A stretch of DNA of 58,794 bases, the filler included, from Sanchytrium tribonematis (taxonomy: Eukaryota), in the NCBI GenBank assembly GCA_018985235.1. It is 4 parts of 4 records of this genome, joined end to end, with 100 filler letters (N's around TTAATTAATTAA, not from the genome) between each part and the next. Parts side by side here need not be neighbours in the genome. Positions count along the whole stretch, not along the records: positions 1 to 14,719 come from JADGIG010000163.1; positions 14,820 to 29,448 come from JADGIG010000164.1; positions 29,549 to 44,132 come from JADGIG010000165.1; positions 44,233 to 58,794 come from JADGIG010000166.1. One strand, 5' to 3'. The translations under genes and the position numbers were made by a program. This document shows positions 1 through 58,794 of the stretch, piece by piece. The notes beneath the pieces were generated by a model. It searched no databases. It was not told where the DNA came from and was given only the letters and a program-made list of their open reading frames with translations. How positions within the stretch are numbered: the stretch's first letter is position 1; every line of letters starts with the position of its first letter.

Positions 1-570
1 CACTCTTTCTTCAAAAAAGTTACGAGGAAGCAGAGGTCTACTTGGATAGTATAAGTAACTATATGGTAAACAATGATGTATTTCATTTTAATATTGGTCA
101 AATCAAAATGAGATCCTTAAAATTCGAAGAGGCTGCTAATCATTTTAATCAAATTAAGAACCTTGAAATTAAAGATTCGTGGTTGTATATATTTTGCCTC
201 TGCAAATCTCGTAATTTGGTCTCATTTAGTTATTAATCTAAATCAAGCCGATCTTGTTTGGGAAATGTATTTAAAAATGGAAACTTCCAATATTTCTTTT
301 AGCTTATTGGCCTTAATAGCCAATGAATCTTATAAATCTACGCAATATTTTTATTCTCTCAAGGCATTTGATATATTGTACAATGTAGATTCGCATCCAG
401 ATCATTGGAATGGTAAAATAGGATCAATTTGTGGTGTACTTAAACAACACATACAAGACCAGGATAATATTCTTTATAAACAGCAACTTGCAGATGCTGT
501 GGAAACTCTTAAAGACACAAGCTCGCCCGACAGCCTTGAAATACTTGAATTAATTAATAAATACCAATAA
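1..570 (+). CDS. IFT56: Intraflagellar transport protein 56 (TTC26), 5'-partial, two exons (<1-210, 230-570)
   Basis: WEMYLKMETS-x-SFSLLALIANESYK...KAFDIL...W-x-GK matches the TTC26 C-terminus; the 19-nt intron 211-229 joins ORFs 42..236 and 163..570 (CKS-L-INLNQ). Confidence 0.85.
211..229 (+). other. 19-nt spliceosomal intron GTAATTTGGTCTCATTTAG
   Basis: GT-AG; removal restores the IFT56 frame. Confidence 0.9.
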
Positions 571-579
571 TTTTATTGT

Positions 580-1686
580 TTAGTCTTCGTCGCTACTAAA
601 TACTATATTTGACTGGTGCTTAGGCTTATCGTCTTTTTCAGACTCCGCATCTTCTTCAACATCTGCACCTGCCTCTAATTCCTTTTCAAATTCCTCTAGT
701 TCGTCCAATTTTTGATCATCGGCAACCACAAAGTCATCTTCTTCATCATAGTCATCCATTTCTTCATCCTCGCTATAATCTGCCTGAAATTCCTCAATTT
801 CATAGCCATTACTCAGACCCTTTCTCTCTTGCTTCTTTTCCAATTTTCTTTGTAGCTTTTCTTTTTCAAGCTCTATTCTTTCTGCCTCTAGTGCAGCCTT
901 CTCTGGATCTTCATTTATAAGAATTTCTTTGGCTTCTGAAGTATTTTGAGCTTTCTTTTTCCGTTGTTGTCTCAAATATGTACTTAATTTTGAAGTGAAT
1001 TTTTGAGGTGCCATGTAAAATTTTCGCTCTATGTTATACAAAAAGTTGAACATGTCTTCATGCTTGACTGACATGAACATTTTTTGCTTATCAGAGACCT
1101 CAGTCAAATCAAACAATTCTTCCCCCACAGCCATCGAATAGGTTCCATCTTCCCATTCAATCAATTTTGAATTTGAAATCATAGTAGTTTTTTGATTTGA
1201 TTCCTCGTACCTCCAACGAATGCCACCCAACGCGGTCCGTTCGGTTTCCTCAGAATCGTCACCAGTATATCCAGAAGGTAGAACGGTGAGTCCGTTTGCC
1301 AGTTTAATCTGAAATCCCTTGCCATTATTAACAAGCGGATATGGGTAGGAAGGGAAAGTAATATGCATATCCTCGATGTCACTTTCTTCAGAGCTGACTG
1401 GCGTATTATCAAGTGGAATATCTAGTGGTATTTCTTTTTCAACAGGTGTTGGCTTTTCTGCATCTTTCACTTTGGCTTTCTTCGGTATCATTAGCACCTC
1501 GTCCTCTATTATTGGATCGTCTTTCACTTCTTCATTTTTAGCTACAACATCATTTCCAAAGATTTCATCCGCTAAAGAATTTTTATTATTGGCCTCTTCC
1601 ATTTCTACATCAGAACCAAAAAGCTCTTTTTCTTGAGAATCATCGACTCCAAATAAGTCAAGTTCCAATTTATTTTCTTCACTCAT
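580..1686 (-). CDS. LEO1: Paf1 complex subunit Leo1
   Basis: IRWRY...SNSKLIEWEDGTYSMAVGEELFD Leo1 core with acidic flanks; first ATG at 1686. Confidence 0.85.
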   Translation of the reverse strand: MSEENKLELDLFGVDDSQEKELFGSDVEMEEANNKNSLADEIFGNDVVAKNEEVKDDPIIEDEVLMIPKKAKVKDAEKPTPVEKEIPLDIPLDNTPVSSEESDIEDMHITFPSYPYPLVNNGKGFQIKLANGLTVLPSGYTGDDSEETERTALGGIRWRYEESNQKTTMISNSKLIEWEDGTYSMAVGEELFDLTEVSDKQKMFMSVKHEDMFNFLYNIERKFYMAPQKFTSKLSTYLRQQRKKKAQNTSEAKEILINEDPEKAALEAERIELEKEKLQRKLEKKQERKGLSNGYEIEEFQADYSEDEEMDDYDEEDDFVVADDQKLDELEEFEKELEAGADVEEDAESEKDDKPKHQSNIVFSSDED

Positions 1687-2001
1687 CTCCAAGTTTCTAA
1701 ATTTTATTGTGGCAAATTATCCAATAGGATCAAATTTCCATCAAGTACTATTTAAATTTCTTGAAATTTCGTAATTGTGAATGCGAAAAATATGGAATTG
1801 TTAATTATGTTAGTTCACCAAACAAAGTCAAAAAATAAATTAGTTAACTCTACAGATGTTAAATGGAATGATTTAATAGCACTATTGAAGATTTAGCCAT
1901 AAAATTCTGGGATGCTTATAATGATTCGACCAATTCAATTGGATCAAATTGCTGATTGGATATAAATCAAAGATAAAACTCCCTTTCAAACGACTCAAAT
2001 T

Positions 2002-2505
2002 ATGATATCAAAATTAATTCTTTCGACTCTTTTAGTGTCAAGCGTATTTGCACAGTCTGAGACTCCAACAGATTGGGATGTCAATTACACAAAAACTATT
2101 GATTCATCAACAAAAGCCAGTTGGTGTGCACGACAAGTGTATGCGTGCAAAACGATCTGTTATACAAGTGATAATCCAGAGCCAAAGTCAAATACTTGTG
2201 ATGCGGATACATTAAATTATAGCTGTACTTGTGGCGATGGAGTTGTTCCTAAATTATCAACATTTACTGACACAATTTATTATTACGAATGTAACGAAGT
2301 CAAAAATAGATGCGCACAGAATTGTGGTGGTAAAGCTAATGAACAGCAATGCAAATCTGATTGTCAGAATAAGTATCAGTGTGCAACTACGGCTCCTAAT
2401 TCTGCTGATAGACAGCCACTAAGTGGAGCAAAGAAAGTTGATCTCGGCAATAGTGCGACTCTTGTCAGCACAACTTTTGTTTTATTTGGAGCTTACTTGG
2501 CTTGA
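2002..2505 (+). CDS. Secreted, probably GPI-anchored cysteine-rich fungal protein
   Basis: Signal peptide, Cys-rich domain (WC...C...C...NTC...YSCTC...), hydrophobic C-terminus. Confidence 0.7.
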   Translation: MISKLILSTLLVSSVFAQSETPTDWDVNYTKTIDSSTKASWCARQVYACKTICYTSDNPEPKSNTCDADTLNYSCTCGDGVVPKLSTFTDTIYYYECNEVKNRCAQNCGGKANEQQCKSDCQNKYQCATTAPNSADRQPLSGAKKVDLGNSATLVSTTFVLFGAYLA

Positions 2506-2512
2506 ATAAAAT

Positions 2513-4712
2513 TTATTTACTTTCTAACTTCTTTTCTATTTTCTCAATAACTTCTACTGCTGCTTTAGGGATTTTTGTTCCGGGTCCGAACACTGCACTT
2601 ACACCTTTCTGAAATAGAAACTCGTAGTCTTGCTGAGGAATAACGCCACCAGCGACAACTAGAATGTCTTCACTGCCTTGAGCTTTAAGTGCATCGATTA
2701 ATTGGGGAATTAAGGTTTTGTGACCTGCTGCTTGACTGCTAGCACCAACGACATGAACGTCGCTGTCAATCGCTTGTTTCGCAACTTCTTCTGGGGTGGC
2801 AAACAGTGGTCCAATATCAACATCAAATCCCAAATCTGCAAATCCAGTCGCAATTACTTTGGCTCCTCTGTCATGCCCATCTTGTCCCATCTTCGCAACT
2901 AGAACACGAGGTCGTCTACCAAACTTTTTTTCGAAATCCTCGGATTTCTTAATTGCTCTATCAATGTCAGGGTCATTTCCATATTCATTCATGTATGCAC
3001 CTGAAATTACTCTTGTTTGTGGGTTGTGTCTCCCCCAGATTTGTTCTAAGGCAGCGCTTATTTCCCCGAGGGTGCAGCGATATTTGGCAGCCTCAACAGC
3101 CAAAGCCAACAAATTGCTTTCTTTCCAATTGGTAGGATTTTGAGGCTTCTCTTTTGAAGCCAAATCTGTCAAAGCTCTTAAACATTCTTGGGCTTTAGAC
3201 TCATCTCTTTCGGCTTTCATCTTATTAATTCTTGCAATTTGTGATTCTCTGACCTTTGTGTTATCAATTTGTAAAACCTCAATCGCATCCTCTTTCTCGA
3301 GCTTAAATTTGTTGACTCCCACTATAGTTTCTTGACCAGAGTCAATTCTTGCCTGCCGTTTTGCAGCAGCTTCCTCAATTCTTAATTTAGGAGATCCAGT
3401 TTCCACTGCATTACTCATTCCACCAAGCTCGTCGATTTCTTTGATAATTTCATTGGCTTTGTCATAAAGCTCTTGAGTCAAAGACTCCATCATATAGCTA
3501 CCGCCCCATGGATCAGCAACTTTTGGAATCAATGCTTCTAGTTGCAAAATCAACTGGGTGTTTCTTGCTATTCGGGAAGAAAACTGGGTGGGGAGCCCGA
3601 TAGCTTCATCAAAGGAGTTGGTATGTAAAGATTGAGTTCCTCCTAGAGTTGCAGCCATTGCTTCCACTGTAGTTCGAATAATGTTGTTATAAGGATCTTG
3701 TTCGGTCAAGCTCCATCCACTAGTTTGACAATGAGTTCTTAACAAAAGTGATTTTTCTTTTTTGGGGTTGAATCTTTCTTTTACCTTCTCTGCCCATAAT
3801 CGCCGAGCAGCACGAAGTTTTGCAATTTCCATGTAAAAATTCATTCCGATCCCAAAAAAGAATGATAATCGCGGTGCAAAATCATCTACACTCAGACCGA
3901 CTTGGGTTCCTGTTTTTATATACTCTAGTCCGTCCGCAATTGTAAAAGCTAACTCTAAGGCATTATCCGCTCCAGCCTCCTAAATCAATTAAAAATACTT
4001 GCATATGGTAACCGGAAATCGAAATTGAATTAAATTTCGGCAATATTTTTGATTGGTACTCGAAAATGTCAGCAATAATTCGCATAGATGGTTTTGGAGG
4101 ATATATAAAAGTATTTCTAACCATAAATTCCTTTAAAATGTCATTCTGAATAGTGCCTGAGAGTTCTTCGTATTTGGCGCCTTGTTCTAGACCAGCAACA
4201 ATATAGAACGCTAATATTGGCAAAACCGCCCCATTCATAGTCATAGACGTACTAATTTTGTTAAGTGGTATCCCATCAAACAAAAGCTTCATATCTTCAA
4301 CAGAGTCAATGGCAACACCAGCCATTCCAACGTCACCTACGACCCTTGGATGGTCGCTATCGTATCCTCTATGTGTTGCCAAATCAAATGCAACCGAAAG
4401 ACCTTGTTGTCCTGCCTTCAAATTCGCTCGATAAAACTTGTTACTTTCCTCGACAGTAGAAAAACCGGCATATTGTCTAATAGTCCATGGTCTATGTGTA
4501 TACATTGTGGCTCTGACACCTCGCGTATATGGATAGAATCCAGGGAGCGGTGGTTCTGATCGAATATCGCTTTTTTGGTAAACTGGCTTAAATTTTATGC
4601 CTTCAGCCGTGTTGAAAGACAGTTGCTCAAAAGGATCTTTCTCTGATTTTATCTCCTTCTGGGCTAATTTCTTCCATTTGTCGGTTGAATTTCTTAAAAT
4701 CCTTCGCAACAT
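2513..4712 (-). CDS. MUT: Methylmalonyl-CoA mutase, adenosylcobalamin-dependent (exons 4712-3999, 3979-2513)
   Basis: [36 protein letters not shown]12 motif; spliced junction gives [17 protein letters not shown]. Confidence 0.97.
3980..3998 (-). other. 19-nt intron GTATTTTTAATTGATTTAG
   Basis: Removal restores the conserved MUT peptide HMQEAGA. Confidence 0.95.
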
Positions 4713-4883
4713 TAGATGGAATTGTTTCAAAAATAATTGTACAAGCCCTTTAAAAATAATTAAGAATGTGAAAATAATTGATTTGCTACATTTGAAAGTC
4801 AAAATTATAATTTGAACTGATAGCTTTAGATAAGCTTTAATTTAACAAATGAAAGAGATTATTTTTTTGAAACATTAGTACAG

Positions 4884-7800
4884 ATGCTACCAAAATCGGA
4901 CAATCTCTCAGATGTCGATGATAAAGTAGAAACCAGCGTTCTACACTTTACAAAGGATAAAGAATTCCATGCGAAAGAGTTAACCCTATCAAAAGCGATG
5001 CAGATTGGAAATGAAGATTGGGTTGTGGAAGAAGTATTAGATTATAATAACTCTAAGTATTTGTTGTTATGGCATGGCAACGAACAATCGTGGCAACCGT
5101 ATCAAGATTTATTTGACTGTCCAGAACTTGTAACTCAGTTCTGGGAAGAAAAAGAGAAGGCAGGCATTCGCATCCCGAGAGAAATTCAAAAACAAATGAA
5201 AGAAATGGAAGCATATGCGAATGGAGAAAATGATGATTCGGAGGAATCTGAGGAAGATTTACCACACACTCCGAGAAAAAGAAAAATTTTGGCTCAAGCA
5301 GATGTTGATTATAACAAACGCAGGAAAATTGATTCGTCGAATTCTGATGATTCTATGGATGATGTCCAAGATGAGGACTACGACATCGCTGCTATCAGTT
5401 CTCGAAGATCGGGTAGAAATGCCCAAAGGGTGGGCTATGCTGATATGGACATAGGATCTGCCTTTTCAAGTGATATGAGTGCCGATGAGTATTATAAGAA
5501 GAAGAAAAAGAAGGCAAAAAAGATCGAATTGATACCTGATTTTCTAGTGGATGAAATACTGACTCATAAAGTAGAGAATACAAACGGAAAAGAAAAGATT
5601 TTATTTGCTTGCAAAATGGAAGATACGAGTTTTCATGATATTAAATGGATTGAAGAATCAAAGCTATCCGCGCAGAGCAATGCGAAATACAGAAATTATA
5701 TGAAGAAGAAATTTAATGACAATCCAATTTCACTTGAAGAATCCTTTGACAAGGCTTATCTAAATGTTCATAAAGTAATGATTGTTGAGGAAGATGAACT
5801 TGTTAATGATGAAATTGTATTATTTCACATGATCAAATGGGAAAATTTAAGTTATTTGTACAAAACATTTGAAACCAAGGTTGAAAATTTACCGGGATTT
5901 CAGCTTGCTTATGACAGATACTTGCTTAGTTTAAAATGCGCTGATGAGGTTCTGAAAAGACCTCCGAAGAAAAGAGAGTTTACGCAGATGATGACCCAGC
6001 CGAAATATATTCCAGATGGGTTAACATTAAAAACACATCAACTCTCAGGAGTGAACCGAATGCTTTATAATTGGTCCATCAAAAAATCTATGATACTTGC
6101 TGACGAAATGGGATTAGGTAGTTTTAATTCATATAGGCAAAACTATTCAGACTATTGTTTTTATCAATTATCTTTATGAAAAATATAAAATGGGCCCCTT
6201 TGTCATCATTGTACCTAACTCCACTCTTGATAACTGGGAACGAGAATTTATAAAGTGGGCTCCCACTATGAGTGTCTTAATGTTTTCTGGAGACAGAGAA
6301 GATCGAGAAAGTGTAAAGTCTTATGAGGCCTTTGGTAGCAATGCTGGACTGCGCTTTCATGTACTTATAACAACTTATAGCACCACTCGTCTGGAAAGCG
6401 CATTTCTTAGAAAATGTGGTCCGTACGCTGCATTAGTGGTTGATGAAAGTCATAATTTAAAAAATGAGCGATCTCTACTTTATCAATGTGTGGGTCAATT
6501 GCAAGTTGATTATTGCTTGTTTTTGACTGGAACTCCAGTTCAAAACAAAGTTCGAGAATTATTTAGTTTGCTCAACTTTTTAGATCCTGCGGAATTTGAA
6601 GATGTTGATGAGCTAGAAAAACAATATGAAGCTCTAACTAGTGATTTAGTTTTGGAACTGCTACAAAGATTGAAGCCATATATCCTTAGAAGAACTGTAA
6701 AACACATCGCAAGAGAGCTTCCGCCAAAGAAGGAAATTGTTATACCTTGCGGTATGACTGCTTTACAAAAGAAATTATACAAATCCGTAATTGAAAATAA
6801 TATGACCTTACTGAGTGCGTTGGATCAAAATGGCAAAGTTTCTAGAACAGATATTTGGATGAAGTTGATGCGAATTACCATGCACCCCTATGCGGTTGAT
6901 GAAGATATCGAGCCAAGGAATTTAAGCAAAGAGGAGCAGTTGAGATTGCTAATTGCTAGTAGTGGCAAATTTCTCGTTTTATTTCAAATATTAGATAAAG
7001 TTCGACAAGACAAACACAAAGTGATCATATTTGCCCAACATAAGAGAAGCTTGGATATTTTACAAGATATTTTATTTTTTAAATCGTATCCGCATTTTAG
7101 AATGGACGGAGACACGCCTAGAATGCAAAGGCAACCGATGTTCGATCGGTTCAATTCTACCGAAGATATTTTCTGCTTTCTAATGACGACGCGATGTGGT
7201 TCAGAAGGCATCAATTTGACTGCAGCCTCAACTGTTATCTTGTTGGATATGGATTTCAACCCTACAGTAGACAAGCAAGCTATTGGAAGATGCTACAGAA
7301 TTGGTCAGAGTAATTCTGTCCTTGCAATTAAACTGGTTACAACAGATACAGTCGATCAGAGAAGATGGGACATTGCTAATAAAAAAAGCACACTCAATCG
7401 GCTTCTCGTAAAGCCACTTGACTCTGAGACTGATCTTAAAACAGACGATATCGACAAAATGATACAAATGGGATTTAAAAAATTGTATCAAAATGAAGAC
7501 GACGATAAGCATTTAACTTTGACAGACAATCAACTGAAGGATTATTTGGATCGATCTAACGCGGTCATTGATGATCAAGTCGATGAAGAGGACGATGCAT
7601 TTGCTGATGGTGATTTGTCCCAACCTTTGCACTTGTCGCAGCCGCCTGTCGCAAATGGTAAAGACATCATTGAAGTTCCAAAAGATGAGGTTGAATTCTG
7701 GGATGAGCTTATTACGACCAAAATGAAAGAAGAGGAAGAACGCCGAGCAAACGAAGTCTTTGGCAGAGGAATGCGTAAGCGTCAAAACTTTTCTTTGCAA

Positions 7801-8238
7801 GATGATGTTGTGGACAAAGTCGAAGATGGTGACTTTGTTCTTCAAGAAGAACCCGAAGTTGAATCCAGCGAAGCATCTGATGAAGAACTTATGGTGGGTG
7901 ACCTCGTAGATGAAAATAACAAGAATATCATGAAGAAAAATAGATATAATCCCAGCTCATTGGACGCTGTAACTACGGCCTTGCACAGATCTACAGAGGC
8001 TCCTATCACCAGAATTCTCAGAAACATACCAAAACATAGGGCGGTCCTTGAAGAAAAAAAATTAGTAAGAGCTCAACCTGCAAATGCTAAATGTTGGCTA
8101 TGTAGTGGTGTATATCATCATATAGTGTCTTGCCCATACTTTCGAGATCTCACCTTATTAAGAAATCGTCATAGCCAATTGGCTAATCTTCCACACTATC
8201 GACTATTGGTAGAAGAACTCATGAAATATCATATTTAA
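4884..8238 (+). CDS. CHD/Mit1-like SNF2 chromatin remodeller (exons 4884-6117, 6137-8238)
   Basis: Chromodomains, ILADEMGLG|KTIQT motif I restored by splicing, VVDESH, TGTPVQN, QAIGRCYRIGQ, C-terminal CxxC-H-C knuckle. Confidence 0.9.
6118..6136 (+). other. 19-nt intron GTAGTTTTAATTCATATAG
   Basis: Removal restores the Walker A motif DEMGLGKT. Confidence 0.95.
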
Positions 8239-8259
8239 ATAAATACTTAAATATTTTTT

Positions 8260-9070
8260 CATTGCCGGAAATCAACAATGCCATTAGAATCTAGAGAGTA
8301 GTACTTGGATTTTTGGTTTATCAATATAATTATCCTCTCTATTTTTCCCCATGAAACCGTAAATTGCAGTTTTGTCCGTGTCGGCTAGCGCGTTATCAAT
8401 AGTCTTTAAAGTAAGAAATTACACCAAAATATACGTTCCAAATGAACACTCAACTCGGGGAGGTATCCTCTAACTCTGAACCGCAATTGAATCGGCAAAT
8501 GCCATTATTGCTATATTGATATAATTATCAAACTAAACATCTAATTATTTTAAGAAATCGAAGGATGTTCTTCGTACTAACTCAGAATCTAACGTATCAA
8601 CCGTATCGCTAATCACAGCACAATCTAATTAATCGCTAAATTTACAGCACAATATAATTAAAATCGCTAATTACAGCACATTAAGTCAAACCGCTTAACA
8701 AAGCACACCGCTATTACAGCACAATACAATAACATAAAATATTATCGTAAATCGCTTATTTAAACTAACGTATTAAACAAAGTATATCGAAACTAGAATT
8801 TTTCTAGCTTTAACTGAAGTAATTTACTTCAAAAAAACCCAAGTCAAGGAATGAACCAGTGGCACTTCTAAAGTTGCAGTATCAAAATGGCTAACTCAAA
8901 GCAATCTTATCGTCAATGGCACCAAAAATCACTAATTGAAAAATTCAATTGAATATGTATTTGAATCTAATGCAGAGTGAACCCGCCGAAAATGGACCTA
9001 AAGAAGATTGTAGCTTGAACTGTAAAAATTGTTTAAAAACTAGGGCTTTATTGCTTCTTTGACTTAAACC
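8260..9070 (-). ncRNA. Candidate structured long non-coding RNA of unknown class
   Basis: ORF-free; upstream TATAAATA on the minus strand; several hairpins that pair fully only on the minus strand (G-U); repeated stem-loops. Confidence 0.4.
8605..8725 (-). repeat. Five degenerate stem-loop units UGCU(G/U)-loop-(U/A)AGCG
   Basis: CGCT..AGCA units on + at 8607-8620, 8634-8649, 8665-8678, 8692-8705, 8709-8721; array bracketed by CTAACGTAT at 8589 and 8765. Confidence 0.85.
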
Positions 9071-9092
9071 GTGCTTTGCACAAAACTATGGC

Positions 9093-9100
9093 TATTTATA
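9093..9100 (-). promoter_or_regulatory. TATA box (TATAAATA) in GC-rich context
   Basis: Minus strand reads CCCACAGGGCTATAAATAGCC and points into the ORF-free region. Confidence 0.5.
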
Positions 9101-9209
9101 GCCCTGTGGGAGGAAGGGCCCACCCTAATAAAGGGAAACTAATCAAACCATTTTTTTCGTCTTGAAATTTTGTTGAAACAATTAGGTCAAGTTTTAAAAT
9201 CTTTTACTT

Positions 9210-9377
9210 ATGACCCGCGGTGATCAAAGAGACAGAGCTAGAGAAAAGAACAAAAAGAAGAACGAAAAAAATTCTAAAAAGCCGGAAGGGTCTTTTGCAG
9301 AGAGAAAAGAAAGGGATGCACAAGCTGTTAGAGATAGACAAAAGAAAGATTTAGAGAAGAAAAATGCACAGAAATAA
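9210..9377 (+). CDS. SERF: Small EDRK-rich factor (SERF/4F5 family), 55 aa, missing from the ORF track
   Basis: MTRGDQRDRAREKNKKK...RKERDAQAVRDRQKK is the 4F5 signature. Confidence 0.9.
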   Translation: MTRGDQRDRAREKNKKKNEKNSKKPEGSFAERKERDAQAVRDRQKKDLEKKNAQK

Positions 9378-9582
9378 ATAAACTGCTGCTTAATCGAAAC
9401 TTCAATATTTTTGTTTGCAATTCAAATTATTTGCGCAAAAAGTTTCATGAATTAAGATATATTTTGAGTGTTTCAAGCTCAAATATCTAGGATGAAGTTG
9501 ACTCCTTTTCTCAATTCTTGTAGTGTCTTATGGCTCAGTTTGTTTTCCCTAATTATTAATTTCTATTTCGGACTTTTGAAAC

Positions 9583-12500
9583 ATGAGTTGGACGGGCAAA
9601 TTTGTTTTCTTGACCAACCCAGAAAAACAATTAGTTTCCGGTGAAGTCATTGCTGAACAGGAAACATCAGTCACTGTCACCACTGTTGATGGAGAGGAGC
9701 TGTTTTTGGATAAAAAAGCGGTTCGGGAAATGGATCCATCTGAATATAAGGGTGTGGATGATCTCATCAACCTGACATTTCTTGACGAAGCTGCATTATA
9801 CCATTCGCTATGGACGCGATTTTTTCAAAACAAAATTTACACCTACTGCGGAAATATTCTCGTGTCAGTTAATCCATTTAAAATAATTGACGATCTTTAT
9901 ACACTTGAAACAGCTAAAACATATTACAACGCAGAGTTCGGATCTAAGGACCCACATATCTTTGCTATTGCAAATGAATGTTATTCCTCATTAGGTCGTG
10001 ATCAGAAGAGCCAATGTGTCGTCATAAGTGGAGAATCTGGTGCTGGAAAGACAGAAGCCACTAAGCTAATTTTACTTTTTATTACAACAGTCACATCACA
10101 TACATCAGATGTGCAAGAACAAATTATATCCGCGAGTCCTATTTTGGAGGCATTTGGTAATGCAAAGACAGTAAGAAATGATAATTCAAGTAGATTTGGA
10201 AAATTTCTCAAAGTACATTTTAATGGTGCGGGACAAATTGTGGGTGCCACTACTAAACAGTATCTTTTGGAAAAGTCAAGATTAGTTTCCCAGAATAGAG
10301 AAGAGAGAAATTACCACATATTTTATCAAATTTTACAAGGAGCTTCAGATGAGTTAAAAGATAGACTTAAATTGACTACCGCAGAAGATTATTTTTATTT
10401 ATCCGGATCTACACCAACAATTCCTAGAGTCGATGACGCTGAAAATTTTAGAGAAGTTACTCGTGCCATGGAAATGTTGAATTTTGGAAATGCAAAGGAT
10501 CAAATTATTCAAGCGTTGGCAGCTATTCTTCACCTTGGGAATTTGCAATTCGATATTGATGATAAGGAAAAGATTTTTATAAAAAATAAGGATGTCTTGA
10601 CTCATGTTTCGGGTTTAATTGGACTCAATGTTGACGATTTTGGTAAAATTATTATAACAAGAACTACTGTCACTAGAGGAGAGAAGTTTGAAACTCCATT
10701 GACTAAGGAACAAGCTGCCGATAGTCGAGATGCAATTGCTAAATTTCTTTATGACAGTTTGTTTAGTTTCATTGTCGAGTTCATAAATTTAACGACCTCT
10801 AGCAAAGGTTTGACTAACTTGTATATTGGAATATTGGACATTTTTGGATTTGAAAATTTTGAGAAAAATAGCTTTGAACAATTTGTATTCTTTTTCTAAT
10901 TTAGTGCATTAATTTTGCCAATGAAAGGTTGCAATACTTCTTTAACCAGCATATATTTAAAATGGAACAAGAAGAATACAAAAAGGAAGGCATTCCGTGG
11001 TCGAGTGTTGATTTTATAGACAATGCACCATGTATTGAGTTAATTTCAAGAAAACCTATTGGAGTTTTGGCTTTGTTAGACGAAGAAAGTAATTTTCCAA
11101 AAGGAACTGATACAAGTTTACTTACCAAATTACACCAGCAATGTGTTGAAAGTAAGTATTACGTCAAGCCAAAACAAGCTAAACCATTATTTAGCATTGT
11201 CCATTATGCTGGGGAAGTGCAATATCAGATTGACGGGTTTATCGATAAGAACAAAGACACATTAAGACAAGAAATTTTGGAATTGTTTGGAACGAGTAAG
11301 GTTGAGATTATTCAGCAACTTTTCGCAAGTTCTGAAATCCCTTCTAATTATGATGCTGACAAAGGAATTACAATCAAGAATGCCACCACAAGATTACGTG
11401 CCAGCAAAACAGATAAGAAGGCCACCGCTGGAGCACAAAAGAAGGCCACACTAGGAACACAATTTAGTTTATCACTGTCAGAATTAATGGATACACTAGG
11501 ATCCTGTAATCCATATTTTGTGCGTTGTGTCAAACCAAATCAAAAAAAGGTTTGCGACAGAATCGACCGTAAGGTAGTTTTGGATCAATTACAATATTCA
11601 GGTATGTTGGCAACTGTGAAAGTGCGAAAGGCTGGATTTCCAATCCGAATGATGTATACAGAGTTCATTCGACGATACAATATGATCTGCTCCACGGCCA
11701 AAAACGCTAAGCCAAAAGACGCCGTAGATACAATCATTAAGGCTGTTGTAGCTACAGACCCATCAATCAACAAAGCATGGTTTTATTTAGGTGCATCCAA
11801 GCTATTTATGAAGCAAGATCTACAAAACATTCTTGAAAGGCGAAGAGGTGAAAAATTTGCCGTTTATGCGATCCGTATTCAAGCCCGATGGAGAGGCTAC
11901 AAACAGAGAAAAGAATACCTCAGAGATTTATTTTTAGTGGTCAGAATTCAAGTAAAAGTGCGTATCTTTGTCAGAAAAATAAAATTCCGACGACGAATGA
12001 GATCGGCACTTATTATTCAAAAAGTCTATAAAGGATATATCCAGAGAAAGAAATTTAAGAAGATGCTTGCAGCTTATAGAAAACAGCTTGAACAAAAGCG
12101 TATGGAAGAAGAGCGAGCTCGAGCAGCTGAAGAACAGGCAAAGTTGGATCAATTAAATGCCATGGCCATGGAATTGCCACCTGAAATGTTGAATCTTCCC
12201 CCTCCACCTATGTTGCCAGACTTAAATGATCTACCACCTCCACCCCCAATGTTCTTCTCCGACATCCCTTCATATAAATATGACGAAATGGCAGCGAAAG
12301 TAGGCAATTCCGTTCCAGATATCAATTTGGCCGATTTACCTCCACCACCTACATTCCCTCCTCCGGGGGCAATGAAATTTAAATCAGGATCGAAAGATTT
12401 GCTTGTTGTTAAAGATGATCGAAGAGAATCTGTGGCTACAACAAATTTAGACGACGATGACGATGTCAAGGTGGCAGAAGTAGCTTTGCCCGATGCAATT

Positions 12501-13625
12501 CAGGACATTTTGGATGATTTGAATGATATTTTTGACGATGCATCCATTACCCCAAATAATCCAAGAAAACAATCTGTTACATCCGTTAATTCAAATTTGA
12601 AAAAATTTATTCCTAAAGAATCTAAAGACGGAAGGATTAGCTACCAACTACCAGAACTTATCAGGAAAAAGCTAAACCACAATATCAGACTATTAAACTT
12701 TGGTGACTTAATACCCGTCGTGAGAGTTGAAACACATATTACTGCTGTGCGAAAGAATTTAATTCCTGACGAACATGCATTAAAGAAGGTAGCAGCTGCT
12801 CTTTTTCAAGATCCAAATGATTTTGAGTATTCAAAAAGGAAATTAGCTAAGAGTTTATTAGCTTTGGACGATTCTGTCAATTTAATCGCATTACGACTCA
12901 ACAAGACTATTTTGAAACTAACTCATGAGACAATTGATCCAAAAGTATTTTTTCATAGTGTCTGGTACATGGCCGAAGAAATTCGTGCTCATCCATCGTT
13001 AAAAGATGAAATGATATGTCAGGTTTGGAAGCAAATTAACAATTGTCCAAATTCTGAAATTAAAACAAAGACTTGGGTTATTCTTTGTCTATTTTTACAG
13101 TGTTACATTCCAAGCAATACCATTAAACAAGGTTTGTGCTCGTTCATGATTTCAAACAGCGTTGATGAACTCGGAAGACTATGCTTAGAATGTTTGTGTC
13201 GATTAAAATCAGAAGAAAGAAAATCTCCGATTTCTGGAATCGAATGGATAGCAATCACTAAGACACAAATGGTAACTTTGCCCGTTGAGACCACTACCGA
13301 AGAATCTATAAATATAGGATTGGATGGATTAGCCACGACAAAAGAATTAGTAACAGCATTTGGAAACTTTTATGGAATAAATGGCCAAGGGTATTCCTTG
13401 GAGCTTGAAATGGAAGGAGAGACAGTACCATTTGATAGTGGTGAAATGGTCTTGGATGTCATTGGCAATATTGAAAAAACAAAGAACGGGGTCACGCCTT
13501 ACTATTACTGCGGAGAAAATGCTACTGTGGTGGAAGAAGAACCTAGCGATATGTCAAAATCTACGTCTATGCAAGAAAGCATGCATTCTTCATTGGCGGA
13601 ACTCAGACCAGGTAATGCATATTAG
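9583..13625 (+). CDS. Unconventional myosin with IQ motifs, Pro-rich region, MyTH4 and partial FERM (exons 9583-10884, 10905-13625)
   Basis: GESGAGKT, NDNSSRFGK, LDIFGFE, NSFEQF|CINFANE restored by splicing; LKDEMICQVWKQ MyTH4 motif. Confidence 0.92.
10885..10904 (+). other. 20-nt intron GTATTCTTTTTCTAATTTAG
   Basis: Removal restores myosin NSFEQFCINFANE. Confidence 0.95.
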
Positions 13626-13733
13626 TATGTACTCAGTAAATTAATTTAATTTAACGGGATTGCTTGAGAAAGACTTAAACATTACAAAATTTGTCTGCGA
13701 ATTTGTTCCTGAAACACACGTTCTTGTTCATTT

Positions 13734-14719
13734 ATGTTGCATCAAAATTGGCTGATTGCCGCTCTTTTATTTATACTAATACTAATTTTATTTGCGAAGC
13801 AGTCATATTTTATCTATTATGTACCTAAAATGGAAAATAACTATATATGGCTAAACAGTACTCACTTTCTGGTTAATTATGCTAAAGTATATACAGGAAA
13901 TCAGTATCAATATAACTTGAACTTAATCTAGATGTCAGAGATATCACGGTATGTCCAGACTTTATTATTTTAAAATCGAATACCCAACCATTAAATCGGC
14001 ATTCAACGATTGCTGATTATTACAAATATTCGTCTGATGGCAATAATATACCCATTGAAACCTCTGTACAATTAATGGACTGTAATTTTTATGTCAAGGA
14101 AAATAATTTATATTCGCTAGAGAAACAAATTATTCATCAGGGAAATGATAGATTGTTTGTGGGAGTAGCAGATTGGGTTTTTGAAGAAGAAATTCTCCTT
14201 AAATCTCAGGCTTTTACCACATTAAAGGATCAGTCGGTCGCATATTTGGTTTTTGATGAAAGTCCAATCAATCAATATCCAATTTTGAATCCAAATTTAG
14301 AGACTACTTACCCAGATATTACTAAATGGGATTATCCTCGACCTGGCACAAAAAATCCGATTGCAAATCTTTATTATCACGATGCAGATAGAAGTAAATT
14401 TCAGATCACTACTTATGATGACAGCGCTTTTCCCACTGACACCATTAAATTAAATCAATATTTGATCTACAAGGAATTTAATAGAGTTCAATCCAAACTG
14501 TTGTACAAATCTTATGACCTTTTGAAAAATACATCTGAAGATCTTAAAAGTTTTGAAGCTCCTTGGATAGAAGCAAATCCCTATAAAACACTTCTAGTAG
14601 ACAGTGAGAATATGATTGATATTATCAACCATGTGCTTGTAATTTTCACTTACCCATTCAACTTGATATATTCATCTGGAAACTTGAATGACTTTACTTC
14701 TGATATCCAAGTTAGAAAT
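13734..14719 (+). CDS. Dipeptidyl aminopeptidase (DPP-IV/Dap2-like), 3'-partial, with a frame break near 13912-13931
   Basis: N-terminal TM anchor, RHS..ADY, GVADWVFEEEI, YPRPGTKNP. Confidence 0.75.
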
Positions 14720-14819
14720 NNNNNNNNNNNNNNNNNNNNNNNNNNNNNNNNNNNNNNNNNNNNTTAATTAATTAANNNNNNNNNNNNNNNNNNNNNNNNN
14801 NNNNNNNNNNNNNNNNNNN
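14720..14819. other. Artificial contig linker (N44-TTAATTAATTAA-N44)
   Basis: Six-frame-stop spacer inside an N run; identical at all three sites. Confidence 0.98.
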
Positions 14820-16024
14820 ACATCTAAACTCTTTAACGCGGCTCCCAAAGCCCATCCTGTTTCCATCGTTTTAATTTTCTTCACTACTTTCAATTGCCTA
14901 TTTTCATGTAAGCCATAACCAGTTAACAAAAGTTCTACAACATAGGAGAGTTGCATACAAGCCAAAGGTTCAGTTTTGCGAAGTGAAATAACGTTTTCAA
15001 TTTTAGTTTTAACCCTGGTATAGTCACACAATTCCTTTTGTAAATCAGAGATATCTGATATTTTAGGATAGTCGGGTACAGTCATTCCAGGCAAATGAGT
15101 TAAATCATAGATATATGAAAATGCATAAATATCATTATTAAACGTGGAAATATCAGGAAAATGCAATTTCATTCGGCACGGGTGAGACTGTTCATCATCG
15201 CAATTCTCGTGGTCCACAAACAGCTTGCTATGTATCAGCTCCCGACACAAAGATGAAGCATCAACAGATTCCGCTGGGCCATATTGCATAATTTCTTTTC
15301 CATTTTTTACAAATAAACTTTGAACTCTTTTGTCTAAACAAGGGTTGTCACTAACACCCATAGATTCTCTCACTGTATCCAAAGCTTCATGTAGACCATA
15401 TCCAAGAAACGAATTGGCGTACAACGAGTATTCTTTTTTATATTTATACCTTTGAGTGAAGTCCATATTTTCAAAGACTATTTGTGTTGAAGCTCCTCCC
15501 AAGTCTATTATTGCTGCAGTTTTTTGAAAATTTTCTGCAAGATAATTCACTGTCAGCCAGGCATATAAAGCTTCATCGATACCACTCATTACCTCGATTC
15601 CTAAAATCTTAAATGGATAGAAGCTAAAAAGTTGTCGAATTTTAGCTATGATAGACTTACCCCCATCAGGGAGAAGCCTTAAACCTGCCGTGGCTTGGAG
15701 TTGGATGGGAGTGCATTGTTGATAAGATTTGGGAATCGCATCGATAGCAATTTGCAACAAATCTATAAGAGATTCGCTTCCTTTTTCAGGTCCCAATTTT
15801 GACAACCCTGGCTTAGTTTGTACGAATATTTCATCTTTCAGATTATTACAAAACAAATAAACGTGAACTCTTGAGCCTGTTGACCCGGCGTCAAATACTA
15901 TTGCATATCGTTTGTTCTCACACACCTCCGAGTAAGGGCTGTATTTTTTTAAGCTCTTGGGTACATTTGTAGGATCCAGAGTTAATATGATGCATATAGT
16001 AAATAAAACCCAATTTTGAAGCAT
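14820..16024 (-). CDS. GDA1: GDA1/CD39 nucleoside diphosphatase, 3'-partial
   Basis: DAGSTGSRVHVY, ATAGLRLL, EALYAWLTVNY, DLGGASTQ, GWALG apyrase conserved regions. Confidence 0.88.
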
Positions 16025-16035
16025 GGAGAAATGTT

Positions 16036-19000
16036 TTATTTTGCGAAATATGCGACAAATTCTGGCAAATAAAATGAGGCATAGGAAGACATAAAATGCT
16101 CATGTTCAGAGTTGTGAGCACTTACATGATTATGTGCTAATTCATGAGCAAATACCATGAACCAGTAACTTGATGCTTTTAAGATATCTTCGTTTTCTTG
16201 AATGTTTATAAAAACAACCAAATTGAAAAATAATGCTCTATTCCTATTAAAAGCTATGGCCTCTGAAGATTCCTCGTAAAATATGTTAATGGCTTGATGA
16301 TTTAGTTTGTAAATATCGCAAATTATTAAAAGTATACTGGAAAACTCCAATACCTTACTCTCCACTTCACTCAATGTAATAGAATGAGTTTTACCACCAA
16401 AAATGGAGATTCCATTAATGCTTCCTATTTTTCTTAAATTTTCGCCCAAATAAACATCACAGCTGTATTTGGCAGCATCCAATTGAATAGGCTCTCTAAA
16501 TGTAGCAGGCTCGATAGATTCGGAAGCTTCTTTTCTAGCATTCTGAATTGAAGACTTCAAATTAGCTTCGAGGGCTTTGTGCATCTTAGTGTTCATATTC
16601 TTTACCGTGGATTTCTCAAAACTACTTTCAAAGCTAGGTAGTAAAGACCTAATTTGATCCAAAGTAGTTCTCTGTTTTCTGCCGACATTGTCATCACTTT
16701 TTTCATTGAGGGTCTGAGATTTGCTATTTAAATTGACTACAGTATCGCTTGGAGAAGATTCGTTTTGAGGAAGAAGAATTTGGTTGTCAAAAATGTTGGG
16801 CTTCTCAAATTGTTTCGGATACAATTTTTCGACGGGATACCCACGTCTCTTTAGGTCGCTCAATGGTATTGTAAGCAAGGTATGCACAAGCAGATGCTGA
16901 TGAATTTTGGGAGCATGGTATATGATTCTCGAAATTTCTATTGCTATGTGGTACATGTCCAAACATTTTGTACTTAAAAATAATTTTTCATTGTAAAGAG
17001 CGGAAGTAAATTCCTTTTTCAAATTTCCATTGAAATTGTAACACACCTCGATTTCTGAAACTTCTCTAACAATTAAATTTTCAAGTGCTGACCTACTGGT
17101 GTCATTTATGGACAAATCGAGCTGCCTTTTTTGATCGTAAAGAAAAAGAGGAATGCGAAATTTAATTTCGTTGGAAACATTCTCACTGTCCGCTGAAACT
17201 TTGGGAATACCTCTTATTTCAAATGTTTTAGATACAGCCTCGGAAATCCAACGAACTCCCAATAATTGATATAGATCCAACAATTGTTCGGAAGGGCACA
17301 AAATTGGTTCAAATAACGAAACCAAATATTGATCATCATTTAAAAATATACTATCCACAGTTCCAAGGATGATTTGGTTATTGGATATCCCGATTATTTT
17401 TTGGCCTAGTTTTTTTCGCAATGTTGAACTTAAATTTTGCTTGCTTAAATATAATAACAACTTTTGATAATAGCTGAAATCTGCGATTGGAAGCAGATCT
17501 ACCACTTCTTGCGGATCAGGAATCTGTCTTACGTTAAGGTTGATAAGAAACTGGTTTGCTGTAGGAGTGAAATTTACGAATCTGAAAAAATCCTCAAATT
17601 CTTGTGCGTTATTCAAATAGACCTCACTTGGTTTAAACATGTTGTTCTTATAAGGAACGAAATTGAGACTGTTGATTCTTGCAATATCCTTGTAATGCAA
17701 GGAAATTTGACTGCAATATTCCATTATTTGAATAATATCCCAATTCAAAGGATCAGTGGTATATAGCTTTAATGACTCATAAACGAAGGACGACGACGGA
17801 GATGATAGTAACAATCTATGGTCTTTAAAATATAGCGCACCTGGTAAGCATAAAGTTTCTTTAGTACTAAATGTGTTGTCATACGACCCTAAGAGTCTGA
17901 CTCCGTCTTTGTTTAAGGCCGGAATAAAAGGAACATTCAAATGATCTCTATAATTTTTAATTCTATCAAGTAAATAATTAAAAAATTTATCATCATAAAT
18001 GTTGTCTAAAATAATTTCAAATGGTATTTCAATTTTTACACCAAGTTTAATCATTAATTGGCACTCTTTCTTTGAAAGATGCCATTTGTAGTCTAATTTT
18101 TTTAAATTTAAATCAGAAAATTGGGGCAACTGAGCATATAAGTCGCTTGCGATATAAAATGAATTATTACAAGGAAATATTTTTGCAGATCTCAATTTAG
18201 CGAAGTCGCCGGCAGAGAGGTCTTGATTTGATAAATATATAATGAGATCCTTAAAATTCCAATTTAATGACTCAAGTCTGTCAAATAACAATTGCAAATC
18301 AACAACACTCTGAAATTGCAGAAATTTCTCAAATTCTTGAGAAAGTTTTGCTTCTGGGCGCGGCAAATCTTTGAATATGATTTTGGAAACAAAGACTTCT
18401 GATGGAAATAGTATTCCAAGCTCTGTTGGAATACATTTATGCGTGTGAAAAATATTTCTAAGTTTAGTTTTTTCTGCCGAGGTAAATGAAAATAGCATGT
18501 TGTTGTAATTCAAGAGTAGCCTATTAAAATCTTCAGTTTGCAGTTCTTGCTGAAAAATAAATTCAAGAAAATCTACCATTGATAACTTCACCAAATGTTT
18601 AAAGGGTAAACTCAAATCTTTAATACCTAATGCACGACTTAACTCGCATGGAAAGCAATAGTTAGGAACTGAAAAATCCGGGAATATTTCTGAAGCCAAA
18701 TGATAATGTGTGAATTGAGAGCAGCTGACTTGTTGGCCTCTGAAAACAAATTTGATATTGCTGATAATTAATGGATATTCGGGTATATCTAAATTATTAA
18801 GCAGCCATGTGTAAAAATGATTCCAAATATTTAAGTCCTCCTCAGGATTAAAAATTGTAGATTTGAGTTGCTCCATGACATGAGTAGCCGAAAAGTGCAT
18901 TACGCAATTATAAATTTTTAATTTGGCGCAAAAATTGGTCAATTTGAGAGTGGATTTTGGAAAAAATATCGGCACGCAACTTATAAAGCTATCTAATGGA

Positions 19001-20490
19001 TCTGATTTAAATATGCCTGGGATGCCATTTACAACGAAAACACAATCTCGAATCTGTGACTTTCCTACAGTAGTCAAAACGGGAAATTCGAGAATGTCAC
19101 CCAAAAAATTATAATCTAAGCAATTTGACACTGTATCTGAAGGAGTAGATGTTTCAATATCGAATTGATCAAGAAGGTGTGTGAACTGATTCACAAATTC
19201 TAAATATTTTTCAGAATTCGATTGGGCGGCAGTTGGAAATTGTAAGACAGAATTGCTGTATAGCAGTGAGAGTTTTTGGAGTTCAGATTCGTAAGCACAC
19301 CGAAAAATTTTACCTGCTATTGACAATAATTCGAGATTCCACATCCGTAAATGCGAGTCAACAAAATCAATCTGTTCTCTCTCTACGGTTGGAATAAATT
19401 GACTATAAAGGTGGACCTTGCAACCAGTAGTTTGGAATGTAGGAAATCCTATAAAAATTTTCCCAAATCTGGGATTATAATCAGATAAGACGTTGTCTTC
19501 ATCAGAGCTCGCAATACTTTCGCTGTAGGTAGAGTATAGAAAATTAACCGCCGGAAAGTTTGGAGGTTGTTTTTTTGTCATTCTATAATATTTGGTAACA
19601 AAGTCTTTAGATACTTTGGTAGCCAGCCTACAACTGCATAATCTATAAAATTTGACCAGCTTAATTTCACTCTCAAAATCAAGAACTGATGAATCTATTT
19701 TGGTACCCCAAAAAGTCGAAAGTATGGATGATTTTAAGGAGCGACGAACTGGAAAGTAACTTACAGAAAGTTGAATTGGATGATAAAGTATTTCGCTAGC
19801 CTTGAAAAAATTGTTTTCCGAGGCCATATGTGAATTTGCCATAGGAAGTGAGGGTGCCACTGCTTTTTTAAGAGTAATAACTTTGCTTTCATCGAAAAAA
19901 ATTTCAGTGCCAATTAGATTAGTAGTGAACATCATACTTCGACATAAAAATTTTGTAAAATCCTTCGTATCGGGAAATGACATAGGTTCTCTCAGAACTA
20001 GGGTAAAAATTGTCATCCTGTTGCCATTTTCAGCCAGTTCTGTAGCATGAGGAAGATCTCCGACCCTAGTAAATAATTGGTCACCTTTCCAAAAGAAACC
20101 CATGAATTTTTTGCCGGAGGATACAAAAGGCTCTTCACACAACGAAAATAAGCTGTAAAAGCCTACTCCAAAAAAACCAATTTTAGTCTCATCCGGATTT
20201 CCCTCGCTAATTTTTCGTAGTCGATCCCAATCAGCCTCTGAAAATGCAGCGCCATCGTTCATATATTCGATACGGGTAACCAAAGAATTTTCACTGTAAA
20301 ATTTAATAGTTGCGATTTTGGCTTTGGCATCATTTGAATTTTGTAGCAGTTCTCGAAATACTGTGTATTCCCCCGAATATCTAGCTAATATTTTGTCAAT
20401 TAAATGCCGCTGATTCACCTTGACCTCTTCTTCAACAACATTTTCGTATAATCCATTTAACACTTGTCTATGGAGTTCGAATAAATTCAT
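16036..20490 (-). CDS. Large sacsin-like GHKL ATPase protein (DUF3684-type)
   Basis: RELLQNSNDA, GNPDETKIGFFGVGFYSLFS, C-terminal HELAHN zincin-like motif. Confidence 0.85.
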   Translation of the reverse strand: MNLFELHRQVLNGLYENVVEEEVKVNQRHLIDKILARYSGEYTVFRELLQNSNDAKAKIATIKFYSENSLVTRIEYMNDGAAFSEADWDRLRKISEGNPDETKIGFFGVGFYSLFSLCEEPFVSSGKKFMGFFWKGDQLFTRVGDLPHATELAENGNRMTIFTLVLREPMSFPDTKDFTKFLCRSMMFTTNLIGTEIFFDESKVITLKKAVAPSLPMANSHMASENNFFKASEILYHPIQLSVSYFPVRRSLKSSILSTFWGTKIDSSVLDFESEIKLVKFYRLCSCRLATKVSKDFVTKYYRMTKKQPPNFPAVNFLYSTYSESIASSDEDNVLSDYNPRFGKIFIGFPTFQTTGCKVHLYSQFIPTVEREQIDFVDSHLRMWNLELLSIAGKIFRCAYESELQKLSLLYSNSVLQFPTAAQSNSEKYLEFVNQFTHLLDQFDIETSTPSDTVSNCLDYNFLGDILEFPVLTTVGKSQIRDCVFVVNGIPGIFKSDPLDSFISCVPIFFPKSTLKLTNFCAKLKIYNCVMHFSATHVMEQLKSTIFNPEEDLNIWNHFYTWLLNNLDIPEYPLIISNIKFVFRGQQVSCSQFTHYHLASEIFPDFSVPNYCFPCELSRALGIKDLSLPFKHLVKLSMVDFLEFIFQQELQTEDFNRLLLNYNNMLFSFTSAEKTKLRNIFHTHKCIPTELGILFPSEVFVSKIIFKDLPRPEAKLSQEFEKFLQFQSVVDLQLLFDRLESLNWNFKDLIIYLSNQDLSAGDFAKLRSAKIFPCNNSFYIASDLYAQLPQFSDLNLKKLDYKWHLSKKECQLMIKLGVKIEIPFEIILDNIYDDKFFNYLLDRIKNYRDHLNVPFIPALNKDGVRLLGSYDNTFSTKETLCLPGALYFKDHRLLLSSPSSSFVYESLKLYTTDPLNWDIIQIMEYCSQISLHYKDIARINSLNFVPYKNNMFKPSEVYLNNAQEFEDFFRFVNFTPTANQFLINLNVRQIPDPQEVVDLLPIADFSYYQKLLLYLSKQNLSSTLRKKLGQKIIGISNNQIILGTVDSIFLNDDQYLVSLFEPILCPSEQLLDLYQLLGVRWISEAVSKTFEIRGIPKVSADSENVSNEIKFRIPLFLYDQKRQLDLSINDTSRSALENLIVREVSEIEVCYNFNGNLKKEFTSALYNEKLFLSTKCLDMYHIAIEISRIIYHAPKIHQHLLVHTLLTIPLSDLKRRGYPVEKLYPKQFEKPNIFDNQILLPQNESSPSDTVVNLNSKSQTLNEKSDDNVGRKQRTTLDQIRSLLPSFESSFEKSTVKNMNTKMHKALEANLKSSIQNARKEASESIEPATFREPIQLDAAKYSCDVYLGENLRKIGSINGISIFGGKTHSITLSEVESKVLEFSSILLIICDIYKLNHQAINIFYEESSEAIAFNRNRALFFNLVVFINIQENEDILKASSYWFMVFAHELAHNHVSAHNSEHEHFMSSYASFYLPEFVAYFAK

Positions 20491-20512
20491 GTTTCACATA
20501 AAATTAAACAGT

Positions 20513-21208
20513 TTATTTTCTAATATATATACTATTAATGGCTTCGTCGCCCCATGCTTCGGCATCTTTAAAAGTGTCTTCATTTTTTAAATGAGTCCAT
20601 TTGGACTGGCCTTTTTTTCCGAAATTTTTGACTTGCAATATTTGAGGAAGATCACTTTTGTCCATTTTATCAAGACCAGTAGCTTCGTTGTAGTCTCTGT
20701 TGATAATTTGATTTAAACCGTCAAGATAGAATGCGCCTTTATGATAATGTTTTTGTAAATAATTTGGTTTCAAGAGCGTATTCTTTGTTTTAGCTTGTTC
20801 AAATAAACGCTTGGTATAAATTTCATTCCTTTCATGCTCTGGTAATGACCTGAAACTTTCAATTTCTTTACACAAATTATCATATGCCATTCTTTCTTCT
20901 TTGTCCCTGATTAACCTTTCTAACTCACGAATTTTCCAATTTTCTACTTCAAGCAAGGCATCCTCATTATCTGTATCGTCAACTGATTTAATTTGATATT
21001 CATCTGATTTCAAAGATGTCAACTTTGTATTGTTCTGTAATTTCTCATGATGAATCAGGAAATCAACATTGTCGTCATCTACAATTGATTTAATATATTC
21101 GTTTGGCAGCTTTAAATTCTTATTTGGCTTGACATATTGAATAGGGCTATATTTTTTTCCATAAATAGAATCAGAGTCACTAGTTCCAGATTCGCTTTCT
21201 GAGCTCAT
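20513..21208 (-). CDS. MFAP1: Splicing factor MFAP1 homologue
   Basis: WKIRELERL, LQKHYHKGAFY, QVKNFGKKGQSKWTHL. Confidence 0.9.
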   Translation of the reverse strand: MSSESESGTSDSDSIYGKKYSPIQYVKPNKNLKLPNEYIKSIVDDDNVDFLIHHEKLQNNTKLTSLKSDEYQIKSVDDTDNEDALLEVENWKIRELERLIRDKEERMAYDNLCKEIESFRSLPEHERNEIYTKRLFEQAKTKNTLLKPNYLQKHYHKGAFYLDGLNQIINRDYNEATGLDKMDKSDLPQILQVKNFGKKGQSKWTHLKNEDTFKDAEAWGDEAINSIYIRK

Positions 21209-21268
21209 ACTGTATAAAGCAATGTTCTAGAGGAGTAAATAAATTTGGGGTAAAAGCGTTTAAAATAT

Positions 21269-21697
21269 TTATTTCTTCGATAAAATTGCAGATAAAATGC
21301 CAATTCCTGCCACTGCAATTCCGCCGATGATTCCCAGACCAATAAGTCCGTCCTTTTCCATAGCAAGACCAATTTCTTGATCGAGTTCATTGATATAAGG
21401 ATAGCTTTGATCAAGCATACGCAATTGATCTAGATATTTTCTGGCTTCATGGTACTTCTTCAACCTGTAATAAGCACAAGACATCCAAAACAATGCCTGA
21501 TGCCTGATATCTTGCTGATTTAATAAAGAATTGAGCAAGGAAATTGATTGACTTGGATTTGTTTGTACCAGCTGAATAGAATATTGCAATGTAGTGTTGA
21601 CCGTGGGATATGGTGACTCTTCTAGATATTTAGAGCGAATTTTCTTCAGATCTTCGACAGATGGCTTCCCAAAAGTGCGAATAACAAAATCTGACAT
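21269..21697 (-). CDS. FIS1: Mitochondrial fission protein Fis1
   Basis: TPR-like helices and C-terminal anchor KDGLIGLGIIGG... Confidence 0.8.
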   Translation of the reverse strand: MSDFVIRTFGKPSVEDLKKIRSKYLEESPYPTVNTTLQYSIQLVQTNPSQSISLLNSLLNQQDIRHQALFWMSCAYYRLKKYHEARKYLDQLRMLDQSYPYINELDQEIGLAMEKDGLIGLGIIGGIAVAGIGILSAILSKK

Positions 21698-21759
21698 CGA
21701 TTGTTTTGTAATCTCCGTTTCAATTACAATAATATATAAACAATTTATTCACAAATGAT

Positions 21760-22354
21760 TTATGGAAAAAGATTCACTGAGATGCAATTTTGAGGCGTTT
21801 GCGGTGGGCTCATGGTTTGCTGAGTTGGTGGGGGTATATACATCGGCAAGGTCACTTTAAGCTGCGGTTGAATCCAATTACTTAAAAGTAAAGCGTAATG
21901 TTCCATTTCAGCGAAATTTACATGTAATTTGTAATCTAGGATTATTAAAAAATCTTTTTCTAGGTCATTCAACTCAAATACATTTAAACCACCAACCTAA
22001 ATAAAATATTGTTACTCTGGCATAGTGTTTGCTGGTATAAAAAATATCACTTAACAATTTGGTCCCTGCCATTATTGCTGTTATAACCAATCGATGAATG
22101 TTGAAAGAGTTTATAACAATTTTCCTTTGAGCAAGTCGATCAAAATAGACCAATAATGCTATCCAAGCATCATTTGAAGTAGGAGAATACTTTTGTATTC
22201 TGGCGAGATAGTTGTAAATGTCTATATTTGGTATACTTTTGGCATGGAATTTTGAAGTTTGTGTTTTTAGACCATTATTAGCTTCGATCATTCTTGTTAG
22301 AATATCAGCAACCACCATTATCAATCTATCCACTTTAAACTCAAAGACATTCAT
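21760..22354 (-). CDS. Pho80/Pcl-type cyclin (exons 22354-22016, 21996-21760)
   Basis: FHAKSIPNIDIYNYLARI, NIHRLVITAI, YAR|VGGL...ELNDLE. Confidence 0.85.
21997..22015 (-). other. 19-nt intron GTAACAATATTTTATTTAG
   Basis: Removal restores YARVGGL. Confidence 0.93.
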
Positions 22355-22573
22355 AACTTCAAATGGGGGAAGTGGGAAACGCTTTATAAAGGAGTTGAGT
22401 TTTGGTCATCACATTTGCCCGTACCAAAACGTCTCATTTTTCTACGTTTATATGGGGATGGCCAAGTGCAATTTTAAGAGAAAGAGATTTGTAATTCAGT
22501 AGGACTCTAAAAATACATGATTTATGTATTTATTGATATATTTTGAAATTTTTTTGGGTGAAATCTAAAACAC

Positions 22574-23360
22574 ATGATCAAAAATATATTTTTGGTCATT
22601 CCACCACTCATCACTTTTATTATTATTGAATGGGGGCATGTCACTTCGATACTAATATTTTACAATACTAAACCTGTTTTGCTAGTATTTATAAATATTA
22701 TATATGTATTATTTAGTTGTTTCATTCTTTCAAATTATGAGAGTCCAACCAGGTTTTGCTGAAAGAGAACCTCAACTAACTTATACAATTAGCCATAATG
22801 ATTCTTTGCCCAGATTTTGTGAAATATGCGAACGTCATAAGCCTGATAGAGCACATCATTGTCATATATGTAAAAAGTGTATTTTACGAATGGATCATCA
22901 TTGTCCTTGGGTTTTTAATTGTGTAGGTTTAAAAAATCACAAACTTTTTATTCTCTTCAACCTATATGGAACACTCTACTGCATCATTCTATTCGCATCA
23001 TTATTATTTGTTTATCAAAATGTATCAAATTACAATTTTTCCTTAAATATGGAGCTGAACATATTTATGGGCATGGTGGCTAGCGGTTTGTTTGGAGTAG
23101 CACTTCTTGGATTTTTCATTCTTCACTTAAACTATGCATTCCGAAATCAAACAAGTATGGAATCATTGGGGTATCCGAGAACCCGCTTCACCTCAAGGAG
23201 TTCCTTGAATATTTTTGATCTTGGATACTTTGATAATTTGAAGGCAGTTTTCGGAGATCAGTTACTTTTATGGTTCTTACCCACTTCTCCCAAACTTTCT
23301 ACCGACGGTTACGTCTTTGAGATCAATTCTGAGTCAAGAAGATTATTTGAAGACCATTAG
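22574..23360 (+). CDS. DHHC palmitoyltransferase (Pfa3/Pfa4-like) with an unresolved +1 frame break near 22700-22716
   Basis: [32 protein letters not shown]-terminal TM helices lie in ORF 22574..22762. Confidence 0.8.
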
Positions 23361-23434
23361 GCTATAAAGACGTCGATATTACAATGTGTAACTGATAACC
23401 AAACTTTTAATAAATTTTCTCCGTTCAATTTGTC

Positions 23435-24028
23435 ATGGAATTATATGCAGCCGTGTCTGATTCTTTCATTAAAGAAAGTGATTTCAACTCGCACTCCTCC
23501 TCATTGTTCAATTATGACGCCTATGTCCTTAAGCCAAACAAAAGTATCCTAACGAACCACCATTTATTTGAGCCGAATCAGTTACAAATAATGGATTCTG
23601 TTCATCCACTTGTATTAGTAACATATCCAAAAGAGATTCAGAATGTTCCTCTTGAATATTGGCTATTTTATACTGAAAAATTGAAAACATTTTTATTATC
23701 AAAAAGTGAGCACCGAAAGAGTCTCAAACACCTTTCTGACTACATGATTGTCCATAAACACAATGCCATAGCTTTTTTTGCTTTCATTAATTATATAGAA
23801 ACGTTTGACCTTCTTGAAAGTGATTTCGAATACAATGAGCAATATTTTAGGGCTTTGTTGCGATATTGTCAGATTGACTTCTTATGTGATAGCAGGTATA
23901 TAAACACTTTATTAGAAAGCAGTAAAATATCTCTAACGGACAAAAAATCAATAATTGAAAGGCGGTCAAAATATTTAAAATTAAATTCAGAACAGTTTAC
24001 TTTTCTTGCAAACTATAAAGCCATGTAG
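23435..24028 (+). CDS. Hypothetical protein
   Basis: 197-aa ATG ORF filling the gap between genes; no recognised motif. Confidence 0.55.
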   Translation: MELYAAVSDSFIKESDFNSHSSSLFNYDAYVLKPNKSILTNHHLFEPNQLQIMDSVHPLVLVTYPKEIQNVPLEYWLFYTEKLKTFLLSKSEHRKSLKHLSDYMIVHKHNAIAFFAFINYIETFDLLESDFEYNEQYFRALLRYCQIDFLCDSRYINTLLESSKISLTDKKSIIERRSKYLKLNSEQFTFLANYKAM

Positions 24029-24137
24029 CAACTGATTCAAATACGATATAAATAAAAATTTTATCATTTGCTCTTCATTACAAACCTCATAAATCCTTCA
24101 TTATGTTCCAAATAATTGTCCTGAAACCAAAACTGTC

Positions 24138-25881
24138 ATGGATTCAACTGATATCAAAAAGGATATCCAGGCTTTTTTTAGCGGCTTTTTTCAAAGGTTT
24201 CCCACTACTGTTCATTGCGATGATATTCTTCCGTTAAGCAAAGTTTTAATGCAAAAATTTAATAGAAAGGCTCAATTGAAAGATATCAAAAACACTGAGT
24301 ATGATATTGTTATAATTGGAGGAGGTGCAACGGGTGCTGGCTGTTGCTTTCATGCAACAAATCGCGGACTTAAAACTTGCATGCTGGAAGCTAATGATTT
24401 TGGCAGTCAAACTTCTTCCAAGTCTACAAAGTTGTTACATGGCGGAATTCGTTATCTCGAAAAAGCTTTTTGGAACCTGGACAAAAGGCAATATGATCTA
24501 GTTACAGAAGCTCTGCATGAACGAAAGCATTTTTTTGATTTGGCACCTCAGCTCTGCTATAATATCCCTATTTTAATTCCAGCAGACAAATACTGGAGAC
24601 TCCCTTACTTTTATGCAGGAGCAAAAATGTACGATTGGCTTTCAGGTAAAGAGTCGCTGAACCCTTCTTATTACTTATCCAAAAAATTAATGAAATCATT
24701 TTTTCCGACCTTGAATCACGATCGATTTGTTGGTGGTGTTATTTATTATGATGGTATGCAAGACGATGCAAGGATGAATTTAATGCTGACACTAACAAGT
24801 GCTTATCACGGTGCGAATGTTCTTAATCATGCATCTGTTACCAGTTTTAACAAAGAGAATGGTAAATTGGTATCGGTGTCAGCAAAAGATGCTATTTCTG
24901 GAGAAAATTTTACAGTCAGAGGAAAATGTTTTGTGAATGCTACAGGGCCTTTCACAGACTCTATTATGAGGATGGATAATCCAGATCATGTTAATTTGGT
25001 AGTACCCTCAATTGGTACTCACATCACTTTGCCATCTCATGTGTGTCCCAAAAACATGGGCATCGTTGATCCAAGTAGTGATGGAAGAGTCACTTATTTA
25101 CTGCCTTGGTTAAATGAAGCAATTGCTGGAACGACAGATGAAAAATGTGATTTGAAATATGATCCAAAACCTTCTAAACGAGAAGTTGACTGGATTCTAA
25201 GTGAAATCAACGATTATCTGCACCCCGACTTAAACATAGATCATTCAGATATAAAAAGTACTTGGAGTGGAATCAGACCACTTATACGAGACCCAGAAGC
25301 TAAAGACACTTCTCAGTTGGTTCGAAGTCATAAAGTATTGAATAGTGAATCTGGACTTATTTCTATAGTTGGGGGCAAATGGACTACCTATAGGGCGATG
25401 GCAAAAGACACTATAGACGAGACACTTAAATTTGGACTGATTGAAAGAGAGACCAAAAAATCGAAAATTTTAGGAGCCGATAATTGGAATCAGTTTTATT
25501 TTGCAAAGCTTATGAAAGATTATCATATCGGTGAAGACGTACTTTGCACTGACTTAGATTGCTCGTCATTTATCTAGAAATTACGGTACTAATGCTTCGT
25601 TACTACTAGAAATGGCTAAGGAAAAAAACTTGGTGGAACGACTCCATCCGGAACACCCTTTTATTTTAGCCGAATTAGACTGGGCTGTACAGTTTGAGAT
25701 GGTTGAGCACGCGGATGACTTTTTATATAGAAGGATAAGATTAGGGTTTCTTGATCAGAGAGCGGTGGATAATGTCAAGGAATCTGTAATTAATAGACTC
25801 GCTCGACTCAATTCATGGTCAAAAAGCAGAATACAGGATGAACTCTCAAGGATTTCTGCAATTCCTGGAACGACTAATTAA
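24138..25881 (+). CDS. GUT2: Mitochondrial FAD glycerol-3-phosphate dehydrogenase (exons 24138-25538, 25558-25881)
   Basis: GGGATGAG, TSSKSTKLLHGGIRYL, GGKWTTYR; splice junction GED|IARHLSRNYG. Confidence 0.95.
25539..25557 (+). other. 19-nt intron GTACTTTGCACTGACTTAG
   Basis: CTGAC branch motif abutting TTAG; removal restores the GUT2 frame. Confidence 0.93.
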
Positions 25882-26255
25882 TTTTAAATAAAGCGCTGAT
25901 AAATTGATGTTTGGTTTCTTTTAGATAGATTAAGCTTCCATCCTTAGGAAACCATATTTTCTATTGTATATGATAGAATTTAGAACATTTCCAAATTACA
26001 AGAATACAAAGAATAATGTAAACTCCTTGACTCCTACATATTTATTTATAAGATCAATCCAGCTTTTCTAACAGAGAGTGGAAAAGTTTCTCATCTATCT
26101 CATTCTCACTGCTTCTGCTCTTTAAATGATTTGACAGTATAACTAATTGTTGGGGATGCTCTTCTAAATAATTTTTTAATTCTTCAATTTGCCGACCAAA
26201 CTTATCTTCAAATTTAAGCAAGAAATTCTCAACACATTCTGTGCAGCACTTTGAA

Positions 26256-26577
26256 TCAGAATTTGGGTTCTGAGAATGTTGACTTGGCTTTTTCCATTGC
26301 CATTTTCTTCAAAGTTTTTAAACCTTCCAGACCTGCAAAGTATAGCCCGAGTAGGCCTCCTGCTACTTTAAAATGCTGAAATGAATGCAAATACAGGGCC
26401 ACAAGAATAATTAAAAGGGATATTCCTAGGTTAGACAAAATTACCTTGAACGCTGTTTACAATACTCAACAATTCTATGACCACCTGGGTCAACATCTGC
26501 GAAGCTGATGACATAAATTTGATGGCCGGAACGATTGCTCCTATTGAAGACTTGATTACTGAAAGCCCTACATTCAT
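26256..26577 (-). CDS. Small hydrophobic membrane protein, 100 aa (exons 26577-26445, 26425-26256)
   Basis: ATG exon joins ORF 26256..26438 via a 19-nt intron with a CTAAC branch site; no family recognised. Confidence 0.6.
26426..26444 (-). other. 19-nt intron GTAATTTTGTCTAACCTAG
   Basis: Matches the consensus of the other introns and removes an in-frame TAA. Confidence 0.8.
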
Positions 26578-26621
26578 ATTTAGATAGTTTCAGGGTTTCA
26601 ATAATTTATGGTTATTTTTGT

Positions 26622-27092
26622 TTATTTCTTGAATGCATTTAAAATTTCCACTTCCTCTTTTGTATTCGAGTAAGAAAGCAGAGATTTATCATCGTTTAGC
26701 AAAAACGAGCTTAAGAGTGGGTTAGACTCGATTATCATCTTGACTTTTTCATTTCGCCCATTAATTGCAATAAGTTCATTTTCAAAATACTGTATTAGAA
26801 CCGAGCCGAAGAGAACTTGATCCAACTGCTTGTGGAATTGGGTAGTTTGAATAGTCATTGGACCTTTAAGTGACCATCCAATTGGGATTCCATAACCATT
26901 AGTACTTTGCAAATATGATAAGTAAGCCTGTTGATATGCTGGTGAAGCTGAAGATTGATTTGGTGGCACAGATGGACAGCAATTAGTAACGTAAGCAATT
27001 CCGTCTTCACAATATCCTAAAAGATGGGTAGTTACGTGTTGCTGGATTTGAATTGCAACATGAGCAGGAACATGAACAGTATGAATTTCCAT
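26622..27092 (-). CDS. Divergent, shortened MPN-domain protein, eIF3h-like
   Basis: LLG...VTNCCP...YQQAYL..L......IGW resembles the eIF3h MPN core. Confidence 0.55.
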   Translation of the reverse strand: MEIHTVHVPAHVAIQIQQHVTTHLLGYCEDGIAYVTNCCPSVPPNQSSASPAYQQAYLSYLQSTNGYGIPIGWSLKGPMTIQTTQFHKQLDQVLFGSVLIQYFENELIAINGRNEKVKMIIESNPLLSSFLLNDDKSLLSYSNTKEEVEILNAFKK

Positions 27093-27169
27093 CCCCTTTT
27101 GAAATTTTGAAAAGCGAAAAAATCAATTAATCTCTGTTGGCATATATGTAACTTAATTCAAATCACAAT

Positions 27170-27252
27170 GGGAAGGTGGCCGAGTGGTCTAAGGCGCTAG
27201 ATTTAGGCTCTAGTGTGCTCTGCACGCATGGGTTCAAATCCCATCCTTCTCA
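27170..27252 (+). tRNA. tRNA-Leu(UAG)
   Basis: Acceptor GGGAAGG/CCTTCTC, D arm, anticodon arm CTAGA-TTTAGGC-TCTAG, long variable arm, ATGGG-TTCAAAT-CCCAT T arm. Confidence 0.95.
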
Positions 27253-27283
27253 CCATTATTTCTTGCCATTAGGGGATAGTCTG

Positions 27284-28393
27284 ATGCACAAATTATTATT
27301 TTGGCCAACTTCAGCAGTGTCTTCCTTCCTTATTTTTGATTACATGAGACATACAGATGCAAAAATCCACTATCTCATATCACACGTATTGAGGCAAATT
27401 GATCCTGAAAATGCTCATAAATTAAGTTTATTTTGTTCTAGTCTTATCAACTTTAAGACTGATAATAATAGCGTAGAGTGTACTATTTTGGGTCATAAAT
27501 TAAAAAGCCCTATTGGGATTGCTGCTGGTTTTTCCAAAAATGGGGAAGCATTAAATCAAATATCCAAAATGGGGTTTGGGCTAATTGAGATAGGCAGTAT
27601 TACTCCCGCTTCTCAGGAAGGAAATGATAAACCCAGAGTTTTTAGAATCGAAGAAGACGGAGCTGTCGTAAATAGATATGGATTTAATTCTGATGGCCAC
27701 GATGTGGTTAAAAGTAGACTACAAGGCTATAGGACGCCTCGCAACGTATTATTTGGAATTAATTTGGGTAAAAACAAAATTCCTCAATATTCGTCTCATG
27801 ATGATTACAATCAAGGAATTCAAACATTTTCAAAATACGCAGATTATTTAGTGATCAACGTATCTAGTCCCAATACACCAGGATTGAGAGCACTGCAATC
27901 GAAGAAGCAGCTTAAAGAATTATTTGCAGGTTTAATCACAGACGGTACTTCTCCAATCTTATTAAAAGTTGCCCCAGATCTGACTAACGACGATATTACA
28001 GATATATGCGAAGTTGTTAAAGAAACTCCTTTTATTAAGGGTCTGATAATTGGAAACACCACCATTACTCGTCCAAATTCTAGTTTTTTAAATTACAATG
28101 AAAGAGGTGGGCTTAGCGGAAAACCACTCTATCCTATAATGAAATCCACTTTAATTAAATTCACAACTCAATTAAAGCATGAAATACTATCTAAAAAACT
28201 TGAAATCATTGGATGTGGAGGGATTTCTACCTCTGATCAAATTATAGAACTTGCTGAATTGGGTTGTTGTGCGGTGCAGTTGTATTCTTCAATGGTTTAT
28301 AATGGAATAAATTTAATCCCAAAGTTAAATTCAGAGATCCTATTGAAATTAAATGGTAGAGACTGGAATTCAATTGTAGGATCTAAATTATGA
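27284..28393 (+). CDS. URA9: Class 2 (mitochondrial) dihydroorotate dehydrogenase
   Basis: PIGIAAGFSKN, GNDKPRVFR, NRYGFNS, NVSSPNTPGLR, GGLSG; first ATG at 27284. Confidence 0.93.
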   Translation: MHKLLFWPTSAVSSFLIFDYMRHTDAKIHYLISHVLRQIDPENAHKLSLFCSSLINFKTDNNSVECTILGHKLKSPIGIAAGFSKNGEALNQISKMGFGLIEIGSITPASQEGNDKPRVFRIEEDGAVVNRYGFNSDGHDVVKSRLQGYRTPRNVLFGINLGKNKIPQYSSHDDYNQGIQTFSKYADYLVINVSSPNTPGLRALQSKKQLKELFAGLITDGTSPILLKVAPDLTNDDITDICEVVKETPFIKGLIIGNTTITRPNSSFLNYNERGGLSGKPLYPIMKSTLIKFTTQLKHEILSKKLEIIGCGGISTSDQIIELAELGCCAVQLYSSMVYNGINLIPKLNSEILLKLNGRDWNSIVGSKL

Positions 28394-29448
28394 TGACAAA
28401 AAATAAATTAAAGGGTCAAACTTGTATGAATAAGGTTTTAATTTGTGGTATGGGCGGAATAGGATGCGAACTGCTTAAAACCATTGCCCGGGACTATGAG
28501 ATAACAACAATAGATCTAGACACCATAGATATAAGTAATTTGAATCGGCAATTGCTTTTTAACGCAAAACATGTCGGAAAACCAAAAGCAATTGTGGCAA
28601 AAGAAGTCATAAAAAATTTATTCGGCGTAGAGATTGAAGCATACTTTGCAAATTTATTTGATCTTGATTTTTCATTCTTTGAAAAATTTGATTTGATTTT
28701 CAATTGCCTGGATAATTACAGTGCAAGATATCACATCAATATTATTTGCCAGGCTTACAAAATACCACTAATCGACATCGGATCCGGCGGTTATATTGGC
28801 CAGGTTAATCCTTATCTTGAAAGTGGCTGCTATGCGTGTGACCCTGAGCCCACCACCGAAACGTTTCCTGTCTGTACTATAAGGTCAAATCCTTCCAAAT
28901 TTATACATGTTGTCAGTTGGTCTAAGGATTATTTACTTCCACAATTGTTCGGCGAGATCTCGTCCACAGAAGATTTACCAGCTGGACTTTCAAGAGAAGA
29001 AAATGAGATTCTTTCGAAACAGCAAAGTACGTTTAAAAATTTACGAAATTATATTAGAGATCCTGAATATTACATAAAGGTTTTTGAAAAAATATTCCAA
29101 TCAGATATCAAAACCATAGCTTCCATGAAGGAATGGAAATCGAACGCTCCCATCGCCATTTCTTCGAATCAGTTAAGTGGCAATTTAATTGAAAAAAACC
29201 CACTAGAAGATTGTGATATTGATTATTATGCCAAATTGTTCAAGAAGTACATTATAAAATTGCAAAGGCGATTCAATGAAGGAGAATTAATTAAATTTGA
29301 CAAAGATGATAAGGATACTTTATTATTTTTAGGTGCGTGTTCTAATTTGCGCGCTTATTGCTTTCATTTAAAGTTAGAAAATATCTTCAAGATTAAAGCC
29401 ATGGCAGGGAAAATCATACCGATCGTTGCCACCACTAATGCTATTGTT
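28390..29448 (+). CDS. UBA2: SUMO-activating enzyme subunit Uba2, 3'-partial
   Basis: GMGGIGCELLK, DTIDISNLNRQ, FPVCTIRSNPS, MAGKIIPIVATTNA. Confidence 0.88.
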
Positions 29449-29548
29449 NNNNNNNNNNNNNNNNNNNNNNNNNNNNNNNNNNNNNNNNNNNNTTAATTAA
29501 TTAANNNNNNNNNNNNNNNNNNNNNNNNNNNNNNNNNNNNNNNNNNNN
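29449..29548. other. Artificial contig linker
   Basis: N44-TTAATTAATTAA-N44. Confidence 0.98.
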
Positions 29549-30279
29549 AAGAAAGCAATTTAAAATTCCAAATTTACACATCGAAAGCCACTTTCGAAGC
29601 AGATAGAATCATTTTAGCCACTGGAGCTTATCAGAGGCCAAAAAGATTATCTTTTCCTTCAGATTATGAAATACCTATGAAAGAGTCCATAAGCTTGGAC
29701 ATTAAATCTGTTTTAATAATTGGAAGTGGTTATAGTGCAGCTGATGCTGTTATTCAGTACCTTGAACGGAATATTAAAGTCTATCATATATTTTATGCCC
29801 TTCCAGAACATCAAAAACTATTGGAGCAATGCTCGCACCGGCACGAATTTCGATTTAAACAATCACCACTTGCTTATTGCCACTCATCTTCTTACCCTAA
29901 ATATGCCGATCTGTATTCCAAAATGAAGAACCCTGACATTATGAAATCTATAACTAAATTGAAGTCTATAGAAATTAGTGACTCTTATATCCCTCTAGCT
30001 GGTTTTGAGGCCATTACAGAGAACCAGATAGCTGATTGCTGCGGACATGTATACCCTATATCTGTCGATTATCACCACACCCTTATTGGGTATCACAATA
30101 TAGGATTTCAAGTGGACGACAATCAATTATATCTACGGAAGCAAACAGAGGATGAGCTACTACCCATGATACAAAGACCCAATATGAACAATTTGTATGT
30201 TTGTGGATCGAACGGAACTGCTTCTTTGATAAGCGACTGCTATGATTCTTGCTATTCCGTGTTTAAAAACCTCGAATAA
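29549..30279 (+). CDS. OSGIN-like flavin oxidoreductase, 5'-partial
   Basis: Frame open from the contig start: IILATGAY..P..L, VLIIGSGYSAADAV, YPKY..LY..M. Confidence 0.65.
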
Positions 30280-30310
30280 ACCTCCGTTGTATCAAATTAA
30301 TCTTTTGCTG

Positions 30311-31579
30311 ATGTCACTTTTGACAGGCCCTTCAGTTGTTCGGGAATACAACCAGCAGCTTAATCACAGCAAGAATATTCAAGTAATCCCTCTTGCTGGT
30401 CTCGGCCACCAAAATTATGTTTACGGGATGGCTTTAACTACAAATCCATTTAGAATACTTCTCACAAGCGATAGTACGGGTGGCATATTTATTTGGGATG
30501 CATTTGCAAGTATAAATGGGGACCAACTTCTCAGCAGAATACACAGACAAGGTTTAGTCGACACAATTACTCGTCAAGGTGTTTTATTAGGCTCTTTTGA
30601 AGCAATCGATAACCCTAGACTACCTGTCAAAACCAATACTTGTGCTCACTCCTTAGCAATTCATAGTCAAGGTGTGTGGTGCCTTGTTGGCACTCAAAAT
30701 GGGTTTTTAAATATGCATTCTGTTAGATATAAACCAGGGACTGTTGTTCATGACTTTGGATCAACTCAGCTAAAGTTCAAAAGGCCTCCTGGACCGATAA
30801 CAGACATCTGTATTAATCAATCACAAGATAAATGTATGACAGGAGATTGGAACGGTGATGTGACTTATTGGGACTTGGTTACCGGAAAAGAGATCGCGAG
30901 ATTTAGAAGCGCGGAAAACTCACAAGTTACTAGCATGAAGTTTGCGAATGTAGAAAGAGGTAAGACATCAGAGTCTGTTGCCTTTTCCACTAACTTGGAT
31001 GGAAGTGTTAATTATATGGATCTCCGCAGTAATAAACAAAAAATAATACATCCTGTTGGAAAAACACCGCCCTGGGCTATGGAGGCTACTGACTCTGACG
31101 ACGGAAGGAAACTTTTAGTAGGAAGAAGAGACAACAAGGTTGATGAATATGACAAGCTGGTTTTTCATAAAGAATATCAGCTACCTGCAGGTAGTGGACC
31201 TGTTTCTCATGCCAAATATCTTCCAAACGGACATGCAATATGTTCTTCCATCGACAATATTAGAGTCTTAAATCTGGTGGACTACGACGCTTTATCTGCA
31301 AAGAAGAAAAATGAAAATGCAACTGAGAATGATTTTTTAACACCTTCCTTAATTCAAAGTTCCCATCACGGGGGACCTATATCAAGACTTGAGCTCGATG
31401 TCAATTACGAATTTATGTTTTCTGGATTGGGCGTTCGTGACTTACCATTAGATGCATTTACGGCTGGTGTTTCCACCACATTTCAGTTAAATTCAAAATC
31501 AAAGAAGCAGAATGAAAGCAATACAGGTCATATAAATTGTCTATTATACCAAGTAAAGCCAGCAATGAATAGCAAATAA
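30311..31579 (+). CDS. SPT8: SAGA subunit Spt8 (WD40)
   Basis: SINGDQLLS..HRQGLVDTITRQGVL, SLAIHSQGVW, TPPWAM, GRR, LPAGSGPVS, SIDNIR, HHGG. Confidence 0.8.
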   Translation: MSLLTGPSVVREYNQQLNHSKNIQVIPLAGLGHQNYVYGMALTTNPFRILLTSDSTGGIFIWDAFASINGDQLLSRIHRQGLVDTITRQGVLLGSFEAIDNPRLPVKTNTCAHSLAIHSQGVWCLVGTQNGFLNMHSVRYKPGTVVHDFGSTQLKFKRPPGPITDICINQSQDKCMTGDWNGDVTYWDLVTGKEIARFRSAENSQVTSMKFANVERGKTSESVAFSTNLDGSVNYMDLRSNKQKIIHPVGKTPPWAMEATDSDDGRKLLVGRRDNKVDEYDKLVFHKEYQLPAGSGPVSHAKYLPNGHAICSSIDNIRVLNLVDYDALSAKKKNENATENDFLTPSLIQSSHHGGPISRLELDVNYEFMFSGLGVRDLPLDAFTAGVSTTFQLNSKSKKQNESNTGHINCLLYQVKPAMNSK

Positions 31580-31600
31580 ATTTGCTTTTTTTTGAAAATT

Positions 31601-31879
31601 ATGAAACAAAATATGGATGACCAAATTACATTCCCTCAAGCAGTAAATGGAATGCTTACCAAAGGGCTGCCTGCAGAAATCATCCCGCATTTAGATTTAT
31701 GGTTTTTACAGCATAATGATAACCTTCTAAATGTAAAAATGCCAAAAAATGCCCTTAAATTCGATGGCAACGCTTCAGAACTTCTCCAAAACTTTGAGAA
31801 GCTTGAAAAGCTAGAGTCCCAATTAGAAGCTAGAAAAACAAGTCTAACCGATTGGCAAAATTTAAATAAAATGAATTAA
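31601..31879 (+). CDS. Hypothetical small coiled-coil protein
   Basis: ATG ORF filling the gap between genes. Confidence 0.45.
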   Translation: MKQNMDDQITFPQAVNGMLTKGLPAEIIPHLDLWFLQHNDNLLNVKMPKNALKFDGNASELLQNFEKLEKLESQLEARKTSLTDWQNLNKMN

Positions 31880-31893
31880 GATTAATTATTGTG

Positions 31894-33637
31894 TTAGAAT
31901 GCAGAAGAATACCTCCTAGAGCCAGGATTCGATTTTGTTTGATCAGGTTTGGAAAGAGCGTCGATAAGATTCTCTAGTTCCATCCGGTCCATGATTCTAT
32001 GGATATGAGGCCAAGATCGGTGTTCGGATATCCTAGTTTTTTCTTCATACCTTTCCTTAGTAGGGTCTGTAAAAGTTTGCAAGAGATCAGAAAGTTTAAA
32101 TTCAGGCTAAATAAAATTCAATTACAGTAATAGTCACATTTCCATGAAATTTTTGCAACCAGATAGCTTCAAAAACTTCCAATAATGGCGGCAGCATTTG
32201 CATTTCCATAGTCACTCGGAGCCATTTCCTTAGGTCCAGTTTTATACTATGCTCCAGAAATGATAAAAAATAGCCACCTCTCCAGCCAGAACCACCACGA
32301 TGTAAATTAGGTTTTCCGGCTGTCCCTTTCTGATTGAAGAAAAAAGGAAGTACGTGAGGATTGACCTGAGAGACTATAGTGAAGTTAATATTTAATTGCT
32401 GATTTAATTCCCTTGGGATGTCCATTCGGAGACTTCCATCTCGGAATTTTTTGCCCCACCCAGTGAATGGAACCATAAAAACTCCAGGCGGTCCTTTAGA
32501 ATAGCTGTCTTTAGGGTGAGGTCTAATATCTTCTGGTATAATTCCATACTTATTTGGAATACTCTTATTTGATTTCATCATTAACGTTACGGGGTGAAGA
32601 ATGGAAGGTAGAGCCGAAGACGCAAGAACTGCAGACCATATAACTACTTGCGGAGCATTTAAGTGATTTAGTAATTTGTTCACCCCAACCTCAGAAACTA
32701 CGCTAATATTCCAAGTTCTACCTGTTCTATGATAAGCTTCCAAAAATGTTAGGTCGCCATACATTGCTCTCATTTGCACAATCCAATTTCTTTCCTCGAA
32801 AAACTTTCCTTCGTTGAATGATCTTCTGAGTTTGACCCAGTTTGATTCTTCACAGGGTCGAAAAAAAGTATGAAAATTTGGATTAAAAAATTCTTTCAAT
32901 TCTTCATCCCTCCAAGTTGCCAAAACGCTACCAAAAAGAGATCCACCACTAGCTCCAGAAAGAACCTTAGGCAAGCAATTATTTTCAAATAAAGATTTTA
33001 TGACACCCACATGATATAAGCAATAGAATGCTCCACCAGATAAATTTAGGGCAGTTCGCCCATACAAGCTGTCTAATTTTAAAAGGAATTCTTGTTTATC
33101 TAAAGCTAAAGAGTGTACAAATTTGACTGCTTCTAGCCTAGTATCCAAAAATTCTCTAATAATTATTTTTGTACCAAGAAACGAACGAGAGTATAGTTCC
33201 TCAGCGTCAATGTTGCCCACATTTGGTTTACAAGCCGACCTTATCAGTATATCTCTACAGAGTTCATAATCGCCTGTAATCATTGCTTCTTTCATATTTC
33301 CCGTGAGTTCTTGCAGAAGTCTGAAGTCGTACAATTTAGAGATATTCTGTTTCTTCCATTCGACAGCTTTTGTGTGGTCATCTAAAAGATTCGCGACCTT
33401 ACAGTACTCGTCAAAATTTTCACATTCAGATAATAATTGCAATAAATGTTTCAATTTTCCATGTACTACAGAGCTTTCGTAACCAAAAACCACAAGCCTA
33501 ACTAGTAAGTATATAGTTAAATCTAAAACCAGGACAATACAAATACCAAGTAAGAAAGGGTACTTCAAAATTCTATGGAAAAAAGATGTATTTTCTCCCA
33601 TAAAGTTTCGAATTAAAAATTTTACAAATTTATTCAC
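31894..33637 (-). CDS. Patatin-like triacylglycerol lipase (Tgl3/4/5 family; exons 33637-32126, 32106-31894)
   Basis: LSGGA, GASGG, DLTFLEAYHRTGR, DG motif, VSQVNPH; splice junction GNVTIT|PEF. Confidence 0.9.
32107..32125 (-). other. 19-nt intron GTAATTGAATTTTATTTAG
   Basis: Joins ORFs 32102..33637 and 31894..32082. Confidence 0.9.
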
Positions 33638-35292
33638 TAGAAATCTAGAAGCAACAGCTCCAAGACATCCTGGTATTCTTTATTTGGGTGATTTTTTAAA
33701 TATTCAGCAGCTTTTAATCGAAGTTGCAATTTTGTTGCTTCTATTTCTAATAAGAGCTTTTCTTTCTCTAATTCTGATTCGGTTTTTAGTATTTCAAACT
33801 CAATCTTCTTATTTTCGATTTGCAAGTTTAATTCTTTTAATCTAATTTGTTTCTTTTGCTCATAATGCTCAGCCACAACGGGGTCGCTAAATACTGGTTC
33901 TACAAATACTGGACAAAGATCTTTCTTCACCAGAACATTACTGCGTTTAAAGGGCTTCTTGGCAGACTTTGATACGTCAAGAAATCCTTTGCTGATTAAA
34001 TATTTATCAACATCGTCATAATCGTTGCAAGAGAAAAGATGAACAACCATGGTTTGAAATATTGCTAATTCACCATCTACAACAAAATCAGGTCGAACAA
34101 TGTGACTGCATGCGTTGCAAACAAAAAAGTCATCTTCGAATGAGTAATAGTGCTCCAATTCTTCCTCGATACCATCAAAATCAAGAGTTTTCAATAATAA
34201 TTTTGTATTGTTCCACCTACCTATGTCACTTTCTTTCACAGCATAAGAAATACCATATTTAAGGGCATCAAAATTAAACATCCATTTCGAAAAACAATTT
34301 ATCATGGAGCAGTTCCTAATATGTGGGAACAAGACTTGCTGAGATATAGTCACAGATTCTTCGCAGCCGTAACATGTAAATGTGTTCAAATTCAAGTCAA
34401 TATCACCTAATCTGTCAACAATGTAATTTAATTTTGCCTTTTTTGTTGGTATCTCAACCACAACGGTTTTACGAAGTTTTTTAACAACGCACTGATTTAA
34501 TATTGAGAATTCATTTTTTCTTATCTTGGGCACCATTTCATCCTCAGTCTCTTCCAGATAATTTTTATCAACACCTTGATGAAATTCGCCAAAATCTGAA
34601 GATTTGTGAATCTCGACGGGCTCGGAAAGCAAATCTTTGGCTTCGGAGACAATTTCTTTTGAAAAGTTTTCATTTTCTTCTTCTGAAAAATTATCGACAT
34701 CCATTACATCTACAAATTTTTTTTCCGTTTTAGATTCTTCAATTGGTATTTGCAGAATTGGTATAACAATATTGGTATTTTTCGTGCCTAGTCGCACCTT
34801 GTTTGGGAAAAATTCATTTGCGATGTCAGTTTTTTTATCTATTTCCGAAATAACGTTTGATTTTCTTTTAGCATGAAAATAATCTTCCTTTTTAAATTTA
34901 GCCAAAGGATTATCAGAGTAGTTTTTTTCTGTTCCTGTATGAAAATTGGCATCATAAGTATTTTTATAATTGTCGAACATTTCATTTGGCTTATCCTGTT
35001 GGTTTTGACCATCCAAAAGATCAAAAGCAAAGTCAGCGCATGAATCCAACTTACCTGTTATTTCTTCCTTCTCTTGTATTTTAGAAACAATTGCTTGTGA
35101 CTCTGAAATCGCGTTTAATTTAGAATCAAGACTTTGGGCCAATTTGGGATTGGGTATAGATCGAACTGAAGTAGATTCAGATATGCATGAAATTTCGTGG
35201 TATAAATTTTCTTCTAGAGTGTCGTTAATCTCAATATTGTTCTCCAATGTTTTTATTACCTCAAACATTGAATTTTCTTTGAGATCCTCCAT
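33637..35292 (-). CDS. Hypothetical protein with two CxxC...H...C Zn-finger-like motifs and a C-terminal coiled coil
   Basis: 551-aa ORF; CYGC...HIRNC and CNAC...HLFSC. Confidence 0.6.
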   Translation of the reverse strand: MEDLKENSMFEVIKTLENNIEINDTLEENLYHEISCISESTSVRSIPNPKLAQSLDSKLNAISESQAIVSKIQEKEEITGKLDSCADFAFDLLDGQNQQDKPNEMFDNYKNTYDANFHTGTEKNYSDNPLAKFKKEDYFHAKRKSNVISEIDKKTDIANEFFPNKVRLGTKNTNIVIPILQIPIEESKTEKKFVDVMDVDNFSEEENENFSKEIVSEAKDLLSEPVEIHKSSDFGEFHQGVDKNYLEETEDEMVPKIRKNEFSILNQCVVKKLRKTVVVEIPTKKAKLNYIVDRLGDIDLNLNTFTCYGCEESVTISQQVLFPHIRNCSMINCFSKWMFNFDALKYGISYAVKESDIGRWNNTKLLLKTLDFDGIEEELEHYYSFEDDFFVCNACSHIVRPDFVVDGELAIFQTMVVHLFSCNDYDDVDKYLISKGFLDVSKSAKKPFKRSNVLVKKDLCPVFVEPVFSDPVVAEHYEQKKQIRLKELNLQIENKKIEFEILKTESELEKEKLLLEIEATKLQLRLKAAEYLKNHPNKEYQDVLELLLLDF

Positions 35293-35306
35293 TTGTAAGA
35301 AATTAT

Positions 35307-36164
35307 TTATTGAGATTTAAATCTATCAATTTTTGGGGATCTTGAATACAACCATGTACCTGTAACTACAAGAACAGACCCGGTAATTTGAATTATAGTA
35401 AGTGAATTGCCGAACATATACATGCTGATTAACAAGGATATATATTTTCTCAAAGTTAAAACCAAATTCAAGGTCAGTGCAGAGCCTCGAGTTGCCAACT
35501 CATTAACACCTCTGATGCAAATTAATTGGCTTAAAATATTGACTAAAAATGGCCAGATTAGATTTTCTTGCAAAATAATGGCAACGTCTCTAATTATCTG
35601 CTTGTAAAAAATGGAAAAGACAGGCGTGCCTATCATATGAGTCACAATAAGTGCTTCCTCCCAATGCTTTCCATAGTTGGAATAAACGTGCTCTTGAATA
35701 AATCCCAGTATAACGGAACAAAGTTGCCCAAAAAATAATAATAATAATCCTTTAGAGAAATACCAGCCTTCTGGTTGATATGTGCTACATATAAGTCCTA
35801 TAGTCACGAGAATCATACTAAGGGTTTGCTTCACTGTGTACCTTTTGCCAATCAGTAATCCTACAATAATTGTCAAAACTAGACTTGATGATCGTACGAT
35901 TATGTGAAGTGGAACTGAAATTTTATAGCCAAATGCCATATTGTTCAGCGTATTACTTATCCAAAATAAAGCCGCCATCACAATCCACCAACGCAGAGGA
36001 ACTTTCAATGGCAATTGAAGTTTTTTGTGGTACGTTAATAAAATAATGGAAAAATGAAAGAATGTTAATGTGATTCCGATATCTGGTATTTTATCAAGAA
36101 GTTTTTCGAGCTCTATGACATTAAGGCAACAACCTACCAGCACTTGTGAAATTGGTTCGATCAT
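35307..36164 (-). CDS. YEA4: UDP-GlcNAc/UDP-xylose transporter (Yea4/SLC35B4)
   Basis: GCCLNV..LE, LNN.AF.Y.ISVPLHIIVRS, YGKHWEE, CIRGV, TLRK. Confidence 0.85.
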   Translation of the reverse strand: MIEPISQVLVGCCLNVIELEKLLDKIPDIGITLTFFHFSIILLTYHKKLQLPLKVPLRWWIVMAALFWISNTLNNMAFGYKISVPLHIIVRSSSLVLTIIVGLLIGKRYTVKQTLSMILVTIGLICSTYQPEGWYFSKGLLLLFFGQLCSVILGFIQEHVYSNYGKHWEEALIVTHMIGTPVFSIFYKQIIRDVAIILQENLIWPFLVNILSQLICIRGVNELATRGSALTLNLVLTLRKYISLLISMYMFGNSLTIIQITGSVLVVTGTWLYSRSPKIDRFKSQ

Positions 36165-36352
36165 TTAAAGATAGTTGTTTCGTAATCGTAATCAGATGAT
36201 ACAAAATGAATTTTCTGACAACGAAGAGTAATTGATACATTAATTTCCATGGGTTATTTGTAATCCCCAACACAACCACACCAGTCAATGAATCCTTAAC
36301 TTTTAACAGGAAAGGAGCCGAATTACAAAACGGAAACGACCCATTATATCTT

Positions 36353-37078
36353 ATGGCAAGCAAAACCGATGTCAAGGCATTTGAACTACCGGTTCCAGGG
36401 CTATTTTACATTCCCGAATTTTTAACAGAAGCTGAGCAACAAAATATAGTTCAAATTTTAGATTCAAATGAATGGGAAAAGGTTATCCGGAGAAGGCAGC
36501 AATTTTATGGAAAACAATACTACCATACGACCCACAATCTCACTGCAATTCAACCAAAAGATGACCTAGAAAGCTTGAAAATCGATCAATTTGATTTTTT
36601 GATTAAAAAAATTACGGACTTTGATTTTAGAGCTGCTTATGATGTTTTCAATATAGAATGGCCAAATCAAATACTCGTGAATGAGTATGTGGAGAATTTC
36701 GGTATAAGTACACATTTTGACGACGAAAAAGCTTTCGGAAAATGTATTATTACGGTCTCTTTACTTCAGCCTATTTTGATGAATTTTAGAAAACCACTAC
36801 ATCCCACAAATCATTGCACAACTCTTATAGATGAATATCAGCATGTGTTGGAGCCTAGGAGCTGTCTTATAATGAGCAAAGAAGCGCGATCCAATTGGCG
36901 TCACGGAATTACAAGACGGAAATGGTTTGAATATAATGGTGAAAAGATTCATAGAAATCTGCATTACAGAAGAATTTCCTTGACTATTAGAAATGTCCTA
37001 GATACAAGGAAAAAAGTCGAGACGTCTGATTATGGAATTGTTAAAGTTAAAGAATGTGAATGTATTGTAGAGGAGTAA
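36353..37078 (+). CDS. AlkB-family Fe(II)/2OG dioxygenase
   Basis: GLFYIPEFLT..E, LVNEY...GI..HFD, WRHGI, RISLTIR. Confidence 0.85.
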   Translation: MASKTDVKAFELPVPGLFYIPEFLTEAEQQNIVQILDSNEWEKVIRRRQQFYGKQYYHTTHNLTAIQPKDDLESLKIDQFDFLIKKITDFDFRAAYDVFNIEWPNQILVNEYVENFGISTHFDDEKAFGKCIITVSLLQPILMNFRKPLHPTNHCTTLIDEYQHVLEPRSCLIMSKEARSNWRHGITRRKWFEYNGEKIHRNLHYRRISLTIRNVLDTRKKVETSDYGIVKVKECECIVEE

Positions 37079-37084
37079 AATAAT

Positions 37085-38459
37085 TTATAAATGCAATTCT
37101 TTTAGGTATTGGTATGATCTTAAGAAACTTTTTTCATAAAAATTAGGCATGTGCTGTATCATATCTGAATCAAATTGAATATCCAAAAGTTCTCTTGGAT
37201 CGACTTCTTGAAGAATCATATGTGGTTTGGGTTTTTTACAGGGCTTGTCTTTGTAAATTCTTTTTGTAGTAGAAATTTTAGAATGTTTGTGCATCCAAAA
37301 GACACGACCAGCAAGAAGCATCTAAATTAGCAAAAAGTACTTGAGGAAATTTGTTTTCGATCGGCTTGTTCAACTCAGAAAATAACTGTTCTTGTGAGTA
37401 TTCATCTTTATAATTATCAATTGTAGAAATGTTTTCTCTTAGCCTTACCATTGCACTGTACGACATTCGAGACGCAAAATCGTGGTGATTTACTACACTT
37501 ATTACATGAGTTAAGGACGGAAGCAAGCTTGCGGTAACTACTGGCGGGGCACCATATGTTATTGCGTTGAATTGATATCCTTCAATTTCATCTATACATA
37601 ACTTAGACAGAATTGTGGCAACCGCACCTCCCATTGAATGCCCAAGAAAAGTTATTGATTTAGTATTAAATTGCAGAGCCCACTCTTTGATGTGATGCTT
37701 AATTTCCTCGAATATTATTACAGCGCTTTTATACATTCCTTCGTGTACAAAACCACCATCCCAAGGGTGATAATTGCAGACGAAGTCTGTGACTGCATCA
37801 TGAAAGCTCATTGTGCCTCTTACTACAATTACTATGCACTCTTTTATCTGGTCATAAATAACAAAATATGCAGGTTTAAAGGCTTTCACCTTTTCAGAAT
37901 ACATCAAAACGTGCGCTTTTGGTATTTGAAGATGTTCCCTTATAATTTTTTCGTTAGATTTGGGCCGAATGAAATCGACCAAATATGTGTTTCCATATCC
38001 GAATGTGTTCAAGCCTTTCCATCCATAAGAGCAAAGAACAATGTTAAAAAAATGAAAAACATGTTTCAATTCTTCTACCTTCACTATTGGATATTCATTA
38101 TAATCTTTAGCACAATGATATTGATAGTCTTTCAAAATGCTCAATGCCTTGAAACTAGAGAGATAGCCAACATTCCATCCATGGGAATATTGTTTGAATA
38201 AATCTGATATTTGAGATTTCCAACCTTCTTGCTTGTCTGTTTTATGCCAAACAATAATCAATTTGTTTCCATTTTTTAGTTCGTATTCTGATTGTTCAGT
38301 TATATTTGATAGATCAATGCATTCATCGTTAATTTTCAATTTTTCAAAGAGGATGGTGTGATGGGTAATTTCGAATTCAGCTTCATCTGCATACACGTTT
38401 TTATGTGCTATTGAAAAATTTGCAGCAGATTTGGGAACTAGAGTAATATGGATTCGCAT
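37085..38459 (-). CDS. Class 3 lipase, DAG-lipase-like (exons 38459-37341, 37321-37085)
   Basis: VRGTMSFHDAVTD, VHEGM, GHSMGG; catalytic His (QHMP..Y) lies in exon 2. Confidence 0.88.
37322..37340 (-). other. 19-nt intron GTACTTTTTGCTAATTTAG
   Basis: Joins KFPQ|MLLAGRV. Confidence 0.9.
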
Positions 38460-38775
38460 TTGTGTAAGGAGGACTAGATCACAATATCCGGGGGCTTTGT
38501 TGTTTAAAAGTGATTGGTTGGGTCACCTCGTTCTCCGCCGATTTGATCCCTTGTCAACACCTCAAAATACTGCTGTGCCTAAACATAAAGATTACAATTT
38601 TCATAATAATCTTCACCTATTTTAGAAAATAATTTAATTTTTTTTGTGAGCCTTTGGTACTCCAGTTTGGATTTTTTCTATGACTAGATTTCTGAGATAA
38701 TTGAACACTTTTCAATAAGCTATTTTTGTGCCATAGTCTTCTGGAGTTAATGCTGAAACAGTCCGTATAGCGTTT

Positions 38776-39617
38776 ATGGCGATTAGATTATTTGGAAGAG
38801 GGGACTCTCCAAAGTTACTGATTGTAGCCATCATTTTAAAATTTGGATTCGGTTTAGTGCATTACATATTGACCGGTCCACTTTTATGGAGAATTCATCC
38901 TACTCTAGTTATTATACCTCTTTATTTTTATTTTGTGTCATTTGCGAGTCTCTTTCATGCGGCCAATATGGATCCAGGTGTTTTGCCAAAATATATTGAA
39001 CAAAGAACAACTTGTCCCCCGGGCCTTGACTCTGACTCCATGGAACTGGGTGATCGGAATTTTTATCCATACATGCCAAAGGATTCTACAGATATCAAAT
39101 TTGTAGAAAGTAGAGGAAAAGAAATAGAAATTAAATACTGTGTTAGTTGTGAGTTATATAGACCACATAGAGCTGCTCACGACTCATCCTCCGATGAATG
39201 CGTGCTAAGATTCGATCATTTTTGTATTTGGCTGAATAATTCAATAGGAGAAAGAAATTATGTTTTTTTCTTCTGGTTTGTTATTTTGACTTGGTTACAG
39301 TTATTATACGTTTTGATCACAAATTTATATCTAGTTTTCGAATCAAAACCATTTTCTGCTGACACCATTTTCAGAAATAGACCAACATCAGTTGCATTAG
39401 CAATCGCCATGTTTTTCCTTTTATTTGCCTTAACTGGCCTTACCCTTTTACATTGTTATCTTGTTTCGTTTTAATTAATTAATATAGGAATGACCTCACA
39501 ACCAGGGAGCATCTGAAAAACATGAGTCGGGACGAGGTTCAACCACACAGATCGAGCAACATATTTGCCAACATCCGTTCAGTTTTGTGTACACCAAAAC
39601 CTCCAACATGTCTTTGA
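38776..39617 (+). CDS. Erf2-like palmitoyltransferase with a DHFC motif (exons 38776-39467, 39488-39617)
   Basis: DPGVLP, KYCVSCELYRP, DHFCIW; TTRE motif restored by splicing. Confidence 0.85.
39468..39487 (+). other. 20-nt intron GTTTTAATTAATTAATATAG
   Basis: Removal gives LVS-NDLTTREHL. Confidence 0.85.
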
Positions 39618-39649
39618 GCTAATCCAATAAAAAGTTATTTTTTGCAACA

Positions 39650-40394
39650 ATGGGGAACAATACTTCGTCCGAGGAAACTCAAATATATCCACTTGAAATT
39701 CCAAAATCAATCCGTATGATATTAATGGGACCACCAGGTGCTGGAAAAGGAACTCAAAGTCCAAATTTGACAAGTACATGGCCAATATGTCACTTAGCAA
39801 CTGGAGATATGCTCAGGAAAATAATCAATCCCGCGGATGGAAAAATCTCAGAATTGGGCCGCCAAATTAAAGATACAATAGCTCGAGGTGATTTTGTTAA
39901 AGATGAGCTTGTAATCAAATTAATTGAAAATGAATTAAAAACTCCTGCTTGTAAGGAAGGTTTCGTTCTTGATGGTTTCCCTAGAACTCGGGCTCAAGCT
40001 GAGGCCTTGGATAGTATGCTTAAGCATATGAATTTGGAACTCAACAAAGTTGTACAACTTGATATTGCCGATCCTGTTTTAATAAGACGAATTACTGGTC
40101 GACTTATTCATAAGTCATCTGGTAGAGTTTATCATAAGTATCCTGGATTAATATAGAGATTTCAACCCCCCTAAAGTTCAAATGAAGGATGATATAACTG
40201 GTGAACCTTTGTACCAAAGAGACGACGATAAAGAGGACGTCTTAGTTAAACGGCTTGCTAAGTTTAGAGAAGTGACAATGGAAGTTGGTGATTACTACAA
40301 GAAACAAAACAAATTGACTGTTATCAATGCTGACCAATCTGCCAAATCTGTATGGTGGGATCTTCTTGGTGTACTTTCTGGAAATAAATCTTAG
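39650..40394 (+). CDS. ADK1: Adenylate kinase (ADK1/AK2 type; exons 39650-40137, 40157-40394)
   Basis: GPPGAGKGTQ, HLATGDMLR, LDGFPRT, GRVYH|K-DFNPPK. Confidence 0.93.
40138..40156 (+). other. 19-nt intron GTATCCTGGATTAATATAG
   Basis: Removal restores the LID peptide YHKDFNPPK. Confidence 0.95.
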
Positions 40395-40440
40395 ATTGTT
40401 CAGGTATGATACGACAAATGCAGATGATAACTTTATTGAA

Positions 40441-41054
40441 TTAAACAATTGCACATTTTTTGTTCTTCTTAGTTTTTGCCAACAAAGCAGCACGAGTTGC
40501 GAATTCAAATACTTCTTTGACACCTTCGTTTTTTTTCGCACTGCATTCTAGGTATTTATACGCTCCAATTTTGTTTGCAATGTTTTGACCCTAAATTAAT
40601 CAAGATAACCTGTTCGCTGCTTACTGCTTTTTGATTCATTTTTGAAAGTTCTTCTGTGACTTTTGGATCATCTCTTAAATCTTTTTTGCAACCGATCAAA
40701 AGAAGTGGTAGTCCCGCGCAAAAATGAAGAACTTCGCTGATCCATTTTTCTTGAACATTTTCCAAACTGTCTGGACTGGCGATACTAAAGCATATTAAGA
40801 TAACATGACTATCAGGATAGCTTAGCGGTCTCAATCTGTCATAATCTTCTTGCCCAGCGGTATCCCAAAGAGCGAGCTCTACACGTTTACCATCAACTTC
40901 GACATCAGCGACATAATTTTCGAAAACCGTTGGGACATAAACCTCTGGAAATGTTCCCTTACTGAACACGATTAATAAACAAGTCTTTCCGCAAGCACCA
41001 TCACCTACTATAACAAGTTTTCCTAAATCAATAAAAAATACTTCGAATATCCAT
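40441..41054 (-). CDS. RHO1: Rho1 GTPase (exons 41054-41042, 41022-40610, 40590-40441)
   Basis: [51 protein letters not shown] CaaX box. Confidence 0.97.
40591..40609 (-). other. 19-nt intron GTTATCTTGATTAATTTAG
   Basis: Removal restores [20 protein letters not shown]. Confidence 0.95.
41023..41041 (-). other. 19-nt intron GTATTTTTTATTGATTTAG
   Basis: Removal restores MDIRRKLVIVGD. Confidence 0.95.
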
Positions 41055-41413
41055 GTGAGACACCGTTAGAGATATGACCCAGAAATTTTTCGAGTCCTCG
41101 TGAATTGCCTGATTCAAGAATTTTAATCAGTAGTCACATCATAATATTAGAAACGCTAAATCCCTGTATATTTGTAAGATTTTTTTGATTTAGAAAAATC
41201 AAAAGCATTACGATTAAAAAAAAGATTTCCAAATGTTCGTTGTAATTCGAAATTGATTTATAATTTGATCCGCAAGTTTTATTTTGATAATTTCGCTTTA
41301 ATGTGTAAATAAAAATACGACTTAATCTGAGAAGGGATCTCCGTTACGGAATATTGCAACAAATTGTTTTCACGTGTTCTTAAATTCGGTTAAAGTATAA
41401 CTTTAAACTTTCC

Positions 41414-41692
41414 ATGTCTTCAAGCAACTTCAGCAAAGCTTTTTTACACGCTATTAACATTTATCCAACATTTAAAATCAGCGGTGATGACAAAAAAGTT
41501 ACAATTACAATTCCTTCATCTTCTAAGAAGCCCTATATTACAACAATTAAAGGCAGTTATGGTAATGTGCAACACAAAGTTGCTGCGGTTCTTCAATCAC
41601 ACAACAAAGATCTTAAGGGTGTTCGTGCTGTTGCCGCTTTATATAAGAAAAGAAAAGGAAGCAAAATTCCTAAAAGAAAAGTCAGAAATTAA
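41414..41692 (+). CDS. Small basic protein, possibly a reduced ribosomal protein eL28
   Basis: Basic 92 aa with weak resemblance to the eL28 C-terminal half. Confidence 0.35.
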   Translation: MSSSNFSKAFLHAINIYPTFKISGDDKKVTITIPSSSKKPYITTIKGSYGNVQHKVAAVLQSHNKDLKGVRAVAALYKKRKGSKIPKRKVRN

Positions 41693-41777
41693 TTACCAAT
41701 AAAACCTGTTTCTTTTACTTAAGTTGTCCTAAAAAACCTGAATAATTTTGCCTAAATCAATAAGATTTCCAGCTTGA

Positions 41778-43169
<1,392 letters not shown>

Positions 43170-43282
43170 ATTTTTATGTATTGAATTTGACTAATTTTTT
43201 CGTAGTTTCATGCAGAAACGTGAATTTGAAACATTACTAAAAAATCGAATCTGACCAATCAAATAGCTATAATTTATCAATC

Positions 43283-43603
43283 ATGCCATATCTAAAGCCC
43301 CTTCATACAATTTTAGACATTTTGGGCGATATAAAGGAGAGCATGGCCCTAAATACAAAAATGAGCTTAGAAATACAATCAATCCATAGAGTCATAAATG
43401 CATCTAAAATTAAATCTGTACAACCCTGTAGCTTGCACAAAACTGTGATGCTTAGACAACTTTTAGGAAAAGTGTACCAAGAATACCCTTTAACATTTAA
43501 CTTGGCTGTAGCTCCTGATATGAGCCAAGCTCAGATAATTTCAATAATCAACACACACCCAGGCGCTGTCAATGAGCTTAAGCTGTACCAAATACATGTT
43601 TGA
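43283..43603 (+). CDS. Hypothetical protein
   Basis: 106-aa ATG ORF with AATAAA overlapping the stop. Confidence 0.45.
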   Translation: MPYLKPLHTILDILGDIKESMALNTKMSLEIQSIHRVINASKIKSVQPCSLHKTVMLRQLLGKVYQEYPLTFNLAVAPDMSQAQIISIINTHPGAVNELKLYQIHV

Positions 43604-43938
43604 ATAAAAATTTCAATTACGAATACAAATTTGCACAACAGACTTTTGTGTCAACTTGTAAATAGAGATAATGGCGATGTGATATTGTCCAAATGCTGTT
43701 TGTTTGTAGTGTGTTTCCATTACCAATGGGGTCTTTCTTCAATAATTTATTCCCAGGTTTTATCAACATTATGACGTTGTACCATCCAATATCAAGTCTC
43801 AGCACATACGCATCGAATGGAGGTTTTCATCCAAAGGCAGCAATCACCGCTAAATCTCTGACTCGCAATGTCGCTTCACAGAACAACTTTAATGGAACAC
43901 AATCCAATTTGACTCAAGCAGCCCCCTTAGCAAAATAA

Positions 43939-44132
43939 ATGTCCGTTTCAAAGGAGTTGATGTGGGCTTTCATCCCATTGTTCGTAATTTACATTGCATT
44001 GGGATTTCGGTTTTTTACCAATTACGCAATAAGATTTATTGGCATTCCACCTCAGCAAGCACAATATTTGAGCAGCTTAATTAAGGTAACTTGGACAATT
44101 AAAATTCTGTTTGGGTACTTCATCGATAAGTT
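43939..44132 (+). CDS. MFS transporter, folate-biopterin (BT1)-like, 3'-partial
   Basis: P.QAQ.L......W.IK.LFG...D resembles the BT1 N-terminal motif. Confidence 0.5.
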
Positions 44133-44232
44133 NNNNNNNNNNNNNNNNNNNNNNNNNNNNNNNNNNNNNNNNNNNNTTAATTAATTAANNNNNNNNNNNN
44201 NNNNNNNNNNNNNNNNNNNNNNNNNNNNNNNN
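44133..44232. other. Artificial contig linker
   Basis: N44-TTAATTAATTAA-N44. Confidence 0.98.
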
Positions 44233-44314
44233 ATTTATCATCTCGTCATATGATTGGATCATAATTCTCCAAGGGGTATCATTTGTCATTTATTCAATTT
44301 GTCATCTCTTTCCC

Positions 44315-44785
44315 ATGTTGCTAACTCTTTTAGTTGCATTTCAATTTGATTTCACCATCACTCAAAACTCCAAATCATATTATTTCATAGATTCATCAGA
44401 AGATGCCACTCAAAAAGAGACATTTAAAGATAAAAAATGGTTTATGAGTAAAGGTACGTATGACAATGGATACATAGTAGCATCCTTTTTATTTGGACCC
44501 ACCCGCAGTCAATCCCGTAATAGATTCACCGTTTTTAAAGCTATGGCTCATTTGAATGGATGTTTAGATTTGAAAGCGCCTATTCAAGTTAGATTAGATA
44601 GTTCTATTAATAAAAGATCATATCAGGTCAATCCAGATCCGTCATTTGTTAAGGAAATATTTAGAGGATTAGAAATAAATTATCATTTGGAATGGGAAGG
44701 TTACCAGGGTTTCAAATATTTATTGTCAGGATTTGGTTCACACGATGAAGATGAAAACCCTGAAGAAGAAATAAATCAAAAATAA
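44315..44785 (+). CDS. Putative secreted hypothetical protein
   Basis: MLLTLLVA|FQFDF N-terminus resembles those of the kinases downstream. Confidence 0.55.
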   Translation: MLLTLLVAFQFDFTITQNSKSYYFIDSSEDATQKETFKDKKWFMSKGTYDNGYIVASFLFGPTRSQSRNRFTVFKAMAHLNGCLDLKAPIQVRLDSSINKRSYQVNPDPSFVKEIFRGLEINYHLEWEGYQGFKYLLSGFGSHDEDENPEEEINQK

Positions 44786-44806
44786 ATGCATCTTATTTAT
44801 TAATCT

Positions 44807-46064
44807 CTATCCCCTTCTACCATCGTACATCACGCCAATTCTATCCATATAATAAGTGGGTTTAATACTATGTTGTTCAATATCTTCAAATTGAGAAACA
44901 CCACTCAATACCAAACACGAATCAATATTTGCATTTTTAGCAAATAATATATCTGTATTAATACGATCTCCCATCATAATCGTGGTTCTACTATTAATCA
45001 CTCCCTTTTTATTCAATAAATCCACTAAAAATGAACTTGGTTTACCACAAATAATGGGTGCGACATCTGTAGAAGTTGAAACACACGCAATTAAACTACC
45101 CGTACCAGGATATGAAATACCGTGGATGGGATATGTTTGATCATCATTGGTGGCTATAAATAATGCATTATTCATTGTAATAAAGTAATGCGCTTTACAT
45201 AATTTCATATAATTCACATTCAAATCAAATCCCATAATCACAGCCTAAATAAGTGAAATATACCTTGATGGATGGATCTGGTTTAATAATAATATCATTT
45301 AAATCATCTGGAACGGGTAAAACATGGTCATAAACATATTGGATGCCCACATCATCTAATTCATTCAAAATACCAGATTCACCAATGACATACACCTTGT
45401 CAGAATCACAATTAAATTGTTTACAATGTTGTAGAAACAAGGCAGTCATAGATGCAGATCCAAAACAGTGGTTTTTATCGATTTCTAGACCTAATTTCTT
45501 TAATTTCTTGACATAGGAAGTTCTTGATTTTGTGGAATTATTCGTGACAAAGTAGATTTGTTTGTTATTATCTTTTAATAATTGGATGGTTTCTATTGAA
45601 TTTTGGATGAGTTTATTGCCTTGCCATAACACGCCATCCATATCAAATAAAAATGTGTCATATTTATCAATGATGGATTTGGCATTTTGACTGGTGACTC
45701 GTATGACTTTTTTGGATTTGAGTGTATCTGATTGATTTGGGGATGATTGTTTGGATCTTTCAGAATCTTTTAATTCTTTTAATCGATTTGGGATTGGGGA
45801 ATTTGGAGATGTAATAGCGGATAAATTGGTATTACTGGTTGGAGATGGGTTGGGTGATTTGCGTTGATCATAAGCTTCATCCCAATCTGAATGGAGTTTG
45901 TCATTAGATACTTTTTCACTTCCTGATGAAAATGTTTGGGAATTATTCATTAAATCACGTCGAGGAGGGGGTGTGGGTTGTTTTTTATCAAATAACAAGT
46001 CATTTAATGAATGGGATATTTGTTCTTCATCTTTATCTTTTCTTTTAATTCTGTTTGACTTCAT
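44807..46064 (-). CDS. PHO13: HAD-IIA phosphatase (Pho13/PGP) with a low-complexity N-terminal extension (exons 46064-45264, 45244-44807)
   Basis: FDMDGVLW, VTNNSTKSR, GKPS, GDRINTDI. Confidence 0.9.
45245..45263 (-). other. 19-nt intron GTATATTTCACTTATTTAG
   Basis: Removal restores DPSIK|AVIMGFD. Confidence 0.93.
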
Positions 46065-46213
46065 GTTTCAAAAAAGAATGGGGAAATAATAGACTCCTTT
46101 TTATTAGCAAGGACTTTTTTAATTGCAAGTAGAATGTAAGCATATATTTTATTCAATGAGATTGATGATTGGTTGGGAAATAATTTAAAAGAAAACTTTC
46201 ATTTGGTTATGAC

Positions 46214-46483
46214 ATGAAGATGTATTTATTGATTTTATCCATTTTTGCAATATGTGAGGGATTACAAAATGTTGCCAATGTTTGTAAAAATAAGGATCCT
46301 TATTGTTTTAGAACATATCAGCATTACGCAGATTGTTATGATGACAAGTCAAAAACGAAATCAAGTAAGAGAAAAAAGGAAAAATGTAAAAACAAATATA
46401 AACGCACTAGAAATCATTGCATGTCGGAGGATCCAGACTGCTTTTCAAAGTTTCAAGAGTTGAATCGTTGCCTAGAAAATTAG
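46214..46483 (+). CDS. Small secreted cysteine-rich protein with an internal duplication
   Basis: Short signal peptide; C...DP.CF........C occurs twice. Confidence 0.65.
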   Translation: MKMYLLILSIFAICEGLQNVANVCKNKDPYCFRTYQHYADCYDDKSKTKSSKRKKEKCKNKYKRTRNHCMSEDPDCFSKFQELNRCLEN

Positions 46484-46548
46484 AAATAAATGAGGAATCA
46501 TATTTCTAAATCCTATTCATATTTATAGAGACTGTTTATTTATTGGGA

Positions 46549-46830
46549 TTATAAGAGACTCGCGTATAATCTATACAAAATATAACAACTTGCACTACTA
46601 ATCAAAAATAATGAAATTAAAATGAAATATGATTTCACTTGATGTTGACCATCTGGATGACTAAATAATGCATCCATGGGATCATAAAGAGACTCAGGAC
46701 GAGATGGAATGACTGGCTCTAAATCCACTAATAATTTGGGACTTTTCAAGTGTCTTAAATTGGGTAAATGTGGGATTAATTCGGGAGAAGATGGGGATGT
46801 CATTTGGACGGGTTGATAGTCATATTTCAT
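46549..46830 (-). CDS. Small protein with a C-terminal TM helix
   Basis: Pro/Ser-rich N-terminus, hydrophobic tail. Confidence 0.5.
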   Translation of the reverse strand: MKYDYQPVQMTSPSSPELIPHLPNLRHLKSPKLLVDLEPVIPSRPESLYDPMDALFSHPDGQHQVKSYFILISLFLISSASCYILYRLYASLL

Positions 46831-46940
46831 AAGATTTGAGATGGATGAATATTAAATTGAATATTGTGAGTAAATTATTGGATCAAATTTCATTTAGCAA
46901 GCCAATTGACAAAACACGAGGCAAATTCATTTCATTGACT

Positions 46941-47126
46941 TTAAACAATGATGCCTGGCCATAGTACTACAATCATGGTGATCCAACATAATGTGAATCC
47001 AATATTGACCATTTTATTTCTCTTTATTTGCAAATCACTCAATTCTCTTATTTCTACGTCATTGGTTGATTCTGTGGGCAATAATCTCATGTTGGACATT
47101 TCAATGGATCCATCTTCAAGTGACAT
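46941..47126 (-). CDS. Small protein with a C-terminal TM helix
   Basis: Acidic N-terminus, KRNK, then TM. Confidence 0.45.
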   Translation of the reverse strand: MSLEDGSIEMSNMRLLPTESTNDVEIRELSDLQIKRNKMVNIGFTLCWITMIVVLWPGIIV

Positions 47127-47198
47127 TCAAAAATGGACCATCGTGCTTTTAAAATGACACCGTGCAGCAAATGATTGGATATTTGAAATGAGTATTAT

Positions 47199-47417
47199 TT
47201 ATTGATTGGCTGCAATAATCAACAGAATGACAAATGTAGTCACTCCCAATATAATAAAACACACCATCATATACACGATAATGCAATAAAATGATCTATT
47301 TTGTCTATTTTTATAATCTTCAAATAAATCAATTTGACTACATCGATTGCAGAAAGTATTAGAATTAGAATGGATGCTGATGGCGTATGATTCATTTGGG
47401 AAGCTCATACGATTCAT
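47199..47417 (-). CDS. Small protein with a C-terminal TM helix
   Basis: ATG at 47417; long hydrophobic tail. Confidence 0.45.
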   Translation of the reverse strand: MNRMSFPNESYAISIHSNSNTFCNRCSQIDLFEDYKNRQNRSFYCIIVYMMVCFIILGVTTFVILLIIAANQ

Positions 47418-47577
47418 GGGGGGTGTTATGTCGCAAGATGCCAAAAAAATGCGTCATCATCGCACTGGATGACTCCAAATAGGAGCTTGAAAGTGGTTTG
47501 AAAAAATAATGTAATTATTATTACACTTGTCCTTTGATTTACACTTGAAGTTACAAGATTGACACCTAATTATTCAT

Positions 47578-47898
47578 TTAACCAATTGGATAATTCCAAA
47601 ATGGAAAGATGAACCCAGTTTGAATGAAAAACCAAAATAATAAATTCACAATATAAATCAATCTAGATCCCAAATATGGTATTAAAATGAGCCATGTACT
47701 ATATTTCAACACTATTAAAATATATTTATACCATCGATGTTGTTGTAATGATGTATTGGGTTGATTGACATGTGTTTGCATTTCTTGTATAATTTCATTT
47801 TCATGTATTTCAATCATTTGTGATATTTCTGATTCATAATGTGATTCATTTGATGATATTGACAATGTTGTTGATAAATGAGATGCAGTCAAGTCCAT
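47578..47898 (-). CDS. Small protein with a C-terminal hydrophobic region
   Basis: Polar N-terminal half, 1-2 TM segments. Confidence 0.5.
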   Translation of the reverse strand: MDLTASHLSTTLSISSNESHYESEISQMIEIHENEIIQEMQTHVNQPNTSLQQHRWYKYILIVLKYSTWLILIPYLGSRLIYIVNLLFWFFIQTGFIFPFWNYPIG

Positions 47899-48035
47899 TC
47901 AACATATTTGGTATTTAAATATAGTATAAATTCATTTGATTGGTGCATTTTAAATCAACACGAATCAACCCATACGACGTTTTAATCATCTCATGACACC
48001 CTACACACATCTCAGTATAATATTATTTATTAAAT

Positions 48036-48296
48036 TCAATTCAAAATATGATGAAATGGATTCGTATTCATCCAAATCACAAAATTGCAATAATAATAAA
48101 TCAAAATAATAGATAAAATAAAGATACCTGTGAATTTCCAATATTGTCTCATTTTTAATCTGGATCTTTCTTGTTCTTCCCATTGAAATGATTCAAATGA
48201 TTGGAATAATGGGGAAATTATAATGCGACTGGTTTTATCATTTTCATCATAGTGGATGATAGAGGGTGTATTTAATGAAATGGACTTGTAGTACAT
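48036..48296 (-). CDS. Small protein with a C-terminal TM helix
   Basis: Polar N-terminal half, basic patch, TM. Confidence 0.45.
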   Translation of the reverse strand: MYYKSISLNTPSIIHYDENDKTSRIIISPLFQSFESFQWEEQERSRLKMRQYWKFTGIFILSIILIYYYCNFVIWMNTNPFHHILN

Positions 48297-48492
48297 TATG
48301 ATTTGGGGAGATGCAGGTTTTTAGATTTTACTTGATGGTTTTCATTGGTTTAAAGGAATTTGTGTCAAATTCATTGGTGCTTGGAAATGAACCAAGTTGG
48401 ATGCAAAAGGGATATGTATATTTTGTATGTTATGTGCAGATTACATATTTGTGATGGGGCTATTTGTAATTCATTGTGTCATTTTTTGAAAC

Positions 48493-49380
48493 ATGTATTT
48501 TACAATTACTTTTGGATTCAATTTTAAAAATCATGGTCAGTTAATGACATCATTTCGCAGTACTGTGTTATATTCTGGTATGTGCGAATTGGATGATCAT
48601 CAAAGAATGAGTTGCGTTAAAAAACAGAGTGAATGGACATATGAAGATGTAGAACAATATGAAGCAAAAAAAGATGCAAATGTTTATTTACTCAAGTATG
48701 GTGCAGCTATTTCAGAGTATGAAAATGCTATTAATTTAATGAAATGGAATTTGCCTAATATTATCAAATTTTATGAGGTCACTCAGACCCAATTTTCTGT
48801 TACTAGATACATGGAACAATGCATTGGCAGTGTGAGACAACAACATCTACAAAGTAATTTGCCAGTTAATACAGCTGTTGTAAAACACATTTCCAGGGAT
48901 ATTTTGTCAGCCATTCTTCAGTTACATAATAAAGGGTATTTCCATTTGGATATTAAACCAGATAATATGGTAGAATGTGTTCAAGATGACACTGTTGTTT
49001 ACAAATTAATTGATTTTGAGTACATGACTAGTGCCACACAAGTAAAATCAAGAAGTGGCACACCTGAATATGCTCCGGAGAAGGTTAGTTATGATATATT
49101 CTATAGAATTGAAGAGTCAATTGATACTGCTAAATGGGATATCGCGTCATTCTCAAAATCTATTTATGAATTAATTTATCGCATACCTTGTGAGAATCTT
49201 CAGTCTCTGTGCTACAGTGAAGCTGAATCTAGACTAGCACAATTCAAAAAAATCGAGTGGTTTCAAAGTGATGAAATTTACTATGATTTTATTGAATTAA
49301 TGAGAAACACCATGTATTGTAATTTGAAATTAATTCAATCCGCTAATGATCTAATCACTTTAAATTGGTTCACCCGATAA
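48493..49380 (+). CDS. Divergent putatively secreted protein kinase
   Basis: CVKK, YMEQC, HLDIKPDN, LIDFE, GTPEYAP, WDI; no Gly-rich loop. Confidence 0.85.
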   Translation: MYFTITFGFNFKNHGQLMTSFRSTVLYSGMCELDDHQRMSCVKKQSEWTYEDVEQYEAKKDANVYLLKYGAAISEYENAINLMKWNLPNIIKFYEVTQTQFSVTRYMEQCIGSVRQQHLQSNLPVNTAVVKHISRDILSAILQLHNKGYFHLDIKPDNMVECVQDDTVVYKLIDFEYMTSATQVKSRSGTPEYAPEKVSYDIFYRIEESIDTAKWDIASFSKSIYELIYRIPCENLQSLCYSEAESRLAQFKKIEWFQSDEIYYDFIELMRNTMYCNLKLIQSANDLITLNWFTR

Positions 49381-50268
49381 CAAATGTGGCTTAATATTCC
49401 CAATTCCATGCCAAAATGCTTGTAAAACCACGTTATTATTTGAATAAATCACCAATTGCCATAATTCTATCATAAATTCATCAGAAATTAGATCATTTAC
49501 ATTATATACTAATAAATGATCTAAATTACCACTTCGAATAAACCGAATCAATGGTTTTAATAGTTTAGAACATTCAAAATATTTCAAAATACCCCATAAA
49601 ACACGCCATTTTTCATTTAATTGCTTGATCAAATCTACCAAACATCTCATCCAATGCCACATATCTGAATTAGTATTCATTAAAATCAATTGAAAATTCA
49701 ATGATTGAATATAGTCCATCACCATCAATTGATTTAAATCCAATAAATATTGTCTTTTTGGATCATTTTCATTTAATTTTGGATAAGATACTATAAAATT
49801 GGTTGCAAATTGATAATCTGTATAATTAATGAATTGTAATTGATTCAAATGAATTAGAGTAGATGCTAATTTGATTTCATATCCAAATGGATCCAATTCA
49901 AATTGTGTATTCATAAATTCATGATAAACTTGAGTATATTTGACTATCATTTGATGAAATGCATTGTAATATTGTTGACATTCTTGATATGCAAATATCT
50001 TTGAAATAACTATGAATTCTTTGAATGTTAATGAATCATGTTTATAAACAAGGAAGTAATAGAATTTAATAAATAATTTGTGTCGAATAGACTGATGAAT
50101 GCAATGATTTAATAAAATGGGTTGATCAATTTGACGATGTGGTTGATTTAATCTGAAAGATATTCCAATTATAAATGGTAAAATAGAGGATTGATAATCA
50201 GGATGCAGTGATAATTGTACATATGCATGATGCCAGTAATTTGCAAATATCAAATTGAAAATGAACAT
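49360..50268 (-). CDS. Lineage-specific secreted helical family, member 1
   Basis: MFIFNLIFA leader; KFY.F, MIVKY, QYLLDLN shared with paralogues. Confidence 0.7.
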   Translation of the reverse strand: MFIFNLIFANYWHHAYVQLSLHPDYQSSILPFIIGISFRLNQPHRQIDQPILLNHCIHQSIRHKLFIKFYYFLVYKHDSLTFKEFIVISKIFAYQECQQYYNAFHQMIVKYTQVYHEFMNTQFELDPFGYEIKLASTLIHLNQLQFINYTDYQFATNFIVSYPKLNENDPKRQYLLDLNQLMVMDYIQSLNFQLILMNTNSDMWHWMRCLVDLIKQLNEKWRVLWGILKYFECSKLLKPLIRFIRSGNLDHLLVYNVNDLISDEFMIELWQLVIYSNNNVVLQAFWHGIGNIKPHLLSGEPI

Positions 50269-50310
50269 GACGGATGCAACTAGGGGCAATATGAAAATAA
50301 CAGCGTGATT

Positions 50311-50517
50311 TTAATTCAAAACACATCCAAATAGAATAAGAATTACAATAATTGTAAAAATGGCCATTAAAATGTAATATCCATCATTGTGTATTTGATT
50401 TGAGGGATACAATGATTCATAAGTGGGTAATAATGGCTGTGTTTCATTGGATATGGAGAATATGAATACATCTGGATGGTCATTGTGATGGATATCATTA
50501 AAATCATGATGGGTCAT
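50311..50517 (-). CDS. Small protein with an LPxY motif and a C-terminal TM
   Basis: LLPTYESL followed by a hydrophobic tail. Confidence 0.5.
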   Translation of the reverse strand: MTHHDFNDIHHNDHPDVFIFSISNETQPLLPTYESLYPSNQIHNDGYYILMAIFTIIVILILFGCVLN

Positions 50518-50647
50518 TTAGAATTGGGAGACCATTGGTAATTTAATCTAATTTGTGATTGGTGGAAAATTATTAAATTAATTTTCATTGAATTTGTCTC
50601 TTTTCGAAAACATTGACCACTTTGCTAATTGTGTGAAATAATTTTAT

Positions 50648-51579
50648 TTATATAGTGCGTCTCCTTTTTTTTTCAGATACACTCACTTCAATTGGCTGAT
50701 TTTTAATGGCATCACTGATTCTGTTACAAAATTCTTGTACTATAATTACATCATCCTTATATGACAAGTTTGTGTGCCGCACAAATTGGGGTAATTTTAC
50801 CGTGATTCCTTCAAAAAATGATTCATAATCTGGCATTTCAATCAAGTCATCAGCAACACCAAATCGAATCAAGTTGAATAAATGAATCATCGACTCAGGA
50901 CACTCAAATGACGCAGCATGTTTCAAAATAATAGCAATTTCTCCAGTAACTGCTATAACCCGAATGAATTCTTGAATTAATTTATGCTGTGGATACTTTT
51001 CCAATTTTTTATATTCTTGAATCAATAAAAGCTTGTATTTTCTAAGCACAAATGCAGTCATATCATGTATGTATTGTGTTTTTGCAAGTGAATATTCCAT
51101 ATTAGTTTTAAAAGTTGAAAATATCTCAGAACTTACCATTTGATTTGCTGCAAAATCAAAACCAGGTTCCAGTGCTTCCAACGGTGTGTAGGCTACTATA
51201 TGTGCAGATTCAATTTGGTCTAATATGATTTGGTCTTTAACACTCTGCAATATTTCAGAGTAAGCATTCAAATAGTTTTGTATAATATCTATTAATCTAG
51301 ATTTATATCTCGCTAAGTCGGCTGGTGTCGATTCTAAATTGTTAATAGCTTCTTCCAAACCCGTCAATTCCACGATTGTCATGCATACGGATCATTTTGC
51401 ATATAAAAGAAATTATAAAATTTACAAAAATAATCAGTAGTTACTGGCCCCACCCATTCACAGTAACTAAATGATTCCATATACGATTGTGCACCATCAA
51501 TTTGATTAAATAATTGCAATTGATCATTCCAATACAACATGGGATAATTTGCAAATATCAAAAAGAGTTGGATGATCAT
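50648..51579 (-). pseudogene. Secreted helical family, member 2, frameshifted near 51380
   Basis: ORF 51379..51621 carries the leader and YW.DQ/KFY motifs; ORF 50648..51382 continues the alignment (IIQNYL); no GT-AG intron repairs the break. Confidence 0.55.
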
Positions 51580-51751
51580 GGGGTGTTTGAAGGTGGTTGT
51601 ACAATGGAGTAAATAAAACAACTAGGGGATATTTGTGAACTGAAAGAATCCATAATTTGGGATGATATTCAACTACTCATATTCCATCTACTAGTGAACC
51701 ATTTTCATTAAAATGAATTTCAATTCATGTAAAACTAAAAAGGGATCAAAC

Positions 51752-52777
51752 ATGTATTTCATGCTCCCATTATTGTTCGCTTTCGTATTTAAATTCACAA
51801 AGAGCCTGTCACAATCAGTAAATAATGAATATGTAGCATCTGGTATCTGCACATTAGATACTGGAATATCCATCAATTGCATTCGCAAATCCACTAGATG
51901 GCCATCAACATCAAATCATTGCAAAAATCATAAAAGCAAGTCATGTCCAGCACCATTACAACAAGATATTCAACAACACATGCAAAAATATGCAAAACAT
52001 TTGAAATTTTTAATGGGATTTCAAAATAAGCATATTATCACTATTTATCATGTTTCTGAATCTTATACGCCACAAACTAGTTACAAGACATTATTAGTAG
52101 ATCAAGGCAAAGTACGTAAATTGACTAGAGATGTGTCATTTATTGATATTTACATGGAACAATGTTTGGGTGATTTACAGCAATTACATGGCACTAAAAA
52201 CAATAGAATGAAATATAGTGATGTAGAAATCATGATGGTGGATATTTTGAATGCTTTAAAAGCATTACATGCAAATTCCCTCTATCATTTGGATATTAAA
52301 CCAGAAAATATTGTCAAATGTCAATATGGTGATGAAATAGTGTATAAATTGATTAATTTTGGACAATTGACTGATGTTGAAACTGTAGATGAATACCATG
52401 GTACTCTTGAATATGCACCAAAACAAATCAACCAGAGATTTGTTTCAAAAAATAATGAACCATTTTCATTTAATGCAACTCGTTGGGATATCATTTCATT
52501 GGCAAAAACAGTATATGCCATGACATATTTGGAAGAACCACTTGTTACAGTATATGCCATGACATATTTGGAAGAACCACTTGTTACCATTGAACTTCTG
52601 TGTTTTTCATTAGATTTAGATCGTAGAATTCCTTTTGATTTCATGTTTAATGAAAATATTTTTACGAATAATCAATATGTTAAATTCATCACATTTATGG
52701 ATAATGCCATGAATTGCAATTTAAATCGTATTAAATCAGCAGAGAATCTGTTAAAAGAGATTCATAAATTGAAATAA
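51752..52777 (+). CDS. Secreted kinase family member, probable pseudokinase (NFG for DFG)
   Basis: SGIC, CIRKSTRW, YMEQC, HLDIKPEN, LINFG, GTLEYAP, WDIIS. Confidence 0.85.
   Translation: MYFMLPLLFAFVFKFTKSLSQSVNNEYVASGICTLDTGISINCIRKSTRWPSTSNHCKNHKSKSCPAPLQQDIQQHMQKYAKHLKFLMGFQNKHIITIYHVSESYTPQTSYKTLLVDQGKVRKLTRDVSFIDIYMEQCLGDLQQLHGTKNNRMKYSDVEIMMVDILNALKALHANSLYHLDIKPENIVKCQYGDEIVYKLINFGQLTDVETVDEYHGTLEYAPKQINQRFVSKNNEPFSFNATRWDIISLAKTVYAMTYLEEPLVTVYAMTYLEEPLVTIELLCFSLDLDRRIPFDFMFNENIFTNNQYVKFITFMDNAMNCNLNRIKSAENLLKEIHKLK
52508..52585 (+). repeat. Perfect 39-bp tandem duplication (TVYAMTYLEEPLV x2)
   Basis: ACAGTATATGCCATGACATATTTGGAAGAACCACTTGTT occurs twice. Confidence 0.95.
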
Positions 52778-52846
52778 ACACGTGTGTTTTAAAAATCACA
52801 TCATTCAACTTGAACATTTCATCATACTTCAAACTGGGATCAAACC

Positions 52847-53752
52847 ATGTTGATTTGCATTGCACTACGATTTGCAAATATCCAAGTGGGTCCAATTCAT
52901 GATATGGCTATTGGTGTATCTCAAATGAATCCTACTGATTACGGCATTCCAAGTATCAAACAAAATCAAGTGGCTCAAATGCCAACACAACAGACACACC
53001 AGTATCCACAAGTCATTCAACACGAGTCTGCCATGTTGATTGAATTGATCCAATCTTATCAGCCATTTTCATCCACCACTCTCATGAATTATCTCAAAGA
53101 TTATGTAGCCATGGGCATTGATCCATCATCTACATTGGATATCAAGAATGAAAATGGTCATTATCCATTAGATGTGGCATATTTAAACAATAAAATAGCA
53201 GCAGTGGATATTTTAATCGGATTTAATTTCAAATTCATGACTGTTTCAAAAAATGGCAAACATCCAAATTGGTCAAAATTAATTCATTTGATGATTCATC
53301 AACAGAGTTTATTCAAAACACATCATGCACGACATGTCATTGGAGATGACCCAACACCCTATTGGAAATTGAGATGGTTTCAAAAATCAACATTGTGGAC
53401 TGATGAATTTAAAATGGGTATTTTGGAATATGCTGTATTATTGAATCCATATGATTATAGATACATTTCAACCAGACATGAATTTGATCCATTAGAATTA
53501 GAACATTTATTGGTATTTGTCAAGAAAATCAAGAAATTGAAATTGAGTGAAGGAAATAATGCTATTTGGAGTGAAATTAGAGATGCATTAATTGAGAAAT
53601 TAAAGCCTTTATTGCAACAAGAATTGGAACTAGTGGCAAATCAGATTGAGAGTTGTAAAAAATCAAGTAAATTGAAAGAATTAAAAAAGAAACAACAAGA
53701 TTTGATGCATAGATTGTCATTAGTATCAGAACCAGTCAAGATGTATGAATAA
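52847..53752 (+). CDS. Putative secreted protein with one ankyrin-like repeat and a C-terminal coiled coil
   Basis: DIKNENGHYPLDVAYLNNKIAAVDILI. Confidence 0.6.
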   Translation: MLICIALRFANIQVGPIHDMAIGVSQMNPTDYGIPSIKQNQVAQMPTQQTHQYPQVIQHESAMLIELIQSYQPFSSTTLMNYLKDYVAMGIDPSSTLDIKNENGHYPLDVAYLNNKIAAVDILIGFNFKFMTVSKNGKHPNWSKLIHLMIHQQSLFKTHHARHVIGDDPTPYWKLRWFQKSTLWTDEFKMGILEYAVLLNPYDYRYISTRHEFDPLELEHLLVFVKKIKKLKLSEGNNAIWSEIRDALIEKLKPLLQQELELVANQIESCKKSSKLKELKKKQQDLMHRLSLVSEPVKMYE

Positions 53753-53846
53753 ATCAATTTATCTAAATTTTATATCATAATCGAATGGTAAATATTTAAA
53801 CTTTTAGTATAAAATCTAAAATTTATCAAATCATCCTTATTTATTA

Positions 53847-54206
53847 TTAACGATCTTTGCATTGTTGTCGAACCTGACTGCCGCTGTAATGATTGTCACA
53901 CAAAAACTGAATAGTATCGTAGCAAAGACCATCAAGGCCACAGTAACGATTTGCAGCACAATGTTTGTCGTTATTCGTCCACCCACAAGTCCCGTCATCT
54001 GTCGAAACACAAGTTCGGGGTGTACTATAGCGAGGTTGACAATTGCTTTTATAGTCAGGTCCCGTTCCGCAGTAGCCATCGAAGCTGCAAATTCGTCCAT
54101 GTAAACAATGCCTTCCATTGTTTTGTACTCCACAAAAACCATTGTCTGTAACTGGAATCCATTTCTTGGGAGTCGCTGATGTCAGGAATGCCAAAAAGTA
54201 AATCAT
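53847..54206 (-). CDS. Secreted protein with two hevein/CBM18-like chitin-binding modules
   Basis: DNGFCG...C....CS.DGYCG and DDGTCG...C....CGLDGLC. Confidence 0.7.
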   Translation of the reverse strand: MIYFLAFLTSATPKKWIPVTDNGFCGVQNNGRHCLHGRICSFDGYCGTGPDYKSNCQPRYSTPRTCVSTDDGTCGWTNNDKHCAANRYCGLDGLCYDTIQFLCDNHYSGSQVRQQCKDR

Positions 54207-54383
54207 GATTTTCTGGGAACCATCTTCCTTTTATGGAGCTTCCCAGAACTTGCACAAAGTATCATTGGTATGAATTAAATGAGTTGATGCTGATTGGATG
54301 AACAAACCTTGCTCTGCAAGGCAATTGCAAAACACTTTTTGGGAGGACAGAATTTATGAATTACATTCATCAGTAAAAATTCA

Positions 54384-54890
54384 ATGACTGATATTAAACC
54401 ACAAAATATAGTCAAATGTACTTTAAATGGTCATACTATATACAAATTAATTGATTTTGAAAATATGACTCATCAAAAACAATCCCATGCATATCCTGGT
54501 ACACCCCAATATGCGCCCATTCATGTCAATACGTATCTACATTCTATAAATCATCAACTGTATTGGCCCATTCCTCGTAATATTGAAAATATCCATCAAT
54601 CCAATTCTTTTGATGCTGCTAAATGGGATATCATTTCATTTGCAAAATCAATTTATATTCTATTATATCCTACATTTAATATAAAATCATTGGGATATTT
54701 GTGTTTTAATAGTGACAATCAACAAGAATTTATAGATTCAAATGAATTTCCATCTGATGCAATTTATAATGCATTTATTGAATTAATGACACGCACCATG
54801 AATTGTAATATGAATTTAATTCAATCTTCATTTGATGTTGCTAAATTGTTGTGGTTTAATATTGAAAAGGGGTATCTCCTTGAAATTGAA
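54384..54890 (+). pseudogene. 5'-truncated kinase C-lobe remnant running in frame into the next gene
   Basis: Starts at DIKPQN, lacks leader and N-lobe, no stop after WF. Confidence 0.6.
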
Positions 54891-55715
54891 ATGATGTTGT
54901 CATTCGTCATTGCATTTCAATTTATTCGCACAATTATAATGAGTGAGCATGATAATAAAGTAACTGTTTTTGGTTATTGTGATATAGATTCATTTTTAAA
55001 GGAATGCATTCTCAAATCTTTGAGATGGGAATGTACTACCAAATGGGATGAAGATCAAATAACTGAGCATACTCAATATTATCAACCATTATTCACATCT
55101 GACACTGCAAGACACTATCACATGGATTCTAAAATAGAAAATCAAATTTGTTTTTTTAATATTTACTATTTAAAAGCATCAGGAGATATGCAATTTTATT
55201 TAAATCCCGATGAAGATCCAGTCGATCATCAAATGATAGTTGATATGCTAGATGATATTTTAAATGTCATTTATAATTTACATGTTAATGGATATTATCA
55301 TTTGGATATTAATCCAATCCATATTGTCATTTATGCGTCTAATAACAATTGGACTTATAGATTAATAGAATTAGAATCAGTCATAAAATCACCTTATTTT
55401 AATATTGCTGATGTGACATATGGCGCACCACCCTATTTTCCAAAACTGAACAATGATATAACATTTGATTCTGCTAAATGGGATATTATTTCATTTGCAA
55501 AATCAATTTATAAATTAATATATAGAGGAACAACAGATGAGAATATGAAATCATTGTGTTTTAGTGAATCAACACAACATGTATTCCCACACACTGAATT
55601 CTTTCCATCTGATGATGATTATAATGGATTTTTGAAATTAATGGAATATACCATGAATTGTGATATTAGTCAAATTAAATCTGCTGCAGAATTAATTGAA
55701 ATGAGAATGAAATAA
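54891..55715 (+). CDS. Secreted kinase family member, pseudokinase
   Basis: Own leader MMLSFVIA|FQF; CILKSLRW, HLDINP, ELE for DFE, WDIISFAK. Confidence 0.7.
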   Translation: MMLSFVIAFQFIRTIIMSEHDNKVTVFGYCDIDSFLKECILKSLRWECTTKWDEDQITEHTQYYQPLFTSDTARHYHMDSKIENQICFFNIYYLKASGDMQFYLNPDEDPVDHQMIVDMLDDILNVIYNLHVNGYYHLDINPIHIVIYASNNNWTYRLIELESVIKSPYFNIADVTYGAPPYFPKLNNDITFDSAKWDIISFAKSIYKLIYRGTTDENMKSLCFSESTQHVFPHTEFFPSDDDYNGFLKLMEYTMNCDISQIKSAAELIEMRMK

Positions 55716-55745
55716 ATTAAGGATAAAACTAGGAGATTTTTAAAA

Positions 55746-56711
55746 ATGTTTGCCATTTACGCATTTCAATTTGTTTTCGATAAGACTATACTGGTGACAC
55801 CGCGGAATACTTTTTTTGATTCTGGTGATTGCATTGTAGAAAATGATTTAAGAGTTCAATGTATTCGTAAATCTACTAGATGGCATCAGAAATGGGAAAT
55901 ATCATATAAGCAACAAGTATGTCATGAACCGGATTATCATTGTAATTATCTTGCAGGCATTCATGAGCAAGAAAATGTAAATTTGTTAATTGGATTGAAT
56001 TTACAAAATATTGTCGAATTTTACAAAGTAGAACAAATTCAAGGCAGTTCAGACAATTTTGTATCATTATATACATCACGCGCAATAATAAAGAGCACGC
56101 ATGTATCTATGGTGAATATATATATGGAAAAATGTGAAAGAAACATTTATGAATTGCATTTATTGAGAAACAATCGAGTTCAAATGGCATTTAATAATGT
56201 CAAACAAATGTCTAGAGATATTTTAAATGCAATATCTGCACTGCATCATTTGGGATATTATCATTTGGATATAAAACCACAGAATATTGTAAAATGCATA
56301 AATGGCGTGTATAAATTGATTGATTTTGAGTATTTGACTAGTCATAAGATGGTACATGCATATCATGGCACCCCACCTTATTCTCCAAAGCAAGTGAATG
56401 ATTTCTTGATGAAAGTAAAATATGACAAAGTTTCAAAAAATTCTAATTTATTTGATGCTGCTAAATGGGATATCATTGGATTTGCAAAATCAATATATCA
56501 TATGATTTATATCACATTTTCACCTCAAGAATTAGATAATTTATGTTATAGTGATAAAAATCAGTATTTATTTCCAAATATTAAAATATTTCCATCTCTT
56601 GATGTTTATAATGAATTTATTGAGTTGATGATGAATATTATGAATTGTAATATGAGATATGTGGTATCTGCAAAGCAAATGGCTCGTTTAAAATGGTTTC
56701 GAAATGTATAA
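55746..56711 (+). CDS. Secreted kinase family member with intact catalytic motifs
   Basis: SGDC, CIRKSTRW, YMEKC, HLDIKPQN, LIDFE, GTPPYSP, WDI. Confidence 0.85.
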   Translation: MFAIYAFQFVFDKTILVTPRNTFFDSGDCIVENDLRVQCIRKSTRWHQKWEISYKQQVCHEPDYHCNYLAGIHEQENVNLLIGLNLQNIVEFYKVEQIQGSSDNFVSLYTSRAIIKSTHVSMVNIYMEKCERNIYELHLLRNNRVQMAFNNVKQMSRDILNAISALHHLGYYHLDIKPQNIVKCINGVYKLIDFEYLTSHKMVHAYHGTPPYSPKQVNDFLMKVKYDKVSKNSNLFDAAKWDIIGFAKSIYHMIYITFSPQELDNLCYSDKNQYLFPNIKIFPSLDVYNEFIELMMNIMNCNMRYVVSAKQMARLKWFRNV

Positions 56712-56807
56712 ATTGAATAAATGCATAAAAATAGCCTAAAATTGTAGATATTTTGACAAATATTAACAAATATACTCCTTGTAAAACAGTCGTTGTCAAT
56801 AAAAAGT

Positions 56808-57785
56808 TTATTTTCCTCTTTTTCGTTTGCTTCTTTTGAGTTGTGGTGAATTTGTATCAATTTTAAGTTGATTTTCAAGTCGATTTTCAATATCACGTGT
56901 GACTTTCTTGACTGCGTCACAAAATGTTGCAACTACAGGATTGTTTTTAGAAATCTCCACAAATTGATCCAAATCGTCAAATAATGTTGAGATAAATGTA
57001 GAATTAAAGTTATAATCCAATAAACTCAGAAGCCCCATTTGTATTAAAGTAATGATTGCGACAAATCCATTTGTTGGATCAAATAATCTTGAATTTAACC
57101 ACAATGTCGGAAGACTCTTGATTTGCAATAATACTTGACCCAATTTAATTTTGAACAAGTCTATAAAATTCACCATTTGTGATTGACGAATTTGATCAAT
57201 CTGTTCTTTAATGTTTTGCCGATAATTTTTAACTGCAAATGCATTTAAATCTAGCAAATATTGGGTGTCTTGATGAGTTGGAAATGACTGATTATATTTA
57301 GAATAGAGTGTATTACTAGCCATTTGATAATGGGCATAATTTAATGGTTGCCATTGCAATAAATAAGTTACTTTAGCAGCCAATTGAATTTGATATTCAT
57401 TAGACTTTTCTTTAAAAACACCATTTACAAATTGATCATGAGCCCCTAAATATTTCTCAATCATATGAGCAAGTGGAATATGATATAAATCGCATTCACT
57501 TGCGAGTTTAAAATGATTTCTCACAGAAACCAAATTTGGCACATTTAATGCTTCATTTCTATTTCCCAACAAAAAGAATTTTAAAAATCTTTTCACTAAT
57601 TCATTTTTAATATCATTAATGACGCATGTATGACAGGTATTCAAATATCCATCATTGGAATCCATCAAAATATCAGTCAAACATTTAAAAACATCTGATA
57701 GTTCTTTGTTATGTTGCATTTGGTTGTATTGATCTTCCCAATACATCAAATGACTTGCAAATAATAGATGCATTGCAATCAACAT
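56808..57785 (-). CDS. Secreted helical family, member 3
   Basis: MLIAMHLLFA leader, YWEDQ, MIEKYL, QYLLDLN, basic C-terminus KRSKRKRGK. Confidence 0.7.
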   Translation of the reverse strand: MLIAMHLLFASHLMYWEDQYNQMQHNKELSDVFKCLTDILMDSNDGYLNTCHTCVINDIKNELVKRFLKFFLLGNRNEALNVPNLVSVRNHFKLASECDLYHIPLAHMIEKYLGAHDQFVNGVFKEKSNEYQIQLAAKVTYLLQWQPLNYAHYQMASNTLYSKYNQSFPTHQDTQYLLDLNAFAVKNYRQNIKEQIDQIRQSQMVNFIDLFKIKLGQVLLQIKSLPTLWLNSRLFDPTNGFVAIITLIQMGLLSLLDYNFNSTFISTLFDDLDQFVEISKNNPVVATFCDAVKKVTRDIENRLENQLKIDTNSPQLKRSKRKRGK

Positions 57786-57890
57786 GGAGGGGTATATTCT
57801 GACAAATGATTAAAGCAGACACTGTGGTACAAGGGAAATTTGTACCAATCAAATGATAAGACAATTTCACGCTGATTTTATTCATTTCAT

Positions 57891-58738
57891 TCATTTATTT
57901 CGATTCGTTTCATAATCTACTTTTTCAATGAAATTGAACATTAGTGCATGTTCTAAATAATTTAATTTTAATGCTAGTAATTGAGCTTCAAAATCATCAA
58001 AACTTAGCTGATTACACCAATTCAATAAAAATTGAATATTTCCCCATCTAATCGAGCTAATAAATGGATCAATTAACACATCACCCCCAGAAATGTCCAT
58101 AATTGGTGTATTTGAGTACCCATTTTATGCAATGCTTCAATAGTTGCTGTAATAAATGTACTCTTCCACCCGGATGTCGTGATTCGTCTCAATTGATTAT
58201 TTAATGAACCAATATATGCTGTGACCATGAGTGTATTCAAATCAATTAAATATTGCAAAAAAGAAGATTGTGGATCGGTGAAAAATGTCAGATGTCCATT
58301 TATGGCCTGTTGAAATGCAAAATAGTCAATAATCAAATTCTCGTTATTATGAATATACGCAGAAGCTATTTGAATTTGTTTTATGGCTAAATCCTCCGAC
58401 TTCGTGTTTCTAAACACATGAAATGCAGACAAATATTTCTCTATAACATTGATTAATTTTAAGAAATGCTGCCCACAATATCCTTGAATTTGAGTTTTAA
58501 AATATTGAACCACATTAGCCAATTCATTCACTTTCATGATTTGATGTTGTCGTCCAATAAATAATTGATAAAATTGAACTACATGTTCATTTTGCATGCT
58601 TGGATCTACGCAACGCGATCTAATGGAGTTTATCCTGCTCAAATGATTCTCTATTTGCTCGGTATGCATTCCAGTAGTCAAATGACCCATATCTTCATTT
58701 CTTATATGTGCTTTCACGGCAACAAGAAATGGCAACAT
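57891..58738 (-). pseudogene. Secreted helical family, member 4, frameshifted near 58075-58090
   Basis: QFYQ, VIEKYL, QYLIDLN; ORF 57891..58100 continues the alignment (PFI..IR.GN). Confidence 0.55.
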
Positions 58739-58794
58739 ATCAGTCTTTTTCAAAGCATTTAATTCTGATTGCCAATAATACTGTCCAAATAGTA

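Follow-up and report, generated by a model that had tools for sequence, protein, structure and literature searches.

The 14 short inserts that interrupt reading frames in the window (the whole stretch of Sanchytrium tribonematis DNA analysed here, 58,794 nucleotides from assembly GCA_018985235.1) are, to judge from their sequences, very probably genuine introns of the U2 spliceosome, likely defined as whole introns by way of a branch box that merges with the acceptor, and with a predicted branch A at -6. At 19-20 nt they seem to be shorter than any introns yet reported from fungi; our search of the literature found no introns this short described in this group. The preliminary description had proposed ultra-short introns in an early-diverging fungus, and our analysis supports that proposal and places them in the U2 type. 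Sanchytrids are small fungi that parasitise algae. The window's organism groups with Amoeboradix gromovi in Sanchytriomycota: a tree of 19 sequences of one gene, methylmalonyl-CoA mutase (MUT), joins the window, the ENA protein P0002 and Amoeboradix in a clade with FastTree support of 1.0, and Amoeboradix is the closest named match for both MUT and mitochondrial glycerol-3-phosphate dehydrogenase (GPD2).

The intron set in the window

The window consists of four pieces of about 14.6 kb apiece with N spacers between them, 58.5 kb of genome in all. All 14 GT-AG segments that had been proposed, twelve of 19 nt and two of 20 nt, are present; each begins with GT and terminates in TAG, and they are spread over all four contigs as had been claimed (4, 3, 6 and 1 per piece), at a density of 0.24 per kb. 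The described 3' end, YTNAYHTAG, was recovered in 14/14 introns, with T at -8, A at -6 and T at -3 invariant and a pyrimidine at -9 and -5 in every case, the YTNAY box spanning -9 to -5 throughout. Position -7 is unconstrained (A6, G3, T3, C2), so that the box would match the pairing site of U2 only weakly. On the 5' side, +3 is A in 12 of the introns and +5 is T in 11 and G in none. The introns have a GC content of 23%, occupy phases 0, 1 and 2 in 8, 4 and 2 cases, and lead to a stop after 2-20 codons when read unspliced. The pattern GT...YTNAYNTAG at 19 nt occurs 12 times in the window against 1.6 ± 1.2 times in 40 shuffles, a comparison that is partly circular since the motif was derived from these same introns; the count is four at 20 nt and 0-4 at each other length from 12 to 45 nt. 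Plain GT..TAG at 19 nt is only mildly above the shuffles (77 vs 58.9 ± 8.1), and the ORF bodies (41,124 nt) contain only one motif match of 15-25 nt.

When exactly the segment is removed, the exons run on gaplessly along homologues, structures or Pfam models at 10 of the 14 sites, and the remaining four (26426, 32107, 37322 and 39468) rest on frame rescue together with the motif; divided in this way, the earlier claim that removal of most of the inserts restores conserved peptides stands. At five sites homologues preferred a cut of 19 nt with neither motif nor length as a prior. The cut in MUT (3980..3998, minus strand, phase 0), where the exons abut gaplessly in the alignment, was chosen by 8/8 homologues in spliced alignment, and this intron is missing from Amoeboradix P0003 and ENA P0002, both full length. 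The others are the two introns of Rho1, one after codon 142 (40591..40609, minus strand, phase 0; 34/40 homologues) and one at codon 5 (41023..41041, minus strand, phase 1; 32/40), the GPD2 intron (25539..25557, plus strand, phase 0; 59/60) and, in the fourth piece, that of a Pho13/PGP-type HAD phosphatase (45245..45263, minus strand, phase 0; 42/45). Structures bear on three further 19-nt introns, all on the plus strand. The exons around the IFT56/TTC26 intron (211..229, phase 1) map to 370-434 and 443-540 of chain 8bd7_E, leaving exactly the 8 residues expected between them. Within the Walker A motif of a CHD-type SNF2 helicase (6118..6136, phase 1), exon 1 stops at residue 512 of CHD1 (9ear_W) and exon 2 begins at 514, the split codon being 513; a nested 16-nt alternative was excluded by this residue-exact continuity. 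In the adenylate kinase lid domain (40138..40156, phase 2), exon 1 extends to residue 159 of AK2 (9fl7_D) and exon 2 starts from 161. Pfam models continue across a 20-nt intron in a MyTH4 myosin motor domain (10885..10904, plus strand, phase 0; Myosin_head 1-385, then 386-679) and a 19-nt intron in a Pho80-type cyclin (21997..22015, minus strand, phase 0; Cyclin 33-125, then 126-149).

Among the four sites that depend on frame and motif, the 19-nt intron of a patatin-type lipase (32107..32125, minus strand, phase 0) connects a 518-codon frame (Patatin, DUF3336) with one of 70 codons, and that of a class 3 lipase (37322..37340, 19 nt, minus strand, phase 0) connects frames of 394 and 78 codons. 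At the 20-nt intron of a ZDHHC9/Erf2-type palmitoyltransferase (39468..39487, plus strand, phase 2), exon 1 aligns with ZDHHC9 as far as its last residue and exon 2 had no match in our search; removal restores what we take to be a TTxE-like motif. The weakest of the 14 sites is the 19-nt candidate at 26426..26444 (minus strand, phase 1), in an ORF of 100 aa with no Pfam or Atlas match.

Relatives and ancestry of the introns

From read-through peptides of relatives, five introns could be decoded, of 19, 19, 19, 22 and probably 21 nt, and all five have A at -6 and a pyrimidine at -5 and -9. The same GPD2 codon is broken in Amoeboradix P0254 (19 nt), ENA P0253 (19 nt) and ENA P0252 (probably 21 nt, a call that takes the protein's own stop codon as the acceptor and lacks a frame beyond it for comparison). 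In the A. gromovi GPD2, 23 codons of the frame decoded downstream of the break match the next exon of the window with a score of 87, the next best length scoring 10. The ENA relative P0133 has a read-through 22-nt intron at the window's Rho1 codon 5 site and, outside the five sized introns, is broken at Rho1 codon 142 as the window is. A further relative, P0373, broken at the window's Pho13 codon (the 45245 site), decodes to 19 nt. CAG ends and lengths of 21-22 nt occur in these relatives; the TAG end and the 19-20 nt range hold for the window.

These shared breaks bear on the possibility that the inserts are assembly or amplification errors, or lie in pseudogenes, with GT-AG ends arising by chance. 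Whole-genome amplification underlies the published sanchytrid genomes (PMC8371127), and one other frame break in the window, in a DHHC gene near 22698-22752, is without explanation, as we found no motif-bearing GT-AG solution for it. Yet Amoeboradix and independent metagenome proteins have breaks at identical codons with different insert sequences, which largely refutes this account already; the flanking exons form intact essential genes, and contigs of run X1, from which the window itself may derive, cover six of the sites without a gap. We consider this account scarcely credible.

Throughout the lineage the predicted branch-to-acceptor spacing stays the same, with A at -6, and overall length differs slightly. 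Since the A keeps this position in introns of 19, 20, 21 and 22 nt, it is tied to the 3' end, the 5' part taking up the variation. The preliminary description had envisaged a fixed-geometry ruler with a loop of about 14 nt; the constant A agrees with it, but the relatives reach 19-22 nt with predicted loops of 14-17 nt, and a strict ruler for the whole intron is too strong. A related reading, that the inserts are spliced with a branch point other than the -6 A and an acceptor picked by length from the 5' end alone, could draw on the nearly fixed lengths in the window (12/14 at 19 nt) and on myxozoans, where weak A residues shift away from the AG as introns lengthen (PMC13644364, in excerpt). 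We give it very little credence against an A that holds at -6 over four intron lengths.

The Rho1 codon-142 site holds GT-AG introns of 47-437 nt in 13 of the 22 other Rho loci examined, so that the window's intron there is a shrunken ancestral one; the codon-5 intron is found in 0/22. Control introns from 13 of the Rho loci (n=50) have a minimum of 47 and a median of 72 nt, and their last YTRAY box, found in 39/50, lies 11-35 nt from the end and never at 6. The sanchytrid introns thus depart from the typical fungal form, both in these respects and in the missing G at +5. The codon-142 site and the controls support the suggestion, made earlier, of independent evolution in an early-diverging fungus, and they indicate shrinkage from ordinary fungal introns.

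The features of U2-type introns are present: GT...AG ends and an A-bearing branch-like motif in 14/14 introns, and one position common to long introns. U12-type introns have a long invariant 5' motif and an extended branch box; we rejected this type, as +4 to +9 are variable and the box has five bases with a free -7. The insert size is under what most spliceosomes accept, which would favour a non-spliceosomal removal or bypass, whether by an endonuclease and ligase, a ribosomal frameshift or hop, or excision at the DNA level. Such a route is highly improbable given the GT and YAG ends, the branch-like box, the phase bias, the position common to long GT-AG introns, and the AT-rich, mutually different sequences of the inserts; a frameshift by itself would also leave six extra residues inside conserved motifs, and the AK2 and CHD1 structures show none.

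It is also important to consider that the introns may be real but the window unrepresentative, with many ordinary-length introns elsewhere and a normal spliceosome that tolerates a short class. The window is just four pieces, and 14/14 short introns in 58.5 kb still allow about 1/5 long ones at 95% (an estimate by the rule of three); the core factors of Amoeboradix look conventional, and Trichomonas has a short and a longer intron class (PMC12316389, in excerpt). We nevertheless judge this unlikely, because no long intron is supported within the window, the ancestral Rho1 site has 19 nt here and 47-437 nt elsewhere, and all five decodable introns of relatives measure 19-22 nt.

A possible splicing mechanism

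If the inserts are U2-type introns, U2 would pair with the YTNAY box at -9 to -5, and the acceptor would be the first YAG past the branch A, three bases on, whose use would account for the lack of a pyrimidine tract between the two. The 5' end would be a weak GTA followed by a U-rich run, and branching would close a loop of 14-15 nt in the window and of at most 17 nt in relatives. Were U1/U6 to occupy +1 to +6 and U2 roughly +9 to +15, some two bases would be spare, which may set a lower limit on intron length, and deletion bias in a compact parasite genome could drive lengths down to that limit. As the window's lengths are not divisible by three, any retained intron would end in an early stop. 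With the predicted branch A 5 nt from the end, we propose that Slu7 and Prp18 may be dispensable for the second step; yeast substrates with <7 nt from branch to end carry out this step without them (PMC3392075, in excerpt).

The published Amoeboradix annotation lists U2AF35, U2AF65, SF1, U1-70K and SF3B1, as well as Prp8, Prp16, Prp22, Cwc25 and Isy1. A remodelled spliceosome, as in the preliminary description, is a conjecture; U2AF, SF3B1 and Prp22 stand among these entries. Searches by name and by identifier did not find Slu7, Prp18, SF3B p14 or Yju2 in this annotation, which covers about half of the proteins of a proteome itself broken by introns, and such absences are weak evidence of loss; the name search missed Prp16, which the identifier search found. 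As a tentative conjecture, which we think may well be wrong, the whole phylum Sanchytriomycota could have a few thousand introns per genome collapsed to 19-22 nt, shorter than is typical of any other fungi or animals, and spliced by a near-complete fungal spliceosome minus Slu7 and Prp18, lost because every branch A is five bases from the end, and with a U1 or U6 RNA changed to pair with U, not G, at +5.

Comparison with known systems and gene annotation

A length range of 2-4 nt below about 22 nt, as in tiny-intron systems, is found in the window (14/14 at 19-20 nt) and in the relatives (five at 19-22 nt). The introns of Stentor coeruleus and other heterotrich ciliates measure 15-16 nt (PMC9505925, PMC10245619, both in excerpt), and the commonest Stentor intron has a putative branch A at -6 (PMC9505925), so that the placement of the A as in Stentor, which had been suggested, agrees. 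Judging from the same excerpts, both also have U2-type ends, a GTA start, a TAG end, AT-rich sequence and a very narrow length range, whereas Stentor is a ciliate of independent origin with a 10-nt loop (a predicted 14-17 nt in sanchytrids), and the YTNAY box is kept in the sanchytrid. The same 3' geometry across this very deep divide points to a physical floor on the branch-to-acceptor distance (A at -6).

The remaining systems are likewise taken from excerpts of their sources. Mikrocytos mackini, with introns of 16-17 nt (PMC10245619), is also a parasite with two adjacent length classes and a conserved motif, but in mikrocytids the introns number about 224 and are absent from metabolic enzymes, and there are just 17-19 spliceosomal proteins (PMC10245619). 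In the sanchytrid, by contrast, metabolic genes do contain introns, the density is 0.24 per kb, and the relative Amoeboradix keeps U1, U2AF and SF1 proteins. Chlorarachniophyte nucleomorph introns share the size range (18-21 nt; PMC10245619) but are far denser and belong to the relict nucleus of a green algal endosymbiont. Myxobolid myxozoans and dicyemids (median introns of 22-27 nt; PMC13644364) are opisthokont parasites with a 5' site cut to GTa and positions common to the long introns of relatives, and differ in a wider length spread and a weak branch A at no fixed distance from the AG. Microsporidia (about 25 nt) and Rozella (about 30 nt; PMC6349667) are fungal relatives with reduced genomes and short introns, though longer than those of the sanchytrid; Encephalitozoon introns are few, 5'-biased, mostly in ribosomal-protein genes and poorly spliced (PMC6349667). 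As sanchytrids form a separate branch near Blastocladiomycota, their shrinkage would be independent of that in microsporidia and Rozella. Trichomonas, with introns of 23 nt and up and the branch site fused to the 3' end (PMC12316389), shares the fixed branch-to-acceptor spacing with no pyrimidine tract between, and differs in a box at -12 to -8, few introns and two length classes.

A fungal lineage would thereby join the few eukaryotes known to have tiny introns of nearly uniform length. Fungal spliceosomes are the best studied, so sanchytrid introns and factors can be compared with yeast structures residue by residue, which makes the minimum intron size and the reason for Slu7 and Prp18 directly testable. 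The splitting of these genes by gene callers, as had been anticipated, is evident in public data: all ten of the truncated read-through ORFs tested stand in EukProt as proteins, and one public Amoeboradix protein (GPD2) is also truncated at such an intron. The published sanchytrid proteomes were obtained by calling ORFs on contigs of genomic DNA (PMC8371127). A genome of 11 Mb with 0.24 introns per kb would contain about 2,700 of them; with that number and truncated public proteins, the gene counts of the phylum and some gene-loss calls deserve re-annotation with a minimum intron <19.

Long introns called in the window by an ab initio model were mostly fused separate genes or mis-cut known sites. 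We found no snRNA genes in the window; an MFAP1 (Spp381-like) gene lies at 20516..21208 on the minus strand (Pfam MFAP1, E 8.8e-46), which we take to encode a B-complex protein of the spliceosome. The motif scan gave three extra candidates, all on the plus strand: two of 19 nt with A at -6 and a CAG end, off long ORFs, at 8567..8585 (with a complete TACTAAC box) and 8957..8975, and one of 20 nt at 41174..41193, in non-coding sequence upstream of a small ORF at 41414. In a run X1 contig this last candidate has a T to C change at 41191, which keeps the YAG end.

Evidence for the 14 probable short introns

All 14 short segments of the preliminary description were recovered at their positions (211, 3980, 6118, 10885, 21997, 25539, 26426, 32107, 37322, 39468, 40138, 40591, 41023, and 45245), each beginning with GT and ending with TAG, 12 of them with 19 nt and two with 20 nt. 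The YTNAYHTAG ending claimed for every one of them agrees in 14 of 14 cases; a U-rich run sits 5' of the box, and none lies between the box and the AG. In addition, position +3 is A in 12 of 14 introns; at +5, 11 introns have T and G never occurs. Phases 0, 1, and 2 are represented by 8, 4, and 2 introns (n = 14), and the retention of any of them leads to a stop after 2-20 codons. A scan of the window for the motif by length gave 12 matches at 19 nt (1.6 +/- 1.2 expected from 40 shuffles), 4 at 20 nt, and 0-4 at each of the remaining lengths between 12 and 45 nt, a count that is partly circular because the motif was derived from these same introns. Plain GT..TAG segments show just a mild excess at 19 nt. 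The length called most often by an ab initio model, whose prior was flat between 10 and 150 nt, was also 19 nt (4 of 18 calls, and 4 of 10 with a stricter penalty); since the model overlooked most sites and merged adjoining genes, this is weak evidence.

Homology was assessed without the motif by means of a spliced protein-to-DNA aligner written for this analysis, with a minimum intron of 8 nt and no length prior. The 19-nt cut was preferred by all 8 homologues in the MUT gene (site 3980), by 59 of 60 in GPD2 (25539; drawn from 112 qualifying homologues), by 42 of 45 in Pho13 (45245; drawn from 59), and by 34 of 40 and 32 of 40 at the two sites of Rho1 (40591 and 41023, respectively), where four homologues favoured a frameshift at the first. 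When the two exons were searched separately against solved structures, the adenylate kinase exons (40138) ended at residue 159 and started at 161, and those of the CHD1-type gene (6118) ended at 512 and started at 514, the split codon accounting for the missing residue in both cases; the spacing between the IFT56 exons (211) was as expected. Pfam positions run gapless across the intron in the myosin (10885; 385 to 386) and in the cyclin (21997; 125 to 126). In all, the exact junction is supported by homologues, structures, or Pfam at 10 of the 14 sites. For the patatin (32107), class 3 lipase (37322), and DHHC (39468) sites, the basis is frame rescue together with the motif; at site 26426, the enclosing ORF has no match, and an Atlas search of the ORF at 26259-26423 came back empty.

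Other candidates were rejected. A nested 16-nt intron at 6121 would leave one extra residue relative to CHD1, an 18-nt insertion in MUT is protein sequence common to sanchytrids, and for a 21-nt motif match at 48854, in a kinase gene, the spacing of the paralogues fits by eye without removing the segment. In-frame hidden introns are rare, with a single motif match of 15-25 nt within 41,124 nt of ORF bodies. Contigs from the DNA sequencing run X1 cross six sites without gaps; as this run is possibly the window's own source, this observation argues only against an assembler slip. The expectation that gene callers would split these genes was borne out: all ten truncated read-through ORFs that we looked up exist as EukProt proteins, which means that publicly available protein sequences are interrupted at these introns. 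The density of 14 introns in 58.5 kb (0.24 per kb) would correspond, if the window is typical, to about 2,700 introns per 11-Mb genome.

Introns of relatives and the ancestry of the Rho1 site

The window is gene-dense eukaryotic DNA with the standard code and 34.1% GC, in four pieces of about 14.6 kb each, separated by N spacers; the accessible text of the genome paper gives 36.3% for Amoeboradix gromovi and 34.6% for Sanchytrium tribonematis (PMC8371127). The best matches of MUT (2516-4712, minus strand) are an ENA protein (81%) and Amoeboradix (78%), the remaining early-diverging fungi not exceeding 75%, and those of GPD2 are two ENA proteins and Amoeboradix (67-70%), with all others at 54% or less. 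A FastTree phylogeny of MUT (one gene, 19 sequences) groups the window, the ENA relative, and Amoeboradix with a support of 1.0 and places this sanchytrid group beside Blastocladiomycota without support. The source is probably a sanchytrid, S. tribonematis or a near relative being the likeliest.

Intron-blind gene callers read into introns, and the resulting junk tail preserves the intron sequence; we decoded the introns of relatives from such tails by back-translation, trying every length from 8 nt. In three GPD2 proteins, P0254 from Amoeboradix and P0252 and P0253 from two ENA relatives, homology ends at the window's break codon and the C-terminal domain is absent. The Amoeboradix tail returned a 19-nt intron, its 23 downstream codons scoring 87 when compared with the next exon of the window (runner-up, 10), and the P0253 tail returned an intron of 19 nt that ends in CAG (score of 34 over 7 codons); as a control, the window's own GPD2 tail returns 19. 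The P0252 tail ends after six codons and is compatible with a 21-nt intron whose end is that very stop, with no downstream frame. The tail of a relative's Pho13 protein (P0373) returned 19 nt, and an ENA Rho1 protein that is 97% identical (P0133) is flanked by both introns, the first of 22 nt and the second stopping too early for sizing. All five sized introns have A at -6 and a pyrimidine at -5 and -9. The peptide P0125 (48 aa), which clustered with the GPD2 ORF, was set aside as unrelated-looking. Methylmalonyl-CoA mutase is a B12-dependent enzyme; its intron is missing in Amoeboradix and in the ENA relative P0002, so not every site is common to the group, and judging from these sequences this intron may have been gained recently. 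The best 120 matches of Rho1 did not include an Amoeboradix protein; the gene may be split and uncalled, which proves nothing. Searches of metagenome contigs (12 of 64 parts scanned, 80 loci kept, best identity 89%), GTDB contigs, and viral contigs turned up no recognisable sanchytrid locus at the DNA level, so the introns of relatives are known from proteins alone. Six viral-collection contigs (L082-L087) carry Rho-like GTPases with 46-59% identity.

We fetched 80 Rho loci and took the 22, presumably fungal, whose tblastn pattern pointed to introns. A phase-0 intron after codon 142, where the window has its second Rho1 intron, is present in 13 of the 22 (47-437 nt), two of the 13 loci looking near-identical; the codon-5 intron occurs in none of the 22. 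All 50 control introns of those 13 loci have at least 47 nt, with a median of 72 nt, and in the 39 that contain a YTRAY box, the last such box lies 11-35 nt from the end, so the window's geometry falls outside the control range. By this sequence comparison, the codon-142 intron is an ancestral intron shrunken to 19 nt.

According to the accessible text of the respective sources, narrow classes of tiny introns measure 15-16 nt in heterotrich ciliates, 16-17 nt in Mikrocytos, and 18-21 nt in nucleomorphs (PMC10245619); myxozoan introns have medians as low as 22 nt, those of dicyemids being likewise tiny (PMC13644364), and Trichomonas introns have 23 nt or more (PMC12316389). The shortest printed there among fungi and their kin are those of microsporidia (about 25 nt) and Rozella (about 30 nt) (PMC6349667), and the covered part of a fungal intron survey has nothing shorter (PMC8476143). 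In the accessible text of the sanchytrid genome paper, the word "intron" appears only in a reference title, and proteins were derived with TransDecoder on contigs (PMC8371127); the same holds for that of a second sanchytrid paper (PMC10459994). Our literature search, with subscription journals mostly outside its coverage, turned up neither a description of spliceosomal introns in sanchytrids nor one of fungal introns below 22 nt. The introns described here apparently evolved independently, and fungal introns of such small size have apparently not been described before.

Proposed splicing mechanism

We consider it very probable that the 14 segments are introns removed in the following way. The major spliceosome would recognise the intron as one unit; U2 would pair with the box from -9 to -5, leaving the A at -6 bulged, a pairing site that corresponds to the one in the accessible text of PMC9505925; and the YAG three bases past this A would serve as the acceptor. 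The predicted lariat loop would measure 14-15 nt in the window and at most 17 nt in relatives. The ruler-like spliceosome initially proposed is kept in part: length varies in the 5' arm and not in the 3' module, which argues for a fixed branch-to-acceptor spacing with a tight lower bound and, given the 19-22 nt of relatives, against a strict whole-intron ruler.

The predicted branch-to-acceptor distance in the window's introns is 5 nt; in yeast, as stated in the accessible part of PMC3392075, the second step proceeds without need for Slu7, Prp18, and Prp22 if this distance is below 7 nt. The Amoeboradix sheet of the published eggNOG table, which we searched by name and by identifier, contains entries for U2AF35, SF3B1, Prp8, Prp22, U2AF65, SF1, U1-70K, Prp16, Prp17, Isy1, Brr2, Cef1, Cwc22, and Cwc25, and the spliceosome GO term at 63 places. 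Slu7, Prp18, p14, and Yju2 have no entry by this search in a sheet that annotates about half of the proteins, from a proteome that these introns fragment, and Prp16 too was overlooked when searching by name; their absence fits the predicted loss weakly. The window encodes MFAP1, and Rfam detected no snRNA in it.

Other features of the window

The fourth piece (44233-58794) has a GC content of 30.5% and a GC3 of 0.24, against 0.30-0.32 in the others, is more variable in X1, and looks like a fast-evolving region. It carries a divergent family of kinase-like genes, apparently secreted or N-terminally hydrophobic (48493, 51713, 54384, and 55746), along with several orphan genes and a chitin-binding protein (53850). 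An origin from a different organism was considered, but the piece was assigned to the same lineage, as the motif recurs in its intron and the intron site is common to the relative's protein P0373.

A second DHHC palmitoyltransferase (22574-23357, plus strand) has a frame break near 22698-22752, where the GT-AG options of 10-37 nt lack the motif and would cut a conserved segment. The 19-nt segment at 22698-22716 has the right frame, A at -6, and a TAG end, but starts with TT; a non-canonical donor, an allele, or a one-base assembly error are the alternatives. The motif scan also gave two candidate segments of 19 nt that run from GT to CAG and carry A at -6 (8567-8585 and 8957-8975, plus strand), one of them with a full TACTAAC box, both within 1.3 kb of sequence that contains no long ORF; these are possible introns of a UTR or non-coding RNA. 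Just 3' of the first, 8605-8730 contains three to five imperfect direct repeats of 17-18 nt at a spacing of 27-72 nt, with no match in Rfam. A motif-perfect 20-nt segment (41174-41193, plus strand) lies in the non-coding sequence that separates Rho1 from a small basic ORF (41414), and an X1 contig variant at 41191 leaves its YAG intact.

IFT56/TTC26, an intraflagellar transport B protein (1-567, plus strand) split by a 19-nt intron, is retained in this organism, whose flagellum is non-motile, and is also annotated in Amoeboradix. Further plus-strand genes include an intronless SERF-like gene of 55 aa (9210-9374; Pfam SERF-like_N), a tRNA gene (27170-27252) that has a long variable arm and lies immediately 5' of dihydroorotate dehydrogenase, and an intronless gene (41856-43166) for a C2H2-finger transcription factor of the STE12 type, which is a hallmark of fungi.
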